Shown one piece after another: positions 1-64,000 of a stretch of DNA of 64,000 nucleotides. The stretch comes from Alphaproteobacteria bacterium (GTDB taxonomy: Bacteria; Pseudomonadota; Alphaproteobacteria; Bin95). Position numbers and translations under genes: made by a program. Where the stretch lies: positions 576,001 to 640,000 of the forward strand of contig CAXXWS020000002.1 in the NCBI GenBank assembly GCA_963665325.3, in the 5' to 3' direction. Within the stretch, counting starts at the first letter, position 1, and each line of letters opens with the position of its first letter. Below the pieces are notes generated by a model that did no database searches, was not told where the DNA came from, and saw only the letters and a list, made by a program, of their open reading frames with translations.

Positions 1-864
1 GCGCCGATGTGGCATCCGCTGCGGCTTGCCGAGGACTTCGCCACGGCCGACATCCTGACTGAGGGGCGCACCGTTTTCGGGGTCGGGCGCGGCTATCACA
101 CCCGCGAAGTCGAGACCTTCGGCGCGCCGATGCAGGACCAGACCGCCAACCGGGACCTGTTCGAGGAGCAGGTCGAGATCATGTTCAAGGCGTTCAACGA
201 AGAGAGCTTCCGCCACGAGGGCCGCCACTACACCCTGCCGCCGCGTGTGCCCTATCGCGGCTACGACCTGGAGGAGATCACGCTGGTGCCGCGACCGGTC
301 AACCTGCCGGTGGATTGCTGGCAGCCGGTGGTAAGCGCCAATCCGCGCGGGCTGGACTTCATGGTCCGGCACGGCATCAAGGGCGCCGTCGGCGGCGGCG
401 CGGCGACCATGGCGGAGGGGCCGATCCAGGGCTACCGGGACGCAGCGGCCCGCGCCGGGATGGACCTCGCTCTCGGGGAGAACCTGACCATCGGGATCTT
501 CTTCTATCTCGCCGATACGAAGGAACAGGCGGTCCGCGAGATGACGCCGCTCTATGAGGAGCATGTAAAGATATTCGCGCCGCTGGGCTTCGTGCCGGGC
601 ATTTCGCCCGACGGCGTCGAGGCGGCGTCGCGACGGGGCGGCTGGTACGAGAACGGCGTGCCGCGCCTGGAGCATTTCATGGACCTCGGCGCCTGGTTCG
701 CGGGCACTGCGGAGGAGCTGGTCGAGCGCCTGAAGCAGCTGGAAGAGCGCTACCCCGGCATGGAGCACATCAACCTCTCCACCAGCATGGGCACGCCGAC
801 CGCCCAGATGCTGGAGCAGTTCGACCGTGTGGCGAAGGATGTCATGCCCGCTTTCGGGCATTAG
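1..864 (+). CDS. LLM-class (luciferase-like) flavin-dependent oxidoreductase, probably 5'-truncated by the window
   Basis: WHPLRLAEDFATADILTEGR..FGVGRGY motif typical of luciferase-like monooxygenases; frame is open from the window start. Confidence 0.88.
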   Translation, partial: APMWHPLRLAEDFATADILTEGRTVFGVGRGYHTREVETFGAPMQDQTANRDLFEEQVEIMFKAFNEESFRHEGRHYTLPPRVPYRGYDLEEITLVPRPVNLPVDCWQPVVSANPRGLDFMVRHGIKGAVGGGAATMAEGPIQGYRDAAARAGMDLALGENLTIGIFFYLADTKEQAVREMTPLYEEHVKIFAPLGFVPGISPDGVEAASRRGGWYENGVPRLEHFMDLGAWFAGTAEELVERLKQLEERYPGMEHINLSTSMGTPTAQMLEQFDRVAKDVMPAFGH

Positions 865-964
865 GACGAAGGACTGCAGCCGCCGACAGAGCCGGCAGAT
901 TGCCCACAATGGCAGGTCCGCTATGTTCGCGCGGAGTGCAATAACCCGACAGAGGAACGACCCG

Positions 965-1813
965 ATGGCATTTCAGCATCTGATCTTCGATGTGGCCGAC
1001 GAGATTGCGACGATTACGCTTAACCGCCCGGAGGCGCGCAATGCGCTCTCCGAACCCATGCGGGCCGAGCTCGACACCGTGCTCGCCGAGCTCAAGCGCG
1101 AGGCCGGCCGCAGCGTGAAGGCCGTCATCCTGACCGGGGCGGGCCGGGCCTTCTGCGCCGGGGGCGATGTGAAGGCGATGCAGTCGCGCCAGAAGGGGGC
1201 GGAGGCGGGCCGCCGCCGGATGCGCGAGGGCCACAACCGCTTCTACGATATTCTGAACCTCGAACTGCCGGTGATCGGCGCTGTGAACGGAGCGGCCGCG
1301 GGCGCAGGTTGCAATCTGGCGCTCGCCTGCGACTTCATCCTCGCCACGCCGCGCTCGATCTTCATGCAGGCTTTCGGGCGTATCGGGCTGGTGCCCGACT
1401 GGTCCGGCTTCTACCTGCTGCCGCGGATCGTCGGGCTGCAAAGGGCGAAGGAGCTGATCTTCAGCGCCCGCAAGCTGGGCGCGGCCGAAGCCAGGGAATA
1501 CGGCATCGTCCATGAGCTGCACGAGGAAGACGCGCTCATGGACGCGGCGCGAGCACTGGCGGGGCGTTTCACAAAGGCCTCGACGACAGCCATCGGCCTT
1601 TCCAAGACCATCCTCAACCAGTCCTTCAACCTTGATCACCGCACCATGCTGGAGATGGAGGCCTTCGCCCAGTCGGTCGCGTCCGGCTCCGAGTACCACA
1701 GCGCCGCCGTCGCCCGCTTCGTCGAGAAGCAGCCGGCGCTGTTCGACTGGGAAGCGATGGACAGGGCCCGGACCGACGCGCTGGCGGCCGCGGATACGCT
1801 GGCGGCAGAGTAA
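965..1813 (+). CDS. Enoyl-CoA hydratase/isomerase family protein
   Basis: ITLNRPEARNAL, FCAGGD and AVNGAAAGAG crotonase motifs; ATG 965 preceded by GAGGA. Confidence 0.92.
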   Translation: MAFQHLIFDVADEIATITLNRPEARNALSEPMRAELDTVLAELKREAGRSVKAVILTGAGRAFCAGGDVKAMQSRQKGAEAGRRRMREGHNRFYDILNLELPVIGAVNGAAAGAGCNLALACDFILATPRSIFMQAFGRIGLVPDWSGFYLLPRIVGLQRAKELIFSARKLGAAEAREYGIVHELHEEDALMDAARALAGRFTKASTTAIGLSKTILNQSFNLDHRTMLEMEAFAQSVASGSEYHSAAVARFVEKQPALFDWEAMDRARTDALAAADTLAAE

Positions 1814-1826
1814 GGAAGAAAAAAGA

Positions 1827-1858
1827 AAAGCCGGCGCGACCCGACAGGTGCCGGCTTT
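1827..1858. terminator. Probable bidirectional intrinsic terminator
   Basis: aaagccggc...gccggcttt stem between convergent genes, with an A-tract upstream. Confidence 0.6.
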
Positions 1859-1879
1859 GCAGAGTCTACGGCGCGGCGG

Positions 1880-2218
1880 CTATTCGGCCGCCTCGTCGTA
1901 TGCCGTGCCTTCGTCGTAGACCGTGTTGTATTCCCGGTCCATCGTGATGGGCATCTCATACATCTCGATCTGCGGCGGATGGTCGTATTTCGCCGTCATG
2001 TAGGCGACCCACTCGGCGTTGTAGCCCTTCTCCGCCGCCTCTCGGGACTCCCAGAGATAGATTCCCCCGCCGAGGCCGTCTCTGTAGAGGACGTTCTTGC
2101 GGATCAGCCCCTCGGTCGCCATGTAGCGCGGGATCGAATCGCGGAACATCTGCACGGCCGTTTCCCGGTCGGTGCCTTCCGGCAATCCGTAGGTGACAAC
2201 GGCGATCATCCTCGTCAT
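1880..2218 (-). CDS. YdhR-like/dimeric alpha-beta barrel monooxygenase-like protein
   Basis: GLIRK..GGGIYLWESREAAE motif. Confidence 0.7.
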   Translation of the reverse strand: MTRMIAVVTYGLPEGTDRETAVQMFRDSIPRYMATEGLIRKNVLYRDGLGGGIYLWESREAAEKGYNAEWVAYMTAKYDHPPQIEMYEMPITMDREYNTVYDEGTAYDEAAE

Positions 2219-2383
2219 GGCCCGTCTCCCATCGTTTGCGGGCAAGCATAGCAGAACGGGCGCGGAAGCGGTTGCCCCCGCAGGTCGTGGACCTCATCGA
2301 CCGCGACCTGATCCAAGTCATCCGCGTGGTGCCGACAGAGCGCTCGGTCGCGCAATAGCGCGGAAAGTCAGGGTCGGCACCGG

Positions 2384-2773
2384 TTAGGCGGCGCGGGCCT
2401 CGAACAGCGGGCGCGCCGTTTTGGCGTAGGTGTGCTTGGCGACGATCCTGCCGCCTTCGACATGCAGCAGGTCGAGGCCGCGCCAGGCGCTCGACCGTTC
2501 CGGCGTGGTCAGCACGCAGGACCAGGAGATCATCGCCTTGCCGTCTTGCGCGTCGAGGAACAGGTCCTCCTCCTCGAAGCGCACCTTGCCGAATTTTCCG
2601 GCGAACATCGGCTCGAACGCCGCGCGGATCGCCGCCTTGCCTTCGTGCCGTCCGCCATGGAACTCGTCATAGACCGCATCCTCCGCGAACCAGGCCATGA
2701 CGCCGTCGAGGTCGTCGCGGTTGAAGGCGTCGGTGAACTTGAGCGTGATTTCCTTGAGCTCGTCGCGAGTCAT
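2384..2773 (-). CDS. SnoaL/NTF2-like protein
   Basis: FTDAFNRDDLDGVMAWFAEDAVY...GKAAIRA...RGLDLLHVEGGRI. Confidence 0.88.
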   Translation of the reverse strand: MTRDELKEITLKFTDAFNRDDLDGVMAWFAEDAVYDEFHGGRHEGKAAIRAAFEPMFAGKFGKVRFEEEDLFLDAQDGKAMISWSCVLTTPERSSAWRGLDLLHVEGGRIVAKHTYAKTARPLFEARAA

Positions 2774-2808
2774 ACGGAAGGCCTCCGGGACAGGGGTTGC
2801 AGGGGGCA

Positions 2809-3942
2809 CTATAGCGCCTTGGCAGGGGCGAAGGGGCGGCGCTGGCCGGCGGCTTCCATGAGCGGCATCACCTCCTCGATCCACTGGCGGCACTCGCCGA
2901 GATAATCCACCCAGGAAAGCAGCAGACCGTCCACACCCATGTCCGAGAGGCGCTCCAGGTCCTCGACGATGTCCTCCGGCGTGCCGACCAGCGGATAGCC
3001 GCCGTGCCCCGCCTTGAAGTGGAAGCGGAACGCATCCATCACCGCCGGCTCCAGGGTGCCGGACTGGAGCCCGAATATCTCCAGCATGTTCGCGACCGCA
3101 ACATCGTCGCCCCGCTCGACGACATAGTGGTGGAGATAGTCCTGGGCCTCGCGCCGGGTCGGCCGGCAGACGACATAGCCGTGGATCCAGCATTGTGAGG
3201 ACCGGCCGAGATCGGCGGCCATGGCCTTGAGATGCTCGATCTGGGCCCGGTCGCTTCCTTCGTCCTTCTGGCGCAGCATGACGAAATTCATGTCCGCTTG
3301 CGCGGCGGAGAAGGCCTGTCCGGCGGGCGAACTGCCGGCGTTCATGATCGCAGGCCTCGGGCGCTGGAGCGGTTTCGGTTCGCTCCAGAGCGCCTTGCCG
3401 CCGAAGAAGCGGCCATCGAGGTCGAACGGCTCCGTTGCGTTCCAGAGGCGCTTCACCAGCGAAAGCCATTCCTCGGCATAGGCGTAGCGGTCGTCATGCG
3501 GTCGTATTTCGAGGCCGAACATGTCGAACTCGTTCTTGAACCAGCCGGCGACGAGGTTGAGCGCGAACCGGCCGCCGGAAATATGGTCCACCGTCGCTCC
3601 CATCTTCGCCGCTGCGACGGGGTGGATCAGCGGTGCATGGACGGTCGAGAATACGGTGGCGTGGGAGGTCGCGGCCGCGATGCCGGCCGCCCAGGTCAGG
3701 CTTTCGAAGGTCCGGTTGTTGAAGTTCGTCTCCCCGCCATAGCCCTTCCAGCGGCCCACCGGGAGCAGCGCCTCGAAGCCGGCGGCGTCCGCCATGCGGG
3801 CGAGCGCGCGATTGTCTTCCCAGGTCATCGGCCAGGCGCCGTCGGCAGTCGTAACGGTGGAGCCGTGGGAGCAGTTGAATGCCATGACTCCGAGCTTGAT
3901 GCGGTTATCGTTGAACAGCGGGCTTCGGGGCGCCTCATTCAT
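2809..3942 (-). CDS. LLM-class flavin-dependent monooxygenase (RutA/SsuD-like)
   Basis: GFEALLPVGRWKGYGG, HPVAAAKMGATVDHISGGRFALNLVAGW, MNAGSSPAG. Confidence 0.9.
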   Translation of the reverse strand: MNEAPRSPLFNDNRIKLGVMAFNCSHGSTVTTADGAWPMTWEDNRALARMADAAGFEALLPVGRWKGYGGETNFNNRTFESLTWAAGIAAATSHATVFSTVHAPLIHPVAAAKMGATVDHISGGRFALNLVAGWFKNEFDMFGLEIRPHDDRYAYAEEWLSLVKRLWNATEPFDLDGRFFGGKALWSEPKPLQRPRPAIMNAGSSPAGQAFSAAQADMNFVMLRQKDEGSDRAQIEHLKAMAADLGRSSQCWIHGYVVCRPTRREAQDYLHHYVVERGDDVAVANMLEIFGLQSGTLEPAVMDAFRFHFKAGHGGYPLVGTPEDIVEDLERLSDMGVDGLLLSWVDYLGECRQWIEEVMPLMEAAGQRRPFAPAKAL

Positions 3943-4737
3943 TGCGGCGTTGCCGTTGCGCTGACGCCCTTGTCGATCAACGCCTCGATCTCGGCCCGGT
4001 CCAGCCCGGCCTCGCGGAGCACTTCCTCGCTGTGCTCCCCAGCTCGCGGTGCCTGCCGGCGTATCGACCCCGGCGTTCTAGAGAACGAGACGGGCGGACG
4101 CATATGGACCAGGCGACCTTCGGAGGGATGCTCCATGGTCTGGAAAAAGTCCACGGCCTCCAGGTGCGGGTCGTCGAAAAGGCTTTCGGGCGAGTGCATC
4201 GGCATACAGGGAATGTCAGCGCGTTCGAGATCGGCCAGCCAGTCGGCTGTGGATCGGCGCCGCATGATGTCCGCGAGCGTCCGGTAGAGTTCCTCGATGT
4301 TTCGGCCCCGCGAGGCCATGTCGGCGAAGCGCGGGTCATCCGCCAGCTCCGGATGTCCGGCTATCACGAAAAAGCGCCGCCAGTGGCGGTCGTTGTAAGG
4401 CAACACGCATAGATGGCCGTCGGCGGTCTCGTGAGGCCGACGCCATGGCGTCAGCAGCCGGCCATAGCCCGCCGGCCCGAGCGGTGGGTCGAATGTGCGC
4501 CCCTGTTGGTGCTCGTTCATCACGAAGGAAGCGAAACATTCGAACATGCCGCAATGGATTTCCTGCCCCTCGCCGGTGTTTGCACGGTGGTGGAGCGCCA
4601 TCAGCACCGCGAAGAGCGCGAACAGGCCACTGGTCTTGTCGGCGAATACCGAGGGAGCGTAGCGCGGTGCGCTGCCGCTCTGCTCGCCCTCCAGCCAGGC
4701 GAGGCCAGAGACCCCCTGGATCAGGTCGTCATAGGCT
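3939..4737 (-). pseudogene. 3' half of a CaiB/BaiF (family III) CoA-transferase split by the integrated element
   Basis: Reads AYDDLIQGVSG...FADKTSG...APRAGEHSEEVLRE; joins in frame with 49637-50054 to give a 403-aa protein. Confidence 0.93.
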
Positions 4738-4755
4738 CATAAGCCGACCTCCACA
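4723..4755. other. attL-like junction: core aggct (4733-4737) plus inverted arm gccgacctccaca (4743-4755)
   Basis: aggtcgtcataggct matches 49627-49641 at 13/15; 4743-4755 is the exact reverse complement of 49622-49634. Confidence 0.9.
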
Positions 4756-4772
4756 TCGGTTTCCTGACCGGT

Positions 4773-6593
4773 GTGACGGGGATGGAATTGAGTGATTCGC
4801 AACGAGTTGTCAACAAGCGGTTATCTGGTTTGCGCATCGGGGGCATTCTGTTCTCGTTTTCGGGTGCTGTCCTGCTTGGCGGCTGCGGCTGGTTCGACCA
4901 GGCTGAGGTTGCGCGGGACGCAGCGTCCGTAGAGGACCGCCTGGGTTCGGTCGGCTCGCTGGAGCCGGACAGGCCCGGCTTCCGCTCTCTCACGCAATCC
5001 AGGGATCCCTATCTGGCGTTGCGGCCGGTGGCGGAGGATCGTTCGCTCCTGCCCGAGGACCTGCGCTCGGAGACCGGGATCGTTGTCACGCTGGGCGACG
5101 AGCCGGGCGACGAGGTTCTGGCGCGGCGGATATCGGATGCAGCCGGGCTCGAAGTCCGGCTGGTCGGGGCCGAGTGGCTGGGCGCAGGTGAGAGCCTGGC
5201 TGGCGTCGAGGCGGGCATCGAAGTCCAGAGCGGCGCGCAGGCGAGGGAAGCGTCGGGTGACGCACGCGTTCGAACCGCGTTCAACAGAAGCGGCTTCGTC
5301 TCGGGCTGGCTCTCGTCCTGGTCCGACGAGCTGGCGGGCGAGGCCGGCGTGTGGTCGGGTCCGCTGGACCGGCTGCTGGATGCCTGGACGCAGGCTGCGG
5401 GCTACCGGTGGCAATACGATGACGAGGCGGCGCTGGTCGAGGTCGTGCGTTCCGAGACGCGCATCTTCGGCGTCCACGCCCTGCTCGGCAGCCAGAAATA
5501 CAATGTGACGACGACGACGGTCGGCGCGGGCGGTGAAGCCACGTCCGGATCCTCGTCGCAGTCGATCTCCTCCGAGATGACCTACGACCCCTGGCAGGAG
5601 ATCGGGCCGCAGGCGGTTGCGGCGGCGGGCCCGGAAGGGACGGTCTCGATTTCAGCGGCGTCCGCGACGGTGACGGCGACCGGCCTGCCGCGGGCGGTCG
5701 AGCGGGTGCGGGCGTATCTGGAGCATGTGAACCGTCATGTGCTGCGCCCGGTGACGCTCTCGGTGCATCTCTACTCGGTGCGGTTCGACAAGGGCTCGGA
5801 CTACGAGGTCGGCCTGACGGGCATCCTGCCGGAGGCGTTCGGGTCCAACTTCGCGGTCGGCGTCGACGGCGGCACGATTTCCGTAGTGAGGCCGACATCG
5901 GTCGGGGCCTCCTCCCTGCGCGCAACGGTGAGTGCGCTCCGCAAGGTCGGCACGGCCTCGCGGGTGCTGTCGGTGGACGTGCCGACGCTGAACGGTCGCC
6001 CGGCGCAGTTCTACGACCTGTTCGACCAGGCCTATCTGCAGCAGGTCAGCACCACGATCGAGGATGGCGTGCGGGCGGTGGAGCTGACGCCGGGAACGGT
6101 GTCGTCCGGCTTCGGCCTCAGCTTCGTTGCGCGGATCGTGGCGCCTGACGAGGTTCTGGCGCGCATTACGGCCACCATTCAGGACCGTCCGGAGTTCGCG
6201 GCCTTCGGAGCTGCGGGCAACCAGATCCAGCTTCCGTCGGGCGGCAGGCGCGCGATCGTGGTGACGCAGCGTATCGCGAGGGGCGAGACGCTTCTCCTCA
6301 CGGGCTTCCGCGACCGGTCGTCCTCGGGCGAGCGGTCGGGCACGTTCCATCCGGCGGTGCCGCTGCCGGAGGGCGGCGCGGATGCGGCCATCGCGCGTAT
6401 CGAGACGGCTCTGCTGGTGACGGCCGATATCGGGACGCCGCTCGGCATATCGGAGCGGAGGCTCGGCACGGGGTTCCCGGCCGGCGGTCCGGTCGCCAAG
6501 GTCGAGAGCGGCAATGCGGCCCCGGCGGACCCGGCCCTCCAGGATGCAGTCTCTCCGGCGGCAGGCGGCGCGGCCCGGGAGGCTGGCGGATGA
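4773..6593 (+). CDS. pilN: Type IVb pilus outer-membrane secretin-like lipoprotein (PilN/BfpB family)
   Basis: Lipobox LLGGC; TLNGRPAQF...AYLQQVSTT...LTPGTVSSGF...IQLP secretin C-terminal pattern; start codon uncertain (4773/4782). Confidence 0.75.
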   Translation: MTGMELSDSQRVVNKRLSGLRIGGILFSFSGAVLLGGCGWFDQAEVARDAASVEDRLGSVGSLEPDRPGFRSLTQSRDPYLALRPVAEDRSLLPEDLRSETGIVVTLGDEPGDEVLARRISDAAGLEVRLVGAEWLGAGESLAGVEAGIEVQSGAQAREASGDARVRTAFNRSGFVSGWLSSWSDELAGEAGVWSGPLDRLLDAWTQAAGYRWQYDDEAALVEVVRSETRIFGVHALLGSQKYNVTTTTVGAGGEATSGSSSQSISSEMTYDPWQEIGPQAVAAAGPEGTVSISAASATVTATGLPRAVERVRAYLEHVNRHVLRPVTLSVHLYSVRFDKGSDYEVGLTGILPEAFGSNFAVGVDGGTISVVRPTSVGASSLRATVSALRKVGTASRVLSVDVPTLNGRPAQFYDLFDQAYLQQVSTTIEDGVRAVELTPGTVSSGFGLSFVARIVAPDEVLARITATIQDRPEFAAFGAAGNQIQLPSGGRRAIVVTQRIARGETLLLTGFRDRSSSGERSGTFHPAVPLPEGGADAAIARIETALLVTADIGTPLGISERRLGTGFPAGGPVAKVESGNAAPADPALQDAVSPAAGGAAREAGG

Positions 6594-6809
6594 GTGTGCT
6601 TGTCGTCGGCGGTCACCGTTTCGCGGCCGGTCTCGATTGGGAGCGGGAGGTCCTGCGCGGGGGCAAGGCGGCGAAGGCGGCGCGCGACCGGGGCCATCGC
6701 TGGACGGTCGAGCTCGGCGGGCAGACGGGGTTCCTCGGCGACATAGAGAACCCCGGCGGCCTGGCGCCGCTGGCGGGCGCGCTCGTGGAGTATGTGCGCA
6801 AGCGCCCGG
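6590..6809 (+). pseudogene. 5' fragment of a PilO2-like type IVb pilus accessory gene, truncated by the transposon
   Basis: ATGA overlap with pilN; VGGHRFAAGLDW resembles the PilO2 N-terminus; frame runs into the IS at 6810. Confidence 0.6.
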
Positions 6810-7055
6810 TGAGTGTGCTCTCGGTATCTGATGGCGGGATGGTCACGTTGTTCGATGGTTTTCAGGCGTCGGGCCGGGCGTGACGGCGGGGGTGTCGGAC
6901 GGCCGTCGGCGCGTCAAGCCGCTTCGCGGCTCCTGCGCTGCGCTCCGGCCCTTCGGGTGACCCGCCGCCGTCCCTCCGACGGAGTGCATCCATGGCCGTA
7001 AGCAAGCTTCCGGCCACGGGCCGGCCGCTTTACGCAGTGTGACAATGGGAGCGGT

Positions 7056-7117
7056 GTTACCCGTTACCGTTACCCTCTCTCCCTAGGGGTTCGAGGCGGT
7101 AACGGTTTTCGGTAACG
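7056..7117. repeat. GTTACC/GGTAAC iteron-like cluster around a ccctaggg palindrome (copy 1)
   Basis: Three GTTACC opposed to two GGTAAC at the helicase 3' end. Confidence 0.7.
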
Positions 7118-8081
7118 TGTCCCTGCGGTCGTTGCCGTTGAGGGCGGCGAGGCGGTATCCGCCTTCGGATGCGCGCTCGACGCGTCCTTCGCGGACGAGC
7201 CTGTGCAGCGCCTCGGCGACGGTTGCGGGCCGGGTTGCCGCGCGCTCGCGGATCCGGCGCTGGGAGAGCGGCGCGTCGGCGTCGGCGAGGGCCTGCAGGA
7301 TGCGCCGTTCGGGGGTATCCGGCTCCGGCGCCTGGTCTTCCGGCGTCTCGCGCAACCGCAGGGCGGGGCGCTCGTCGTCGTCGGCGAGTTCGATCTCGAG
7401 GTCTTCGAGGCCAGGGGCGTCGCGATGCTCGACGGTCATGAGGATCTGGCGGTCTCGCCGGCGCAGGTACAGATTCGAATCGCCCCAGGCGTGAAGTTCG
7501 CTGCTGCCGCGCAGCGCCTGCCCGGGCCGGGAGCCGCCGCTCTTTCGTGCGTGATGGACGAGGAGGACGGCGGTTTCGAAGCGGCGCTGTATGTCGCGCA
7601 GGAAGCCCAGCATGGGGGCGACCTCGGCGACGGTATTTTCGTCGACGCCGTGCAGGCGCACGAGGGGGTCGAGGACGACGAGGCGGGGTGAGACGCGCTC
7701 CACCGTCTCGACCAGGCGCTGGCGATCGGCGCGATGGTCGAGACGCAGCGTGGGCACGTCGATGACGGCGATGTCGAGGGTCTCGAACGCGGTGCCTGCC
7801 GCCTTTGCGATGCCCTGGAGGCGTGCGCGCACGATATGGCCGGCGTCCTCGGCGGCGAACAGCAGCACGGGGCCGCTTGCGGCGGGACGGAAGTGGCGCA
7901 GGCAGGGGACGCCGGCGGCGACCGCGACGGCGATGTCGAGTGCGAGGAAGGATTTGCCGCACTTGGGCTCGCCGCCGACGATGCCGACGCCCTGCTCGGA
8001 CCACAACGCCTCGACCATCCAGCGGCGCGCCTGGGGGCGCTCTTCGAGCTCCGCCGGCGCCCGTGTCGGGAAGCCCTTCAC
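7083..8081 (-). CDS. RecA/RepA-like AAA_25 ATPase/helicase with C-terminal HTH
   Basis: Walker A GEPKCGKS, AAED, LVVLDPL, LLVHHARK, LRGSS; GTG start overlaps the ExeA stop. Confidence 0.85.
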   Translation of the reverse strand: MKGFPTRAPAELEERPQARRWMVEALWSEQGVGIVGGEPKCGKSFLALDIAVAVAAGVPCLRHFRPAASGPVLLFAAEDAGHIVRARLQGIAKAAGTAFETLDIAVIDVPTLRLDHRADRQRLVETVERVSPRLVVLDPLVRLHGVDENTVAEVAPMLGFLRDIQRRFETAVLLVHHARKSGGSRPGQALRGSSELHAWGDSNLYLRRRDRQILMTVEHRDAPGLEDLEIELADDDERPALRLRETPEDQAPEPDTPERRILQALADADAPLSQRRIRERAATRPATVAEALHRLVREGRVERASEGGYRLAALNGNDRRDTLPKTVTASNP

Positions 8082-8911
8082 CGCCGCGCCCTCCTCGGCT
8101 TGGCGGGTTCGCCCAGGGTCTCGATGAAGAGCTTCTCGTCGAGGACCTCGCGCTCCTTCTCGGCGGCGGCGGCGAGCAGGGCGTCGGCCATGACGGTGAG
8201 CGCCCGCGGGTTGCCGTCGGCATGGGCGACCAGGGTGTCCTTGAGGCCCGCGGTCATGAGGCCGGGATTGCCGGCCTGCTCGATCAGATGGTCGAGCAGG
8301 GCCGCGAGGTCGCCGGCCTCGGCCTTGGTCATGACCAGGCGCTGGCGGATGCGCGAGGCGATGGGCTGCAGATCGGGCTGGCGGAGCTTGTCGAGCAGGC
8401 GCGTGTCGCCGGCGAGGACGACCGAGAGGATGGCGCGCGAGTCGAAGTCGGTCGAAGCCAGCAGGCGGATCTCGGAGAACACCGAGGGCAGCAGCTCCTG
8501 GGCCTCGTCGACGAGCACGACGGGGCGCATGCGGGTATCGTCGACATGGGCGAGCCAGCGCTCGCGCAGGCTTTTGAAGCTGGCCCAGCGGTTGTTGTAC
8601 ATCAGGTCGACGCCGAACATCTCGCCGATCTCGCGGTAGAAGTCGGACAGCCGGGAGGAGGGATGGGTGATGGCGGCGATGCTGAGCCCCTCGCAGCGGC
8701 CGAGACGGTCGGCGAGCAGGCGCAACGCCACACTCTTTCCGGCGCCGGGCTCGCCGGCGATCAAGGCGAAGCCGCCCTGGCGCACCAGGTGGCGCTCGAT
8801 CCTGAGGCAGAAGCTGTCGACGGCAGGCGTCGCCATGAGACTGTCGACCGGCAGGTCGGTGGCGAAGGGGTTCCACTTGAGCCCGTAGAAGGTGAGCAGT
8901 TCCCGGTTCAT
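8078..8911 (-). CDS. ExeA/TniB/MuB-like AAA ATPase (transposition helper)
   Basis: FYGLKWNPF N-terminus, Walker A GEPGAGKS, Walker B VLVDEAQ, GNPR. Confidence 0.88.
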   Translation of the reverse strand: MNRELLTFYGLKWNPFATDLPVDSLMATPAVDSFCLRIERHLVRQGGFALIAGEPGAGKSVALRLLADRLGRCEGLSIAAITHPSSRLSDFYREIGEMFGVDLMYNNRWASFKSLRERWLAHVDDTRMRPVVLVDEAQELLPSVFSEIRLLASTDFDSRAILSVVLAGDTRLLDKLRQPDLQPIASRIRQRLVMTKAEAGDLAALLDHLIEQAGNPGLMTAGLKDTLVAHADGNPRALTVMADALLAAAAEKEREVLDEKLFIETLGEPAKPRRARR

Positions 8912-10383
8912 GGCGCATCTCCCCGATCTTCGTCCTCGCCCGGACCGGGCGTCTTGTCATGGGGCAGCCAGGCCGGCGGCAGGCCGGTTGCGGCCTGGGC
9001 GTCGAGCATGCCCTTGAGCAGCGGCGGAAGTTCCCCCGTCCCCGCGCCGCCATTGCCATCGTTGCCGCCGGGGCCGGCGGGACGGCGCACGCCATCGGCG
9101 TTGCCGCGCTTGTCGAGGGGGTACAGCGTGCACAGGCGCTCGCCGCCTCGACCGTCGATCAGATCGACGCTGGCGAGGTTCCAGCGCGCGTAACGGATCC
9201 AGGCCTCGCGCAGGTGGCGCCACGGCTGTGGCACCTGGTAGCGGATGCCCTCGACCGAGACGGTGCCGTCCGAGCGCCTGAGCGTGCGCTTCCTGGTGAT
9301 GCGGAAGGCCGCCTTGAGCTCGGCCGAGCCGGGGCAGGATCTCGACGCGTCGACGCTCCCGGCCAGGCGTTGATGCGGCGTCATGCCGAGCTCGCGGTGC
9401 TTGCGGCGGTGATAGTCCTGCTCCAGCCAGGCGATGGTGGCGTCGTTGAGCATCTTCAAGGTAAGCGCGTCGACGCCTTCGAGCTGAGCCATCAGGCGCG
9501 ATTCGACCGTGCCCCAGAACGACTCGATCTTGCCGTTCTGATGGGGGCTGTAAGCGAGCGTCGTGACCCCCGCGATGCCGAGCCGGTGCAACCCCTCCTC
9601 GACCTCGCCCGCGGTCATCGCCGCGCCGTTGTCGGTCAGCAGGGACCTCGGCAGACCGCGCTTCATGAAGGCCTGGCAAAGGCCGTGGACGAACACCTCG
9701 GCGGTCTCGGCGAGGTACCACTGAAGGTGGCAGCCGAGGCGCGAGTGGTCGTCGAGGAAGCCGAGCAGGATCGGCGTCTTCCACTCGCCCGAGGCGGTCA
9801 GCACGCGACGCTTGGCGCTGTGCATGTCGGCGTGCCACAGGGCGTGAGAGCGCGAGACCTCGTAGCTCAATACCTCGCGGGCTTCGACCGCCGGCCTGGC
9901 CTCGCTCTCATGCCACTTGCGCCGGCGCTTGCGTACCAGCCCGCGAGCCCGCATCGCCCGGGTCAGCGTCGCGTAGGACGGTATCGGGCCGAGCTCGGGA
10001 TCGGCCTCGACCCGCGCGGCCAGATTCTCGTGATGAAGCTGCGCCGACCACGACGGATGCGCCCGGTACTGCTCGTGCAGCGCCTCGATCAGCGTCGGCG
10101 ACATCGCGCGCGGGCGCCCGGCATCGGCGCGCGGGCGCCGCTTGAGCGCCCCCACCGGATCGTTGTCCGCCGCCCGCGCCTGGTAGTACCAGCGCTCGAT
10201 CGTGGACACCGCGAAGCGCACCCGGCCCTTGCCGGACGGGTGATCCCACTCGCGTTCGGCAAGCCGCTCAAGCTCGGCGTGCAGCCGCCCCGCCGGCGGC
10301 GGCGAGGCCAGAAGCGGCCCGACCACCGCGAAGCGCAACCGCGCCCACCGGTCGCGACGCTCGCTCCCGTCGTTGCTGTTCAT
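8908..10383 (-). CDS. DDE transposase (IS481/Mu-like, with Mu C-terminal domain)
   Basis: WHAD, LTDNG, NGKIE catalytic triad; DGTVSVEGIRYQVP. Confidence 0.92.
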   Translation of the reverse strand: MNSNDGSERRDRWARLRFAVVGPLLASPPPAGRLHAELERLAEREWDHPSGKGRVRFAVSTIERWYYQARAADNDPVGALKRRPRADAGRPRAMSPTLIEALHEQYRAHPSWSAQLHHENLAARVEADPELGPIPSYATLTRAMRARGLVRKRRRKWHESEARPAVEAREVLSYEVSRSHALWHADMHSAKRRVLTASGEWKTPILLGFLDDHSRLGCHLQWYLAETAEVFVHGLCQAFMKRGLPRSLLTDNGAAMTAGEVEEGLHRLGIAGVTTLAYSPHQNGKIESFWGTVESRLMAQLEGVDALTLKMLNDATIAWLEQDYHRRKHRELGMTPHQRLAGSVDASRSCPGSAELKAAFRITRKRTLRRSDGTVSVEGIRYQVPQPWRHLREAWIRYARWNLASVDLIDGRGGERLCTLYPLDKRGNADGVRRPAGPGGNDGNGGAGTGELPPLLKGMLDAQAATGLPPAWLPHDKTPGPGEDEDRGDAP

Positions 10384-10431
10384 TCCGGCATCCCCCTCGC
10401 TGCTTCGTGGAGGTGCCGATGATGCGGTGCC

Positions 10432-11046
10432 CTATCCGTGCATCATAGAAACGCTTTCTGCGGGCGAAGCCGGACCTGCGCCGAGCGCGCAAAAGCCGGT
10501 CCACGGCATCAGCCAGACCAGGCTCCGCAGCAGCCGCGAGCGGAAGCCACGGCCCCGCATGATGCGCAGCAGCCGGCGCAGCGGCGCCTCTTCGGGCGGC
10601 GCCGCCAGCTCGCCCCGTCTCGCCTGCCACTCCCGGGTCAGCGGGAAGGCTTCCAGCCACCAGCGCCGCCAGCGCTTCAGCGTCGAGGCCGGAACCCCGC
10701 ACCGCCGCGCGATCGTCTGCAACCGCGCGCCGCCGGCCACAGCCAGCGCACTCACCACAAGGAACAGCGCCCCGACGTAAAAGCGCCTGCCGAAGAAACG
10801 CACCGACGGCGGCTTCACGCGGCGTCGGCACACCGAACAGCACAGGCTGAAGCGCCGAACGTCGTTCCGAAGATTCGCCGCCAGACCGTGCGGCTTGCGC
10901 GGGTAGCTCGCGCTGTGAAGCGCGCCGCCGCAGCGCGGGCAACCCGCCGCCCGGCACGCCTCCGCCTCGGCCGCGTCGACCTGCTTCAGAAAATCCCAAA
11001 CCCGGGCGTTGGAGAGATTGGAGTGCCGGAACAGCTTGTGCGACAT
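10432..11046 (-). CDS. Transposon accessory protein with Zn-ribbon (CPRC/CSVC) and HTH
   Basis: CPRCGG...CCSVC, VPASTLKRWRRWW; first gene of the element. Confidence 0.7.
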   Translation of the reverse strand: MSHKLFRHSNLSNARVWDFLKQVDAAEAEACRAAGCPRCGGALHSASYPRKPHGLAANLRNDVRRFSLCCSVCRRRVKPPSVRFFGRRFYVGALFLVVSALAVAGGARLQTIARRCGVPASTLKRWRRWWLEAFPLTREWQARRGELAAPPEEAPLRRLLRIMRGRGFRSRLLRSLVWLMPWTGFCALGAGPASPAESVSMMHG

Positions 11047-11193
11047 TGGGGCCGTCTCAGGTTGATGTCACTGTCACCGAGACAAGCCCTCCGGCGGCCT
11101 TCTTGCAAGATCGCCGGGGGGCACCCAATCCAAAACCTCGATTAATCCGAGCCGATCAGCCCCTGATCGCCGCTGAAAGCCTGCGCCCGCTCA

Positions 11194-11268
11194 CTCGGTG
11201 AGTTCCTCGACCTTCTTGTGCTCGACCGGGTCGAGTTCGTCGATGAGGCTTTGGACGTTGAGAGGCAT
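11194..11268 (-). pseudogene. First 25 codons of a probable HigA/XRE antitoxin, truncated by the transposon
   Basis: MPLNVQSLIDELDPVEHKKVEELTE, TGATG-coupled to the toxin stop and terminated by the TGA of the IS end. Confidence 0.7.
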
Positions 11269-11633
11269 CAGCGTGGTCCTTTCTCTGCGAGCCGGGCAAG
11301 GTGGCGGTCGAAACGCTCGTCGGCCTTTCGGATGAGGTCTCGATAGAAGCGGCGGCTCGGGCGGCCCGACTTATCGCTAGCTACGAAGAGGATGGCGTTG
11401 CGGTGCGGGTCGAAGGCGAAGGCGATTCGCCACTCGCCCTGGGCGGCGGTGAGTCGCACTTCCTTCATGTTTACATGGCGGGACCCGTTGAGGGTGACGA
11501 CATAGGGCCGGCCGAGGTGGGGGCCATGCTCGCGAAGGATATTCGTTGTTGCGAGAATGGTTCTCCTTACTTCGGTTGGTAGATTGCGGTACTCCGGCAC
11601 GAATTCGTCGGCCAGCTCGACGTGCCAGTTCAT
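11268..11633 (-). CDS. RelE/HigB (Gp49-like) type II toxin
   Basis: GPHLGRP..TLNGSRH.NMKE.R...WRIAFAFDP.R.AIL...DKSG...FY..LI..AD. Confidence 0.85.
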   Translation of the reverse strand: MNWHVELADEFVPEYRNLPTEVRRTILATTNILREHGPHLGRPYVVTLNGSRHVNMKEVRLTAAQGEWRIAFAFDPHRNAILFVASDKSGRPSRRFYRDLIRKADERFDRHLARLAEKGPR

Positions 11634-11639
11634 GACTGG

Positions 11640-11668
11640 AGCTTGTTGCGCCGGGTGGCGCAAGTCAA
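11640..11668 (-). promoter_or_regulatory. Putative toxin promoter with palindromic operator TTGCGC-N6-GCGCAA (11646-11663)
   Basis: Minus strand TTGACT-N17-CAAGCT just ahead of the ATG; the palindrome fills the spacer. Confidence 0.5.
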
Positions 11669-11713
11669 GGTTGCGGGGTGGAGCATGGTGGCCTCCTGGG
11701 CAAGCAACGGTCG

Positions 11714-11756
11714 TCGGGACGAAATCTGTTCTGAACTTGGGTATCGGGACGAAATC
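11714..11756. repeat. 13-bp direct repeat tcgggacgaaatc x2
   Basis: Copies at 11714-11726 and 11744-11756. Confidence 0.7.
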
Positions 11757-11779
11757 GGGTTGGACCGGGCGGAGATGAC

Positions 11780-11813
11780 AAAAAAAGGGGCCGCCGCTGG
11801 TTAGCGACGGCCC
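11780..11813 (-). terminator. Intrinsic terminator after ssb
   Basis: gggccgccgct/agcgacggccc stem with T7 on the minus strand. Confidence 0.75.
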
Positions 11814-11847
11814 GGGTTGGGGAGGAAGACAGGGAGGCGCGACGTCC

Positions 11848-12279
11848 TCAGAAGGGGATGTCGCTGTCGAGGTCGGCCGGTGCCGGGACGGGGTTCGACG
11901 CTGCGGGCTCGCGGTTGATGCCGAAGTCGTGGTCCTTGTCGAGGAACTGGATGCGTCCGCTCGGGACGACGAGGATCTCGGTCGAGTAGCGGTCGTTGCC
12001 GTCCTGGTCCTGCCACTTCCGGGTCTGGAGCTTGCCCTCGACCTGGACCAGCCGGCCCTTGACCGCCTTGCGCTCGAGGATGTCGACCAGGCCGTCCTGG
12101 AAGGTGGTGACGCGGTGCCATTCGGTCTTCTGGACGCGCTCGCCCCGGTTCTTGTCGTAATAGCCCTCGTCGGTGGCGATCGAGATATTTGCGACCTTCG
12201 TGCCGGTGGCGAGGTGGGAGATCGCGGCGGCGGCGCCGAGGCGACCGATGAGGAGGACCCTGTTCATTCCGAAAGCCAT
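11848..12279 (-). CDS. ssb: Single-stranded DNA-binding protein
   Basis: NRVLLIGRLG, TEWHRV, VEGKLQTRKW, acidic tail DSDIPF. Confidence 0.93.
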   Translation of the reverse strand: MAFGMNRVLLIGRLGAAAAISHLATGTKVANISIATDEGYYDKNRGERVQKTEWHRVTTFQDGLVDILERKAVKGRLVQVEGKLQTRKWQDQDGNDRYSTEILVVPSGRIQFLDKDHDFGINREPAASNPVPAPADLDSDIPF

Positions 12280-12376
12280 GGGATGGCTCCTTCGTTGTCT
12301 GGATGTTGACTTGAGTTGGGAACCGGACGACCGGACCGGGTGGCCCGATCGTCATTCGGTTCATCCGTGACCGGCT

Positions 12377-12547
12377 CTACTCAAACTCTTCGATGTCGAA
12401 GCGTGCGCCGGCGGGAGGGTTGTCGGGCAGGATCTCGCGGATCGCGCGGCCGCTGAGCCCGATTTCGGAGAGCAGTTCGCCGGTGGTGCCGGACGCTGGA
12501 TGGTCGCGCGGCTTGACGTGCTCGGTGGCATCGAAGTCATGGAACAT
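12377..12547 (-). CDS. Small hypothetical protein (56 aa)
   Basis: ATG preceded by GAAGG; co-oriented with its neighbours. Confidence 0.45.
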   Translation of the reverse strand: MFHDFDATEHVKPRDHPASGTTGELLSEIGLSGRAIREILPDNPPAGARFDIEEFE

Positions 12548-12789
12548 GGAAGCGCCTTCCGTTGGAGTGGGCCCGGTGTGCCGGGCGTCTACGCGGAAAG
12601 GGCTTTGCTCAATCTCATGGCACCGTTTTTCGGTGCCAGGGCGCTTGCGTGGGCCTTCGGCGATAGGCCGACGGGGTACAAGCAGAAGGGCCGGCACTAC
12701 GTGAGCACCGGCCCTGGCAAGCGGCTGGTTGTGGCGGCGGGTCAGGGGATGAGCTTTACCGCGGCGCGTGCAGGTGTGGGAGCTAAGGT

Positions 12790-13236
12790 CTAGCTTGCTG
12801 GAGCGACACTTGGCGCGGTGTTCCGAATGAGGGCATCGAGGGCCTTCATGGTTTGCGTATGGCGCTTGTCGAGGGCCTTCATGACTTCCTCGTGGCGCCG
12901 TTCGCTTTCCGCGCGCTCGGCGGCAAGGGAAGCCATGGCTTCCTTGTGGCGATCGGCCTCGGCATTCATGGCTTCCTTGTGGCGGTCGCCTTCGGCCTCC
13001 ATGGCGTCCTGGTGGCGAGCGTCGCGCTTCTCGCTGGCTTCGGTCATCCTGGCTATGCCGCGGGCGACGACGCGGATCTGGAAGAAGCCGATAACGCATC
13101 CGGCGACGACCAGGGCGGCGGTAACGATGACGAGGGCGGCGGTGACGGTCACCATGTCGCCGGTGGCGATGGCGGTAGCGGCTTGCGGATTCGTTGGCGC
13201 CAGCGTTGTTATGTCGGTGAAGAACATTTCGTACAT
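12790..13236 (-). CDS. Membrane-anchored coiled-coil protein with 11-residue RHxEAM repeats
   Basis: Strong RBS AAGGAGG; hydrophobic helix, then RHQDAM/RHKEAM/RHKEAM/RHEEVM/RHTQTM. Confidence 0.7.
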   Translation of the reverse strand: MYEMFFTDITTLAPTNPQAATAIATGDMVTVTAALVIVTAALVVAGCVIGFFQIRVVARGIARMTEASEKRDARHQDAMEAEGDRHKEAMNAEADRHKEAMASLAAERAESERRHEEVMKALDKRHTQTMKALDALIRNTAPSVAPAS

Positions 13237-13395
13237 CGTTTAGCCCTCCTTTGGCGGGGTCGCAAGTTGGCGCGGCGGGTGTTCCTTCCGCGCGAAGTCA
13301 CCCGTACGGGGCTGTCCTCTGCTTGCGGATCGCGACAGGGTGGCGGGTAGTTGCGGGCCGAAGGCCGCTGAACGGTGGCCGGCGGCGCATGCATG

Positions 13396-13425
13396 AAAAA
13401 GGCCGGCACTCATGGAGTGCCGGCC
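13396..13425 (-). terminator. Intrinsic terminator after the second ssb
   Basis: Perfect 11-bp stem ggccggcactc/gagtgccggcc plus T5 on the minus strand. Confidence 0.8.
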
Positions 13426-13446
13426 AGCTGGGGGAGGAAAGGTCCG

Positions 13447-13878
13447 TCAGAACGGGATTTCAGGCGCCGGGCCCGACGGCGGCGGGGCTGCCGCTTCCGC
13501 CGGCGGCCCGGAGGCGGGCGCCTTGTCCTCGGGACGGTCGAGGAACTCCATGCGGCCTTCCTGGTTGACGACGATCTCCATGGTGTAGCGGTCGTTGCCG
13601 TCCCGGTCCTGCCATTTGCGGTGCCACATCTTGCCGGAGACGAAGATCTTGCGGCCGCTCGAGCCGTGCTTGTCGAGCAGTTCGATCAGCGACTTCTGGA
13701 AGGTCACCACGCGGTGCCACTGGGTGCGTTTCACGGTCTCGCGCGCGTTCCGGTCCCAGTAGCTTTCGTCGGTCGCGACGGAGAGCGCTGCGACCCGGTC
13801 TCCGTTCTGCATCGTACGAATTTCGGGATCGTGCCCGAGGTGACCTATGACCTCGGCGCGATTCAGTCCATATGCCAT
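13447..13878 (-). CDS. ssb: Single-stranded DNA-binding protein (paralog)
   Basis: NRAEVIGHLGHDPEIR, TQWHRV, RKWQDRDGNDRY, ends EIPF. Confidence 0.92.
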   Translation of the reverse strand: MAYGLNRAEVIGHLGHDPEIRTMQNGDRVAALSVATDESYWDRNARETVKRTQWHRVVTFQKSLIELLDKHGSSGRKIFVSGKMWHRKWQDRDGNDRYTMEIVVNQEGRMEFLDRPEDKAPASGPPAEAAAPPPSGPAPEIPF

Positions 13879-13943
13879 CGGTATGCTCCTGCATGGCTGG
13901 TTGACGGGCCGCAGGGGGATTCTGCGCTGTTCGGAGTCCGGGA

Positions 13944-14390
13944 TCAATCGCCGGGACGGGCGCCAGGGACGGGGAGAGTTTCGAGCTCGGGGAACCGGCG
14001 ATCGCGATAGACCTGTCCCAGGCTGACGAGCTCGAGGGCGCTCCGGTGCGGGGGCATCAGGCATATCATGCGCCGGACCCGCTCCCGGGCGACCTCGAGG
14101 CGGCGCCGCTCGTGTCGTATGGCATGGTCGCAGCGCTTCGCCCGGGCGGCAGCCTCGGCGATGTTGCTCCAGAGGATCGGCAAGGGAGGGTCGGCCCGGT
14201 CGAACGCGGCGCCGACGGCCTGCCATTCCGCGAGCGCCGCATCGCGCTCGATCTCGGCCGCCCGAAAGTCATCGGCGCCAGGCGCCGGATGGCCGTACCA
14301 GTGCGGGATGGCAACGTGCGAACGGGAGCCGGCCGCCTGCGGCCGGGGAGGCCCCTCGCCGTGGAAGGGAAGGACGAGCTGAATGGGCAT
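13944..14390 (-). CDS. Hypothetical protein
   Basis: RBS CAGGAG; fits the gap between toprim and ssb. Confidence 0.55.
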   Translation of the reverse strand: MPIQLVLPFHGEGPPRPQAAGSRSHVAIPHWYGHPAPGADDFRAAEIERDAALAEWQAVGAAFDRADPPLPILWSNIAEAAARAKRCDHAIRHERRRLEVARERVRRMICLMPPHRSALELVSLGQVYRDRRFPELETLPVPGARPGD

Positions 14391-14411
14391 GGGCAAGGCT
14401 CCTGGACGGTG

Positions 14412-15410
14412 TCAGGCACGGGACGTGCAGCCGAGACACTGGCGGATGGCGTAGGCGCCGCCGGCGGCGAGGTCCTCGTTGAAGTCGCCAAGCTCGGGCG
14501 CCAGGACGCGGAAGCGGATCCCGCTCTGGCCGCAGCGCTTCGCGAGATTGTCCGCAGCTGCGCCGCCGTCGCGGCCGGCGTCCCGGGCGATAGCTACGCG
14601 CCGGCCGCGGGGAGGGACGAAGGCGCCGAGGCTGCCTGCGGACAGCGCGGCCGCGCCGGCGGCTCCGGGATATGCCGTGAGCAGCGAGAGAACGGTCTCG
14701 ATCCCCTCGCCGACGATCAGCACGGGATCGGGCCTTGCGTCGGCGGGTCCGAAGCGGACGGCCTGGCCATAGACGGGGCCGAGGGCCTTCTTCGGAGCCG
14801 GCACGTCGGCCTTCGCCGGCCGGTCCGGATCGAGGTAGGTGCGCAGCACGCCGGTGAGGCGGCCGGCGCCGTTCGTAACCGCGGCGACCAGGGCGGGATA
14901 TTCGCGCTGCGAGCTGCTGCCCGGGTCGCGGTAGCGGAGCTTCGGGTGGAACCGGAGCGAGGCGAACCGGCAGCGCTCGATGCCGCGCGCCTGCAGGTAG
15001 GCCTCGGCGTGGGTGCCGTCGATCGGCCGACAATAGCGCCAGAGGCGCAACGCGGCTCCGGAAGGATTGGCTTCGGCAGGACCGGCCGGCTCCGGCGCCT
15101 GGCGCGCGGGAAGTGCGAGGAAGGACCGGGCCTCGGAAAGGACGGCCGCCAGGCTGGTGCTGCGCGAATGGTGGCGAATGATGTCGAGCAGGTCGCCATG
15201 AGTTCCGTTCGCCATATCGTTCCATTTCCCGGGCCTTCCGGGAGCGCGGAGACGGACGATCAGCGAATGGCCGCGAGAGCCGTCGATATCGCCGACGACC
15301 CAGTAGCGCCCCTGGCGTTCGCCGGCGGGCAGATAGTGCCGGCAGACGTCCTCGGCTTGGGCGGCCAGGGCAGCGGCGATTTGGGTGGCGGGTGATGAGC
15401 AGGCATGCAT
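14412..15410 (-). CDS. Toprim-domain primase-like protein (ICE/plasmid type)
   Basis: VCRHYLPAG...GDLLD, YLQARGI, RTYL, IVGEGIETVLS, IARD, GDFNEDL. Confidence 0.85.
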   Translation of the reverse strand: MHACSSPATQIAAALAAQAEDVCRHYLPAGERQGRYWVVGDIDGSRGHSLIVRLRAPGRPGKWNDMANGTHGDLLDIIRHHSRSTSLAAVLSEARSFLALPARQAPEPAGPAEANPSGAALRLWRYCRPIDGTHAEAYLQARGIERCRFASLRFHPKLRYRDPGSSSQREYPALVAAVTNGAGRLTGVLRTYLDPDRPAKADVPAPKKALGPVYGQAVRFGPADARPDPVLIVGEGIETVLSLLTAYPGAAGAAALSAGSLGAFVPPRGRRVAIARDAGRDGGAAADNLAKRCGQSGIRFRVLAPELGDFNEDLAAGGAYAIRQCLGCTSRA

Positions 15411-15611
15411 GGGAGTTCTCCCGGTTGGCGGCAGCACGAAAGGCGGCGGCTGCAAGGGCAGCGGCCGGGTTCGGCATCGATCGCGGTGGTGGTAGTGGCG
15501 CCGGGGGTCGGAGCGGCGCGGCGGCCGGCTGGTCGTCCGGAGCCCCGAAGGATTCGTCAGGCGGGCGCTTTACTCAAACTAGCCGATCCCTCTTCCGGTC
15601 GCCTTCATTAC

Positions 15612-15655
15612 AAAAAAAGGGCATGGACCGCTGGTCGATTGCAGCAGTCCATGCC
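15612..15655 (-). terminator. Intrinsic terminator
   Basis: ggcatggac...gtccatgcc stem with T7 on the minus strand. Confidence 0.65.
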
Positions 15656-15822
15656 GATCGGTGATGTGGATTGAGACTGTGGGTGAGGCGCGTTATTGGC
15701 TCATCGCAGGTGCCGGAAGGGGTAGGATATCGGTTGAAATTCCGGCGACCTGGCGAAAGGCGGAGAACGCTGCAGCAGCGTTGGTGGATGAAAGATGAGG
15801 CCGCAGCCGTTGCAGGGTGAGG

Positions 15823-16281
15823 CTACTCGTCCGCACCGCCGGTTTGAGGAGCAGGATCGTCGCTCAGCAGGTTGCGGGCGATGATGTAGCGCTCGATGAA
15901 GTCGAGCTTGCCGAGGATCGAGCCTTTCAGCTCGGCCTGGCCGGTTTCGAGGGAACGGAGACGCTCGTCGAAGCCGTCCATGCGATTGTCGAAGCGCTGC
16001 TCTAGGCCGTCGATGCGCTTGTCGAGTCGTTGCTCGAGTCCGTCCATGCGCTTGTCGAGTCCGTCCATGCGCTTGTCGAGGCTGTCGATGCGCTTGTCGA
16101 CGCCGTCGAAGCGCTTGTCGACGCCATCGAAGCGCTTGTCGACGCCGTCGAAGCGCTTGTCGACGCCGTCGAAGCACTTGTCGACGCCGTCGAAGCGTAT
16201 ACCGATCCCGTGATGGCCGCGAAGCATGAGTCCTGCGAGTGCCACGCCGACGGCGAGGATGGCGATCGTTTCCGGGGTCAT
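15823..16281 (-). CDS. Membrane-anchored heptad-repeat coiled-coil protein (FDGVDKR)n
   Basis: N-terminal hydrophobic helix followed by about 8 heptads. Confidence 0.75.
   Translation of the reverse strand: MTPETIAILAVGVALAGLMLRGHHGIGIRFDGVDKCFDGVDKRFDGVDKRFDGVDKRFDGVDKRIDSLDKRMDGLDKRMDGLEQRLDKRIDGLEQRFDNRMDGFDERLRSLETGQAELKGSILGKLDFIERYIIARNLLSDDPAPQTGGADE
16033..16197. repeat. 21-bp coding tandem repeat (gcgcttgtcgacgccgtcgaa-like), about 8 units
   Basis: Visible directly; encodes the heptads. Confidence 0.85.
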
Positions 16282-16368
16282 GTTGAAATCCTAGCAGGTT
16301 GGGGGTTGACCGTCATCCTGGAGTGGGTGACGACGGGTTCCAGGACTCCGTGTATGGAGCGACGCGGG

Positions 16369-16632
16369 TCAGTGAAGATGTCCGGGCGGGCGGCCGATGG
16401 ACATGCAGTCAGCCACAAAGCTGTGCCACGAGGTGCGATCGAAGCCGAGGCGGGCGTTAAGGCGATCGCAGATGGTGTTTGCGTCGCCGAGGTTGGCGGC
16501 GGCCATGTCGGTCGGGATGTAGCCGGCGGCGTTTTCGAAGACGATGATGATCCTCTGGGCGCTGGTTTCGGGGAGGTCGTAGGCGGGAGAGAAGGCGAAG
16601 TTGAGGGTGTGCGGAAGGGGTTGAGGGGTCAT
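16369..16632 (-). CDS. Hypothetical protein (87 aa)
   Basis: ATGA-coupled to the PAPS-reductase gene. Confidence 0.6.
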   Translation of the reverse strand: MTPQPLPHTLNFAFSPAYDLPETSAQRIIIVFENAAGYIPTDMAAANLGDANTICDRLNARLGFDRTSWHSFVADCMSIGRPPGHLH

Positions 16633-17462
16633 GGGATCGACTCCGGGTTGACGGGGATTCCGGTGACCGCTGGAAGCGGCAGCCGGGTTGGGGAGAGGGT
16701 ATGGCCGATGCGGTGCTCGAGGGCGGCATACCGGGCGTAGAGCCGGGGGCGGAGTTCGGCAGCCCGGCGCAGGTCGGCGCGCGATGCGAGGATGCAGAAC
16801 GAGCAGCTCAGCCTGGTCATGCCGGCGGCATAGGCCCAGTGGGGAGACTGTCCCGCGCGTTCTATGGCGTTGAAGACTTCTGCTTCGGAGAAATCGAATA
16901 TGGGCAGCCAGTCGTGCCAGTCGCGGCCGGCCTTGCTGTTGCGGGCGTTGCGTGACCACGGAGTGCGCCTGGACCGATCGGTACTCTCGTCGGCGCGGAT
17001 GCCCATGCAGTTGACGATCCGGCCGGCAAATCGGGGATGTGCTGAGAGGTGCCGGCGGAGCTCGCGTTCGATGGGTCCGCGCTTGAAATCGCTGGTGCAG
17101 AAGCGCCGGCGCTTGTCCGGAAACAGCCCCCTCAGCTCGATGCGTTCGAGAAGGGACTGGCCGGAGGCGATCGGCGCGATGATGAGGGGCAGGCCGCGGG
17201 GCATGGTGGCCTCTATGTGGGAGATGGTGTCGGGCCATTCGACTTCGCCGAGCGGCGCGTGGACGATGACGATCCGGTCGTGGGGGATGAACCTTGACAG
17301 GAGGATCGTCATCGCCTGGCTATCTTTTCCTCCGCTGTGATTGATGGCGAACAGGGCACCGTCGCGGATCATGCGGCGGCAGGCGGGCGGTACGAGGAGG
17401 CGCCGCGCGGGAGGGGGAACGGGCCGGGCATTTTGCCCGACCGCGCCGGTTGGTTGGTTCAT
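16629..17462 (-). CDS. Phosphoadenosine phosphosulfate (PAPS) reductase-family protein
   Basis: PP-loop SGGKDS, FCTSDFKRGPI, GIRADES, RLSCSFC. Confidence 0.88.
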   Translation of the reverse strand: MNQPTGAVGQNARPVPPPARRLLVPPACRRMIRDGALFAINHSGGKDSQAMTILLSRFIPHDRIVIVHAPLGEVEWPDTISHIEATMPRGLPLIIAPIASGQSLLERIELRGLFPDKRRRFCTSDFKRGPIERELRRHLSAHPRFAGRIVNCMGIRADESTDRSRRTPWSRNARNSKAGRDWHDWLPIFDFSEAEVFNAIERAGQSPHWAYAAGMTRLSCSFCILASRADLRRAAELRPRLYARYAALEHRIGHTLSPTRLPLPAVTGIPVNPESIP

Positions 17463-17489
17463 GGCGAGGTCTCCGGATCGGTCGCGGCG

Positions 17490-17826
17490 TCAGGCGGCGA
17501 CGGGCCATTGCTCGAGGACGCGGTCGAGGACGCGGGCTTCGGGAGCGAAGGTCCGGGCGCGCCATGAGATGATCTCGACGGTGCAGCCCATGCGTTTGAG
17601 GGCGGCGGTGTCGCGGTCGACGGGTCCCTCGATCTCGATGCGGTGCGCGCCCATGATGCGTCGCCTCGCGAGGCGCCAGCCGTTCGAGAGAGCGAGGGCC
17701 TTGCCCCGGTCCATGATTGCTTCGTAGGCGTCGGTGCCGGTCATGGCGGGACCGCCGTCGAGGCCAAAGGCCTGGCGGACGGCGCGGACCTGGTCGGCGT
17801 CGAGGACGCGCCCGAGGAGGGACAGT
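17490..17826 (-). pseudogene. 3' end of the strawberry-notch gene, separated by transposon copy 2
   Basis: LSLLGRVLDADQVRAVR...EIISWRARTF continues ...RRLTTDDG from 22211; shares the acagt TSD. Confidence 0.85.
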
Positions 17827-17973
17827 TGAGCGGGCGCAGGCTTTCAGCGGCGATCAGGGGCTGATCGGCTCGGATTAATCGAGGTTTTGGATTGGGTGCC
17901 CCCCGGCGATCTTGCAAGAAGGCCGCCGGAGGGCTTGTCTCGGTGACAGTGACATCAACCTGAGACGGCCCCA

Positions 17974-18588
17974 ATGTCGCACAAGCTGTTCCGGCACTCC
18001 AATCTCTCCAACGCCCGGGTTTGGGATTTTCTGAAGCAGGTCGACGCGGCCGAGGCGGAGGCGTGCCGGGCGGCGGGTTGCCCGCGCTGCGGCGGCGCGC
18101 TTCACAGCGCGAGCTACCCGCGCAAGCCGCACGGTCTGGCGGCGAATCTTCGGAACGACGTTCGGCGCTTCAGCCTGTGCTGTTCGGTGTGCCGACGCCG
18201 CGTGAAGCCGCCGTCGGTGCGTTTCTTCGGCAGGCGCTTTTACGTCGGGGCGCTGTTCCTTGTGGTGAGTGCGCTGGCTGTGGCCGGCGGCGCGCGGTTG
18301 CAGACGATCGCGCGGCGGTGCGGGGTTCCGGCCTCGACGCTGAAGCGCTGGCGGCGCTGGTGGCTGGAAGCCTTCCCGCTGACCCGGGAGTGGCAGGCGA
18401 GACGGGGCGAGCTGGCGGCGCCGCCCGAAGAGGCGCCGCTGCGCCGGCTGCTGCGCATCATGCGGGGCCGTGGCTTCCGCTCGCGGCTGCTGCGGAGCCT
18501 GGTCTGGCTGATGCCGTGGACCGGCTTTTGCGCGCTCGGCGCAGGTCCGGCTTCGCCCGCAGAAAGCGTTTCTATGATGCACGGATAG
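17974..18588 (+). CDS. Transposon accessory Zn-ribbon/HTH protein
   Basis: Identical to 10432-11046. Confidence 0.7.
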   Translation: MSHKLFRHSNLSNARVWDFLKQVDAAEAEACRAAGCPRCGGALHSASYPRKPHGLAANLRNDVRRFSLCCSVCRRRVKPPSVRFFGRRFYVGALFLVVSALAVAGGARLQTIARRCGVPASTLKRWRRWWLEAFPLTREWQARRGELAAPPEEAPLRRLLRIMRGRGFRSRLLRSLVWLMPWTGFCALGAGPASPAESVSMMHG

Positions 18589-18636
18589 GGCACCGCATCA
18601 TCGGCACCTCCACGAAGCAGCGAGGGGGATGCCGGA

Positions 18637-20112
18637 ATGAACAGCAACGACGGGAGCGAGCGTCGCGACCGGTGGGCGCGGTTGCGCTTCGCGGTGGTCG
18701 GGCCGCTTCTGGCCTCGCCGCCGCCGGCGGGGCGGCTGCACGCCGAGCTTGAGCGGCTTGCCGAACGCGAGTGGGATCACCCGTCCGGCAAGGGCCGGGT
18801 GCGCTTCGCGGTGTCCACGATCGAGCGCTGGTACTACCAGGCGCGGGCGGCGGACAACGATCCGGTGGGGGCGCTCAAGCGGCGCCCGCGCGCCGATGCC
18901 GGGCGCCCGCGCGCGATGTCGCCGACGCTGATCGAGGCGCTGCACGAGCAGTACCGGGCGCATCCGTCGTGGTCGGCGCAGCTTCATCACGAGAATCTGG
19001 CCGCGCGGGTCGAGGCCGATCCCGAGCTCGGCCCGATACCGTCCTACGCGACGCTGACCCGGGCGATGCGGGCTCGCGGGCTGGTACGCAAGCGCCGGCG
19101 CAAGTGGCATGAGAGCGAGGCCAGGCCGGCGGTCGAAGCCCGCGAGGTATTGAGCTACGAGGTCTCGCGCTCTCACGCCCTGTGGCACGCCGACATGCAC
19201 AGCGCCAAGCGTCGCGTGCTGACCGCCTCGGGCGAGTGGAAGACGCCGATCCTGCTCGGCTTCCTCGACGACCACTCGCGCCTCGGCTGCCACCTTCAGT
19301 GGTACCTCGCCGAGACCGCCGAGGTGTTCGTCCACGGCCTTTGCCAGGCCTTCATGAAGCGCGGTCTGCCGAGGTCCCTGCTGACCGACAACGGCGCGGC
19401 GATGACCGCGGGCGAGGTCGAGGAGGGGTTGCACCGGCTCGGCATCGCGGGGGTCACGACGCTCGCTTACAGCCCCCATCAGAACGGCAAGATCGAGTCG
19501 TTCTGGGGCACGGTCGAATCGCGCCTGATGGCTCAGCTCGAAGGCGTCGACGCGCTTACCTTGAAGATGCTCAACGACGCCACCATCGCCTGGCTGGAGC
19601 AGGACTATCACCGCCGCAAGCACCGCGAGCTCGGCATGACGCCGCATCAACGCCTGGCCGGGAGCGTCGACGCGTCGAGATCCTGCCCCGGCTCGGCCGA
19701 GCTCAAGGCGGCCTTCCGCATCACCAGGAAGCGCACGCTCAGGCGCTCGGACGGCACCGTCTCGGTCGAGGGCATCCGCTACCAGGTGCCACAGCCGTGG
19801 CGCCACCTGCGCGAGGCCTGGATCCGTTACGCGCGCTGGAACCTCGCCAGCGTCGATCTGATCGACGGTCGAGGCGGCGAGCGCCTGTGCACGCTGTACC
19901 CCCTCGACAAGCGCGGCAACGCCGATGGCGTGCGCCGTCCCGCCGGCCCCGGCGGCAACGATGGCAATGGCGGCGCGGGGACGGGGGAACTTCCGCCGCT
20001 GCTCAAGGGCATGCTCGACGCCCAGGCCGCAACCGGCCTGCCGCCGGCCTGGCTGCCCCATGACAAGACGCCCGGTCCGGGCGAGGACGAAGATCGGGGA
20101 GATGCGCCATGA
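18637..20112 (+). CDS. DDE transposase (IS481/Mu-like)
   Basis: Identical to 8908-10383. Confidence 0.92.
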   Translation: MNSNDGSERRDRWARLRFAVVGPLLASPPPAGRLHAELERLAEREWDHPSGKGRVRFAVSTIERWYYQARAADNDPVGALKRRPRADAGRPRAMSPTLIEALHEQYRAHPSWSAQLHHENLAARVEADPELGPIPSYATLTRAMRARGLVRKRRRKWHESEARPAVEAREVLSYEVSRSHALWHADMHSAKRRVLTASGEWKTPILLGFLDDHSRLGCHLQWYLAETAEVFVHGLCQAFMKRGLPRSLLTDNGAAMTAGEVEEGLHRLGIAGVTTLAYSPHQNGKIESFWGTVESRLMAQLEGVDALTLKMLNDATIAWLEQDYHRRKHRELGMTPHQRLAGSVDASRSCPGSAELKAAFRITRKRTLRRSDGTVSVEGIRYQVPQPWRHLREAWIRYARWNLASVDLIDGRGGERLCTLYPLDKRGNADGVRRPAGPGGNDGNGGAGTGELPPLLKGMLDAQAATGLPPAWLPHDKTPGPGEDEDRGDAP

Positions 20113-20942
20113 ACCGGGAACTGCTCACCTTCTACGGGCTCAAGTGGAACCCCTTCGCCACCGACCTGCCGGTCGACAGTCTCATGGCGACGCCTGCCGT
20201 CGACAGCTTCTGCCTCAGGATCGAGCGCCACCTGGTGCGCCAGGGCGGCTTCGCCTTGATCGCCGGCGAGCCCGGCGCCGGAAAGAGTGTGGCGTTGCGC
20301 CTGCTCGCCGACCGTCTCGGCCGCTGCGAGGGGCTCAGCATCGCCGCCATCACCCATCCCTCCTCCCGGCTGTCCGACTTCTACCGCGAGATCGGCGAGA
20401 TGTTCGGCGTCGACCTGATGTACAACAACCGCTGGGCCAGCTTCAAAAGCCTGCGCGAGCGCTGGCTCGCCCATGTCGACGATACCCGCATGCGCCCCGT
20501 CGTGCTCGTCGACGAGGCCCAGGAGCTGCTGCCCTCGGTGTTCTCCGAGATCCGCCTGCTGGCTTCGACCGACTTCGACTCGCGCGCCATCCTCTCGGTC
20601 GTCCTCGCCGGCGACACGCGCCTGCTCGACAAGCTCCGCCAGCCCGATCTGCAGCCCATCGCCTCGCGCATCCGCCAGCGCCTGGTCATGACCAAGGCCG
20701 AGGCCGGCGACCTCGCGGCCCTGCTCGACCATCTGATCGAGCAGGCCGGCAATCCCGGCCTCATGACCGCGGGCCTCAAGGACACCCTGGTCGCCCATGC
20801 CGACGGCAACCCGCGGGCGCTCACCGTCATGGCCGACGCCCTGCTCGCCGCCGCCGCCGAGAAGGAGCGCGAGGTCCTCGACGAGAAGCTCTTCATCGAG
20901 ACCCTGGGCGAACCCGCCAAGCCGAGGAGGGCGCGGCGGTGA
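20109..20942 (+). CDS. ExeA/TniB/MuB-like AAA ATPase
   Basis: Identical to 8078-8911. Confidence 0.88.
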   Translation: MNRELLTFYGLKWNPFATDLPVDSLMATPAVDSFCLRIERHLVRQGGFALIAGEPGAGKSVALRLLADRLGRCEGLSIAAITHPSSRLSDFYREIGEMFGVDLMYNNRWASFKSLRERWLAHVDDTRMRPVVLVDEAQELLPSVFSEIRLLASTDFDSRAILSVVLAGDTRLLDKLRQPDLQPIASRIRQRLVMTKAEAGDLAALLDHLIEQAGNPGLMTAGLKDTLVAHADGNPRALTVMADALLAAAAEKEREVLDEKLFIETLGEPAKPRRARR

Positions 20943-21937
20943 AGGGCTTCCCGACACGGGCGCCGGCGGAGCTCGAAGAGCGCCCCCAGGCGCGCCGCTG
21001 GATGGTCGAGGCGTTGTGGTCCGAGCAGGGCGTCGGCATCGTCGGCGGCGAGCCCAAGTGCGGCAAATCCTTCCTCGCACTCGACATCGCCGTCGCGGTC
21101 GCCGCCGGCGTCCCCTGCCTGCGCCACTTCCGTCCCGCCGCAAGCGGCCCCGTGCTGCTGTTCGCCGCCGAGGACGCCGGCCATATCGTGCGCGCACGCC
21201 TCCAGGGCATCGCAAAGGCGGCAGGCACCGCGTTCGAGACCCTCGACATCGCCGTCATCGACGTGCCCACGCTGCGTCTCGACCATCGCGCCGATCGCCA
21301 GCGCCTGGTCGAGACGGTGGAGCGCGTCTCACCCCGCCTCGTCGTCCTCGACCCCCTCGTGCGCCTGCACGGCGTCGACGAAAATACCGTCGCCGAGGTC
21401 GCCCCCATGCTGGGCTTCCTGCGCGACATACAGCGCCGCTTCGAAACCGCCGTCCTCCTCGTCCATCACGCACGAAAGAGCGGCGGCTCCCGGCCCGGGC
21501 AGGCGCTGCGCGGCAGCAGCGAACTTCACGCCTGGGGCGATTCGAATCTGTACCTGCGCCGGCGAGACCGCCAGATCCTCATGACCGTCGAGCATCGCGA
21601 CGCCCCTGGCCTCGAAGACCTCGAGATCGAACTCGCCGACGACGACGAGCGCCCCGCCCTGCGGTTGCGCGAGACGCCGGAAGACCAGGCGCCGGAGCCG
21701 GATACCCCCGAACGGCGCATCCTGCAGGCCCTCGCCGACGCCGACGCGCCGCTCTCCCAGCGCCGGATCCGCGAGCGCGCGGCAACCCGGCCCGCAACCG
21801 TCGCCGAGGCGCTGCACAGGCTCGTCCGCGAAGGACGCGTCGAGCGCGCATCCGAAGGCGGATACCGCCTCGCCGCCCTCAACGGCAACGACCGCAGGGA
21901 CACGTTACCGAAAACCGTTACCGCCTCGAACCCCTAG
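20939..21937 (+). CDS. RecA/RepA-like AAA_25 ATPase/helicase
   Basis: Identical to 7083-8081. Confidence 0.85.
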   Translation: MKGFPTRAPAELEERPQARRWMVEALWSEQGVGIVGGEPKCGKSFLALDIAVAVAAGVPCLRHFRPAASGPVLLFAAEDAGHIVRARLQGIAKAAGTAFETLDIAVIDVPTLRLDHRADRQRLVETVERVSPRLVVLDPLVRLHGVDENTVAEVAPMLGFLRDIQRRFETAVLLVHHARKSGGSRPGQALRGSSELHAWGDSNLYLRRRDRQILMTVEHRDAPGLEDLEIELADDDERPALRLRETPEDQAPEPDTPERRILQALADADAPLSQRRIRERAATRPATVAEALHRLVREGRVERASEGGYRLAALNGNDRRDTLPKTVTASNP

Positions 21938-21964
21938 GGAGAGAGGGTAACGGTAACGGGTAAC
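21903..21964. repeat. GTTACC/GGTAAC iteron-like cluster (copy 2)
   Basis: cgttaccg x2, cccctaggg, ggtaac x3. Confidence 0.7.
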
Positions 21965-22210
21965 ACCGCTCCCATTGTCACACTGCGTAAAGCGGCCGGC
22001 CCGTGGCCGGAAGCTTGCTTACGGCCATGGATGCACTCCGTCGGAGGGACGGCGGCGGGTCACCCGAAGGGCCGGAGCGCAGCGCAGGAGCCGCGAAGCG
22101 GCTTGACGCGCCGACGGCCGTCCGACACCCCCGCCGTCACGCCCGGCCCGACGCCTGAAAACCATCGAACAACGTGACCATCCCGCCATCAGATACCGAG
22201 AGCACACTCA

Positions 22211-25200
22211 ACAGTCCGTCATCGGTGGTGAGACGGCGGACGCGCATGTTGTCCGAGGGCAGACGGTCCCAGATGGGAAGCAGGAGCCCGGCGGCGAGCC
22301 AGAAACGCGACTCCGTATGGGTCGGGAGCTGCGAGGTCTCGTGCTCCCAGAGCGTGCGCCAGGTCTGCGCATCGGCGGGTTGCCAGTTGGACGAGACGAG
22401 CTCGGCAAGAGCCATGGTTTCGCGTGTGGCGGGCCGTAGGAGGCGGACGCGTTCCAGGACGGCGCCGTCGTCGGATATCCGCGAGGGTGCGGGAATTCTG
22501 ACGGCGGCGCGCCTGGAGCGCTGGTTGACCATCAGGATGGGGTAGCCGTCCGTGTCCGGGTGTTGGCGCCCGCTGGCAAGGGCAGACTCCGGGGTGGTGG
22601 GCTGGAGCCGGTCGCGGCGCTGGATCTCGACGATCTCCATGATCGCGCCGGTGGCGGGGTGCTCGTAGAGCGTTTCGCGCCCGGTGGCGGCAAGGGAGTC
22701 GGCGCGGACGGTTTCGACGCCCACCTCGAAGGAGCCGGCTTCGATTGCCTGCTCGATATTGGAGGCGATGCGGTTCTCCAGCTCCGCAAACAGCTGGTTC
22801 TGTTCGGCGATGGGCAGAGCCAGGAGACGGTTGAGGAAGCGGGGCATGGGCGGCAGGTCGTCCTTGAGCCCGCCTTCGTGCACGATCTTGAGCCCGGTCG
22901 ACTCCTGGAAGCGTTCGATGTTCCAGTCCTCGATCCTGCCGCGCCAGAGCGCGCTGTAGAATTGGCGCAGAGCCGCCTTGGCATAGGGGCTCTCCAGGTT
23001 GTCGCTCTCGCGGAACAGCGCGGCGTCGCTGCCGCCCATGGCGGTCTGGCTGTCGCGCTGGCCGCGTGTGATGGCGCCCAGGCTGTCGAGACGCCGCGCG
23101 ATGGTGGCGATGAACCTTCGCTCGCCCTTCACATCCGTGGTGACGGGGCGGAACAGCGGTGCCGAGGCCTGGTGCGTGCGGTGGGTGCGCCCGAGCCCTT
23201 GGATGGCCTGGTCGGCCCGCCAGCCGGGCTCGAGCAGGTAGTGGACGCGGCGCTGCGTGTTCTCGCAGCTGAGGTCGGCGTGGTAGCTGCGTCCCGTGCC
23301 GCCGGCCATGGAGAACACCAGGATGCGTTTGGTGCCGTCCATGAACGCTGCGGTCTCGGCGAGATTGGCCGATGTGGGGCGGGTGCGGAGCGCCAGGCGT
23401 TCGCCGTTCGCGTCGGCGATCCGCACGACCCGGCGCGAGCGGCCGGTGACTTCGGAGACGGCTTCGTGCCCGAAATGATGCACGACCTGGTCGAGGGCGG
23501 TCGGGACGGCGGGAAGTGCCGCCAGCTTCTCGATCAGCTCGTCGCGCTGGGCCTCGGCCTCGCGGCAGATGACGGGATTGCCGTCTTCGTCCGTGGCGGG
23601 CCGGCTCATCAGGTTGCCGTCGTCGTCGGTGAACGGCTCCTGCAACTGCACCGGGAAGGCGTGCATCAGGAACGAGAGGATGCCGTCCCTCGGGGTGAGG
23701 TCGATATTGAGGTCGTCCCACTCCGATGCCGGGATTTCGGCGATCCGGCGCTCCATCAAGGACTCTCCGGTGGAGACCAGCTGGATGACGGCGGAGTGGG
23801 CGGCTTCCAGGTCGGCCTCGATGGCGCGGATCAGCGAGGGGCACTTCATGCCGGTGAGCAGATGGCCGAAGAAGCGCTGCTTGGTGCTCTCGAAGGCGCT
23901 GAGGGCGGCGGACTTGGCGTTCTTGTTGAGCGTGTCCTCGCCCTGCACGATGCCGGTGGCCTTCAGGGCTTCCTCGATGTTCTTGTGGATGATCTTGAAG
24001 GCGCCGGCATAGGCGTCGTAGATGCGCCGCTGTTCGGGGGTGAGGGGGTGTTCGAGGATGTCGACCTCGATGCCGTCATAAGCGAGTGCACGGGCCTGGT
24101 AGAGGCCGAGCGCCTTCAGATCGCGGGCAACCACCTCCATCGCGGCGACGCCGCCCGCTTCCATGGCGGACACGAACTCGGTGCGTTTCTCGAAGGGAGT
24201 CTCGTCGGAGCCCCAGAGTCTGAGCCTGCCGGCATAGGCCAGGCCCGGAACGGTGGTCGCTCCTGTGGCGGAGACATAGGCGATCCGCGCGTCGGGCAAT
24301 GCGTTCTGCAAGCGCAGCCCCGCCCGGCCCTGCTGGGACGGCTTGACGTCGCCGCGTTCGCCCTTCGAGCCGGCGGCGTTGGCCATGGCGTGGGCCTCGT
24401 CGAAGACGACGGCGCCGTCGAATGCGAGCAGGTCCTCGTCCTCCAGGGAGCCGGCAAGCCACCTGACGATCTGGTCGAGGCGCGAGGGCTTGTCCTGGCG
24501 GGACGGGGAGCGCAGCGTGGCGTAGGTGGCGAACAGGATGCCCTCGGGATGCGGGATTTCGGCGCCCTGGCGGAACTTGCCGAGGGGTATGACCTGGTCG
24601 CTGTGGCCTCCGAGCGCAGTCCAGTCGCGCCGGGCGTCCTCGAGCAGCTTGTCCGACTGGGAAAGCCAGAGGGCCCGCTTTCTGCCCTGCATCCAGTTGT
24701 CGAGGATGATGGCGGCGACCTGGCGGCCCTTGCCGCAACCGGTTCCGTCTCCGAGCATCCATCCGCGCCGGAAGCGAACGGGGCGCGAGAGGGTCTCGCC
24801 GTCGGCGGTGAGCAGCGAAGTGTCAGGGACCTCGTCATCGCCTTCGGCAGACCGCTGCACGGTCTCCCATCCGGAGCCGATCCTGTAGAGGGCGGAGAGG
24901 TGGCCGGAGTGGGCTTCGCCGGCGAGCACGATGCTTTCGAGCTGGGCGTCCGACAGAAGGCCGTCCGAGAGGATGCGCCGGGGAAGGATCGGGCGGTGCG
25001 CGGGGACGGGTTGCGGCACGGCTGCCATTGCGGCGGACTGGACCAGCGGGGTCGGATGGGGAGTGGCGCCCTGTACGGAGACGATACCGGGGCGCCAGGG
25101 CTCATACGGGCCGGATCCGGTGGCGGCGGCAGCCGGGGGGCGGATCTCGATCGGAAGGGCGGCAACGGGGCCCCAGTCATGCGCCGACAGCGGCTGGGAG

Positions 25201-26348
25201 GGTGTGGTCTCCGGGTTGCCTTTACGGCGTGTCGTGACGGGCTTCGGGGCTGGTTTGCCGAACAGGTCGTTCGCGGGTGCGGCGGGGGATGCCGGCAGGA
25301 TCGTCAGCCGAGGAGGTATCGCGCCGGCGATCGCGGCGAGCAGCTCGGCTGCATTGGCGGCGTGCGCGTTGCGGTCGAGGGGAATCCCGGGCTCGTCGGA
25401 CCGGTCGATCACGGTAAGCCTGGTGTCGAAGCCGGTGCCGCGGCGGGCATAGGCGCGGCCGTCGATCGCCGTGGAGAATATGACCCGGGCGGCGGGGGAG
25501 AGGCTGGCGAAAGCGGCGTTCCAGTCGAGGCCGCCGGGGATGCAGGCTTCGGAGGTGATCGCGGCGAGGCGGCCGCCGGGCGGGAGCATCGAGAAGGCGG
25601 AGCGGACATGGTGAAGGTCGGCGTCGTGGCGGATGCGGTCGACGCCGGGTGTTGTCGAAAAGGGAGGGTTCATGAGGATGACGGTGGGCCTGACTGCCGG
25701 CAGGCGGTCGGCGATGGCTTCGGCGTTGAAGCGGGTGACCCCGGCGCCGGGAAAGAGTCCGGCGAGAAGGCCGGCGCGGGTCTGGGAATATTCGTTGAGA
25801 TGGAGGTTGCCGGACGCGTGGAAGCCGAGCGCGCATTCGGCCATGACGGCGAGCATGCCGGTGCCGGCGGACGGTTCGAGGACGACGTCGCCGGGGCGGA
25901 CGGCTGCGGCCTGGAGGAGGGCGTAGGCGAGAGGGAGGGGGGTCGAGAACTGCTGCAGGCGAACCTGCTCCTCGGAGCGCCTGGTGTGCGAGGGCTCAAG
26001 CGCCGCGATCGCCTCGAGCATGCGCAGCATGCGCGGCGGTCCTTCGTCGCCGGCGGTGCGGCGCATGTCGCGGCCGTACCGTTGCAGGAACAGGACGAGG
26101 GCGGCTTCGGCCGCTTCATAGGCGTCCTTCCAGAGCCAGGCGCCCTCGGCGTCGCTGGCGCCGAATGCGTGGATCATGGCCGCGCGAAGGGTGCCGGCAT
26201 GGAGCGGGCGGCCGGCGGCGAGGAACGGGAGGAGGGCGTGGGCCGCTGCGAGCAGGGAACCGGCATCGGTCGGTGCGGGGGCAGGATGGCTGGCATGGGC
26301 GGCAGTGGCGCGCGTGGCGGCGTCCGGCGCCGTGTGGGCGTCGAGCAT
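22211..26348 (-). pseudogene. Strawberry-notch family methylase/helicase, interrupted near its C-terminus
   Basis: QQFSTP, VLEPSAGTG, MNPPF methylase motifs; GDGTGCGKGRQ, FDEAH, SATG, IQGLGRTHR helicase motifs. Confidence 0.9.
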
Positions 26349-26600
26349 GGAAAGCTCCGTTCTGGCGATGGAAGTGCAACGGCCGCGGGCGGATGGCCCG
26401 ACGGCTCAATGGATTCGCAGAAGGAGGGCTTTCCTGAAGCTCGACGGATGGGGGAAAGGCGGTGTGCGGGGGAGAAGGCGCGGCGGCTGGGTCGTGTCGG
26501 CGCAAGCAGGGCACGGATGTGTGGTGCGCAGCTGATGCGCGGTCCGCGCGCCGGTGCCCTTCAGGTCGCTGGTGACAGGCGATAGGGCGCGCAGTGGCGC

Positions 26601-27362
26601 CTAGAGGTGGCCCTGGTCCCGGAAGCTGGTCGCGCCGGTTGCCGTGATGATGATGTGATCGTGGATACCGATATTGAACAGCCGGGCGGCTTCGACGAGC
26701 CTCTTCGTGATCTCGATGTCCGCCTGGGACGGGGTCGGGTCTGTCGAGGGATGGTTATGTACGATGATGATGGCGCTGGCTTGCAGCTGAAGGGCGCGGT
26801 GCACGATCTCGCGGGGATAGGCCGGCGTGTGGTTGACGGTTCCGGTCTGGGAGCGTTCGGCCCGGATGAGGTGGTTGCGGTTATCGAGGAACAGCAAATG
26901 GAGCTCTTCGATAGCCTTGTAGCCGAGGCGTGCGCGGCAGTAGTCGACGACCTGGCGGTAGTTGCTGAGAGCGGGGTCGAGGCGGTCGGGAAGCTGCTCA
27001 GTGGCGAGCAGGATGCCGAGCGCCTCGGCAAGCTTGATCGCGCAAATACCGTCGCTGCCCAGGCCGGGAACCGTGGCGAGCTGGTCACGGCTGGCTGCGA
27101 GGACATGGGGAAGCGATCGGAACGAGGCCAGAAGGCTGTCGGCAAGGGAGAAGGCCCTGTCGTGGCCGAGAGATCCGCGAAGCAGAAGGGCGAGGAGCTC
27201 CCGGGACTGGAGGGCGCCCGGGCCGGCGCGAAGGAAGCGGGCCTTGAGGACTTCCATCGGTTTGCCCAGGGGCGGAGGCCTGGTTGAAACGGAAGTGCCG
27301 GGGTCGTTGCGGGAGCCGGTGGAGCCGGCCGGAATGGGGTGAGCGGCGGAGTCGAGAGGCAT
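26601..27362 (-). CDS. radC: RadC-like JAB-domain protein
   Basis: ELLALLL, GTVNHTPAYPREI, HNHPS..P.PS.AD, HDHIII. Confidence 0.92.
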   Translation of the reverse strand: MPLDSAAHPIPAGSTGSRNDPGTSVSTRPPPLGKPMEVLKARFLRAGPGALQSRELLALLLRGSLGHDRAFSLADSLLASFRSLPHVLAASRDQLATVPGLGSDGICAIKLAEALGILLATEQLPDRLDPALSNYRQVVDYCRARLGYKAIEELHLLFLDNRNHLIRAERSQTGTVNHTPAYPREIVHRALQLQASAIIIVHNHPSTDPTPSQADIEITKRLVEAARLFNIGIHDHIIITATGATSFRDQGHL

Positions 27363-27408
27363 CGCGGTGATTCCTTGCAAGGCAAGTGAGGCAAACAGGG
27401 GATGGGGC

Positions 27409-27918
27409 TCAGGCGGCGTGATCGGCGAGCACCTGCATCGTGTAGCTGCACTCGGTGTCGCATTCGCCGCATAAGGCGGTCGCCTCATAGGTGCTGTGAA
27501 GCTCCCAGCGTTGGGCGGCTGTGTCCCATTCGGCCCAGGCGTCGACGAGAACCCGGGTGCTGCCGCACGTGTTGCATGTGGGCTGGAGGGGCGCGCCGGC
27601 GTCGAGGGCCTTGCGGGCATAATCGGCGAGTTCGCGGATGTGCGAGTGGACAGGCGGCCGCACGGAGCCGGAGAGAATGCTCTCGTGCAGGCGGTCGAGG
27701 CCGATCGTGAGAGCGACGAGCGGCGGCCGAAGGTCGTCCTGGCGGCGGCAGCGGTCGTCGAGCATTGCGGCGCCGCGGCAGCCTTCGAGGGGGCATTCGC
27801 CGGCGGGCATGACGTCGCCGGGCTGGACGCGGTCCCATAGGTCGCGAAGCTCGCGGGTATCATCGGCGGGTCCGTGCCACCCGCAGGCCTGGCAGGTGGC
27901 GGTTTCGGTGGCGGTCAT
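27409..27918 (-). CDS. Hypothetical Zn-finger protein
   Basis: CQAC, ECPLEGC, CNTC, CGEC; RBS GAGGAG. Confidence 0.7.
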   Translation of the reverse strand: MTATETATCQACGWHGPADDTRELRDLWDRVQPGDVMPAGECPLEGCRGAAMLDDRCRRQDDLRPPLVALTIGLDRLHESILSGSVRPPVHSHIRELADYARKALDAGAPLQPTCNTCGSTRVLVDAWAEWDTAAQRWELHSTYEATALCGECDTECSYTMQVLADHAA

Positions 27919-27929
27919 GCGGTTGCTCC

Positions 27930-28271
27930 TCAGGCCGGGCGCAGGGCGCGGTTGCGGAAGGTCGATAGTGCGCGGGTGACGGTCAGCTCGTCGGCGCCGG
28001 CGGCGGCTCCCCAGCCGCGCAGGTTGCGCTCGAAGTCCTCGACGGAGCCGAGGTGAAGATCGAAGAAGGGGTTGTCGCTGGTTGATGCCAGGACGGAACT
28101 GCCGGCGACGGAAATGTCCGTGATCGCGGGGTCGGTCACGGGTTCGGCGCCGATGAGCCAGCAGAGAAATGCTGCGAACATGGGCGACAGGGACTCGCCG
28201 CGGCGGGGGTCCATCGGGTGCGGTTTCGGCAGTGGGTCGATGGGGTGAGGCGGCATGACGGTATCGGGCAT
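27930..28271 (-). CDS. Hypothetical protein
   Basis: RBS GAGGAG; co-oriented with its neighbours. Confidence 0.65.
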   Translation of the reverse strand: MPDTVMPPHPIDPLPKPHPMDPRRGESLSPMFAAFLCWLIGAEPVTDPAITDISVAGSSVLASTSDNPFFDLHLGSVEDFERNLRGWGAAAGADELTVTRALSTFRNRALRPA

Positions 28272-28532
28272 TGCGGACTCCTCGGGGTCGGCATGGGAGG
28301 CCCCGCCCCGATTGTCCGGGCGAGGCAGTATTGGCGGCGGCTGAAGGTTGGGAACGGGCGCGTGCAGCCGCTTTGAGTGTGCTGCGGGTCTCGATTATGC
28401 GTTGGGTGGCGGAGGCGCCGCGTACGTAGATGGATATACGCGGAAGGGTCTTGGCGTTGGCGGCCGGAGGATGGTTGGACCGAAATTGCCGTTAGGATTG
28501 TCCGGGCGATGACGGCCGGGGTTGGAACGGGT

Positions 28533-28757
28533 TCAGCGGATGGAGACGAAGTCGTCTGTGCTGAGTCCGACCTGGCGGGCGATCTGGTGAAGGAGATAGG
28601 GGGGCAGATCGCCGGAGCCGTGAACGGGAACGGTGGTGGCCCGGCCGTCGGGGTGACGGAAGCGCTTGTGGGAACCGCGCTGGCGTACCTCGCGGAAGCC
28701 GAGCGCGGTGAGGATCGCGATGACCTCGCGAGGCCTCAGCGTCGGGGTGCTGGCCAT
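28533..28757 (-). CDS. hicA: HicA-family toxin
   Basis: LGFREVRQRGSHKRFRHPDGRATTVPVH. Confidence 0.92.
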   Translation of the reverse strand: MASTPTLRPREVIAILTALGFREVRQRGSHKRFRHPDGRATTVPVHGSGDLPPYLLHQIARQVGLSTDDFVSIR

Positions 28758-28762
28758 GGCGG

Positions 28763-28969
28763 TCAGACGTGGACGGTGTGGGTGCCGACGAATTCGGTTT
28801 GCGGTTCGCTGTCCTCGTCCTCGAGGACGAGCGTAATGACCTCGATCAGGCGGTCGTGGAGCTGGTCGAGGGTGTCGGCGTGGGTATGGGCGCCGGGGAG
28901 CGCGGGGACATGGCCGACATATTGTCCGGTGACGGCGCACCGTTCGATGATGGCGGTGAAAGTGCGCAT
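28763..28969 (-). CDS. hicB: HicB-family antitoxin (short, no DNA-binding domain)
   Basis: FTAIIER...YVGHVPALPGAHT.ADTLD.L. Confidence 0.88.
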   Translation of the reverse strand: MRTFTAIIERCAVTGQYVGHVPALPGAHTHADTLDQLHDRLIEVITLVLEDEDSEPQTEFVGTHTVHV

Positions 28970-28997
28970 GCGGCGCGTTCCTTTCATTGCGGGGTCG

Positions 28998-29025
28998 AGT
29001 GTAGAAGTTGCGCGAATTCGCGCAA
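28998..29025 (-). promoter_or_regulatory. Putative hicBA promoter with palindrome TTGCGC-GAATTC-GCGCAA (29008-29025)
   Basis: Minus strand TTGCGC-N16-TACACT; perfect 18-bp palindrome. Confidence 0.55.
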
Positions 29026-29107
29026 GAGTATCGGGTGGCGCGAGGTCTGGCCGGCAGAGTCCCCGCCCGGATTGTCCGGGCGAGGCTGTGCTTGCAGCGG
29101 TAGGGGA

Positions 29108-29479
29108 TCAGCAGGGGGAGCGTGCGGCCTCGTCGAGGGCGCTGCGGGTCTCGACGATGCGCTCGGCCGCAGAAGCGGCGCGCGCGTAGATGGATATCGC
29201 GTACTCGGCGTCGAAGAAGATGTCGCGCTCGATGCCGAGGCCGAACGGCCCTTCGAAGGATTGGAGCTCCGCGAGGCTGACATAGCCGAGTTCGGGGAAA
29301 CCGAAGCCGAGGTCGGCCAGGCAGGCGAGCCGGTCGGGTTCGTCGGGATCGGCGTGTGTGATGAGCCAGGTTCCGGTGCCGGCAGGGTTGAAGAACTTGC
29401 ATGCGGGAGGACGGTCGGTGTCGGGGGTCCTGCCGTTGGCGATGAGCTGCGCGCGCAGCTCGGGCGTCAGAAGTTCCAT
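29108..29479 (-). CDS. DUF2958-like protein
   Basis: LIANG...KFFNP.G.GTWL...LADLGFGFPELGYVSLAEL...IERD. Confidence 0.85.
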   Translation of the reverse strand: MELLTPELRAQLIANGRTPDTDRPPACKFFNPAGTGTWLITHADPDEPDRLACLADLGFGFPELGYVSLAELQSFEGPFGLGIERDIFFDAEYAISIYARAASAAERIVETRSALDEAARSPC

Positions 29480-29598
29480 GGAGCGTTCCTTGTCGGATTG
29501 CGGGGGGAGAAGGCCGGCAGCGCCGGCGGACGCCCGGAGGAGGCTTTCCTCTGCTCCGGGCGCTTCAGGGAGCGGTGGCTCCGGCGTTGCCGGGACGC

Positions 29599-30080
29599 TC
29601 AGTAGTCGATAATCCGGATGCGTACGTCGCCGTCCGTGACTTCCACGTCGGGGGCGCCATCCGGACGTCGGCGGATGACGACGGTGGGGCGGGCGTCCGG
29701 GGTTGGCAGTGTTGCCGGGCGGCTGGCGGTTATGTCGCCGTGCGGGGTCTTGAAACGGAACAGGACCTGTCCGCGCGTGACCTCTGTTGTCTCCTGCGGT
29801 GTTCCGGCGCCGTGGAAGGTGACAACCGGCAGAGGACCGCGTTCGGTATATTCGGCCGGCACGGAGAGGGCGGTCTGGCCCCATGGGTCGGAGTCGGCGC
29901 CCTCAGCCACGGCATCGACATATGTGTCAGAGACATGGTCGGTGGATTTCCAGCCGTCCATGTCCGTGTTGACGGTGTCGAGGGCCTTGCTGAGTGCTTC
30001 GTCGAGGCTCCCGGCTTCGACGGTGACGGTATTGGCCAGTGCGCGTTGTAGGCGCACTGGACCGTCCATTTCCGGGGCAT
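29599..30080 (-). pseudogene. Hypothetical gene with a probable 1-bp frameshift near 30036
   Basis: TGATG-coupled start MPRKWTVQCAYNAHW; the long frame continues ANTVTVEAGSLDEAL in another frame. Confidence 0.5.
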
Positions 30081-31843
30081 CAGGCGGCCTCCTGCGGCGG
30101 GGCGAGAGCGACCGTGACGTCTGTGCCGCGGATGGTGATCGTGGCGGCGCGGTCGCGGGGGACGAGATAGCGGAGCTCGCGGTGCGTTGCGTCGAGCAGC
30201 GACTGGCGGATAGCCTCGTCATGGCCGCAGAGGAGCTTTGTCGAGAGCCTCGCGGATTCCTGGCGGAAGTGTTCGCGCTGGGTTTCCCAGGAATCGGCCT
30301 CGCAATCGTCGGAAGGCGAGAAATAGGCTGCCTCCAGCAGTTCCGCGAGCTCGTGGGGCTGCATGGGGGTTTCCTGGCGTAGGTGGATGCGCACGTCGTC
30401 GAGCCAGCCCCAGGGCTCGCCGCAGAGGACGACGTCGGTCGCCATTACGACGGTTCTGGTTGTGCCGTCATGGCGCTGCACGGTGAGGGTGAGGAGGATG
30501 TCCTCGGGCCGGTCCTTGGGATCCGTTTCGAGGTCGTCGGTTGTGCGGTCTGCGGTAGCGTCGGTGATGATGGCGGTATGCCCGCAGGACATCGACTCGA
30601 CGCGCAGGCCGATGACGCGGTCCAGACGGTCGTACCAGTCATAGCCTTCGAGTTGACGGTCGGTCTCGAAGACCTGGGCGGTGAGGTTCGCGCATGTCAG
30701 CGCGCGGTGGAGGGTCTGGGATTCCGGCGTCTCCGGATCGAATGCCATGACCAGGGCGGCCGGTGGAACCGGGGCGCGCACAGGTGATTCGCTCCAGTGG
30801 TTGACGTCGGCGACCGAGGGCTTCCACGTGCGGAGCAGTTTGCCGGGCGGCCGGATATCGATGCCGGCCTCGCGGGCGCGGCTCCAGTCCCGGAACGCGG
30901 GACAGGGGTCGGCGTCGTTGGCCATGGCACGGTAGATGCAGAGCCGGGCGGCCTTGCGCAGCTCGTCCAGGAAGGGGGTCTGCACGATTTCCTTCCGGGC
31001 GGGGAGGACGAGTTCGAGCCGGGGGCAGTCGACGATATCGGCGCGGACGGTCCAGGTGTCGTTGTTGACGGTCCGCACTTGCGGCATACCGGCAGCGACC
31101 GTGACGCCGTGAAAGTTGACGGTCGGATCGTCGTAGGAGGCATGGCGGTTACGGAAGACGCCGAAGACGAGGCCGTTCCACCGCTCGACATGGATTGCGC
31201 CGTCGAGGAAGGCTTTGCGCGGGAGTGCGTCTCCGCCCGGGGCGGTGCGGGGGATGCCTTCGAAGAAGACCGGCAGCGGGAAGTGCCTGGCGGCGGCTTT
31301 CGCTGCCGTGCGGATGGCCGTGGCGGTTTCGGTTGCGGGGAAGGATATGGAAGCGCCGTGGGGGAAAGGAGCGGCTTCAGAGGCGTGGATTGTCGCGTCT
31401 TCCTCGCCGAGGAAGTGCGCCGGCGTCAGGGCTGCCTGCCAGGCGGGAACGCCGGTGGCGGCGAGAACGGGGCGGGAGGAAACCGTGCAGCCGCGCCGCG
31501 CGAGGCTGGCGAAGCCGAACCCGGCGGCGTCCTCGCGTTCGACGAGGTCGGGGCTCCAGCCGTTCTCGCCGAAGCTGAGCAGGACGGCGGGATCGGAGAT
31601 GCCGGAGCCGTCGTCCGCGGTGGTGATGGAGAAACGCGGCTCCTGGCTCTCCGGCCCGCCCGGGAGAGGCGCGTCCGTGAGGGTGTCGATGGTTATGCGC
31701 AGGCGGGTGGCGCCGGCGCGGCGCGCGTTCTGGAATGTCTCGCTGAAGATGTCGCGAAGGCTGCTGTCGAAGAACCTGGTCACGCGCTTGACGGCGTTTT
31801 CGTGAACGCGGGCGCGGATGGTGGCGGGGAGTGCGGGGTTCAT
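30080..31843 (-). CDS. GHKL (HATPase_c-like) ATP-binding protein of the ICE leading region
   Basis: ETFQNARRAGA, DDGSGI, AAGFGFASL. Confidence 0.78.
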   Translation of the reverse strand: MNPALPATIRARVHENAVKRVTRFFDSSLRDIFSETFQNARRAGATRLRITIDTLTDAPLPGGPESQEPRFSITTADDGSGISDPAVLLSFGENGWSPDLVEREDAAGFGFASLARRGCTVSSRPVLAATGVPAWQAALTPAHFLGEEDATIHASEAAPFPHGASISFPATETATAIRTAAKAAARHFPLPVFFEGIPRTAPGGDALPRKAFLDGAIHVERWNGLVFGVFRNRHASYDDPTVNFHGVTVAAGMPQVRTVNNDTWTVRADIVDCPRLELVLPARKEIVQTPFLDELRKAARLCIYRAMANDADPCPAFRDWSRAREAGIDIRPPGKLLRTWKPSVADVNHWSESPVRAPVPPAALVMAFDPETPESQTLHRALTCANLTAQVFETDRQLEGYDWYDRLDRVIGLRVESMSCGHTAIITDATADRTTDDLETDPKDRPEDILLTLTVQRHDGTTRTVVMATDVVLCGEPWGWLDDVRIHLRQETPMQPHELAELLEAAYFSPSDDCEADSWETQREHFRQESARLSTKLLCGHDEAIRQSLLDATHRELRYLVPRDRAATITIRGTDVTVALAPPQEAA

Positions 31844-31927
31844 GGGGAACGCTCCGTTGGTGCGGTGAAACGGCGAACGCCCCACGCGGCAAGTGCCGGC
31901 GGGGCGTCGGTTGGGCCGGTCGTTCGA

Positions 31928-34297
31928 TCAGGCGTTGCGCAGGAAGGCCGGCAGGGAGCTGTCCGGTTCGGCGCCGGCGGCCGGGTGGTGCGAACCGTTC
32001 AGCTCTCCGAAGCCGGCGATGATGACGCGGGGGGCTCCATCCGAAGTGGGGATGGCATTGACGGCGTCGATCGCCTGGCCGAGCTCCTCCGGCAGCCCGT
32101 CGGGACGGACCTGCGGCGGTTCGGCACCGTCGTGCGGTTCGGATGCCTCGGCCTGGCCTGCCCTGGCGAAGTCGTCCGGGCTGTCGGTGTCGCTCGGGGC
32201 CTCGGGCTGGCCGTCATCGTCATTGGCGGCTTCGGGCGCCGGGTCGGCCGCTGGGGCCTGCTCGTCGGCCTGGTCCTCGATCCGGCCAGTATCGAAGGGT
32301 ACGAAACCGGGCATGGTCCAGGCAAGTGCGGCGGCGTGTCCTTCGGGAGTTACGCCGACGGGTACGGGTCCTGCAGCGAATGCTGTTTCCATGGCCTTTG
32401 CCAGCGCGTCCTTCTTGAACCTGGAGTGGGCGGTCGCCCATTCGGCGCCCAGGGTCGTGCGGGCGATGTCCAGGATGCGGCTCTTGTTGATCCGCGACCA
32501 GAACATGTCGGCGGTCGGGCGGACCAGGGAGGCGAAGTCGATGTCGAGGCGCGCGACGGTGGCTTCGAACTGCGGAAGCGCCCGGTGCTGGAAGGACAGC
32601 TGGCCGTCGAGGGTACGCGCCACCGCAGCGGCGAACAGCGCCTGCTTGGCTTGCTCGGGAAGGGCGCGGAGCGCTGCGAAGGACTCGCCGTCGTCCTCGA
32701 TGTCCATCCAGTCGAAGGAAAGCGACGAACGGTCCTCGAGCATGGCCTCGCCCGGGCTCCAGCCGGCGAAGTCCTCATCGTTGTTGCGCATCGTCGGCCG
32801 GTCCGGCGTTTCCCTCGTGGCGATGTCGAGGGCCTCGGCCCGGTAGCCGGGTCGTGAGAAGACGGAGCGCGCCATCTGGAAGACGGTGAGGTCGAAGGCG
32901 GCGGTGAAGTCGTTCGCGAGGTGGGCTTTCACCAGGCTCGTCCGGATCGCAGTCATGTCGTCGGAGAGGCCGACGCCGATGCCGACGTCCTTGCGCGCTT
33001 TGGCAGCGGGATCGGGCTGGCGGCCCTGGGGCGGCGTGTAGCGGGGCTCCGTAGTCTGGACGGCCCCGCTGGCACTCGAAGCGTTGTCGCCGGTGTCTGC
33101 GGCCTCCGGCTTGTCCTCCGGACGGACGAGGCCCTCGATCACCTGGAGCTCGCCGTCCTGGCCGATGGTGACGATGCAGCCGGCGATCGCCATGGCCTCG
33201 GGGCTGTAGCGGGAACGGCCCGCGATGGCGTCCTCGATTTCCTGGGTCTCGGCCTCGATCGCGGCAAACTCGTCCTCGTGCTCCTCGGTCCAGGAGCCGT
33301 CGGCGCTGTTGTAGATCTCGGAGAGCTCCAGCTCGCGGGTGTTGAGCCGGTCCAGGCGGGCCTTCTCTTCGGCTGTCGGCTCGGAAGGATCGGCATGGAC
33401 GCGCGCATATTGCGCGGTCGTGTTCCAGTCGGCGTCGAGCTGGGCCTCGGCCCAGTTCCAGCGGGTCGCGAGTTCGTTGGCGGCCAGGTTGAGCTTGTCC
33501 GCGGCTAGCTTCGCGAGCAGCACCGGGTCCTCGAACCACACGCCGCTTTCGTCGTCGCGGGCGAACAGGTCGCGCATGACCGGGCCGCCGGCTGCCTCGT
33601 AGGCCTCGACCCCGACGAAGCGGGCGACCGCCGTGGCGCCGGGCACCCGCTCCTCGGTGAGGAGCCGTTTCACCTGCCAGGCAGTGGGGCGGTAGCCCTG
33701 TGCGGAGACTTGTCGCCATGCCGCCATCTGGCGCTCGTGGTCGGTGGTTACTGCGAAGGCCTTGAGGACTTCGAGGTCGGTCTCGTCAGCGCGGTAGGCT
33801 TCGAGGATCCCGGGTGCGACGTTGCCGAGCCGGATGCGCTGTTCGACGATCCGCTCGGTCACGCCGAAGCGCGCGGCGATCGCGGCGACGGTGAACCCCT
33901 CGCCGGCGAGGTCCGTGAACGCGGTGACCTGGTCGACCGGGTGCATGGGAATCCGGATGGTGTTCTCGACCAGCGAGAGTTCGCCCGGATTGTCGGCGCT
34001 GTCGGCCACCAGGCAGGGGACCGGATGGTCGGCCGGGATCTCCCCGTCGTCGCGGAGCGACTGGAGGGCGGCCAGGCGGCGGCCTCCGGCGATGACCGCG
34101 TAGCGGTCCGGGGTCTCCGCATCGAAGGTGCGGACGACCAGGTTCTCGAGGAGGCCGTGATTGGCGATCGAGGCCTTCAGCCCGGCATCGTCGCTCGGGT
34201 GGGGCGCGGTCTTGCGGACATTCTCGGCCGCCAGGACCAGGCAGGAAAGCGGAACCGGGCGGATTGGCCGGCCGGCGAGGGGAGCGGTCATGTTCAT
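31928..34297 (-). CDS. Long ParB/RepB/Spo0J-family protein (ICE leading-region type)
   Basis: GLLENLVV, VIAGGRRLAAL, SLVEN, IAARFG, VGVEAYEAAGG..RDLF. Confidence 0.88.
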   Translation of the reverse strand: MNMTAPLAGRPIRPVPLSCLVLAAENVRKTAPHPSDDAGLKASIANHGLLENLVVRTFDAETPDRYAVIAGGRRLAALQSLRDDGEIPADHPVPCLVADSADNPGELSLVENTIRIPMHPVDQVTAFTDLAGEGFTVAAIAARFGVTERIVEQRIRLGNVAPGILEAYRADETDLEVLKAFAVTTDHERQMAAWRQVSAQGYRPTAWQVKRLLTEERVPGATAVARFVGVEAYEAAGGPVMRDLFARDDESGVWFEDPVLLAKLAADKLNLAANELATRWNWAEAQLDADWNTTAQYARVHADPSEPTAEEKARLDRLNTRELELSEIYNSADGSWTEEHEDEFAAIEAETQEIEDAIAGRSRYSPEAMAIAGCIVTIGQDGELQVIEGLVRPEDKPEAADTGDNASSASGAVQTTEPRYTPPQGRQPDPAAKARKDVGIGVGLSDDMTAIRTSLVKAHLANDFTAAFDLTVFQMARSVFSRPGYRAEALDIATRETPDRPTMRNNDEDFAGWSPGEAMLEDRSSLSFDWMDIEDDGESFAALRALPEQAKQALFAAAVARTLDGQLSFQHRALPQFEATVARLDIDFASLVRPTADMFWSRINKSRILDIARTTLGAEWATAHSRFKKDALAKAMETAFAAGPVPVGVTPEGHAAALAWTMPGFVPFDTGRIEDQADEQAPAADPAPEAANDDDGQPEAPSDTDSPDDFARAGQAEASEPHDGAEPPQVRPDGLPEELGQAIDAVNAIPTSDGAPRVIIAGFGELNGSHHPAAGAEPDSSLPAFLRNA

Positions 34298-34454
34298 GGG
34301 GATCTCCGTCAGGGTCTGAAGAACGCCCGGCGGCAGGTCGATCCGGCCGCGAACGTATGCCCTTTCCCCTGCTATCCTTACCTGACCGGATGAGCGTCCG
34401 AGCGCGGCGCAGCGGGTATGGCGGCGGCCGGCTTGCGGCCTGGCGCGATGGCCG

Positions 34455-35936
34455 TCACTCCGTGAGGGACGGCACGATTCCTGCGAACTTCCGGGTCCAT
34501 TGCCGGCCTTCGGGCGTTGGCACCCGGACGCTCTGCATGAAGGCGTGGACGGGTTCGAGGCCGCGCGCGCGGAGCTCGCGCTCGAGCTGGGCGATCAGCC
34601 AGCTGTCGGCCAGCACGAGGACCTTGCGGGTATTGAGGCGACCGGCCGCCACCTTGGCGATATCGGCCCAGATGCCCGCGCATTTCCGTATCTGGTAGGG
34701 GCCGGGGGCGGCCTTCAGCGAGAGCGCCTTGACCAGGGCCTTGCGGTCGGTCTCGTGCAATTCGAGGACGCCGGCCTCGCGAAGCTCCGGCGTGAGCTGC
34801 GCCCGGGACAGGTTCAGGATGGGCTCCGGCATTGGCGGGACGGACTCGCGGGCGGGCGCGGGGCCGGCAGACGCGGGGACCGCGAGCTGCGGGCGGGCTG
34901 TCGAGGCCAGCTGAGCCTCCATGTTGCGGCGGAGCTGAGCCGCGCCGACAGCCTTCAGGTCGTCGTTGAGGTCGTCGAGCTCGGGAAGGATGAGGTGTGC
35001 ATTGCGGCCTTCGGCCTTCAGGCGGTCCTCCAGCCTGCAGGCGGCCGGGTAACCGGCCGGGTCCCGGTCGACGGCGATGAGAATGCGCCCCGTCGACGGC
35101 GGGATCGGGATGCCCGCCATGACGCTCGATGTCAGGGTGGCGATGCCGGCGCAGCCCGGCAGTGCGGAGAGCACCGAGAGCACGGTCTCGATTCCCTCGC
35201 CGACAGCAATGTCGCTCGTCGCCATGCGCTCGGGATGAAACAGGACGCCGGCGCCTTTCGGGCTGTCGAGCAGCTTCTTGGGCTGGGGCAGCTGCGCCTT
35301 GTCGAGGCCGGTGGCGTCGAGCCATGTCCGGTGAACCGCGTTCACCCGGCCGTCCGCGCCGAGGATGCAGGCGATCATGGCCGGCCGGTAGGTGACGTAG
35401 TTGTCGTCGCGGTAGCGGAGCTTCGACGTAAAACGCAGCGCCTCGTGGTCCGTGTCGGTTATGCCCCGGTTACGGAGATAGAGTTCCGCTAGTGTCCCGG
35501 GCAGCGGCTGGCAAGCGTCCCAGAGCCTGGGGGCGCCGGCGGGCGAATCTGCGTGGTGCCCGTCCGGTGTCTCCGGAGTGACGGCCGGAGGCGGCGTTGG
35601 GGTTGACGGTCGCGATCGGTCAGCCGGCTGCAAGTTCGGGACGCCGAGGAAGTAGCGCGCTTCGGCCATGGCCGGGCCCAGGCTGGAAAATCCGCGTGTG
35701 TGCTGGATCAGGTCCAGCAGGTCGCCCTTGTCTCCTGTCTCGTAGTCGCGCCAGCGGCCGCGGCGATGCCCCCGGAGGTCCACCTTGAGGCTCTTGCCGG
35801 GGGCGTTGTTGAGGTTGCCTACCTCCCAGCGATTTCCCGAGAGCGTGCCGGCAGGGAGGAAATGGCGGCATACCTCCTCGGCCCGTGCGGCCAGCATCGT
35901 CGAAAGGTCGCGGGGGGAGGGTCTTCCGTCCTGCAT
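34455..35936 (-). CDS. Toprim-domain primase-like protein with C-terminal extension
   Basis: VCRHFLPAG, GDLLDLI, HRTWL, VGEGIETVLS, IAVDRDPAG, DDLNDDL. Confidence 0.85.
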   Translation of the reverse strand: MQDGRPSPRDLSTMLAARAEEVCRHFLPAGTLSGNRWEVGNLNNAPGKSLKVDLRGHRRGRWRDYETGDKGDLLDLIQHTRGFSSLGPAMAEARYFLGVPNLQPADRSRPSTPTPPPAVTPETPDGHHADSPAGAPRLWDACQPLPGTLAELYLRNRGITDTDHEALRFTSKLRYRDDNYVTYRPAMIACILGADGRVNAVHRTWLDATGLDKAQLPQPKKLLDSPKGAGVLFHPERMATSDIAVGEGIETVLSVLSALPGCAGIATLTSSVMAGIPIPPSTGRILIAVDRDPAGYPAACRLEDRLKAEGRNAHLILPELDDLNDDLKAVGAAQLRRNMEAQLASTARPQLAVPASAGPAPARESVPPMPEPILNLSRAQLTPELREAGVLELHETDRKALVKALSLKAAPGPYQIRKCAGIWADIAKVAAGRLNTRKVLVLADSWLIAQLERELRARGLEPVHAFMQSVRVPTPEGRQWTRKFAGIVPSLTE

Positions 35937-35955
35937 TCGGATGCGCGCCGTGCGG

Positions 35956-38900
35956 TCAGGCGCTCATGGCCCGTGAAGCGCCTTGCTGCACCGTCCTGGT
36001 CCGGGTCTGCTCGGCGGCGGCATGGACTTCCGGCACGACCGGGGCCTTGAAGCGTTCGTCGCGCAGGAGTGCCGCAGCCTGTTCGTTCGCCTGCCGGGCT
36101 GCGCTGCAATGCTCCAGATGCGGGGCCAGGACCGGGTCGTTGCGCTGCGTGTCGAAACGCTCGAGGAGGCTGTCGGCATTTGCGCGCCAGGCGGGGAACT
36201 CCGGCGCCTCGTGGACGGGCCGCGCATTGTCGCGGGACCATTGCTCGAAACCGAGCACTTTCACGCAGGCCTGGGACATGTCGCGGGAGGTGAACTGGAT
36301 CTCGGACATGCGCTGCTCGGACCCGGCGAGCTGGGCCGAGAGCGCTTCCAGGCGTTCTGAGCGCGCGGGATCGCCGGCGCAGGCCGTAGCTGCTTCTTGG
36401 ACCGTGGCGCGCAATTCCTGGAACTGCGGTGTGTATGGGAGCAGTTCGGCCTTGCGGTCCACCAGGTCGAGGGTTTGCCGGTAGAGGTCCGAGACGCGCT
36501 CCAGGCTCGTCGCGACGGGCTCCGGGGAGGCGTGATCGCCCCGGCCGAGCGCGGCGTCGTGGAACAGGGTCGGGAGACCCGGCGCCTCGAGGCGCTCGGC
36601 GTGGGCCGCCATTTCCTTCGGCGCCAACGGCAGGTGGGACTCAAGGTTGGGGTTCTGGCGGGCCTCGTTCCATGCGCCAAGGGCCTGGTCGCGATCGTGG
36701 AGCCAGGTGTTGAACCCCGGCGCGGTCTCGATCGCCCGCCCGGGATTCTCGGCCGCCCATTCCTTCAGGCCGTCCAGCCGGTCGCAGGCATCGTCCAGGC
36801 GGCCCGCGATATGTTGCACCGTGTCCCGGCATTCGGCATGGCGGTCGAGGGTCTCCCGCAGCCCCTCCAGGCGCGTCGCGAACTGCTCGGGCTGGTGACC
36901 CGCGCTGAGCGTGTCGTTCACGAGCTGGCGGAAGTCTTCGAAGCCTTTCTGGTAGGGAAGCTGCTCGGCCTGCTGTCCGGCGGCGGCGATCAGATCCGTG
37001 TACCGGGTCGCGATCGCCTGCCGGGTCTCCTGGACGGTTGCGGGGTCGGGCGAGGCCGCCCTGAACGACGGGTCTTGCGCAGGATCGACCTTCATCACGC
37101 CGACATTGAGGCGTGCGGCCTTGTCGATCATGTCCACGACGAGCTTGCCGGCGGCGGGCCCGAAGGCGATGACGCCCTTCGGCTGGAGCTCGCGAAACAT
37201 CTCGCTGTTGCGCTCATAGGGAGCGGCCTGCTTGCCGTGCGTCGAGAAGTCCGGCAGGCAGGGGATCTGGGGCACGTTGTTGGCGTCGGCCCAGGCGGCG
37301 GCGAGCCTGTCATATCCGTTCTCGTTGCCCCAGTGGGCGAGCTTCATGTCCGGATATTTCTCGTGCACGGCATCGAGTGTCCGTGCGACTGCGGCATAGT
37401 GCAGGTCCTGCACCTCCGGCGCGAGCTTGTCGCCGGCGACCGCGACCACGGCGCCTTCGCGGTAATGCGCCTCGTGCAGGCGGCGGTCGACATGGTTGAG
37501 GAAGGACTGCGATTCCAGCAGCGCGGCGTTGGTGACGTCCTGGGTGCGGCCGAAGGACTGCTCCTGCCAGGGCTTGAGCGTCTCCTCCCTGTAGATTGCC
37601 TTCGCCTGCTCGAAGAGCGTCGAGAATGTCTCCTTCCGGACCTCTATCTCGCTCGCGACGGCGTCCCGCTGTGCGGGAGGGATATCCGGGTCGTTGCGGA
37701 CCTGCTGAAGCTCCGTCTCGACGCGCTTCAGCTGCGTGGCGATGACGTTGGCGATGCCCCAGAGCATGTTCTCGCGCTCGTCGGCGACCTGGTAGCCGTC
37801 CGGCGTCACGCGGTGAATGAGCATCTGCACGGCGAGGGCGAACGCGGAGCCTGCGGTCTCGGTGTCCTGGAACGCGCCGGCGGCGGTCGCGGCGTTCAGC
37901 GTTCGGTCGCGGCCCCGGCTCGGGTCCTCGTTGGGCTCCTGTGCGCCGGCGAGTGCGCCGGGCTCGAGACGGTAGCCTGCAAGCAGCGGCTTCGAGGCGT
38001 CGGCGAGCTGTGCGGTGTTCTCGATCCGGGTCGCCGGGATGCCGGCGTCGCCGATTTTGCGCACCAGGTCGGCGGGGATCCCGCGCCCGGCGCCCGGGAA
38101 GACAACCAGGCCGTCCGGCTTCTCGGCCGCGATACGGTCGTTTCTCTCCTTCAGGGCGGCGTCGCCCTCGTGGTTCTTATAGTCCGGAGCGACGGCCTTC
38201 ATGGGCACGTCGTTCGCGGCAGCCCATTCCTTGGCGATAGCGTCGGCGCCGCGGCTGTTGGCACCGTGAATGACTACCAGGTCGGGGTGCTGCTTGTAGA
38301 GGCGGTCGAGAGTGGCCCATACGAGGGCGCGCCCGGGCTTGAGGCCGGAGACGATCGCGACGCGGGTCCCTTGGGTCCGGGCCAGGTATTTCCGGGCCCG
38401 GGTGTAGTCCTTCATCGTCAGGCGGGGCGATTCGTGCCGTTCGGTCCGGCTGGTCGTGGAAGCGCGTGGCTCGCGGACGCGCCAGATCTGCCCGGTATGA
38501 TCCTGGTAGCCGGCCGCGGCCGTGTTGCGCATCCTCTCAAAGGCCTCCGCGCGGCCCTGCAGGTCCCAGCCGCGTTCGGTGGCGCGCTGGAGCTGGAGCG
38601 AGCTTATCTCGTTGCCGTCCTGCGCCTTCTGCAGGTCGCGTATCTCGGGTTCGAGATTGGACGCGGCGCGGAAGAGGCGTTCGGCCTGGGCGTTCAGGAC
38701 GTGGACGATGCCCCACATGAGCTGGGTGCGGTCGGGCTCGAGCGGGGCGCCGTCGGGCGCGATCCGGGTGGCGATGAGGTCCATCACCCGGTCGATGGCG
38801 TCGTGGGCGTCCTCGGGATCGTAGACTTCGCGGGTGTCGGGGTCGTCGAAGCCGGGCGTGGCGCCGTAGAGGCGCGCCTGTTCCATTATGTGGGCCGTGC

Positions 38901-39066
38901 TGGCGCCGGCTTCGCGGACTTCGCCGGCGTCGAGGTCGGGATTGTCGGGGTCTTCGAACGAGGACATTTCGTCGATGCCGTAGCGGCCGGAGAGCTCGAA
39001 GGACGCGCCGGTCTCGATATGGACATTGTCGAGATCGTTGTGGGAGGTATCGAAGGGGCCGGCCAT
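35956..39066 (-). CDS. 1036-aa protein with two DUF2493/YspA-like SLOG modules and a duplicated C-terminal domain
   Basis: LDRLYKQHPDLVVIHG...GADAIAKEWA...RN...DGLVVFPG, repeated as LDAVHEKYPDMKLAHWG...RN...KGVIAFG. Confidence 0.8.
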   Translation of the reverse strand: MAGPFDTSHNDLDNVHIETGASFELSGRYGIDEMSSFEDPDNPDLDAGEVREAGASTAHIMEQARLYGATPGFDDPDTREVYDPEDAHDAIDRVMDLIATRIAPDGAPLEPDRTQLMWGIVHVLNAQAERLFRAASNLEPEIRDLQKAQDGNEISSLQLQRATERGWDLQGRAEAFERMRNTAAAGYQDHTGQIWRVREPRASTTSRTERHESPRLTMKDYTRARKYLARTQGTRVAIVSGLKPGRALVWATLDRLYKQHPDLVVIHGANSRGADAIAKEWAAANDVPMKAVAPDYKNHEGDAALKERNDRIAAEKPDGLVVFPGAGRGIPADLVRKIGDAGIPATRIENTAQLADASKPLLAGYRLEPGALAGAQEPNEDPSRGRDRTLNAATAAGAFQDTETAGSAFALAVQMLIHRVTPDGYQVADERENMLWGIANVIATQLKRVETELQQVRNDPDIPPAQRDAVASEIEVRKETFSTLFEQAKAIYREETLKPWQEQSFGRTQDVTNAALLESQSFLNHVDRRLHEAHYREGAVVAVAGDKLAPEVQDLHYAAVARTLDAVHEKYPDMKLAHWGNENGYDRLAAAWADANNVPQIPCLPDFSTHGKQAAPYERNSEMFRELQPKGVIAFGPAAGKLVVDMIDKAARLNVGVMKVDPAQDPSFRAASPDPATVQETRQAIATRYTDLIAAAGQQAEQLPYQKGFEDFRQLVNDTLSAGHQPEQFATRLEGLRETLDRHAECRDTVQHIAGRLDDACDRLDGLKEWAAENPGRAIETAPGFNTWLHDRDQALGAWNEARQNPNLESHLPLAPKEMAAHAERLEAPGLPTLFHDAALGRGDHASPEPVATSLERVSDLYRQTLDLVDRKAELLPYTPQFQELRATVQEAATACAGDPARSERLEALSAQLAGSEQRMSEIQFTSRDMSQACVKVLGFEQWSRDNARPVHEAPEFPAWRANADSLLERFDTQRNDPVLAPHLEHCSAARQANEQAAALLRDERFKAPVVPEVHAAAEQTRTRTVQQGASRAMSA

Positions 39067-39226
39067 GACGTGTGCTCCGGATGACGTTTCCTCTGGGGAG
39101 GCATCGGAGTCGATGGAAATTTCAGTGTCAAGAATCCTGACCGATTTGCGGGTATTGGCGCGTATCGTTGACGAGCGGGAACGGCGGGGAGTCTAATGAT
39201 CGCGGTTATGCCGGAGGGAGCCTGCG

Positions 39227-39547
39227 ATGGAGTTGGAAAAGCTGAATGGCGCGGTGCCGGCGGGCGGGGAACCGCTGTCTCCGGAGGAAATGGTCAATGT
39301 CCTGGTCGAGGGGATCGCACCGAAGGGCTCGCCGCTTGCGGGGGATCGCGGCCCCGTCCTGAACGACATGGCGAAGTTGTTCGACGAGCAGGCGCGCGCC
39401 GCGGTGGGTGAGCGGGAAAGCGTGGAGGGACCGGAGGCCTCGGAGAAGCTGGAGGCGAGGATCGCCGAGCTGGAGGCGATGAGGACAAAGGCTGCTACGA
39501 TGTATCAGGAAGAGACCGGGCAAGAATGGACGCCGGTAGAGAACTGA
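39227..39547 (+). CDS. Small helical protein, paralog of the helical domain of 35956-39066
   Basis: RBS GGAGGG; IAPKGSPLAGDR and MRTKAATMYQEETGQEW. Confidence 0.7.
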   Translation: MELEKLNGAVPAGGEPLSPEEMVNVLVEGIAPKGSPLAGDRGPVLNDMAKLFDEQARAAVGERESVEGPEASEKLEARIAELEAMRTKAATMYQEETGQEWTPVEN

Positions 39548-39677
39548 GGTTTGACGGGTAGCCTGAGAAACCCCTCGCGATTGCGGGGGTTTTGCGTGTT
39601 GACAAATGGTCTGTCTGCTGGACAGCGTCGCCGGGCAAGGTTTATGGAATGGCTTTGCATGCACTCGGGAGAAGGTG

Positions 39678-39959
39678 ATGGTGGCGTCTAGGCGGGATCT
39701 GGCGGTTAGAGTGCAGGAGAAGCTCGGTATTTCGAACGTGGCTGCTCAGCGGATCGTGACGGCAGTGGTCGAATCGCAGACGGAATTGCTGGTGGAACAG
39801 GAAGGGTTACAGGTCAGGGGATTGGGATCGTTCAGGGTGATCCATCATGCCGAAACGCGGGCCCGCAATCCGCAGACGGGCGAGCCGGTCGTGGTTCCGG
39901 CCGGCAAGCGGGTGAAGTTCAACCCGTCGAGCGTGTTGAGGCGTGCGCTCTCTGAGTAG
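39678..39959 (+). CDS. HU/IHF-family DNA-binding protein
   Basis: GLGSF...RARNPQTGEPVVVPAGKRVKF.PS. Confidence 0.92.
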   Translation: MVASRRDLAVRVQEKLGISNVAAQRIVTAVVESQTELLVEQEGLQVRGLGSFRVIHHAETRARNPQTGEPVVVPAGKRVKFNPSSVLRRALSE

Positions 39960-41568
39960 GGTTGGGGACGGGTTCCGGGCCGGATTCCGGTGGCAAGGAC
40001 GCTTTCGTCCAGTCGAGGAGCGCCAGGACGTTCGGGCGTATGCGCATGCTGGGCCGGCCCGGCTCATCGCCAGCGGAAAGCTCTATGGCATGCAGGAGCC
40101 GGGATAACCGGTGGGCGGCTCTGAACCGTGTGTAAGGGTGAGTGCTTTGCGTGTCTGCGCGGAGTTCTCTCGCCTTCGCCAGCAGTGTGGGTTTGAGGTG
40201 TTCGGATTGCGATGACGGAAGCCGGGTTGTGTCCGCTTCTGAAAGCTCGTCGTGCAGGATTGTGTGCTCGCGGTCGAGAGCCGCAATCTCGGCGACGATC
40301 GACGGAGGGGGGTCCTCGACGTCCTTGATGGCCTGGACCAGCCGGCGCGTGTGCAGCCGGTTGAGATCGAGACGCTTCTGCAGGTCGTTGCGCCGGCGGG
40401 CGAGCTCGGTGAGGGCTTCGCCGATTACCCTGTCCCATTTTGTACGCCGACCGATCCACTGCGCGAGGCGTATGGCGACCAGGGCGTCCAGGTCTCTCAG
40501 CACGAAGGTCCTTGCCTGGCACCCCTTCCGGCTGCGGCTGGTCGTGCAAGCCCAGCGGTCCTTGCCGAGTGAGTTGATACCTCCACCGCAATGAGAGCAT
40601 TGGAGAACGGGTGTCAGGGGTTTGGCTCCTTTCGGGAGCGCCGGAATGCCCGGGGGCGGTTTTCGGGATCGTGACGTAGCGATGACGCGGTCCTGGACGA
40701 CGTTCCACGTCTTGTCATCGATGATGCGGAGTTCCGGGACGATCCCGATCTCCGGTGTCTCCTCCGTGCATGGACGGGGCACCGCACGGCCCGTGGCGGG
40801 GTTGCGAACGGTGCGGGTCGCGCCGTAGACGATTTCCCCGATATAGAGGCGGTTCGACAGCATGGTCGAGCGGGCGTTCATGCCGACGAGGGTGTTGTGG
40901 CGCCATGTAGAGCCTCCGCTCGGCGTCGGGATACCTTCGGCGGTCAGAAGTTTCGCTATCGCCTTTGCAGAGGTTCCGTTGGCGTAGAGGCTGAATATCC
41001 TGCGGACGATGGCTGCCTGGTCGGGATCGATTTCGCGGAGGCCTCGCTCGACCCGGGAGCCGTCTACGCGGTTGGCGTTCCGGTAACCGAAAGGGGCCCG
41101 TGAACTCATGCGGCCGTTCCGGACGATGCCGCGTTGGCCGCGGCGGGTCTTTTCCGAGAGGCTTCGAAGGTAGATGGCGTTCATGGTTCCCTTCAGGCCG
41201 ACGTGGAGCTCGGTGATTATGCCTTCTTCGAGCGTGACAAGCGTTACCTGCGAGTAGACAAGCTGCTGGTAGAAGTCGGCAATGTCGCGCTGGTTTCGGG
41301 TTATGCGGTCGAGCGATTCGGCGCACACGGCGCTGTAATGTCCGTCGCGGCAGTCGTCGAGCAGCGACTGGATGCCGGAGCGAAAATAGATGCTGATGCC
41401 TCCGGACTGCCTGGCGTCGTAGTACTCGGCATGAACCGCGCCGGAGCGCGACACGACGTATCGAACGCAGTCGTGAAGCTGGTCGTCGATTGAGGTGGGT
41501 TTCTGTCGGGGGGAGGAATAGCGCGCATAGACAGCGGTACGCGACAGATTGAGCCGGTCGTGGGTCAT
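39919..41568 (-). CDS. Large serine recombinase (resolvase + recombinase + Zn-ribbon/coiled-coil)
   Basis: VYARYSS catalytic Ser, ESLDRITR, PFGY, LYIG, LRIID..W, CSHCGG...WAC...C. Confidence 0.92.
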   Translation of the reverse strand: MTHDRLNLSRTAVYARYSSPRQKPTSIDDQLHDCVRYVVSRSGAVHAEYYDARQSGGISIYFRSGIQSLLDDCRDGHYSAVCAESLDRITRNQRDIADFYQQLVYSQVTLVTLEEGIITELHVGLKGTMNAIYLRSLSEKTRRGQRGIVRNGRMSSRAPFGYRNANRVDGSRVERGLREIDPDQAAIVRRIFSLYANGTSAKAIAKLLTAEGIPTPSGGSTWRHNTLVGMNARSTMLSNRLYIGEIVYGATRTVRNPATGRAVPRPCTEETPEIGIVPELRIIDDKTWNVVQDRVIATSRSRKPPPGIPALPKGAKPLTPVLQCSHCGGGINSLGKDRWACTTSRSRKGCQARTFVLRDLDALVAIRLAQWIGRRTKWDRVIGEALTELARRRNDLQKRLDLNRLHTRRLVQAIKDVEDPPPSIVAEIAALDREHTILHDELSEADTTRLPSSQSEHLKPTLLAKARELRADTQSTHPYTRFRAAHRLSRLLHAIELSAGDEPGRPSMRIRPNVLALLDWTKASLPPESGPEPVPNPTQRAHASTRSTG

Positions 41569-41755
41569 TGTGGGTTCCAGTGCATCAAAAGCGGCTCGGG
41601 CGATACAATGACCCGGGCGCATGAAGAGACTATCGAATGCGAGTCCGTGCGAGGAAGCCGGAATCCACGGGTGGGCGCAGTCTCCAGTTGTCGCAGCCGG
41701 ACCGGCGATTGCTGAATTGCGCTGCGGGCGAAGGGCATCGGTCTCCGTTTGGGGG

Positions 41756-42472
41756 CTATCTGCGGGACCGGCGCCAGCCGGCGGCGCGCGCGTCGGCCTC
41801 GCTGCAAAACCAGCGTTCGCCGCTGGATTCGTCGATGCCGGTCCGCTCGTAATATTTGCCGCCGGGAACATGATAGATGCGGCCGTTCGAGCTGATGTTG
41901 CCCTTGATGAGGCATGCGCCGGCGCTTCGCGATGGCGCGGTCCGGGGTTGGCGGCCATGCCTTGAGGTGCTGCGACTTTGCTGATGGCGGCGCCAACGCC
42001 AGGGCTCGATGAAGGAACCGGACCACAAGCCGCGTTGCGCTTCGCGAGCCGCGTCCTCGTCAGGGACATAGCGCGTCGAGTAGCGACGGTATGCGAGGGC
42101 CAGGCCTTGTCGCACGAGCTCCTGCTGCAGGTCCCGGCCGTTGGCGAAGCAGGCGCCGATCGCGCGGCCGTATTTTCCGCGCCCGCTGACCCGGCAACGC
42201 AGCGTGTTGCGGCCGACGAGCTTGCGCATGGCCTGGGTGGCCGCCTTTCCGCATGCCCACTGGCGGCCGTCGCGGGAGCAGGTCTGACGGCTCTCGGGGG
42301 CGTCTATCCCTTCGAGGCGAATGTGTTGTCCGGCGACGGCCAGGGTATCGCCGTCGATGACGCGTACGTCGCCGATAAGTGTTTCGGCACCGGCGGGGGT
42401 GAGGCAGAGCAGGACAGCTCCTGTTGCGAGAGCGGCTCGCAGGGCAGAGAGCCATAGCGGTGAGATTGTCAT
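41756..42472 (-). CDS. Secreted thermonuclease (SNase-like) with C-terminal CxIKGN...WFC domain
   Basis: Signal peptide; VIDGDT, IRLEGIDAPE, KYGR, AREAQRGLW. Confidence 0.9.
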   Translation of the reverse strand: MTISPLWLSALRAALATGAVLLCLTPAGAETLIGDVRVIDGDTLAVAGQHIRLEGIDAPESRQTCSRDGRQWACGKAATQAMRKLVGRNTLRCRVSGRGKYGRAIGACFANGRDLQQELVRQGLALAYRRYSTRYVPDEDAAREAQRGLWSGSFIEPWRWRRHQQSRSTSRHGRQPRTAPSRSAGACLIKGNISSNGRIYHVPGGKYYERTGIDESSGERWFCSEADARAAGWRRSRR

Positions 42473-43350
42473 TGCGCGTCATTCCGGTGGCGGTATCGGT
42501 CTTGGCCGGTGGAGAGAAGCGGCCGGCGCCGTCTTCGTAGAATGACGGTCACATAACCTCTGCTGATGCCGACCCTGCCGGCGATGTCCTTGTGGGGTAT
42601 CCGGAGGGTGGCTGCGAAAACTATCAGGTCGTCGCGGATGCGGTGCCGGGTATGAGCCTCGCGAATGGCAAAGGCAGCCCGGCATCGGGGGCCGCAGAAT
42701 TTGCCGGAACGAGTCCTTGCCCGGCTGCCGCATTCGTTCGCGCACCAGGGCTTTCGGGCTTCGGTCCAGGCCTGCTGGCAGGCGGAACTGCAGAAGCGGC
42801 GGTGGCGCCGTGGCGTTGAGGCGTTGCAGCCTCGCGCTTCGCAGGAACGCTCATCGTCCGGGGCCGGTCGGACAACGACGTTCGAGACGGTTCTGGGGTG
42901 AATGCCGTGGCAGGATGCAATGCGGCTGTGCGGTGTGCCTGAGGCGGCATCGCGGGCGATTCTGCCGTTGCGGTCGCCGTTCGCAGCCGCCCAGTACCGG
43001 CGCGCGAAGGCGTGATAGCACGACCGGGAGCAGAACTTCGCGCTGCCCCGCTTCACGGGCTTCGTACAGTTGGCGCACTTGTGGAGATGGAGGCGCCGGG
43101 AGGCGACGAAACAGGTATGGGAGCAGTAGCGGTTTGTTGACCGGGGGACCTTGTTGGTGCAGCCGGGCAGGTCGCAGAAGCGCGGAATTTGAGTTGGGCC
43201 GCGGGGCCAGGTCCAGCCCTCGCGGCGCGCGATGCCGTAAACGGTGGAGCGCGAAAGGCCGTAATCCGCGGCAATAGAGGGGATGCTCTGTCCGCTCGAA
43301 ATCGCGCGGCTGATTTCGGCGTCGCGGGCGGCATACCGGCGTCTGGCCAT
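42469..43350 (-). CDS. Modular HTH-(ZnF)2-HTH-(ZnF)2-HTH protein
   Basis: Three HTH-like segments and four CxxC...[YF]C[SG]xxC motifs. Confidence 0.7.
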   Translation of the reverse strand: MARRRYAARDAEISRAISSGQSIPSIAADYGLSRSTVYGIARREGWTWPRGPTQIPRFCDLPGCTNKVPRSTNRYCSHTCFVASRRLHLHKCANCTKPVKRGSAKFCSRSCYHAFARRYWAAANGDRNGRIARDAASGTPHSRIASCHGIHPRTVSNVVVRPAPDDERSCEARGCNASTPRRHRRFCSSACQQAWTEARKPWCANECGSRARTRSGKFCGPRCRAAFAIREAHTRHRIRDDLIVFAATLRIPHKDIAGRVGISRGYVTVILRRRRRPLLSTGQDRYRHRNDAQ

Positions 43351-43351
43351 G

Positions 43352-43825
43352 TCAGGGCCTCGCTGTCAGGGCGGCGGGGCTGACGGGCGCCGGGCCGGCG
43401 CTGAGCCTGGTCAATATCTTCTGCTGAAGCTCCGGCGCCATGCGCGCGATCTGCGACAGTTCCTTTTTCTGGTCGGCTATGGGCGTGGCCGCCAGGGCCT
43501 TCTGGATGTGTGGGGGAATGAGCGCGGCGATCCGGATCATTTGCTGGACGGTTCGTGGCGTGCATCCGAGGTGGGACGCGGCAGCCTCACTGAAGCTGGG
43601 AGCGCTGCCGGCCGGAAAATCAAAGTGAGGGAATTTCACCTTTGATTTTTCCCGGTAGGTCGCGGACTGCCGGTCGCCGCCATGGCAGGCCTCGGGATGG
43701 AGCTGCTCGTACTGGGCCTTGGCGCGGGCCAGGAGCTGCGCTCGTTGCAGGATAGTGAGCTCGCGGTAGGACGAGCTGAGCGGCTCGAAGATCTGTCTTT
43801 CAGGATGAGGACGGCGGTTCGGCAT
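43352..43825 (-). CDS. ParB-like HTH-only paralog (lacks the N-terminal CTPase domain)
   Basis: RELTILQRAQLLARAK..YEQLHPE...GGDRQS...PSFSEAAA aligns with the neighbouring ParBs. Confidence 0.72.
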   Translation of the reverse strand: MPNRRPHPERQIFEPLSSSYRELTILQRAQLLARAKAQYEQLHPEACHGGDRQSATYREKSKVKFPHFDFPAGSAPSFSEAAASHLGCTPRTVQQMIRIAALIPPHIQKALAATPIADQKKELSQIARMAPELQQKILTRLSAGPAPVSPAALTARP

Positions 43826-44741
43826 TCTCTTGGGCCTTCATCAGTTCGAGCCAGGACATGATCTCCTGGCGTTCGTCTTCGTTCGCTTCGATCCAGAGCG
43901 TCTGGAAACGCGCAAGCGGTGTTTTGCCGGCCTCGGCGTTGCCTTCGGCCCCAGGCGGGAGGTCTTCGCCTTCGTCGGCATTGGCATCCGGCGAGGATGT
44001 GGGGTCTTCGTCATCGCCGGCATTGTCGTCCGGGTCCGGCCTGAGAAGAGCGGCCAGGGACCTCGGCTCCTCGTCGGCCTCGCGAAGGGCATCGAGGACG
44101 CGCCGCTGCTCCTCTTCCTCCATGCGCGCGATCTTGTAAAGGTCGCCTTCGCGATGGGCGAGCGCGCTGTGCGCGAGTTCGTCCTGGAGCTCCGGGATGA
44201 TGTTCTCGCCGATCTTGAGCGCGCGCCGGATCGTCCAGGGCGAAAACGGCGTGAAGCGCGCGGTCTCCGCCACGAAACCCTTCGGTCCGGGAGCGGCCTT
44301 GTATTCGGCGCTCTTCCGGTCGCCCCCTGGCCGGCTCTGCGGATAGAGGCGCTCGTGAATATGTTTGCGGCGGGCCAGGAAGCGCCCGCGGTCGAGCGCG
44401 TTGAGCTCCGAACGCATGAGGTTCTCGTCGATTTCGAGCAGGTCGAGCTCGTCGGCGGTGAGCGCGTCGAGGACGAAGGCCTCGATCGTTGTCTGGCCGA
44501 GGGAACGCATGGCCTGGCAGCGGTGGGCGCCGGCGACGAGCAGATAGCGGTCCTCGCTCAGGCCCCGGACCTGGATCGGATTCTGGAGGCCGTGCCGGCG
44601 AATGCTCTCCGCGATATGCGTGACGGCGCCTTCGCTGACGGTGCGAAGCCGGTCTCCGAGGTCGATGCGGTCCAGCGGAAGCAGGACCGTCTGGCGGGGC
44701 TCGTCCCTGAGGACCTGGTGGGCTGCCACGGAAGCGTCCAT
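43800..44741 (-). CDS. parB: ParB-like protein
   Basis: GLQNPIQV, LVAGAHR, EIDENL.R.EL. Confidence 0.85.
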   Translation of the reverse strand: MDASVAAHQVLRDEPRQTVLLPLDRIDLGDRLRTVSEGAVTHIAESIRRHGLQNPIQVRGLSEDRYLLVAGAHRCQAMRSLGQTTIEAFVLDALTADELDLLEIDENLMRSELNALDRGRFLARRKHIHERLYPQSRPGGDRKSAEYKAAPGPKGFVAETARFTPFSPWTIRRALKIGENIIPELQDELAHSALAHREGDLYKIARMEEEEQRRVLDALREADEEPRSLAALLRPDPDDNAGDDEDPTSSPDANADEGEDLPPGAEGNAEAGKTPLARFQTLWIEANEDERQEIMSWLELMKAQENAEPPSSS

Positions 44742-44923
44742 TACGCAGTCTCCCCGGGTTCGGGACCGGAAGGGTCTGGGCCTTCGCTTGTCGGATGCAG
44801 CCGGTCGTAGAGTTCCTTGCGCCTGGCGATGAGCCGGGCGCGGTCGAGGGCCGTTAGATCTTCGCGGTTCAGGCGCCGGTCGACCTCCGCGATGGCCTGG
44901 GCGTCGGGTAAGGAGGAACCCAT
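44741..44923 (-). CDS. 60-aa mini-ParB fragment
   Basis: Coupled on both sides (TGATG, TAATG); EVDRRLNREDLTALDRARLIARRKELYDRLHP. Confidence 0.7.
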   Translation of the reverse strand: MGSSLPDAQAIAEVDRRLNREDLTALDRARLIARRKELYDRLHPTSEGPDPSGPEPGETA

Positions 44924-45834
44924 CACTCGCCTCCCTGCAGGTCCAGCCACTCACGGAACTCGGTGCGCTCAAGCTCGGAACACTTGATCCAGACCTTCTT
45001 CAGGCGGTCGACATTGGTGGGCGGAGGTGGCGGGGTGGCGACTGGGTCCTTCTGCAAGGCCGCGAGGCTCTTGGGAGGTGTCTCCGCGCTCTGGAGGCGG
45101 GCGAGCAGCTGTTGTTGCTCCTCGGGCTCCATGTCGGCGATGCGGTAGAGGTCGCCTTCTCGCTTTCGGATATGGGTGTCGGCTAGCGCATCCTGCAGTT
45201 CGGGTATGATGTTCTCACCGATGCGGGTCGCTCGCTTGATCGTGGCTGGTGAGAAGGGAGTGGACGAGGCGGTAGCTTCAGCGAAACTCGGAGGCGGTTC
45301 AGAATCAAAAGCTGAATTCTGGCTTTTGATATTATCCAGATATTCCAGGCTCTTACGGTCACCGCCAGCTTTTGTCTCGGGATACAGGCGCTGGTAGACT
45401 TGTTTTCGCTTGGCGAGGAAGCGAGCGCGGTCGAAGGGGTCGAGTTCGGCCCTGTAGAGGTTCTCGTCGATCTCCAGCAGGACCAGCTCGTCCTCGGGAA
45501 GCTCGTCGATGATAAAGGCCTCGATCTCTACCCATCCAAGCAGTTCGGCAGCGGCGATCCGGTGCGCGCCGGCGGCGAGCTTGAAGCCGCCTTCGTCGAG
45601 TGTCCGGACATGGATCGGGACCAGCTGCCCCTGTCGGGCCATCGACTCGGCAAGGTGTGTCGCTGCGTCGCTGTCGACGGCGCGCAGTCGGCCTTCGACA
45701 ACAATGTCCGCGATCGGGACGCCCATGGAGTGACGGGGGCGGATCGCGTTCGGCACCTCGACCTGTTCGCGGTTCCTGGACTGTTTCTCCTGGATGCGTT
45801 CCAGGGACCGGTTGAAGCTCGCGATATTCGACAT
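44923..45834 (-). CDS. parB: ParB-like protein
   Basis: GQLVPIHV, LAAGAHRIAA, EIDENLYRAEL; RBS GGAGG. Confidence 0.87.
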   Translation of the reverse strand: MSNIASFNRSLERIQEKQSRNREQVEVPNAIRPRHSMGVPIADIVVEGRLRAVDSDAATHLAESMARQGQLVPIHVRTLDEGGFKLAAGAHRIAAAELLGWVEIEAFIIDELPEDELVLLEIDENLYRAELDPFDRARFLAKRKQVYQRLYPETKAGGDRKSLEYLDNIKSQNSAFDSEPPPSFAEATASSTPFSPATIKRATRIGENIIPELQDALADTHIRKREGDLYRIADMEPEEQQQLLARLQSAETPPKSLAALQKDPVATPPPPPTNVDRLKKVWIKCSELERTEFREWLDLQGGE

Positions 45835-45850
45835 GGGGTCCTCCGGTCTT

Positions 45851-46510
45851 TCAGCTGGGCCGGGCGATGACCGAGAGCGCCGGCTCCGGCCAGGTTTCGA
45901 CGGTGCGGAAGAGGGCAAGAACTTCGAGGGCAGCGGGGCCGCCAAGCGCGAACTCGCTTACCCCCTTTCCGGCCGACATCGCTTGCGCGTAGGCGGCACG
46001 CTGGCGAAGAACGACCGGCAGAACGGCTATGCCGGCCGGTGCAAACATGGACTTTGCGGCATCGATCTGGCGGTGACCGCGCGTAGGCGCCGCGTTGAAC
46101 AGGATCGCTGGCGGCGTCTGGGCCATCTCGCAGACATCGAGGGTCATGGCGACTGTCGCCATGTCGACGGCCTGCGGCCTGCAGGGGACGATCACCATGC
46201 GGGCCATGCGCGCGGCGGTCAGCATTGAGGTGTCGGTGTGCCCGGCCGTGTCGCAGACGACCAGGTCGAATCCCTCCTCGCCCGCGCTGCCGATCTCCCG
46301 TGCCAGCCGGCTCGGTATGCTCGTCCGGACTTCGGGATGGGGACTGTCGCGAAAGTCGCTCCAGGTCACGGCGCTCCCCTGGGGATCGGTATCGAGAATC
46401 AACGCCCTCCTCCCGGCCAGGACAGCTTGGACGGCCAGGTTGGTCGCTACGGTGGTTTTGCCGGCGCCGCCCTTCTGGGCGACGATGGTGATGACGTCGG
46501 GTTCGGTCAT
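45851..46510 (-). CDS. parA: ParA-family ATPase (short type Ib)
   Basis: QKGGAGKTT, DTDPQGS, VVCDT. Confidence 0.92.
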   Translation of the reverse strand: MTEPDVITIVAQKGGAGKTTVATNLAVQAVLAGRRALILDTDPQGSAVTWSDFRDSPHPEVRTSIPSRLAREIGSAGEEGFDLVVCDTAGHTDTSMLTAARMARMVIVPCRPQAVDMATVAMTLDVCEMAQTPPAILFNAAPTRGHRQIDAAKSMFAPAGIAVLPVVLRQRAAYAQAMSAGKGVSEFALGGPAALEVLALFRTVETWPEPALSVIARPS

Positions 46511-47385
46511 GTTGCTGTTCCTCTCTGGGTTTCGTGCCTGGTTCGAATGATTCGGCCAGGGACGTGTCTTGTGGTTGCCAGATCGCGGATGTGCTCCACG
46601 AGAAAGCCGCGTTCGCGGTACTCGGTAACGACGAGGTAGGCGAAGGTTCGTGCTTCGGGTTCGAACAGATGATCCGGTCGAGGGCGCTTATGGAGCGACA
46701 CGCGGTGCCTGATGCTTTCGGCAAAGCAGGCGGCAAGAACGGCTGCAGAGGAACGCTCGCTTCCGATCATGGCGCGCGCGAACTCCCACGAGGGAATGCA
46801 GCGCCAGTCGCGGCGAACAATCTCCCGGGCGCGATACATGAAGGCGGGCCAGTCTGGTTCGTATGGATGGATGCGCTGGAGATAGGTCAGATGAGGGAGC
46901 GGGCCCGAATATACGAAACCGGGATGGCCGTCGCGTTCCATCCATAGCTCGATCTCGCCGTGCAGCTCCTTGCGGATATGCTCGACGGCATCGCGATAGG
47001 GATCGGTAACGGGCGCTGTGCTGTTGAAGGCTTCGGCAACGTGTTTCAGGAACTGGCGATCGGTGCGAAACGGAGGACGGTCGGGGCGCAGCATCGCAAA
47101 CAGCGCCGCGGCCGTTGCCATGCGCGGATTGGTGGCTTGCGACAGCTGGGCCCAGTCTGCGGGCGCGATGGTGAGTTCTTCGCATGCCAGATGCCGCGTT
47201 CGGTCGATGAGCCAGGCCCAGCCCCATGGAGCCGAGGGGCGGTCGGCATCGAGTTCCCAGCGGACGAAGCCATGGAGGTCCTCGATCTCGTCGAGTGTCG
47301 GCCATCGATTGCCGGCGGGATCGAGCTCGTGGGAGCTGACCGGCTCGAGGACGTCGGGGAATTGAGCGCGGTATCGCCGTCTCAT
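46507..47385 (-). CDS. Hypothetical protein with two degenerate RepC-C-terminal-like repeats
   Basis: ATGA-coupled to repC and parA; W..(L/F)...(A/T)R....L.....W..A pattern occurs twice. Confidence 0.6.
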   Translation of the reverse strand: MRRRYRAQFPDVLEPVSSHELDPAGNRWPTLDEIEDLHGFVRWELDADRPSAPWGWAWLIDRTRHLACEELTIAPADWAQLSQATNPRMATAAALFAMLRPDRPPFRTDRQFLKHVAEAFNSTAPVTDPYRDAVEHIRKELHGEIELWMERDGHPGFVYSGPLPHLTYLQRIHPYEPDWPAFMYRAREIVRRDWRCIPSWEFARAMIGSERSSAAVLAACFAESIRHRVSLHKRPRPDHLFEPEARTFAYLVVTEYRERGFLVEHIRDLATTRHVPGRIIRTRHETQRGTAT

Positions 47386-49373
47386 CGGGGCGGCTCCTGC
47401 ACGGCGGAAGCCGTTGCTTTGTCGCGTTGCGGTGGCGTCGGCGGTTGTTCGCGGCGGCCGGCGAGGGCCGGGTAACCGGGGGCGGGGTGTTGCAGGAGCC
47501 GGACATGGCGGCCGAGTGACCCGGGCGCAGCCTCCTCTTCCCGGACGAAATGCAGGAACGCCGCCTCAGGATCGCGCCCGGAGGGGTCCAGGCGCCGTTC
47601 GGCAATGACAGCGACGATCATGCCGATGACCGTCGTTCTGTGCAGGCCCAGGGTCTCCATTGCGCCGCGCCAGGCCGGGCCTGAGACGGACAGGGTCTGG
47701 AGGCATTCGGTCATGGCCGCGTGCATGAGGTGTAGCCATCGGCGCCGTCCCCGGGAATGAGGGCCGAGCCGTTTCCGGATGCTCGCGGGAACGATGGGCT
47801 CCAGCGCCTCTAGGGAGGGTGCGAGAGGATCGGGGGGCGTTTCCCGGACTTCGACGGTTTCGATGAGGTCGATATCGGGTTCCGGGCCGGGCGGGGTGCT
47901 GCACTGCTGCGGCGGGTGTGGTTGGTCGGGTGGCGGCGAAGGCGCGGTTTCGGTGTCGGGTGCAGCGGGCGGCATCCGGTCGACCATGCCCCATAGCGAT
48001 TTCGAGAGGTCGAGTTCTCCCTTGCGGGCAGCGTCCAGCATGCCGCGCAGATAACCGCCGGCGGACCGGATTTCGCCGGCATCGGACCGGGAGGCGACCA
48101 CGGCGATCGCCAGGGAGGCGCCGTCCGGCGAAAGCTGCTGGCAGGCCTCGCGCCAGGCGCCCGGAGAGACGCCGAGACGACTGCGGGTGAGGTTGGCGGC
48201 TGCCTGGAAGTCCGTGGAAGTCGGTTCGGTGCCTTCGGGCAGGTGGGCGGCGAAGGAGGGCGGGAGAGACTCAAGGATCAGCCAGCCGGGGGGCGCCTTG
48301 CTGTTTCGGGAGGGCCGGCGACTACCTTCCTCCCTTTCCGGCCCAGGGCGGGCGGCGGGCGGTGCGTTCGGGTGAGGGGTGGTTGCGGTTTGAGGACCCG
48401 TCGCTACAGGAATTTCAATTTCAGATTCATTTGTAAGTGTAATTGGCTGCGGGGGATTTTCGCTGGTAAGGCAGCGAATATTTGTTGCCTTACCATCAAG
48501 ATTCGATGCAGCAGAGAACTCATCGGGCGGGGCTGAAGGGGGCGTGGAAGTCAGCGCGGCGACGAGGTCGGCCTCGAGCGCCTCGGCGTCATGGCGAAGC
48601 TCGAAGAGCGCGGAGAGCGGGAGCCTGGTGAGGGCGGTGGTCGGCCAGAGCGCCTCGATGCGGGATTGCAGGCGCCGGGTCGCAGGTTCGTCGACCGGCA
48701 GGCGGCCGTCTTCGATCGCCTGTTCGAGCGTTTCCTTGTTGCTTTTCCGGAGACTCCTGATCTGCTGGCGTAGAAGACGGTGCGTGTGGTGCTCCTCGTC
48801 TGCGTCTTCGGCGGTCTGAAGAACAAGCGGCAGCAGCGTGGCAATGGGCGAGAGGTCGAGGCCGAACGGAATGCGCTCGCCGGTTTTCGGGTCGTAGTGG
48901 ACCTTGCGGTGACAGTTGGTGCTGTCGCGCATGGCCAGGACGCCGAGCTCCATGAGGCGTCGCAGGTGGTAGCGGACGTTCGAGTCCGACTTGCAGCTGA
49001 AGAGCTCCTTCAGCGCGCCCTGGGGCAGCCAGACCATCGGGCGCGAACTGTCTTTCCAGTCGCGCGCGGTGGTCACGCCTATGAGCGTCTCCGTCAGAAA
49101 CACCTGGTGGGGTGACCAGCCGAGCCTGGCCGCGACGTCGTGTTTCTTGAGGGCGCGGGTGATCGTGAAGCGGTCTGTGCCTTCCGGCAGGCCGCACCAT
49201 TCGTTGGCACGGCGAAGGGCTTCCAGATAGGCCCGGTCCCGCTTGCGTGTGCCGGACGGGTTGGGGCTGCGGGAAGGTCCGGCGCCCGTCGAGGGGGTCG
49301 TAGGATGTTGTTCAAGCATGTTTTTCGACGCTCGGCGGCGTCCATGCCTCGATCCCCACTTTTTTCGCTCCAC
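47382..49373 (-). CDS. repC: RepC-family plasmid replication initiator with extended C-terminus (start may be 49319)
   Basis: RPMVW, LRRLMELG...RDSTNCHR...FGLDLSP; LGVSPGAWREA...IRSAGGYLRGM. Confidence 0.85.
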   Translation of the reverse strand: MERKKWGSRHGRRRASKNMLEQHPTTPSTGAGPSRSPNPSGTRKRDRAYLEALRRANEWCGLPEGTDRFTITRALKKHDVAARLGWSPHQVFLTETLIGVTTARDWKDSSRPMVWLPQGALKELFSCKSDSNVRYHLRRLMELGVLAMRDSTNCHRKVHYDPKTGERIPFGLDLSPIATLLPLVLQTAEDADEEHHTHRLLRQQIRSLRKSNKETLEQAIEDGRLPVDEPATRRLQSRIEALWPTTALTRLPLSALFELRHDAEALEADLVAALTSTPPSAPPDEFSAASNLDGKATNIRCLTSENPPQPITLTNESEIEIPVATGPQTATTPHPNAPPAARPGPEREEGSRRPSRNSKAPPGWLILESLPPSFAAHLPEGTEPTSTDFQAAANLTRSRLGVSPGAWREACQQLSPDGASLAIAVVASRSDAGEIRSAGGYLRGMLDAARKGELDLSKSLWGMVDRMPPAAPDTETAPSPPPDQPHPPQQCSTPPGPEPDIDLIETVEVRETPPDPLAPSLEALEPIVPASIRKRLGPHSRGRRRWLHLMHAAMTECLQTLSVSGPAWRGAMETLGLHRTTVIGMIVAVIAERRLDPSGRDPEAAFLHFVREEEAAPGSLGRHVRLLQHPAPGYPALAGRREQPPTPPQRDKATASAVQEPPR
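48405..48520. other. AT-rich intragenic segment of repC, probable oriV
   Basis: Marked AT-rich island with GATTC (GANTC) sites in the middle of repC, as in repABC replicons. Confidence 0.6.
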
Positions 49374-49437
49374 CGGCTTGACAAGGCATGCCGGAAGGGT
49401 TACCTCTCAGTCATCTGCTGAGATGGCCGAAAGGTTC

Positions 49438-49477
49438 CTTGCTTGCTTGCTTGCTTGCTTGCGAAGCGAAGCGAAGC
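49438..49477. repeat. Microsatellite (GCTT)5 followed by (GCGAA)3
   Basis: Visible directly. Confidence 0.9.
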
Positions 49478-49520
49478 AGTGGGGACTTAGGTTACAGTCC
49501 GATTTTTCGGGCTAGGATCA

Positions 49521-49554
49521 GGGGAGCGGGAGTGGTTGCCCGCTCCCCTTTTTC
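49521..49554 (+). terminator. Intrinsic terminator
   Basis: ggggagcggg-N8-cccgctcccc followed by TTTTT. Confidence 0.8.
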
Positions 49555-49561
49555 TTGCCTC

Positions 49562-49590
49562 TTGACCGCCAGATTTCTGCCGAGCATAAT
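49562..49590 (+). promoter_or_regulatory. sigma70-like promoter pointing outward across attR
   Basis: TTGACC-N17-CATAAT. Confidence 0.65.
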
Positions 49591-49621
49591 CTCCCGGCCT
49601 GTTTGTCTAAGGGCAGTCAGG

Positions 49622-49641
49622 TGTGGAGGTCGGCACAGGCT
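49622..49641. other. attR-like junction: arm tgtggaggtcggc plus core aggct
   Basis: See attL (4723-4755). Confidence 0.9.
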
Positions 49642-50054
49642 GGCTTGTCGGCATAGGGGCCGTCCTTACCGAAGCCGACGGCCGTGCAATAGACGATGTC
49701 CGAACGGTGCTCCGAGATGGCCGCATAGTCTATGCCGAGGCGGGCAGCGGGCTTGGGGCGCATATTGTGGATGAACACGTCGGCCGTCCGCGCCAACCGG
49801 TAGAGCGCGTCGCGCCCGGCAGGCTGCTTCAGGTCTAGCACGAGGCTGCGCTTGTTGCGCGCCTTGGTAAGGATGCCCGCGGACATGCCCCGGTTGCGGC
49901 TCGGCCCGACCTGGCGGCTGATGTCGCCGCCCGGCGGCTCGACCTTCACCACATCCGCGCCGTAGTCGCCCATGATCTGGGTACAGTAAGGGCCGTACAT
50001 CACGGTCGTCAGGTCGAGCACGCGCAATCCGGCGAGCGGTCCGGGCATCGTCAT
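49637..50054 (-). pseudogene. 5' half of the split CaiB/BaiF CoA-transferase
   Basis: GPLAGLRVLDL...GP...GADVVKVEPPGGD...RNKRS..LDLK...GPYADKPA. Confidence 0.93.
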
Positions 50055-50110
50055 CCTCCGGCTGTTTCGCCCATTCTGGCGTGCAGGCCGGTTCCGGGGA
50101 AGGGCGCCCG

Positions 50111-51184
50111 TCAGCCGGTTTGGGCGCGGTGCCGCAGCAGGTGGTCGGCAAGCACCAGTGCCATCATCGCTTCGCCGACCGGCACTGCGCGAATGCCGAC
50201 GCAGGGGTCGTGCCGGCCGGTGGTCACAATTTCGACGGCCTCGCCTGCCTCGGTGACCCCCCGGCGCGGAAGCAGGATCGAACTGGTGGGCTTGACCGCG
50301 AAGCGCGCGACCACCGGCTGGCCCGAGGAGATGCCGCCCAGCACGCCGCCGGCATTGTTGGAAAGGAAGGCGACGCCGCCATCGCCGTCCGGGGCCATCT
50401 CGTCATGGGCGTCTTCGCCGCGCTTCGCCGCGGAAGCGAAGCCGTCGCCGATCTCGACGCCCTTCACGGCATTGATGCTCATCATTGCGGCGGCAAGTTC
50501 CCCGTCTAATTTGCCGTAGACCGGCTCCCCGAGGCCTGCCGGGACACCCTCGGCGACGATTTCGATGACGGCGCCCACCGAGGACCCGGCCTTGCGCACC
50601 GCATCCAGATAGTCTGCCCATTCTTCCGCCGCGGCGGCATCGGGACAGAAGAAGGGATTGGCGCCGACGGCATCCCAGTCCCAGCGTGTGCGGTCCACGC
50701 GCTTTTCCCCGATCTGGACCAGCGCGCCGCGGATCGACACACCGTCTCCGAGGACCTTGCGTGCGATGCCGCCGGCCGCCACTCGCATGGCGGTTTCCCT
50801 CGCTGAGGAACGGCCGCCGCCGCGATAGTCGCGGATACCGTATTTCTTCCAGTAGGTGTAATCGGCATGGCCGGGCCGGAAGCGGTCCGCGATCTTCGAA
50901 TAATCCCTGGAGCGCTGGTCGACATTCTCAATCACGAGGCTGATGGGCGTGCCCGTCGTTTGTCCCTCGAACACGCCTGAGAGGATGCGCACACTGTCCG
51001 GCTCGCGGCGCTGCGTAGTAAAGCGCGACTGGCCGGGCCGGCGCTTGTCGAGCCAAATCTGCAGGTCTTCTTCGGCGAGCGCGATACCGGGCGGGCAGCC
51101 GTCCACGACGCAGCCTATGGCCGGCCCGTGGCTCTCGCCCCAGGTGGAAAAGCGAAAGGTCTGTCCGAACCCGTTGGAGGCCAT
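50111..51184 (-). CDS. aroC: Chorismate synthase
   Basis: [31 protein letters not shown]. Confidence 0.97.
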
Positions 51185-52023
51185 CAGCCGTATTTCGGCT
51201 TGAAGCTCGCCAGCAGGTCCGACGTGTCTCCCGCCCGGTGCGGGTTCATCATGCCGACGGTGTGGTAGCCGCAATCCACATGATGCACCTCGCCGGTGAC
51301 GCCGGCGCTCATCGGGCTGAGCAGGTAGAGGGCGGACTGGCCGATCTGCTCCAGGGTGACATTGGCCTGCAGCGGCGAGTTCAGCTCGTTCCACCTCAGG
51401 ATGAAACGGAAATCGCCGATCCCGGACGCTGCAAGGGTCTTGACCGGCCCGGCCGATATGGCGTTGACACGTATGCCGTGATTGCCGAAATCGGCCGCCA
51501 TGTAACGCACGCTCGCTTCGAGCGCGGCCTTGGCAACCCCCATGACATTGTAGTGCGGCATCACCTGCTCGGCGCCGTAATAGGAGAGCGTCAACATCGC
51601 CGCGCCCGGCTCCATCAGCGCTGACGCCCTGCGGGCGAGGTCCGTGAAGGAGAAGCAGGAGATGTCGAGCGACATGCGGAAGTTCTCGCGCGTCGTATCG
51701 ACATAGCGGCCCTTGAGTTGGTCCTTGTCGGAAAAGGCAATGGCGTGCACAACGAAATCGAGCCGGCCCCATTCGGCCGCCAGCGTCTCGAACAGGGCGT
51801 CCATGCTAGCGTCGTCGGCGACATCGGCCGGCAGCACCAGCGCTGCGCCCAACGACTCGGCGAGCGGGCGGACGCGCTTGGCAAGCTGTTCCGTTTGGTA
51901 GGTGACCGCGAGTTCGGCGCCGCTCTCCGCCAGCGCCTGCGCGATCCCCCAAGCAATCGAGCGGTCGTTGGCCATGCCCATGATGAGCCCGCGCTTGCCG
52001 GTCATGGCGGTTGTTCCGGTCAT
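51184..52023 (-). CDS. fabI: Enoyl-ACP reductase
   Basis: [33 protein letters not shown]. Confidence 0.96.
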
Positions 52024-52049
52024 GTCGCTACTCCGGGGTCAGGCGCAGT

Positions 52050-52730
52050 TCAGCTTTCGCCCCCGGTTGCGACCAGCCGCCAGTTCGGATCCGGCGAGCG
52101 TGTGTCGCGGGCGAAGGTCCAGACGTCGGTAATCTCTTCGATGGCGTTGGTCGCGCCGGAGAGCGTCTGCCCTTCGGAGTCGCGCAGCACGCCGACCTGC
52201 TCCGAGACGAAGCGAACCGTCACCCAGGCTTCGTGGTCGTCGAGTCCGGCATCCGTGAGTTCGGCTTCCTTGATGCCGATCAGCGTCGCCTCGAGGACAT
52301 ATCCCTTCGCTTCCCGGTCGGCGATGGTGCGCTCGAAATTGCCGAAGACTTCGGCGCTGGTCAGCGGACGGAGCGTGTCGCGGTCGCCGCCGGCGAACGC
52401 ATTGACGATCATCTCGAAAGCGCCGCGCGCTCCCGAGACGAACCCGTCCGGGTCGAAGCTCCCGTCCACGCTGCGGATGCGCCGCACGCCCTCTCCCAGC
52501 GGCGTGCCGTCGCTCTCCTCGTCTTCGTCATTGTTGCGGTCGGGCAGCGCTATCACATTGTCGTTGGAATTCGTATCGCCGGCGGCATGCGGTTCCGCCG
52601 CCGGCGGGGCTTGGTGGTGCCCTTGGCGGCGCCCGAGAACACTGCGCAGCCGAAAGACGAGGAACGCAGCCACCATAGCGAAGAACAACAGGTCGAAGAA
52701 CGGGATTCCGCCGTCCATGGCGCTCACCAC
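52050..52730 (-). CDS. Tim44/TimA-family protein
   Basis: RLRSVLGRR.G, F..GAR.AFE.IV.AF, VRFVSEQ, DVWTFAR...PNW.L. Confidence 0.9.
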   Translation of the reverse strand: MVSAMDGGIPFFDLLFFAMVAAFLVFRLRSVLGRRQGHHQAPPAAEPHAAGDTNSNDNVIALPDRNNDEDEESDGTPLGEGVRRIRSVDGSFDPDGFVSGARGAFEMIVNAFAGGDRDTLRPLTSAEVFGNFERTIADREAKGYVLEATLIGIKEAELTDAGLDDHEAWVTVRFVSEQVGVLRDSEGQTLSGATNAIEEITDVWTFARDTRSPDPNWRLVATGGES

Positions 52731-52797
52731 CGGCCTGAACGGCCGATCCTTTCACTCGATTGACCAGAGATAAGCCCAAGTCTAGGAAAGGGCAAGT

Positions 52798-53229
52798 ATG
52801 GCCTTTGCAATCCTTTTGGCGCTGATCGGGGTTCCCCTGGTCGAGATCGCCGTCTTCATCGAGGTCGGCGGCTGGATCGGGCTGTGGCCGACGCTCGCCG
52901 TCATTCTGCTCACGGCCTTCGCCGGAACCTGGCTGATTCGCGCGCAGGGTATCGGCGTGCTGATGCGCGCCCGCCGGACGATCGCCGAAGGCGGTGCCCC
53001 CTTGCGCGAGATGTTCGACGGAGTGTGCCTGGTCGTGGCGGGCGCTTTCCTGCTGACGCCGGGATTCGTGACGGATGCCACCGGCTTCCTGCTGCTGCTG
53101 CCGCCGTTCCGCGACCTTGCCGCCGGCTGGGCCTGGCGGCGCTGGGGCGGCGAGATCCGCGTTCGGCAAGGCGGGCCGGATGTCATTGAGGGCGAATACC
53201 ACGACGATACGCCGGGAGAGCCGCGATGA
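52798..53229 (+). CDS. fxsA: FxsA membrane protein
   Basis: VPLVEIAVFIEVG..IG, LLTPGFVTD. Confidence 0.92.
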   Translation: MAFAILLALIGVPLVEIAVFIEVGGWIGLWPTLAVILLTAFAGTWLIRAQGIGVLMRARRTIAEGGAPLREMFDGVCLVVAGAFLLTPGFVTDATGFLLLLPPFRDLAAGWAWRRWGGEIRVRQGGPDVIEGEYHDDTPGEPR

Positions 53230-53777
53230 TCCTGCTGCGCCACGGCCAGACGCTGTGGAACCTGCATTTCGGCCAGACGCGCATCGATCCGGGACTCCCC
53301 GATCCGGGATTGACGCAGGAAGGCCGCCGCCAGGCCGCGGCCGCCGCGGAGGCTCTGGCCTGCCGGGGCGTCAAGCTGCTGTTCGCAAGCCCCTACCGCC
53401 GTACGCTGGAAACGGCGGCGGTGGTTGCCGAGCGGCTGGACGTTCCCGTTTTTATCGAGCCGCTGCTGCGCGAGCGTGCTGGCTTTTCGTGCGACATCGG
53501 GACCCGCGCCGGAATGCTGGCCGAGGCCTGGCCGGCGCTCGACTTCTCCGCGCTCGACGAACGCTGGTGGTGCGACCTCGGAGAGAGCGACGAGGAGGTG
53601 CTGGCGCGTGCCCGCGCCTTCCGCGCCGCCATTGCCGAGCGCCCCGACCGCGACAGCATCTGCGCCGTGACCCATTGGGGCGTGGTCCGGGCGTTGACCG
53701 GCGAGACCGTCGAGAACGGTGCGATCCGCGAGCACGACCCTTCGGGCGCGCTTCCTCCCGTAACCCCCACGTGCTAG
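53226..53777 (+). CDS. Histidine phosphatase family protein
   Basis: LLRHGQT, ASPYRRTLET, LRER, VTHWG. Confidence 0.9.
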   Translation: MILLRHGQTLWNLHFGQTRIDPGLPDPGLTQEGRRQAAAAAEALACRGVKLLFASPYRRTLETAAVVAERLDVPVFIEPLLRERAGFSCDIGTRAGMLAEAWPALDFSALDERWWCDLGESDEEVLARARAFRAAIAERPDRDSICAVTHWGVVRALTGETVENGAIREHDPSGALPPVTPTC

Positions 53778-53808
53778 ACGAAACGCCCTTGCAGGAAGGC
53801 AGCGGCCA

Positions 53809-54291
53809 ATGAACGGAAATGGCGCGGACGCCACTGCTGACTCACCGCAACGCGTGACCATCGGCGCCCAGTACGTCAAGGATCTCTCCTTCGAGAGTCC
53901 GAACGCGCCAATGAGCTTCAACGAGTTGGACTCGCGGCCCGAGATCGGCATCGACCTGAATGTCGAGGTGCGCCCGCTGCAAGACAACCACTACGAGGTC
54001 ATCCTGCACATGACGGCGCGCGCCAGGCGTGGCGAGAATGTCCTCTTTCTGGTGGAGCTCTCCTACGGCGCGGTCGCGTCCGTGCCGCCGGTGCCTGACG
54101 AGGTCCGCACCAGGGTGGTCGGCGCCGAGGTGCCGAAACTGCTGTTCCCGTTCGCCCGGGGCATCGTCGCCAATGCGGTGCGCGACGGGGGCTTTCCGCC
54201 CTTCCTCATCGACCCCATCGACTTCGACGCGCTGTTCGAGCGCGCCGCGGCCGCGAAGGCGAATGAGCAATCACAGGAAGCGGAGGCATGA
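53809..54291 (+). CDS. secB: Protein-export chaperone SecB
   Basis: QYVKDLSFESPNAP, LFPFAR, GGFPP..IDPIDF. Confidence 0.95.
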   Translation: MNGNGADATADSPQRVTIGAQYVKDLSFESPNAPMSFNELDSRPEIGIDLNVEVRPLQDNHYEVILHMTARARRGENVLFLVELSYGAVASVPPVPDEVRTRVVGAEVPKLLFPFARGIVANAVRDGGFPPFLIDPIDFDALFERAAAAKANEQSQEAEA

Positions 54292-55715
54292 CCGCCCTCA
54301 ATCTTGCGGCCCGGATCGCGGCGGGCGAATTATCGGCGGGCGAGGCGCTGGAGGAGGCGATTTCGCGCACCGAGGCCGTCCATGCGCGCCTCAACGCCGT
54401 GACGCGCACCCTGTATGACGAGGCCCGCGCCGAGGTCGCGGCCGGATTGCCGGAAGGCCCCTTCACCGGTGTGCCGTTTCCGCTCAAGGACCTCTCCATA
54501 AGCTATGCCGGCGTGCCGACGACCGGCGGCAGCCGGGCGATGGCGGAGATGCCGGCACCGCGCGACAGCGAGTTGATGCGCCGCTACCGCGCCGCCGGGA
54601 TGGTGGCCTATTGCAAGACCAACACGCCGGAGCTCGGCTCGCTCGGGACGACCGAGCCGCTGCTGTTCGGGCCGTGCCGGAACCCCTGGAACCCGGAGCA
54701 CAGCTGCGGCGGGTCCAGCGGCGGGTCGGCGGTTCTCGTTGCCGCGCGCGCCGTGCCCGTTGCGCATGCGACGGACGGCGCAGGGTCGATCCGTATCCCG
54801 GCGTCCTGCTGCGGCATTTTCGGCCTGAAGCCGACGCGGGCCCGGATCACCATGGGGCCGGATGTCGGGGAGGCCGTGGGCGGCATCGCGAACGAGCACG
54901 CCGTCTCGATCTCGGTGCGGGACAATGCTGCGCTGCTGGACGCAACCCAGGGCGGCATGCCGGGAGACCCTTATGCCTGCCCGCCGCCGGAGCGCCCGTT
55001 CGCCGAGGACGTCGGCGCCAATCCCGGCAGGCTGCGGATCGCCTTCACCGACCGGTCGATCACCGGCACGTCCCTGCATCCCGATTGCGTGGCGGCAGTG
55101 CGGGACACGGCGAAGCTTCTTGAAGACCTCGGGCACGATGTGGAGGAGGCGGCGCCGCCGCTCGATGCGGAGACCTTCCGCGAGTTCTATATCCGCTTCT
55201 GGCCCTTCAGTGTGGCGCGGCACGAGAGGCGCCTGTCGCGCGCTGCCGGCCAGCCGGTGGACCGATCGCTGTTTGAGCCGTTCAACCGCTACCTGCTGGA
55301 AAAGACGGACAGCATACTTGCGGCGGACTATCTGGCGGACCTTGCGTGGTTCCACGGCATGAGCCGGGACTTCGCGGCATTCATGGAGGGCTACGCGCTC
55401 TGGCTGACGCCGACGCTCGGCCATCCGCCGCCCCGGCTCGGCCATTTCGATTGCGACGAACATGGTGGCCCGGAGGTGATGGAACGCTTCATGCAGTTCC
55501 TGCCATTCACGCCCTTCGCCAACCTGACCGGCCAGCCGTCGGCAACCCTGCCGCTCTACTGGAACGCGGAAGGCCTGCCCGTCGGCAGCCTGCTGACCGC
55601 GCGATACGGCGACGAGGCGATGCTGTTCCGCGTCTCGGCGCAGCTGGAGGAGGCGCGTCCCTGGGCCGGGAGGATACCGCCCGGTTACGGCGGCGAGGAG
55701 GGAGGCGGCGATTAG
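54288..55715 (+). CDS. Amidase (amidase-signature family)
   Basis: [26 protein letters not shown]. Confidence 0.93.
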
Positions 55716-55917
55716 CGCGGACCGGGAATTTTCGCCGCCCGAGGTGGAAGAAGGGGAGGTCTGGAGCGATCTCCTGCGGTCGTTCCTGCGCGGCGCCGCC
55801 TTTCTGGGAGTTGCCGCCGCCGTTGCCGTTGGCGGGCTCTACTATCTCTATTACCTGATGAGCACCGGACAAATGAATCACTTCCCGCTTGTCTGCGGGG
55901 CCATCGGCCTGGAGTAG
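55711..55917 (+). CDS. Small membrane protein missing from the ORF track (ATT 55711 or GTG 55744 start)
   Basis: Open frame with a TM helix (AAFLGVAAAVAVGGLYYLYYLM); GGAGG 5 nt before the ATT. Confidence 0.5.
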   Translation: MSADREFSPPEVEEGEVWSDLLRSFLRGAAFLGVAAAVAVGGLYYLYYLMSTGQMNHFPLVCGAIGLE

Positions 55918-55921
55918 GCGG

Positions 55922-56689
55922 TCAGTCCTTCGGCAGGAAGGCGAACAATTCGGCGAGCAGGTCGCCGGGCGCTTCCTCGGGAATGAAATGGCCGCAATCG
56001 AGCGCGCGGCCCCGATCTGCTGCATCATGCTCCATATCCAGTGTGACGGCGCGATAATCGGCACACATGGCGCGCACGGTTTCCGGATCGGAGAAGCAAC
56101 GGAGATATTCAGCATAAGCTTCGTCGTCGAAGGCGCCCGGAACTGCGCTCCACTGGTCGAGGAAGAAATCCAGGAACAGCTTCGGGTCGGCCGAGAACAC
56201 CTTTTCCGGGAGCGGCGAGGGCTGGCGCATCAGGTTCCAGTGGAACCAGGAGAAGGCCAGCGACGCATCCATGTTCTCGAAGGCCTCCAGGGACGGCACC
56301 ACGTCCAGATTGGTGAAGCTCAGCACGCGCTCCGGATGGTCGAGCGCCAGCCGCAGCCCCACGCGCACGCCCCGGTCGTGTCCGACGAGGTGGAAGGCGT
56401 CGAAGCCGAGTGCGCGCATGACCTCCACCTGGTCGTTTGCGGTGGTCCGCTTGCAGTAAGTTATGTGGTTGTCGGGGACGGAGGGCGGCTTGCCGCTGTC
56501 GCCATAGCCCCGCAAGTCGGGACAGACGACTGTGTAACGCTCCGCCAGGCGCGGCGCGACCTTGTGCCATTCGACATGGCTCTGCGGGTAGCCGTGCAGC
56601 AACAGCACGGGCGGCCCCTTACCGCCATGCACGACGTTGATGCAGCATTCCCCGGTATCGATCCTCGACCTCTCGAATCCTTCGAACAT
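55922..56689 (-). CDS. Haloacetate dehalogenase-like alpha/beta hydrolase, apparently with an internal deletion
   Basis: LLHGYPQ, DLRGYGDS, GHDRG, CADYRA, CGHFIPEEAP; the PLLxLWG segment is missing. Confidence 0.8.
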   Translation of the reverse strand: MFEGFERSRIDTGECCINVVHGGKGPPVLLLHGYPQSHVEWHKVAPRLAERYTVVCPDLRGYGDSGKPPSVPDNHITYCKRTTANDQVEVMRALGFDAFHLVGHDRGVRVGLRLALDHPERVLSFTNLDVVPSLEAFENMDASLAFSWFHWNLMRQPSPLPEKVFSADPKLFLDFFLDQWSAVPGAFDDEAYAEYLRCFSDPETVRAMCADYRAVTLDMEHDAADRGRALDCGHFIPEEAPGDLLAELFAFLPKD

Positions 56690-56834
56690 GTTCTGTCCCG
56701 CTGTTTTGCCGATCAAGCGTTGGAGAAGCCGACATTGTCAACGAAGGAGGGCCCCGTCGCCCGGCCCGCCTTGTTTGACCCGGTCGCTTGGGGCCTGTAT
56801 TCAAACGCCAAGAGCAGATACCGGACGGCGGGGA

Positions 56835-57248
56835 ATGGCTGAGGAAACCACCATCGAGAAGCTGTGCCGTGAAAAGCATCTGCGCCTGACCGGCCAGCGC
56901 AGGGTGGTGGCGCGCGTTCTCTCCGACAGCCCCGATCACCCGGATGTCGATACCGTCTATCGCCGCGCGAGCCGGATCGACACGAATATCTCCATCGCAA
57001 CCGTCTATCGGACGCTCAAGCTGTTCGAGGACGCCAATGTGCTGACTCGACATGACTTCGGCGGCGGGCGGGCGCGCTACGAGGAGGCAGGCGACCATCA
57101 CGACCACCTGATCGACATCGAGACAGGGGTTGTGAAGGAGTTTTACGACGCTGAACTCGAGGAGATGAAAAGCCGGATTGCCGAGCGGCTCGGTTTCGAT
57201 CTGGTCGATCATCGCCTGGAGCTCTATGGCCGTCGCCGTCGCGGGTAG
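56835..57248 (+). CDS. fur: Fur-family transcriptional regulator
   Basis: RLTGQRRV, DHPD, ISIATVYRT, HHDHLID, HRLELYG. Confidence 0.92.
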   Translation: MAEETTIEKLCREKHLRLTGQRRVVARVLSDSPDHPDVDTVYRRASRIDTNISIATVYRTLKLFEDANVLTRHDFGGGRARYEEAGDHHDHLIDIETGVVKEFYDAELEEMKSRIAERLGFDLVDHRLELYGRRRRG

Positions 57249-58935
57249 CGTACGGCACCGGGCAAGGCCAGCCTCGACGCCGGACGGTTGGGCCTGGGTA
57301 ACCTTGGCGGTTGCCGCGCTGGCGGCCGTGCCGATCCTTTCGGTTATCTGGACGGCGTTCACGCCGACCCTCGACATCTGGCGTCATCTGGCTGCGACCG
57401 TTCTGCCGGACTATATCTGGAACTCCTTCCTGCTGGCCGTCGGCGTGGCGCTGGGCACGGCATTGCTCGGCGTTGCGACCGCTTGGCTGGTCACCATGCA
57501 CCGGTTTCCGGGAAGCCGTGCTTTCGATTGGCTGCTGCTGCTGCCGCTGGCCATGCCGGCTTACGTGGTCGCCTATGTCTACACCGACCTGCTCGAATAT
57601 GCCGGCGCCGTGCAGGTCTTCTTGCGCGCGTTGTTCGGCTGGACGACCTCGCAGGATTACTGGTTCCCCGAAATCCGCTCGCTCGGCGGCGCCGTCTCGC
57701 TATTCTCACTTGTGCTCTATCCATATGTCTATCTCGTCTCCAAGGCTGCCTTCATCGAACAGAACATTTGTGTGCTGGAAGTGAGCCGTTTGCTCGGTTG
57801 CACGCCCTGGCAGGCATTCCGGCGCGTCGCACTACCGCTGGCGCGCCCGGCGGTGGCCATCGGTGTCATTCTCGCTCTCATGGAAACCCTGAACGATCTG
57901 GGCGCAGTCGAGTTCTTTGCGCTGCGTACCTTCACGGTCGGAATCTTCGATGTCTGGATGAATATGGGCAATGCGGCGGGTGCCTCCCAACTGGCGCTCG
58001 TGCTGTTGATCGTCATAGCCGGATTGATATGGGCGGAACGCGCGGCCCGCCGCCGCCGCCGGTTCCACCATACGAGCGGGCGCTACCGGCGCCTCGACCC
58101 GCAGCGCCTCTCCGGGCGGGCGGCAGGCGTCGCCTTCATTGTCTGCGCGCTTCCCGTGCTGCTGGGCTTCCTTCTGCCGTCGGCAGTGTTGGCCTGGTAT
58201 GCGGTCACGGCCTGGGAGCCGGACCGGCTGCCGGACTTCCTGCTGTTCGCCGAGCACAGCCTGACCCTGGCTGGCATTGCGGCGCTGGCGGCCTCGGCAT
58301 TCGGTCTGGTGCTCGCCTATGGCGCGAGGGCCGGCGCGCCGCCTTTGGCACAGGGGGCGGCGCGCTTCGTCTCGCTCGGATATGCCGTGCCGGGCGCCGT
58401 TCTCGCGCTCGGCGTGATGATCCCGCTCGCCGGCCTCGACCGGACAATCGATGCCTTCGCGCGGGCGGAGTTCGGCACTTCCACGGGATTGCTGTTCAGC
58501 GGGACGCTCTTTGCAGTATCGGCGGCGCTCACGGTGCGTTTCCTGGCTCTCGCTTACGGCACCAGCGACGCCGGCCTCTCGAAGGTGACGCCGAATATCG
58601 ACAGTGCGGCCCGCACGCTTGGCCACGGGCCCTTTTCCCGCCTCAAGCGCGTGCACCTGCCCATCGTGCGCGGCAGCGTGCTCACGGGTGCGCTCCTGGT
58701 CTTCGTCGACTCGATGAAGGAACTGCCCATGACGTTGATCTTGAGGCCCTTCAACTACGAGACGCTGGCGACCAATGTCTATCAGTTCGCCTCGGATGAA
58801 CTGCTTGAGGAATGTGCGCTTTCGGCGCTGGCAATCGTGCTGGCCGGCGTGGTGCCGGTGGTGCTGCTGACCCGCATCATCAGGCAGTCGCGCGCGGGAG
58901 AGGAGCTGATTCCGCACCGGCAGGAAGAGCAGTAG
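57226..58935 (+). CDS. Fe(III) ABC transporter permease (FbpB/FutB-like)
   Basis: PLAMPAYV.AY.Y, YPYVY, two EAA-like loops, MKELP.TL.LRP. Confidence 0.9.
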   Translation: MAVAVAGSVRHRARPASTPDGWAWVTLAVAALAAVPILSVIWTAFTPTLDIWRHLAATVLPDYIWNSFLLAVGVALGTALLGVATAWLVTMHRFPGSRAFDWLLLLPLAMPAYVVAYVYTDLLEYAGAVQVFLRALFGWTTSQDYWFPEIRSLGGAVSLFSLVLYPYVYLVSKAAFIEQNICVLEVSRLLGCTPWQAFRRVALPLARPAVAIGVILALMETLNDLGAVEFFALRTFTVGIFDVWMNMGNAAGASQLALVLLIVIAGLIWAERAARRRRRFHHTSGRYRRLDPQRLSGRAAGVAFIVCALPVLLGFLLPSAVLAWYAVTAWEPDRLPDFLLFAEHSLTLAGIAALAASAFGLVLAYGARAGAPPLAQGAARFVSLGYAVPGAVLALGVMIPLAGLDRTIDAFARAEFGTSTGLLFSGTLFAVSAALTVRFLALAYGTSDAGLSKVTPNIDSAARTLGHGPFSRLKRVHLPIVRGSVLTGALLVFVDSMKELPMTLILRPFNYETLATNVYQFASDELLEECALSALAIVLAGVVPVVLLTRIIRQSRAGEELIPHRQEEQ

Positions 58936-58943
58936 CGGCGGCT

Positions 58944-61193
58944 CTACTGCATTTCCCGATTCCGCTGTCTGAGGGCGCGCCAGACGCGCTCGGGGGTTGC
59001 CGGCATCTGGACGTCGGGGGCGCCGGCTGAGGCAAGCGCGTCCGCCACGGCGTTCATTGCCGCCGGCAGAGCGGCCGTGGTGCCGCTTTCGCCGACGCCC
59101 TTTACACCCAGCGGATTGGTGAGGCAGGGCGTCGGACGCCGCTCCAGTGCGAAGGACGGGATGTCGGCCGCCCGGGGCAGGGCATAATCCATGAAGGAGC
59201 CGGAGAGAAGCTGTCCGGTTTCGCCGTCGTAAACGATGTGCTCCATCAGCGCCTGTCCGACACCCTGCACGATGCCGCCGTGAAGCTGGCCATCCAGCAG
59301 CATGGGGTTCACCGCAACGCCCGCATCGTTGACCAGGCTGTAGCGCTCCAGGAAGACCCGGCCGGTCTCGGGGTCGATTTCGACCTCGGCTACATGGGTG
59401 CCATTCGGGAAGCTGTAGGTACGCGCGATGAAGTGGCCCGATGCATCCAGTCCCATGTCCATGTCCTCAGCGAGAAAGGCAGGGTCGAAGCTGGCCGCCG
59501 CCACCTCCTGTAGAGCGACCTGCCTGTCCGTGCCGACGACCTCGAAGGCGCCCCGCTCGAAGGCGATATCGGCCTCGCTCGCCTCCATCATGGCGGCGGC
59601 GATGCGCCGGCCCTTCTCCACGATGCGTTCGCTCGCGCGGACCATCGCCGCGCCCGCCACCGTCGTCACGCGCGAGCCGCCGGCGCCGCTGCCGCGCCCG
59701 ACAAGATCGCTGTCGCCGGTCAGCACGCGAACGGCATCGACCGGCAGCCCGAGTTGCTCTGCGGCGATTTGCGAGAATGTCGTTGCGAAACCCTGGCCGT
59801 TGCTGGACGCGGTGAGCGTGACGGTCAGCAGGCCCTCTTCGTCGAAGCGCATCGTCACGCGCCCGTCCTTGTAGCCGTCGGGCTCCGTATAGGAGGCAAA
59901 GCCGAAACCGCGCAGCCGCCCGGCGGCCTCGCTCTCCCGCCGCCTTTCCGCGAAACCTGCGCGGTCGGCCAGTTCTAGCGCTGCGTCCAGATTGCCGGCG
60001 AAGTCGCCGCTGTCATAGACGAGGCCGGTCGGCGTGTGCCAGGGCATCTCCTCCGGGCGGATCATGTTTCGCCGGCGCAGCTCCGCCGGGTCGATGGCGA
60101 GCCTGCGCGCGGCCTCGTCCACAAGCCGTTCGACGATATAGCCGTATTCCGGCTTGCCGGCGCCCCGGTATGCGGTGACCGGCGTCGTGTGACTGAGCCT
60201 GCAGACCGTTTCTGCATGGACCGCCGGGATGCGGTACACATTGGCCAGCATCCGCGATCCGCCGTCGGTCGGAATGACCGGGCCGGCCCCGGTGGCGTAT
60301 GCGCCCAGATCGGAACGGGTCGATGTCCGGATTGCAAGAAAGCGTCCTTCGGCGTCCAGCGCGAGTTCCGCCTCCGTGTCATGGTCGCGGGCGTGGTAAT
60401 CCGAGAGGAAGGACTCGGTGCGCTCGTCGATCCATTTCAGCGGCCGTCCAAGCTGCCGGGCCGCGTGGGCGAGCAGGACCTGTTCGGCGAAGATGCCGTT
60501 CTTCATGCCGAAGCCGCCGCCGACATCGGGGGTTATCACGCGCACGTCCGCGCGCGCCGCGCCGAGAGCCTTCGCCAGCGCTTCCTGCACCTGGCCTGGC
60601 CCCTGGGTCGGCGCAATCAGCGTGTAGCGGCCGTCCCGCGCGTCCCACTCGGCAAGCGCGCCCCGAGTTTCCAGCGGTGCGGCGCTGACCCGGTTGTTCG
60701 CGAGGCTTATGCGGACCCAGTGCGCGGCTCCCGCGAACAGCGCTTCGACGCCCGCAGCGTCCCCCCGCACCCACTCGAACAAGGTTTCGGTCTCCGCCGG
60801 GAGCGGGCGGAAGTCCACGACGACCGCCTCAGCCATGTCGCGCGCTGCCGCTGCCGTTTCCGCGACGGCCATTGCGACGATCTCGCCGGCGTAGCGCGCC
60901 CGTTCGCGCGCCAGCGCGGGAAAGGGCGGCGGCACCAGAGGTGTCCCGTCGCGCCGCCGCACCGGCGACCGGTTGTCGAGCGGCCCGGTTTCGAGACCAT
61001 CGCGCAGCAGGGCGACCGCGCCCGGCACTTTCAGCGCCTCGCGGTCATCCACATTGAGGATATCGGCGTGGGCATGGGGCGAGCGCACGAAGCGGACCCA
61101 TGCCTGGCCCGCGAGGACCATGTCGTCGGTGAAGCGCCCGTGGCCCGTGAGAAGCGCAGCGTCCTCAAGACGCGGGAGGCTCCGGCCAATCAC
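58944..61193 (-). CDS. Xanthine dehydrogenase/CoxL-family molybdopterin-binding subunit
   Basis: RSPHAHA, VGGGFG.K, AYRGAG, GQLHGG..QG.G, KGVGE. Confidence 0.92.
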   Translation of the reverse strand: MIGRSLPRLEDAALLTGHGRFTDDMVLAGQAWVRFVRSPHAHADILNVDDREALKVPGAVALLRDGLETGPLDNRSPVRRRDGTPLVPPPFPALARERARYAGEIVAMAVAETAAAARDMAEAVVVDFRPLPAETETLFEWVRGDAAGVEALFAGAAHWVRISLANNRVSAAPLETRGALAEWDARDGRYTLIAPTQGPGQVQEALAKALGAARADVRVITPDVGGGFGMKNGIFAEQVLLAHAARQLGRPLKWIDERTESFLSDYHARDHDTEAELALDAEGRFLAIRTSTRSDLGAYATGAGPVIPTDGGSRMLANVYRIPAVHAETVCRLSHTTPVTAYRGAGKPEYGYIVERLVDEAARRLAIDPAELRRRNMIRPEEMPWHTPTGLVYDSGDFAGNLDAALELADRAGFAERRRESEAAGRLRGFGFASYTEPDGYKDGRVTMRFDEEGLLTVTLTASSNGQGFATTFSQIAAEQLGLPVDAVRVLTGDSDLVGRGSGAGGSRVTTVAGAAMVRASERIVEKGRRIAAAMMEASEADIAFERGAFEVVGTDRQVALQEVAAASFDPAFLAEDMDMGLDASGHFIARTYSFPNGTHVAEVEIDPETGRVFLERYSLVNDAGVAVNPMLLDGQLHGGIVQGVGQALMEHIVYDGETGQLLSGSFMDYALPRAADIPSFALERRPTPCLTNPLGVKGVGESGTTAALPAAMNAVADALASAGAPDVQMPATPERVWRALRQRNREMQ

Positions 61194-62080
61194 CGCATGC
61201 GCCCGCGCAGGAAAGTCCCGGCCCGCGCGATCGCCTCGCCCGCCTCGTCCAGCACCGGCGCGAACAGGTGCCAGACATGCATCATGTCATGCGCGACATC
61301 GAGGCTGACATCGACGCCCGCTGTGCGGGCCCGCTCCGCAAGCCGGAGCGAGTCGTCGAGCAATACCTCCGCGGTGCCGACCTGGATCAGCAGCGGCGGC
61401 AATCCCGAGAGATCGGCGTAAATCGGTGCGGCGAGCGGTGCGCGGGTGTCGGCGCCCGCCAGGTAGCGCTCCGAGAACCAGAGCAGCGCTTCATGGTTCA
61501 AGGTCGGGTCCTCGTCCTCCTTGGCCGCCATCGAGGCGCCGACCCCCTCCATATCGACCCAGGGCGAAAGGCAAAGCCCGGCCGCCGGCATCGGCTGGCC
61601 CCGATAGCGCAGCGCGACCAGCGCGGCGACGGTCAGCCCGCCTCCGGCAGAATCGCCTGCGATGCAGAGCCGTTCGGGCCCAAAACCCTCGTCGAGCAGC
61701 CAGCAATAGGCGTTGACGGCATCGTCCACGGCTGCCGGGAAGGGAGACTCGGGCGCAAGGCGGTAATCGAGAAGCAGCACCCTTGCCTTCGAAGCGGCAG
61801 AGAGGTTGTAGGCGAGGTTGCGGTGCGTGTCGCAGGAGCCGATGACATAGCCGCCGCCATGCAGGTAGAGCACTGCGCGGTCCGATAGGCAGCCGGGCGC
61901 AGCAACCCATTCCGCAGGGCGGTCGGCGACGGTGACGGGCGTGACATCCGCATCTGCCGGAGCGGGAAACCGCTCCCCCACTTCCGCGATGCGCGCGCGC
62001 ATTTCGGGCACCGTCGGGTTCGTGGGCTTGCCGCGTTCCCAAAGCAGGGTCTTCAGGGCCGCCAACTGCTCGGAACTCAT
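61190..62080 (-). CDS. HSL-family esterase/alpha-beta hydrolase
   Basis: HGGG, YRLAPE, GDSAGG, HVW. Confidence 0.92.
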   Translation of the reverse strand: MSSEQLAALKTLLWERGKPTNPTVPEMRARIAEVGERFPAPADADVTPVTVADRPAEWVAAPGCLSDRAVLYLHGGGYVIGSCDTHRNLAYNLSAASKARVLLLDYRLAPESPFPAAVDDAVNAYCWLLDEGFGPERLCIAGDSAGGGLTVAALVALRYRGQPMPAAGLCLSPWVDMEGVGASMAAKEDEDPTLNHEALLWFSERYLAGADTRAPLAAPIYADLSGLPPLLIQVGTAEVLLDDSLRLAERARTAGVDVSLDVAHDMMHVWHLFAPVLDEAGEAIARAGTFLRGRMR

Positions 62081-62221
62081 CTGGACACCATCTCCGTCAT
62101 GCCTGTCGCCCCTTGGTCCCGGAGCGAGACCCGATCTTACCCCACCGCGACAGAAATTGTGCGACCGCCGGCAGTCCCAACTCGGGCTGCGGCAACGCTC
62201 CGTGCGAAGTGTCACGGAATG

Positions 62222-63202
62222 TCATGATCTGTCATGGTCTGGCGCGGAACCGGCGCCGTCGGGCCCGGTCTTCCTTCCCCTCTTCTTCTTTTTCTTTTTC
62301 GTCGCCGGTCCACTCAAGTCGCCGTCTTCTCCGCCGCCCCGTTCTTCCCGATCGAGGCGGTTCCGCGTTCGCTGCCCGACCTCCTCCGGGGCCCAGGGGT
62401 CGTAGATTTCGGCGTAGCCGTTGCGGCGTTGGTATAGCCAGTCGTGCTCGGCGCCGTCGGCTCTGTCACCGTCGATCCTGTCCTCGTCGCCGGACCCTTC
62501 GCCGCCTGCCCACGGGCAGTCTTCGTAGGTCTCCTCAGGCGGGTCGTCGGCGGGGGGCCGGTCTTCGGGCGAAGCCGGTTCGGGAGCCTCGAAGCAGACG
62601 GGCAGTCGCGTCCGCTCCTCGACGACCCCGGCGAGCCTGCGGGCAACCTCGTCATGCGCGTCCCGGTCGAAGCCCTCCTGCGCCTCAAGCTCCTCCCGGC
62701 TCTCGCGGTGGCGCGCGAGCGCGCATCGGGCGCGGTCGCGTCCGCTGCGCACGGCCTCGGCGAGCGGCCCCGGCTCAGTGCCGGCCTCCTGCGCCTCGCC
62801 CGCTTCGATCTCTCCGAACTCGTCCTCGTGCGGCATTGGCCAGAGCCCCGCACGGCGCACGGCCGTCGGCCCCGTAAGCCCTGCAATCTCGGCCTGGAAG
62901 CGCAGCACCCGCAGCATCGTGTAGGCCGAGCCGCTGGCGACGGCCGCGTCCCACGCCTGCTCCAGCCGGGCAAGCAGGATACGGGCCTCGTCCCTCTCGG
63001 TGCGCTTCCACGACAGGCGGATGCGCCGCAGCCGTTCGACAATGTAGGGTCGTTCCAATAAGGCGCAGCCGGTCTGGCGGGCGGAGCGCTCGGAGTAGCC
63101 CGCCTGCCTTGCAGCGTCTGCGGCATTGCCGGAGACCGCATAGTGGCGGCAGAAGGCCTCCTGGCGTGTGGACAGCGCAACGGCGGGTTGGATGATGGGC
63201 AT
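62222..63202 (-). CDS. Orphan protein with an N-terminal terminase-small-subunit-like HTH
   Basis: LSTRQEAFCRHY..GNA..AARQAGYS.RSA; low-complexity tail with KKKKKKRGRK. Confidence 0.7.
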   Translation of the reverse strand: MPIIQPAVALSTRQEAFCRHYAVSGNAADAARQAGYSERSARQTGCALLERPYIVERLRRIRLSWKRTERDEARILLARLEQAWDAAVASGSAYTMLRVLRFQAEIAGLTGPTAVRRAGLWPMPHEDEFGEIEAGEAQEAGTEPGPLAEAVRSGRDRARCALARHRESREELEAQEGFDRDAHDEVARRLAGVVEERTRLPVCFEAPEPASPEDRPPADDPPEETYEDCPWAGGEGSGDEDRIDGDRADGAEHDWLYQRRNGYAEIYDPWAPEEVGQRTRNRLDREERGGGEDGDLSGPATKKKKKKRGRKTGPDGAGSAPDHDRS

Positions 63203-63591
63203 GGGGTGCGGCTCCTTCGTTCCGCTGGCGTTCGATATGGAAAGCCCGGCTGCGGTGCGGGACCGCGCCGGGCCGGGAGGACGGCGTTGACGGACAGACA
63301 GGCCGCCCGTCTCCGGAGCGACCCTGTTTCGCGCGTATCGCGGGCGGGCGCGGGCGCGTGTTGGCGCCGGCGCGGTTCGCGCGCCTGATTGCGCGCGCGA
63401 GCCGGAGGGCGCACTTCACCTGTCTGCAGAATCAGGGTCGTTCCGCGCCGGGCCGACGCGAAAGGAAGCGGTCCGCGCGGACGCCGCCTCCCTCGAACCT
63501 ATCTTAGCAGGATTTTACAGAATACAAGTCTTGTTGAGGAATTTAATTCCATTAACTCGCAACAAATTGCCGAAATCGGTCCCTCGAACCG

Positions 63592-64000
63592 TCAACCCAC
63601 CTGGTTTCTCGGCACGTCGCGGAAGGGGCGGTCGGTGTCGTGGCGAACCTCCTTGGGCATGGAGAGGATACGCTCGGAGATGATGTTGCGCTGGATCTCG
63701 TCCGTGCCGCCGGCAATGGAGATGGCGGGAGTCGAGACGAGGATTTCCGCAACCACGCCGCCTGTGCCGTCATCGTCGCCGGTGAGCATGGCGTCGGGAC
63801 CGGCGATCATTGTGTGCGCCTTCGCGCAGGCACGCGCGACGATGCTGGCGGCGAGCTTGCCGATCGAGCCTTCCGGCCCTTGCGGCCGGCCCATCTGCTG
63901 CGCCTCGCGGGCCCGCCGCGCCGTCCATTCGGCGGTCCGCGCAAGCGTCAGCGCCTTTGCGATTTCCTGGCGCACGGCCGGGTCTTCCCAGCGGCCGGCC
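63592..64000 (-). CDS. Acyl-CoA dehydrogenase, 3' end (partial)
   Basis: GPEGSIGKL, IAGGTDEIQRNIISERIL.MPKE. Confidence 0.9.
   Translation of the reverse strand, partial: AGRWEDPAVRQEIAKALTLARTAEWTARRAREAQQMGRPQGPEGSIGKLAASIVARACAKAHTMIAGPDAMLTGDDDGTGGVVAEILVSTPAISIAGGTDEIQRNIISERILSMPKEVRHDTDRPFRDVPRNQVG

What the first reader, a model, noticed from the sequence alone, without database searches (positions are those of the whole stretch)
4723..49641. RepC-replicon element integrated by a serine recombinase into a conserved CoA-transferase motif, with fully reconstructable att sites
Seen: joining the ends gives attP = TGTGGAGGTCGGC-acaggc|tcataa-GCCGACCTCCACA, a perfect 13-bp inverted repeat whose centre (CT) lies in the shared AGGCT core. 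The left arms of attB and attP match at 13/15, so the 5' gene half reads KPA-CADL instead of KPA-YDDL. Known: large serine recombinases cross over at a central dinucleotide within inverted arms, and RepC replicons are normally free plasmids. Inference: this is an integrative-and-replicative plasmid/ICE hybrid. It targets the PAYD motif of a gene family that is often multicopy, and provides a candidate LSR-attP-attB set.
Basis: partly seen in the sequence, partly recalled or inferred. Interest (0 to 1): 0.8.

Follow-up and report, generated by a model that had tools for sequence, protein, structure and literature searches.

The report
Serine-integrase island splitting a CoA-transferase gene
A 45-kb mobile element sits inside a CoA-transferase gene, inserted by its own large serine recombinase at sites that can be read off exactly, but it is the stripped-down remnant of a conjugative element, not a complete plasmid/ICE hybrid.

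Summary
Window 4737-49640 (44.9 kb) cleanly splits a family III CoA-transferase gene. All 14 same-genus orthologous loci that could be judged have the uninterrupted gene. The two ends carry exact 13-bp inverted arms. The symmetry centre (CT) lies in the 5-bp AGGCT shared by both junctions.

The element encodes one site-specific recombinase, an intact large serine recombinase (LSR, 39919-41568). It encodes no tyrosine recombinase.

In 12 of 13 RepC-homologue loci of the genus a homologous arm lies 218-263 bp beyond repC. In 8 of 8 paired elements attL and attR share the dinucleotide exactly 18 nt inside the arms (CT, AG, GA or AA). The arm variant follows the LSR clade. A metagenomic relative (LSR 83% identical) has the identical junction in the same gene.

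The "plasmid/ICE hybrid" reading is only partly right. Larger paralogues carry a TrwC relaxase, a coupling protein, DotA/DotB-like proteins and type IVB pilus genes. The window copy keeps only pilN. A 4.4-kb IS copy without target duplication sits where that module should be.

RepC passes NCBIfam's RepC cut-off, but replication is untested. The target family has 48 matches in the genome, yet no second attB-like site exists.

Verdict: a well-supported new member of a known kind.

The parts
3939..4736 (-). 3' part of the split family III CoA-transferase gene
   Evidence: Pfam CoA_transf_3 profile 133-366, E 5.6e-51; contiguous with the 5' part in 14 of 14 relatives
4720..4755 (.). attL: host half-site, shared core AGGCT (4733-4737), element-side arm (4743-4755)
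4773..6593 (+). PilN-family type IVB pilus lipoprotein; first gene, 36 bp inside attL
   Evidence: NCBIfam TIGR02520, E 1.5e-42 but below cut-off; homologues at 38-95% identity at the same end of related elements
6590..6809 (+). first 73 codons of the gene after pilN, cut off by the IS copy
   Evidence: 100% identical over 73 aa to the start of a 431-aa gene in the G000:C1 paralogue
6810..11193 (+). IS-like unit, copy 1 (HTH 204 aa, rve transposase 491 aa, AAA_25 protein 670 aa); no target duplication
11268..17462 (-). Gp49-like toxin domain gene, two SSB genes, Toprim-like ORF, coiled-coil ORF with 21-nt repeats, PAPS-reductase-like gene
17490..17826 (-). 3' fragment of the Strawberry-notch-like helicase gene
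   Evidence: matches residues 1376-1484 of the G000:C1 homologue
17827..22210 (-). IS-like unit, copy 2, inverted, 100% identical to copy 1, flanked by the 5-bp duplication ACTGT
22211..26348 (-). 5' part of the Strawberry-notch-like helicase gene
   Evidence: Pfam AAA_34 and Helicase_C_4
26601..39066 (-). RadC, HicA-domain ORF, DUF2958, 601-aa ORF, 789-aa ParB_N protein, DUF7146-Toprim, 1036-aa YspA/SLOG protein
   Evidence: syntenic with the G000:C1 paralogue
39606..39959 (+). HU-like DNA-binding protein
   Evidence: Pfam Bac_DNA_binding, E 6e-21
39919..41568 (-). large serine recombinase, 549 aa
   Evidence: Pfam Resolvase + Recombinase; YARYSSPRQ motif; start and four Cys invariant in 14 homologues
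41756..42472 (-). SNase-like nuclease with sunset domain
   Evidence: 77% identical to a gene of the G000:C1 paralogue
42469..43350 (-). HTH protein, 293 aa
43800..46510 (-). two ParB_N proteins and a 219-aa ParA
47382..49373 (-). RepC-like initiator, 663 aa
   Evidence: Pfam RP-C + RP-C_C; NCBIfam RepABC_RepC 160.8 bits against a cut-off of 150
49483..49555 (+). conserved hairpins ending in an intrinsic-terminator-like stem; antisense to the repC leader
   Evidence: no Rfam family
49562..49590 (+). outward-facing sigma-70-like promoter (TTGACC, 17 nt, CATAAT)
   Evidence: TTGAC and CACAAT/CATAAT are kept in 10 of 12 aligned homologous ends
49622..49660 (.). attR: element-side arm (49622-49634), shared core AGGCT (49636-49640), host half-site
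49617..50054 (-). 5' part of the split CoA-transferase gene, reading into the element for 6 codons
   Evidence: Pfam CoA_transf_3 profile 1-134, E 7.8e-52

Best explanation
Window 4737-49640 is an integrated mobile element. Its own large serine recombinase (39919-41568) inserted it by recombination between an attP formed by the two element ends and an attB inside one particular family III CoA-transferase gene. The crossover was at the central dinucleotide CT.

The element belongs to a genus-wide family of conjugative elements. Family members are bounded on one side by a RepC-like gene with an antisense hairpin/terminator and an outward promoter. On the other side they are bounded by pilN, the first gene of a type IVB pilus / Dot-Icm-like transfer region.

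In this copy the transfer region (relaxase, coupling protein, mating pore) has been lost next to an IS copy. What remains is a non-self-transmissible remnant. It keeps the integrase, RepC, ParA/ParB and the establishment genes (SSB, ParB-nuclease, Toprim, Strawberry-notch helicase, RadC).

Inferred, not shown: after excision RepC and ParAB would maintain the circle, and the outward promoter would read across attP into pilN. Transfer genes in intact relatives would then be switched on only in the excised form.
For: - **Clean split and empty sites.**
- **Arms and core.**
- **Only one candidate recombinase.** 0 of 64 Phage_integrase matches and 1 of 12 Resolvase matches of the genome fall inside the element. 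The rve genes belong to the IS copies.
- **LSR looks intact.** It has the Ser motif, both Pfam domains and four invariant Cys.
- **Family test, RepC end.** TGTGGNGG lies 218-263 bp beyond repC in 12 of 13 RepC-homologue loci.
- **Family test, pilN end.** CCNCCACA lies 25-38 bp before pilN in 8 of 22 pilN-homologue loci.
- **Shared dinucleotide.** In 8 of 8 paired ends the dinucleotide 18 nt inside the arms is the same in attL and attR. The extra identity varies in side and length.
- **Second element confirmed.** The G000:C1 paralogue has empty sites in 14 of 17 genus loci. Two of the remaining three are occupied by related elements, and one lies at a contig end.
- **Arm variant follows LSR clade.** TGTGGAGG occurs with the window LSR and its 3 metagenomic relatives at 83-85% identity, 4 of 4. 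TGTGGTGG occurs at the other 11 loci, whose genomes' best LSR matches are at most 44-45% identical to the window's. The one RepC locus without the motif lies in a genome whose best LSR is 36% identical. The pilN loci without the motif carry a different conserved arm.
- **Same site in a relative.** L110 has the same junction in the same gene.
- **Loss of the transfer module.**
- **Promoter and terminator.**
Against: - No recombination, excision or circular form was observed. The assembly holds no paired arms. The public runs were contigs only and showed no attP joint.
- The LSR gene starts about 8.1 kb from attR rather than next to an att site.
- No recombination directionality factor was identified.
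- Pfam's Zn_ribbon_recom domain was not detected in this LSR. The structure model is poor, with mean pLDDT 53.
- Two of three close LSR relatives (L109, L112) sit in other flanks with dinucleotide TT. Target choice within the clade is therefore not fixed.
- The RepC is only 26-35% identical to any plasmid RepC in PLSDB, so its function as an initiator is an assumption.
- The kinship of the sampled genomes means the 8 pairs are at least 6 distinct sites, not 8 independent events.
Confidence: 0.8

Rival explanations
1. The element is a still-active integrative plasmid. It excises, replicates through RepC as a free plasmid, and is mobilised by the conjugative paralogues in the same genome.
For: The LSR, RepC, ParA and ParB ORFs are all intact. 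The repC leader hairpins and the promoter are conserved. Paralogous elements with a relaxase and coupling protein are present in the same genome. Close relatives of the LSR module exist in three metagenomic contigs.
Against: No free or circular copy is present in the assembly or in the contigs laid. No oriT, relaxase or directionality factor was identified. Two IS insertions have hit the element, and one of them disrupts the Strawberry-notch gene.
Confidence: 0.3
2. The insertion was made in trans by another serine recombinase of the genome (for example that of the G000:C1 paralogue), and the resident LSR is a passenger.
For: The genome holds several LSR paralogues at 33-43% identity. Their attP arms are homologous to the window's.
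Against: The arm variant and the central dinucleotide differ from those of the paralogues, and they travel with the window's LSR clade in 4 of 4 cases.
Confidence: 0.05
3. The element is a transposon inserted by a DDE transposase. On this reading AGGCT is a 5-bp target duplication and the 13-bp repeats are terminal inverted repeats.
For: A 5-bp direct repeat flanks the element. The rve transposases inside it make 4-5-bp (mostly 5-bp) duplications.
Against: The repeats start 2 and 5 nt inside the AGGCT copies, which is asymmetric. Across 8 related pairs the shared stretch varies from 4 to 6 nt and shifts side, and only the dinucleotide at a fixed 18 nt from the arms is constant. The rve genes belong to a separate 4,384-bp unit with its own ends and 24 copies. 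Related elements sit in specific gene positions.
Confidence: 0.03

Closest known systems
Serine-recombinase integrative elements (Tn4451/TnpX and serine-recombinase IMEs of Firmicutes from the review PMC5704250, passages read; Tn5397/TndX and SCCmec Ccr named from recall)
   Same: A single large serine recombinase, very short direct repeats in attL and attR, and integration inside and disruption of a dispensable gene (PMC5704250, section 2.1 passages).
   Different: Those elements are mostly in Firmicutes. This one is in a high-GC, probably alphaproteobacterial genome. It has a RepC/ParAB module, and its relatives have an IncI/Dot-Icm-like transfer region. The NCBIfam matches to XisF and CcrA/B/C are far below their cut-offs.
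Computationally paired LSR-attP-attB sets (Durrant et al. 2022, PMC10083194; abstract seen in the search listing only)
   Same: The same logic applies: attP and attB are rebuilt from an integrated element and an empty site.
   Different: I could not check whether this LSR is in their set, because supplements are closed. Here eight related sets share one attP scaffold but differ in central dinucleotide and target.
repABC / RepC plasmids of Alphaproteobacteria
   Same: RP-C and RP-C_C domains are present, the protein scores above NCBIfam's RepABC_RepC cut-off, and there is an antisense hairpin-terminator in the repC leader. The ctRNA analogy is from recall.
   Different: There is no repA-repB-repC operon. 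The ParA is 219 aa, and the RepA/RepB models score far below their cut-offs. The protein is 663 aa and at most about 35% identical to PLSDB RepCs. All 3 RP-C genes of the genome lie in integrated elements and none on the four smaller replicons.
ICEs with replication or partition functions (TnGBS theta replication; SXT/R391 partition; PMC5704250 section 2.2 passages) and pKLC102/PAPI-1-type ICEs with type IVB pilus genes (recalled)
   Same: An integrated conjugative element that also carries plasmid-like initiator and partition genes. Pilus genes lie at one end.
   Different: The integrase here is a serine recombinase, not a DDE or tyrosine enzyme. The relaxase in the relatives is TrwC-type. 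The window copy lacks the transfer genes.
Tn916-type coupling of transfer-gene transcription to circularisation (recalled, not read here)
   Same: An outward promoter at one end faces, in the circle, the first transfer-region gene at the other end. There are only 36 bp between attL and pilN.
   Different: This is purely inferred here, and there are no transcript data.

Membership tests
Large serine recombinase (serine integrase) | N-terminal resolvase-type catalytic domain with the serine nucleophile | tested here: met
   PF00239, E 1.5e-18; YARYSSPRQ near the N-terminus; S18 and S19 invariant in 14 homologues
Large serine recombinase (serine integrase) | Recombinase domain (PF07508) following the catalytic domain | tested here: met
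   PF07508, E 6.2e-18
Large serine recombinase (serine integrase) | Zinc-ribbon domain with an embedded coiled coil | tested here: inconclusive
   PF13408 was not detected. Four invariant Cys (C324, C327, C341, C350) are present. Strands at 321-341 and long helices at 378-447 are predicted at block-mean pLDDT about 56-83 (highest, 75-83, over residues 361-410), within a poor model of mean pLDDT 53.
Large serine recombinase (serine integrase) | att sites of about 40 bp with inverted arms around a non-palindromic central dinucleotide shared by attP and attB | tested here: met
   13-bp exact arms with CT at the centre; the same register holds in 8 of 8 related pairs with CT, AG, GA or AA
Large serine recombinase (serine integrase) | Catalyses attP x attB recombination | not testable with these tools
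   Needs a recombination assay
Integrative and conjugative element (ICE) | Own integration/excision module | tested here: met
   LSR plus att sites
Integrative and conjugative element (ICE) | Relaxase | tested here: not met
   No relaxase domain was found in the ORFs scanned. The TrwC relaxase of the G000:C1 paralogue has no tblastn match in the window.
Integrative and conjugative element (ICE) | Type IV coupling protein | tested here: not met
   0 of 10 PF02534 matches of the genome lie in the element
Integrative and conjugative element (ICE) | Mating-pair formation genes | tested here: not met
   Only pilN and 73 codons of the next gene remain. DotA/TraY and DotB/TraJ homologues are present in the paralogue only.
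repABC-type replicon | RepC initiator | tested here: met
   RP-C and RP-C_C; NCBIfam NF040974 at 160.8 bits against a cut-off of 150
repABC-type replicon | repA-repB-repC operon with RepA/RepB partition proteins | tested here: not met
   repC comes first and is separate. ParA scores 38.9 bits against 348 for partition_RepA, and ParB scores 37.8 against 201.5 for partition_RepB.
repABC-type replicon | Autonomous replication | not testable with these tools
   No free copy is present in the assembly

The most novel reading that the evidence does not exclude
The window element and its relatives define an undescribed family of Dot/Icm- and IncI-pilus-type ICEs with three features.

1. A divergent LSR clade uses one conserved attP scaffold (outer TGTGGNGG arms, crossover 18 nt inside). 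It has diversified its central dinucleotide and its intragenic target, giving a natural set of possibly orthogonal integrase/att pairs.
2. A RepC lineage not seen on free plasmids, with a ctRNA-like antisense element, maintains the excised circle.
3. A conserved outward promoter reads across attP into pilN, so the transfer genes are expressed only after excision.
Probability: 0.35. Interest if true: 0.6.

Novelty: new member of a known kind. Interest (0 to 1): 0.45.

Why it matters
- It gives a fully specified, testable LSR-attP-attB triple. With the relatives it gives about six to eight related triples that share an attP scaffold but differ in crossover dinucleotide and target. That is useful material for studying how serine integrases change specificity, and as candidate orthogonal integration tools.
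- It shows that in this multi-replicon genome the only RepC-type initiators belong to integrated elements. This blurs the line between plasmid and ICE in a way already known in principle.
- It documents how an abundant 4.4-kb IS strips an ICE of its transfer genes.
- Integration inside genes by serine recombinases and ICEs with replication modules are both established, so this is a solid but not surprising case.

Tried and rejected
- **Close LSR relatives in genomes.** The genome-contig scan returned 4 loci, all 24-26% identical Clostridia sequences of no use. The order-level genome search covered the same 37 genomes as the family search and found none above 44%. PLSDB tblastn gave 235 records, all below 60% identity, the best full-length one at 35%.
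- **RepC in PLSDB.** 1,590 records matched, none covering 80% of the query, with identities of 26-35%.
- **Genus naming.** A flank megablast against plasmids gave only short 71-82% matches to Methylobacterium, Paracoccus and Sphingobium. I did not pursue this further.
- **Rfam.** No family reached gathering score in the window. Only two chance-level matches lay near the repC leader.
- **Sequencing runs.** 22 runs were listed, all held as contigs. Four were laid on 44641-52640.
  - Contigs of X19 (record 9, 48239-49866) and X20 (record 19, 49340-49866) bridge attR.
  - X1 record 6 matches only from 49627 rightwards, with 2,665 further letters that do not lie on the stretch. That fits an empty site but was not shown.
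  - No joint or loose end at 49640 was listed among those printed (224 loose ends and 426 pieces were not shown).
  - Nothing can be said about excision or circles from these data.
- **Structure model of the LSR.** The model built from 14 close homologues was poor (mean pLDDT 53, pTM 0.39), so no fold search was run.
- **attB scan.** The first attB-like scans returned nothing: because of a one-base slip in the slice, and at the 12-mismatch limit with the corrected slice.
- **More flank of L109 and L112.** It could not be fetched, because more than half of each metagenome record was already held. The 1.1 kb of L112 flank shows the junction 56 bp upstream of an unnamed ORF.
- **Literature.** Searches for a described element of this kind found none. 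This covers only the open-access library held. Supplements are closed, so the LSR tables of PMC10083194 could not be checked.

Full report
**What is there.**
The window lies on a 1.34-Mb replicon (C3) of a five-replicon, 5.58-Mb, 67% G+C genome.

On the minus strand a family III CoA-transferase gene is cut in two. Pfam profile positions 1-134 are encoded by 49620-50054, and positions 133-366 by 3942-4736. The 44.9 kb between them (4737-49640) is foreign.

I searched 61 related genomes with the left flank. That gave 14 same-genus loci (L008-L021) in which both flanks could be placed, and in all 14 they abut directly. L022 is at a contig end, and L023-L026 matched only the neighbouring gene.

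The empty sites show that AGGCT (4733-4737 and 49636-49640) is the only stretch shared by the two junctions. Its last base is the wobble base of an Ala codon, which varies among the relatives.

- The 13-mer TGTGGAGGTCGGC lies at 49622-49634 (+) and 4743-4755 (-). These are the only exact copies in the window. They are two of six in the genome; the other four are unpaired and in unrelated contexts.
- Joined, the ends give 13 + 12 + 13 nt whose central two bases are CT, inside AGGCT.
- The left halves of attB and attP agree at 13 of 15 positions. This is why the 5' gene fragment reads ...KPACADLHT-stop.

**Which enzyme.**
None of the genome's 64 Phage_integrase matches lies in the element. One of its 12 Resolvase matches does. 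That match is the 549-aa protein at 39919-41568, with Resolvase and Recombinase domains and the motif YARYSSPRQ. Its start codon, serines and four cysteines are invariant in 14 homologues of 61-100% identity.

Pfam's zinc-ribbon model is not matched. The AlphaFold model is poor (mean pLDDT 53), although its best-predicted part shows the expected strands and long helices. The nearest solved structure is the SPbeta integrase, at E 2.7e-8 only.

The rve transposases in the element belong to two copies of a separate 4,384-bp IS-like unit.

**The refutation test: do homologous elements end elsewhere?** They do not.
- **Paralogous elements.** The genome holds paralogous elements with LSRs 33-43% identical to this one.
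- **RepC end.** Across the genus, 12 of 13 loci with a RepC homologue carry TGTGGNGG 218-263 bp beyond the repC start.
- **pilN end.** 8 of 22 loci with a homologue of the first left-end gene carry CCNCCACA 25-38 bp before it.
- **Paired ends.** For eight elements both ends could be paired. In 8 of 8 the dinucleotide lying 18 nt inside the outer arm is the same in attL and attR (CT; AG four times; GA; AA twice). The extra identity around it varies from 0 to 4 nt and changes side. This is what a serine-recombinase crossover predicts, and not what a fixed-length target duplication predicts. Three of the AG elements share one target, so these are at least six distinct sites.
- **A second verified element.** The 157-kb element G000:C1:1970243-2126890 splits a hotdog-fold hydratase gene. 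Its empty site is present in 14 of 17 genus loci. Two of the other three are occupied by related elements, and one is at a contig end.

**The arm sequence follows the recombinase, not the neighbouring genes.**
- The variant TGTGGAGG occurs with the window LSR and with all three metagenomic relatives whose LSR is 83-85% identical.
- The other 11 loci have TGTGGTGG. Their LSRs are at most 44-45% identical to the window's.
- The single RepC locus without the motif is in a genome whose best LSR is 36% identical.
- The 14 pilN loci without the motif mostly carry a different conserved arm, with a junction near CCATGA. In the complete genome G012 these pair with LSRs of the 34% group.
- One relative, L110, has the identical arm, dinucleotide and host half-site in the same CoA-transferase gene.
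- L109 and L112 have one arm substitution each, the dinucleotide TT and other flanks.

**What kind of element.**
Reading leftwards from attR, the element encodes:
- a RepC-like protein (above NCBIfam's RepC cut-off);
- an unknown 292-aa ORF;
- ParA and two ParB_N proteins;
- an HTH protein and an SNase-like protein;
- the LSR and an HU-like protein;
- a block typical of conjugative-element establishment regions: YspA/SLOG, DUF7146-Toprim, ParB-nuclease, DUF2958, HicA, RadC, Strawberry-notch helicase, a PAPS-reductase-like gene and two SSBs.

The first gene at the left end is a PilN-family type IVB pilus lipoprotein.

There is no relaxase, coupling protein or mating-pore gene. The 157-kb paralogue has all of these: a TrwC relaxase, a TraG-like coupling protein, DotB/TraJ and DotA/TraY homologues and PilV-like proteins.

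Synteny shows what happened in the window.
- The right IS copy is a simple insertion into the Strawberry-notch gene, with the 5-bp duplication ACTGT.
- The left IS copy has no duplication. It cuts the gene after pilN at codon 73 and abuts the SSB region.

The transfer module was therefore lost at an IS. The window element is a remnant of an ICE, not an ICE.

**RepC and the right end.**
The genome has only three RP-C genes, and all three are in these integrated elements. No PLSDB plasmid has a RepC more than about 35% identical.

Between repC and attR, on the strand opposite to repC, the 12 aligned ends share two features:
- hairpins ending in a terminator-like stem with compensatory changes (10 of 36 predicted pairs);
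- a sigma-70-like promoter pointing outwards (TTGACC, 17 nt, CATAAT, 10 of 12 consensus positions, kept in 10 of 12 sequences).

Only 36 bp separate attL from the pilN start. I therefore infer that in the excised circle this promoter transcribes across attP into the pilus/transfer operon, and that the antisense hairpin RNA controls repC as in repABC plasmids. Neither point is shown, and Rfam has no matching family.

**The target.**
The family is highly multicopy here, with 48 Pfam matches. However, no site in the genome is within 12 of 38 mismatches of the rebuilt attB. The three sites at 13 mismatches are unrelated. The element targets one orthologue, not the family.

**What was not obtained.**
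No attP joint, repaired attB or circle was seen.

**Comparison with what is known.**
- Integration of serine-recombinase elements inside dispensable genes, and replication or partition genes in ICEs and IMEs, are described in PMC5704250 (passages read).
- Large-scale pairing of LSRs with att sites is described in PMC10083194 (abstract only).
- I found no description of this family in three literature searches.

I file the element as a new member of a known kind. Confidence in the att sites and the enzyme is high, in the ICE-remnant reading good, and in the replication and promoter-coupling ideas moderate.

Noticed in passing
window 6810-11193 and 17827-22210; 22 further places in G000: A 4,384-bp IS-like unit is present in 24 copies over all five replicons. 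It has three genes: a 204-aa HTH protein, a 491-aa rve transposase nearest to IS481 but far below cut-off, and a 670-aa AAA_25 plus HTH protein. The copies are essentially identical (22 of 4,384 bp, two of 4,383 bp including one with a frameshift in the transposase, and one with 2 kb inserted), mostly with 4-5-bp (mostly 5-bp) target duplications. Many copies sit inside the paralogous ICEs.
   Followed up: partly
G000:C2:25283 and G000:C4:930514 (IS copies): The flanks of these two IS copies match crosswise: the left flank of one fits the right flank of the other. This suggests a past recombination between replicons C2 and C4 through the IS.
   Followed up: no
G000:C1:1970243-2126890: This is a 157-kb paralogous ICE in a hotdog-fold hydratase gene, carrying about 8 IS copies. 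It has a TrwC relaxase, a coupling protein, DotA/DotB-like genes, PilV-like genes, and two small Phage_integrase-domain ORFs at 2037637-2039688 that could be shufflon recombinases.
   Followed up: partly
G000:C1:2338697-2344530: A degenerate third element lies in a UxaA/SAF-like gene. It has RepC, ParA, ParB, only the last 94 residues of an LSR (72% identical to the window's), HU and HicA, and is then cut by an IS. A related end sits in the same target in G016:C1:3012322.
   Followed up: partly
G000:C3:457891-547181 and 13 other pilN loci in the genus: A second class of elements has the same pilN end gene but an LSR only 33-36% identical. These elements carry a different conserved arm, and the junctions lie next to CCATGA. 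In G012 one such element appears nested inside an element of the first class.
   Followed up: partly
window 49421-49477: A run of TTGC x5 followed by GAAGC x3 lies in the repC leader. The read-laying tool skipped it as a repeat.
   Followed up: no
window 15967-16209: Nine copies of a 21-nt period lie inside a 152-aa coiled-coil ORF.
   Followed up: no
window 44641-52640 in run X19: The contigs covering the element and bridging attR have word depth 2-3, while the flank contigs have about 90-100. The contigs may come from different strains in the run, so nothing is concluded.
   Followed up: no

Follow-up and report, generated by a model that had tools for sequence, protein, structure and literature searches.

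A Tn6049-family transposon with a predicted RepA/DnaB-type helicase gene in an alphaproteobacterial genome

The transposition systems of phage Mu (MuA/MuB) and of Tn7-like elements and Tn5053 (TnsB/TnsC(TniB)) resemble the element described here in several respects: a DDE transposase works with an AAA+ ATPase that acts on target DNA, the ends are TG...CA, and insertion duplicates 5 bp. Phage Mu is the one case in which the hand-over from transpososome to replisome is well understood; there it is carried out by host restart proteins, and Mu replication depends on host PriA-DnaB-DnaC. The IS481 family consists of single-gene insertion sequences of about 1-1.5 kb. Tn6049 was named in 2010 in Cupriavidus metallidurans, with 12 copies in strain CH34, and the element is described as 'often associated with genomic islands' (PMC2864759). 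It has TG...CA ends, a short imperfect inverted repeat and 4-bp repeats (PMC4739549), and laboratory deletions of CH34 are listed 'except Tn6049' in a further paper (PMC13192273). The family is named and has never been studied mechanistically. Its members also occur on the clinical Pseudomonas plasmid pHS87a of P. aeruginosa and on metal-resistance megaplasmids.

Here, we describe a transposon present in two copies in a window of 64,000 nucleotides from an alphaproteobacterial genome (Table 1). It is almost certainly an active member of the Tn6049 family, with a core that binds DNA, cuts TG...CA ends and prepares the target, and with duplications of 4-5 bp. New here are a fifth, primase-like gene in its relatives, a hairpin, and the constraint on its helicase-like gene together with a fixed gene overlap; literature searches for 'AAA_25' with 'transposon' returned unrelated papers only, and a sponge/IS481 search returned nothing on this element.

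Table 1. Features of the transposon and of its insertion sites in the window. Coordinates of copy 1 are given in brackets where they apply.
Feature	Position	Strand	Evidence or remark
Transposon copy 2	17827..22210	+	Simple insertion; TSD ACAGT on both sides
Transposon copy 1	6810..11193	-	Identical to copy 2, inverted; deletion junction; flanks CCGAG/CCGGG from unrelated genes
ORF1, 204 aa, Zn-ribbon + HTH	17974..18588 (10432-11046)	+ (-)	HTH_23
DDE transposase, 491 aa	18637..20112 (8908-10383)	+ (-)	rve/HTH_32
MuB/TniB-like AAA+ ATPase, 277 aa	20109..20942 (8078-8911)	+ (-)	AAA_22 5e-20
RepA/DnaB-type RecA-fold ATPase with C-terminal winged helix, 332 aa	20939..21937 (7083-8081)	+ (-)	AAA_25 4.7e-36 + wHTH
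Inverted hexamer-repeat hairpin, 2x GTTACC ... 3x GGTAAC	21904..21964	+	Spans helicase stop codon
Non-coding right end, 273 bp	21938..22210	+	No Rfam match
Strawberry-notch-like gene, N-terminal 1379 codons, split by copy 2	22211..26348	-	AAA_34 + Helicase_C_4
Strawberry-notch-like gene, C-terminal 110 codons, split by copy 2	17490..17821	-	Paralog comparison
25-codon gene stub cut by copy 1	11194..11268	-	Downstream of Gp49-type toxin gene (11268-11663)
First 73 codons of gene cut by copy 1	6590..6809	+	Two paralogs, 431 aa long

Copies, ends and insertion sites

The two copies of 4384 nt form arms of 100% complementarity spaced by 6633 nt, and the repeat search of the window found no direct repeats. 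The original prediction of a 4384-bp unit in two copies with TG...CA ends and an 8/11 terminal inverted repeat was accurate, the element starting and ending as TGAGCGGGCG...AGCACACTCA with the termini TGAG...CTCA. The predicted 5-bp duplication stood for copy 2 only (ACAGT at 17822-17826 and 22211-22215), as copy 1 lies between CCGAG and CCGGG. By simple insertion, copy 2 interrupts a strawberry-notch-like gene whose N- and C-terminal parts are contiguous in three paralogs, and copy 1 marks a deletion junction. A composite transposon built from the inverted pair was rejected, since its outer flanks differ (CCCGG on one side, ACAGT on the other) and a separate duplication surrounds copy 2.

Across the genome there are 24 copies, 23 full and one split by a 2070-bp IS, all with the same end bases and together making up about 1.9% of the DNA. 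Exact target duplications of 5 bp flank 10 of the 24 copies and exact duplications of 4 bp another 8, with none at the remaining 6; duplications at 18/24 copies are far beyond chance. The flanks show no obvious site specificity of insertion. Hybrid flanks were found at 6/24 copies by flank comparison; they fit a replicative reading, but homologous recombination between the 4.4-kb repeats explains them equally well. The orientation of 18/24 copies agrees with local GC skew, but the copies cluster and the contigs have no clean replichore pattern. Each of the four strawberry-notch islands of the genome has element copies no more than 40 kb away, and other copies are far from islands. The element has shaped this genome strongly, with gene disruptions, the deletion junction in the window and an exchange between two contigs traceable to it.

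Near-identical elements are present in several assemblies and sequencing studies, and in another sequencing run the element ends are joined to different flanks. RNA contigs of run X17 align to stretches of the element with 95-99% identity, which does not imply transcription of this very element. Searches of the element with Rfam and by megablast against plasmids gave no match, and a promoter scan found none, with terminator-like sites at chance level.

Core genes and relationship to Tn6049

Domain searches recovered all four of the genes originally predicted, namely those of a Zn-ribbon/HTH protein, a transposase, an ATPase and an AAA_25 protein. In ORF1, residues C36, C39, C70 and C73 are shared by all 17 sequences compared, and the ESM Atlas gave DUF6431 as a lead; its AF2 model (mean pLDDT 60.5) is too poor for a fold search. 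Residues D186, D251 and E287 of the transposase are invariant in the alignment. Its description as Mu/IS481-like held as far as the rve/HTH_32 domains and an IS481-like match are concerned, but the score against NF033577 (IS481, NCBIfam) is 124 bits, below the cut-off of 224, and the element further differs from IS481 in having four genes in 4.4 kb.

The transposase and ATPase genes meet at ATGA (20109-20112). A profile of 19 ATPases matches MuB (8xvb) at E 5.7e-8 and ShTnsC at 0.02, and the ATPase also matches phrog_296, 'DNA transposition protein', in line with the predicted MuB-like character; a MuB-type activator thus stands beside a DDE transposase, as in a Mu-like module. Tn7-like elements and Tn5053 differ in having a TniQ/TnsD selector and TnsA or a resolvase: none of the TniQ, TnsD, TnsA and resolvase families of Pfam and NCBIfam matched the four proteins at E <= 0.01, and the predicted absence of TniQ and resolvase was correct to this extent.

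The element does not represent an uncatalogued transposon class, as its three core genes correspond to the ones found in Tn6049, with 40% identity for ORF1, about 50% for the transposase and 52% for the ATPase ('gspA'). The order is also the same, including a fourth ORF that overlaps the ATPase stop, and Tn6049 shares the TG...CA ends, short imperfect inverted repeat, short duplications, many copies and island association. At the same time, Tn6049 is 3.5 kb rather than 4384 bp long and its fourth ORF has 90 aa and no similarity to the 332-aa AAA_25 protein, so the element is a variant of Tn6049 and not Tn6049 itself. Tn6049 also has neither a primase nor this type of hexamer-repeat hairpin. 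In the transposase tree it belongs to the group that is sister to the main clade with a helicase, and in two other relatives the place of the helicase gene is likewise taken by a small ORF of unrelated sequence. Since Tn6049 has no helicase, the family core can move without one, and the helicase is not required for the transposition chemistry. The element could therefore be called catalogued, with a dispensable helicase, only in part: Tn6049 does without the gene, but the helicase-bearing clade keeps it.

The helicase-like gene, its hairpin and its relatives

The fourth gene starts at the ATPase stop (GTGA, 20939-20942) with GAGGAGG upstream, an overlap that fits the translational coupling proposed for it. 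The closest solved sequence is RSF1010 RepA (1g8y), with E 2.4e-8 for the protein alone and 6.5e-18 by profile, and the profile reaches DnaB at 3e-4. The AF2 model (pLDDT 91.6) matches the folds of DnaB, RadA and RepA, with Foldseek TM 0.70-0.75 over RepA, so that the protein is RepA-like, as first described, by both sequence and fold. It also matches phage primase-helicase families, and no PADLOC defence family. Walker A Lys43, Walker B Asp138, HH176-177 and Arg191 are invariant in 65 sequences. With its RecA fold, Walker A and B motifs and arginine finger, the protein fits a RepA/DnaB (SF4) core and is a predicted helicase.

Near the right end there are inverted tandem hexamers that could form a hairpin of modest stability (DNA fold -14.5 kcal/mol, z -2.13; 4 of 200 shuffles fold equally well). 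The hairpin has a counterpart in 15 of 16 representatives, among which the arms covary (GTTACC/GGTAAC, GTTCCC/GGGAAC, GTTTCC/GGAAAC). A residue of the winged helix correlates with the hexamer type among relatives, which is weak evidence because the two sequences are physically linked. The winged helix probably binds the hairpin at the end of its own gene. A Z-alpha reading of this domain was set aside: the helicase profile matches ZBP1 at about 5e-4, but the positions corresponding to the Z-DNA-contacting Asn and Tyr are Ala and His.

The order orf1-tnp-ATPase-helicase is conserved down to 52% transposase identity. Among 80 loci, the helicase gene is uninterrupted in 58, cut or interrupted in 11 and without a match in 11. 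A group II intron as the cause of the interruptions was rejected, there being no Rfam match and the inserts being an IS66 and a tyrosine-recombinase element. The 4-bp overlap of helicase start and ATPase stop is found in 15/15 representatives, and dN/dS is 0.27-0.58 for the helicase and 0.23-0.47 for the transposase. By these sequence measures, the gene is kept, coupled and at dN/dS well below 1 within its clade. Per-gene dS differs widely within element pairs, which indicates that modules are exchanged between elements.

A primase-like gene (DUF3991+Toprim_2) lies 3' of the helicase gene in 8 of the 17 assemblies that have the helicase, and the hairpin of these relatives sits between the two. 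In PADLOC, the match of their Toprim protein is confined to the DnaG-like portion of a single DRT model. No DUF3991-Toprim homologue was found anywhere in the genome of the present element, which itself encodes no primase, initiator or polymerase.

Possible roles of the helicase module and comparison with known systems

We propose that the Zn-ribbon/HTH protein would bind DNA, the DDE transposase would cut the TG...CA ends and the MuB-like ATPase would prepare target DNA, and that a replication-type module was acquired in the slot after the ATPase gene. Mu-like strand transfer would leave forked ends. The RepA/DnaB-like ring-helicase-type ATPase could recognise the hairpin through its winged helix and, with the element's own primase or host DnaG, be loaded at the right end to begin replication of the element, which would then be independent of the host restart primosome. 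Cointegrates and rearrangements would, with no resolvase, be settled by host recombination. A replication role of the helicase is what we infer, and the relatives' primase-like fifth gene strengthens it; that the module is a portable primosome strikes us as a nearly even call. The wider notion of a widespread Mu/Tn6049-type clade with its own primosome, in which the helicase loads itself at the cognate right-end hairpin and the primase is optional, is possible though doubtful. If the proposal is true, replicative transposition would be freed from host PriA-DnaC restart, with a host independence like that of IncQ plasmids, and bursts in sponge-associated bacteria (24 copies here, many in several other assemblies) would be explained.

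The same gene could instead regulate or remodel transposition, by choosing targets such as forks or conjugative DNA entering the cell, like TnsE of Tn7, or by disassembling the transpososome once strand transfer is complete, like host ClpX in the case of Mu. The constant translational coupling to the gene of the target-DNA ATPase is in keeping with such a role, as is the equally coupled slot of Tn6049, which holds a different small protein as if for an exchangeable accessory factor. Copies near all four strawberry-notch islands would also agree with it, together with the island association given for Tn6049 in PMC2864759, but such clustering is expected anyway because insertions there are tolerated. 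As both sequence and fold place the protein closest to replicative ring helicases, and a primase-like partner would be superfluous for a target selector, we regard this role as unlikely.

Distinctly unlikely is a function in horizontal spread, in which the helicase, with the relatives' primase, would prime the complementary strand at the hairpin on incoming single-stranded DNA and allow early hopping in any host. The DUF3991-Toprim pair is usually linked to primases of conjugative elements, and the sole paper that a literature search matched to DUF3991, Toprim and primase together concerns DNA transfer between gut Bacteroidales. The element resides in plasmid-like islands, the window also encodes RepC, ParB, a serine recombinase and SSB, and the occurrence in several assemblies and studies would suit such spread. 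Against this, the hairpin is unsupported as a priming signal, the present element has no primase and some copies are far from islands.

Simple cargo, acting on the host or in conflicts and taking no part in transposition of the element, would accord with the variable fourth slot of the Tn6049 family and with module exchange, but is a very unlikely reading of the gene given the invariable overlap with the ATPase gene, a dN/dS like that of the core genes, the lack of a PADLOC match and the conserved adjacent hairpin. An excised circle replicating transiently like a small plasmid, with helicase and hairpin as a minimal origin module, is highly improbable: IS481/IS3-type transposases are known to form circles and the helicase-hairpin(-primase) layout resembles the repA/ssi/repB layout of IncQ, but the element has no initiator or polymerase gene, and its MuB-like ATPase points to Mu/Tn7-style target capture. 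The circular form (CTCA-TGAG) suggested at the outset was not found: right-end-to-left-end junctions were missing from the contigs of four runs, from the element's own genome and 91 loci in a regular-expression search, and from metagenome contigs that contain its ends, although assembled contigs do not establish absence. With a family-level junction pattern, the single match was a chance one within coding sequence of no relation to the element.

Returning to the primosome proposal, its nearest parallel is RSF1010 (IncQ), whose RepA is, among solved proteins, the one most like the fourth protein in both sequence and fold. RSF1010 pairs its RepA helicase with the RepB' primase and ssi hairpins, much as the element's relatives pair helicase, primase and hairpin. 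The differences are an extra C-terminal winged helix in the element's protein and, in the relatives, a DUF3991-Toprim primase where that of RSF1010 is RepB'-type. Further unlike IncQ, the element has no RepC-like initiator and no iteron origin, its repeats being one inverted hexamer array and not direct iterons, and its module lies within a transposon rather than a plasmid. Among 72,556 plasmid records, no close homologue was found (at most 30.5% identity).

Phage Mu uses the host helicase system for replication, whereas the element encodes a predicted helicase of its own. If a replicative-type helicase, with a primase in sister elements, is confirmed, the family would offer a natural experiment on the hand-over from transpososome to replisome. 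Casposons, Polintons and Helitrons are mobile elements with replication proteins for their own copying, in the form of a polymerase or a Rep-helicase fusion, and with other integrases. The present element differs from such self-synthesising transposons and Helitrons in its DDE/AAA+ core and in having only a predicted helicase, joined by a primase in relatives, and would, if so confirmed, be a bacterial counterpart of the 'self-synthesising' transposons.

Copies, ends and surroundings of the element

The element occurs in the window as an inverted pair (6810-11193 and 17827-22210) with arms of 4384 nt that are 100% complementary and spaced 6633 nt apart, and no direct repeat of it was found in the window. 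A composite transposon formed by the inverted pair was rejected on flank comparison. Across the genome assembly (5 contigs, 5.58 Mb) the element is present in full 23 times; 21 of these copies match the window's exactly and two are 99.98% identical to them. A further copy is interrupted by an insertion sequence of 2070 bp. All copies share the left end TGAGCGGGCG and the right end AGCACACTCA, and contigs from another sequencing run contain a version of the element with 14 differences in all, the same two terminal bases and different flanks, in agreement with the ends originally predicted. Flank comparison gave exact 5-bp duplications in 10/24 copies, exact 4-bp duplications in 8/24 and none in 6/24. 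Common exact ends, duplications and other flanks in another run thus identify a real, recently active transposon. Additionally, two copies on different contigs of the assembly (C4:930514-934897 and C2:25283-29666) have reciprocal flanks, with CGACC (5/5) and ACGG (4/4) matching between the two contigs, which looks like recombination between two copies, exchanging or splitting replicons.

Copy 2 interrupts a strawberry-notch-like gene (AAA_34 and Helicase_C_4) after codon 1379, with the last 110 codons at 17821-17490. The genome also has three intact paralogs in which nothing separates the two parts, and all four strawberry-notch genes have a copy of the element at most 40 kb away. Copy 1 abuts the first 73 codons (6590-6809) of a gene for which two paralogs (C1:1.972 Mb and C3:0.546 Mb) encode 431 aa and, on its other side, a 25-codon stub (11194-11268) downstream of a Gp49-type toxin gene, while the continuation of the 431-aa paralog was found nowhere in the window. 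Because of these joined gene fragments and the missing continuation, copy 1 marks a transposon-bounded deletion junction or a rearrangement, not a fresh insertion. The surroundings, at 11-50 kb of the window, form a plasmid-like island featuring SSB, a PAPS-reductase-like gene, RadC, DUF7146-Toprim, a serine recombinase, ParB and RepC. The window further includes a lone small-terminase gene (Terminase_2) at 62222-63202 and, at ~15970-16200 within an ORF with a DUF7310 coiled-coil match, a near-tandem repeat (offset ~33-42 bp, 84% over ~190 bp).

Coordinates of the element's genes (copy 2) and of features of the surrounding island
Feature	Position	Strand	Matches or content
ORF1	17974-18588	+	HTH_23
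DDE transposase, 491 aa	18637-20112	+	rve, HTH_32
AAA+ ATPase, 277 aa	20109-20942	+	AAA_22
Helicase, 332 aa	start in GTGA overlap with ATPase stop	+	AAA_25, winged helix
Plasmid-like island, part	26601-49373		RadC, DUF7146+Toprim_3 protein, 1036-aa YspA/SLOG protein
Large serine recombinase	39919-42069		
ParB	43800-44972		
RepC	47382-49373		

Core genes, helicase and their conservation

Domain searches recovered all four genes of the original prediction. ORF1 has four cysteines and a WRRWW motif that are invariant among 17 relatives. The transposase scores 124 bits against the cut-off of 224 on the IS481 equivalog, and its D186, D251 and E287 are invariant with respect to Tn6049. A profile of the ATPase built from 19 relatives matched phage Mu MuB at 5.7e-8 and CAST TnsC at 0.02, and its PHROGs label is DNA transposition protein. 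The helicase gene starts with the GTG of a GTGA, seven bases after GAGGAGG. As predicted, its product is RepA-like: the best solved relative is RSF1010 RepA (2.4e-8 with the single sequence, 6.5e-18 with a 65-sequence profile), followed by DnaB, and a structure model (pLDDT 91.6) has a fold matching DnaB, RadA and RepA, with a TM of 0.70-0.75 over RepA. K43, D138, H176-H177 and R191 vary little or not at all. There are also matches to phage primase-helicase families, in their helicase part, and none to a defence family.

For a survey of relatives, a search with an alignment of two transposases yielded 460 of them in genome contigs, of which the top 80 loci were retained. Gene order proved conserved, as the original prediction had suggested checking: in 58 of these 80 loci an uninterrupted helicase gene lies downstream of the ATPase gene, and the order persists in relatives with as little as 52% identity in the transposase (L090). 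In 11 loci the helicase gene is cut or interrupted (L015, L018, L022, L037, L051, L071-L076), and 11 have no helicase match, namely four with the transposase itself cut, the five loci of Tn6049, and two (L086 and L087) with other small ORFs. Absence of the helicase from close relatives, which the prediction had held to count against it together with dispensability, applies to Tn6049, L086 and L087. By assembly, the gene is carried by 17 of 25. The overlap of helicase start and ATPase stop is four bases in 15/15 representatives. By the Nei-Gojobori method (13 pairs), dN/dS was 0.27-0.58 for the helicase, similar to the core genes (transposase 0.23-0.47, ATPase 0.16-0.75, ORF1 0.28-0.74). Since dS varies up to fivefold by gene within one pair, the elements are mosaics.

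Codons 152-160 of the helicase gene carry three different insertions in other assemblies (L051:7765-10448; L071-L076 from ~7783; L018:7774). One is an IS66 with a duplication of 8 bp, another a 3.6-kb element, present in either orientation, that has 75-bp inverted repeats and encodes three tyrosine recombinases, and there is a third junction. A number of truncated proteins in the databases likewise end at residues 157-160, and this region may be an insertion hot spot.

The helicase subfamily is large, with 7823 matches at E <= 0.001 among 8000 candidates scored and 489 representatives at E <= 1e-30; the best 120 matches listed are 72-86% identical, the query's own cluster aside. In a sample of 400 other genomes from the whole phylum, just 2 had a match at 1e-40, and in plasmid records no homologue exceeded 30.5% identity. 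Runs labelled sponge metagenome also contain the element. Labels outside Alphaproteobacteria are bin labels of 3.5-6.5 kb contigs with little beyond the element itself, and cross-phylum transfer is therefore not secure.

A putative replication module

An inverted array of tandem hexamers lies right at the helicase stop, reading 2x GTTACC ... 3x GGTAAC in the element, GTTCCC/GGGAAC in most relatives and GTTTCC/GGAAAC in two. This hairpin was seen in 15/16 representatives, its arms covary and it has no T-run. Folded as single-stranded DNA it reaches -14.5 kcal/mol in the element (z -2.13) and -17 to -34 kcal/mol in several relatives. The first recognition-helix residue of the winged helix varies with the type of hexamer (RP, RA, RN), which is a hint only, because the two sequences are linked. 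The 2070-bp insertion sequence of the split copy (C1:2290873-2292942; 12 full copies genome-wide) lies inside the hairpin loop, with a CTAG duplication.

Relatives of 5.0-5.3 kb have a fifth gene downstream of the helicase, with the hairpin between the two, encoding a 276-289 aa protein (DUF3991 and Toprim_2) that weakly matches phage primases. Of the 17 assemblies with a helicase, 8 have this gene, six in which the right end can be seen lack it, and three cannot be judged; no homologue was found in the window's own genome, a seventh absence outside these 17. As four-gene forms are nested among five-gene forms in the transposase tree, the four-gene state looks derived, and the shared right-end sequence and the mosaicism suggest that it may have arisen once and then spread.

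Taken together, a Mu/Tn6049-type core with repeated recent transposition is accompanied by a replicative-type helicase gene that is conserved, coupled and has dN/dS well below 1, together with the hairpin and, in sister elements, a primase. The module is unusual and probably has a role in replication, and we propose that it would work as a portable primosome at the forks that strand transfer leaves. Against this proposal, Tn6049 moves without a helicase, the element has neither primase nor initiator, and neither the circular junctions that the original prediction proposed to look for nor tandem junctions were found in the contigs searched. Hybrid flanks, seen in 6/24 copies, are compatible with a replicative, resolvase-less pathway, but homologous recombination between copies would explain them equally well. 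The same two readings fit deletions in CH34 laboratory strains, listed with the words 'except Tn6049' (PMC13192273).

Relation to Tn6049

In a tblastn search of 72,556 plasmids, the transposase matched an annotated 'IS481 family transposase' at ~50% identity, both on megaplasmids of Cupriavidus and on pHS87a of P. aeruginosa. The gene order on pHS87a is a 181-aa 'transposase', a 479-aa transposase, a 277-aa AAA ATPase and a 90-aa hypothetical protein, and according to the published descriptions this unit is Tn6049, with TGTGCaTaAGCA as its imperfect 12-bp inverted repeat and with repeats of 4 bp (PMC4739549). One locus binned as Candidatus Acetothermia (MTNJ01000060.1) has an ORF1 and a 90-aa ORF 100% identical to Tn6049 on pHS87a, and its label is probably a binning or contamination artefact.

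No mechanistic study was found among seven papers mentioning Tn6049, and our literature search found no paper on a transposon with its own replicative helicase; the excerpted text of Benler et al. (PMC8649781) discusses replicative Tn7-like elements and resolvases and leaves a transposon-borne replicative helicase unmentioned. The element does not represent the separate, poorly described transposon class originally suggested, since its core is collinear with Tn6049, with 40% identity between ORF1 and the 181-aa protein and 52% between the ATPases, whereas the 90-aa fourth ORF of Tn6049 is unrelated to the helicase. It is a real, very active element that adds a helicase-bearing form, new as such, to the Tn6049 family.
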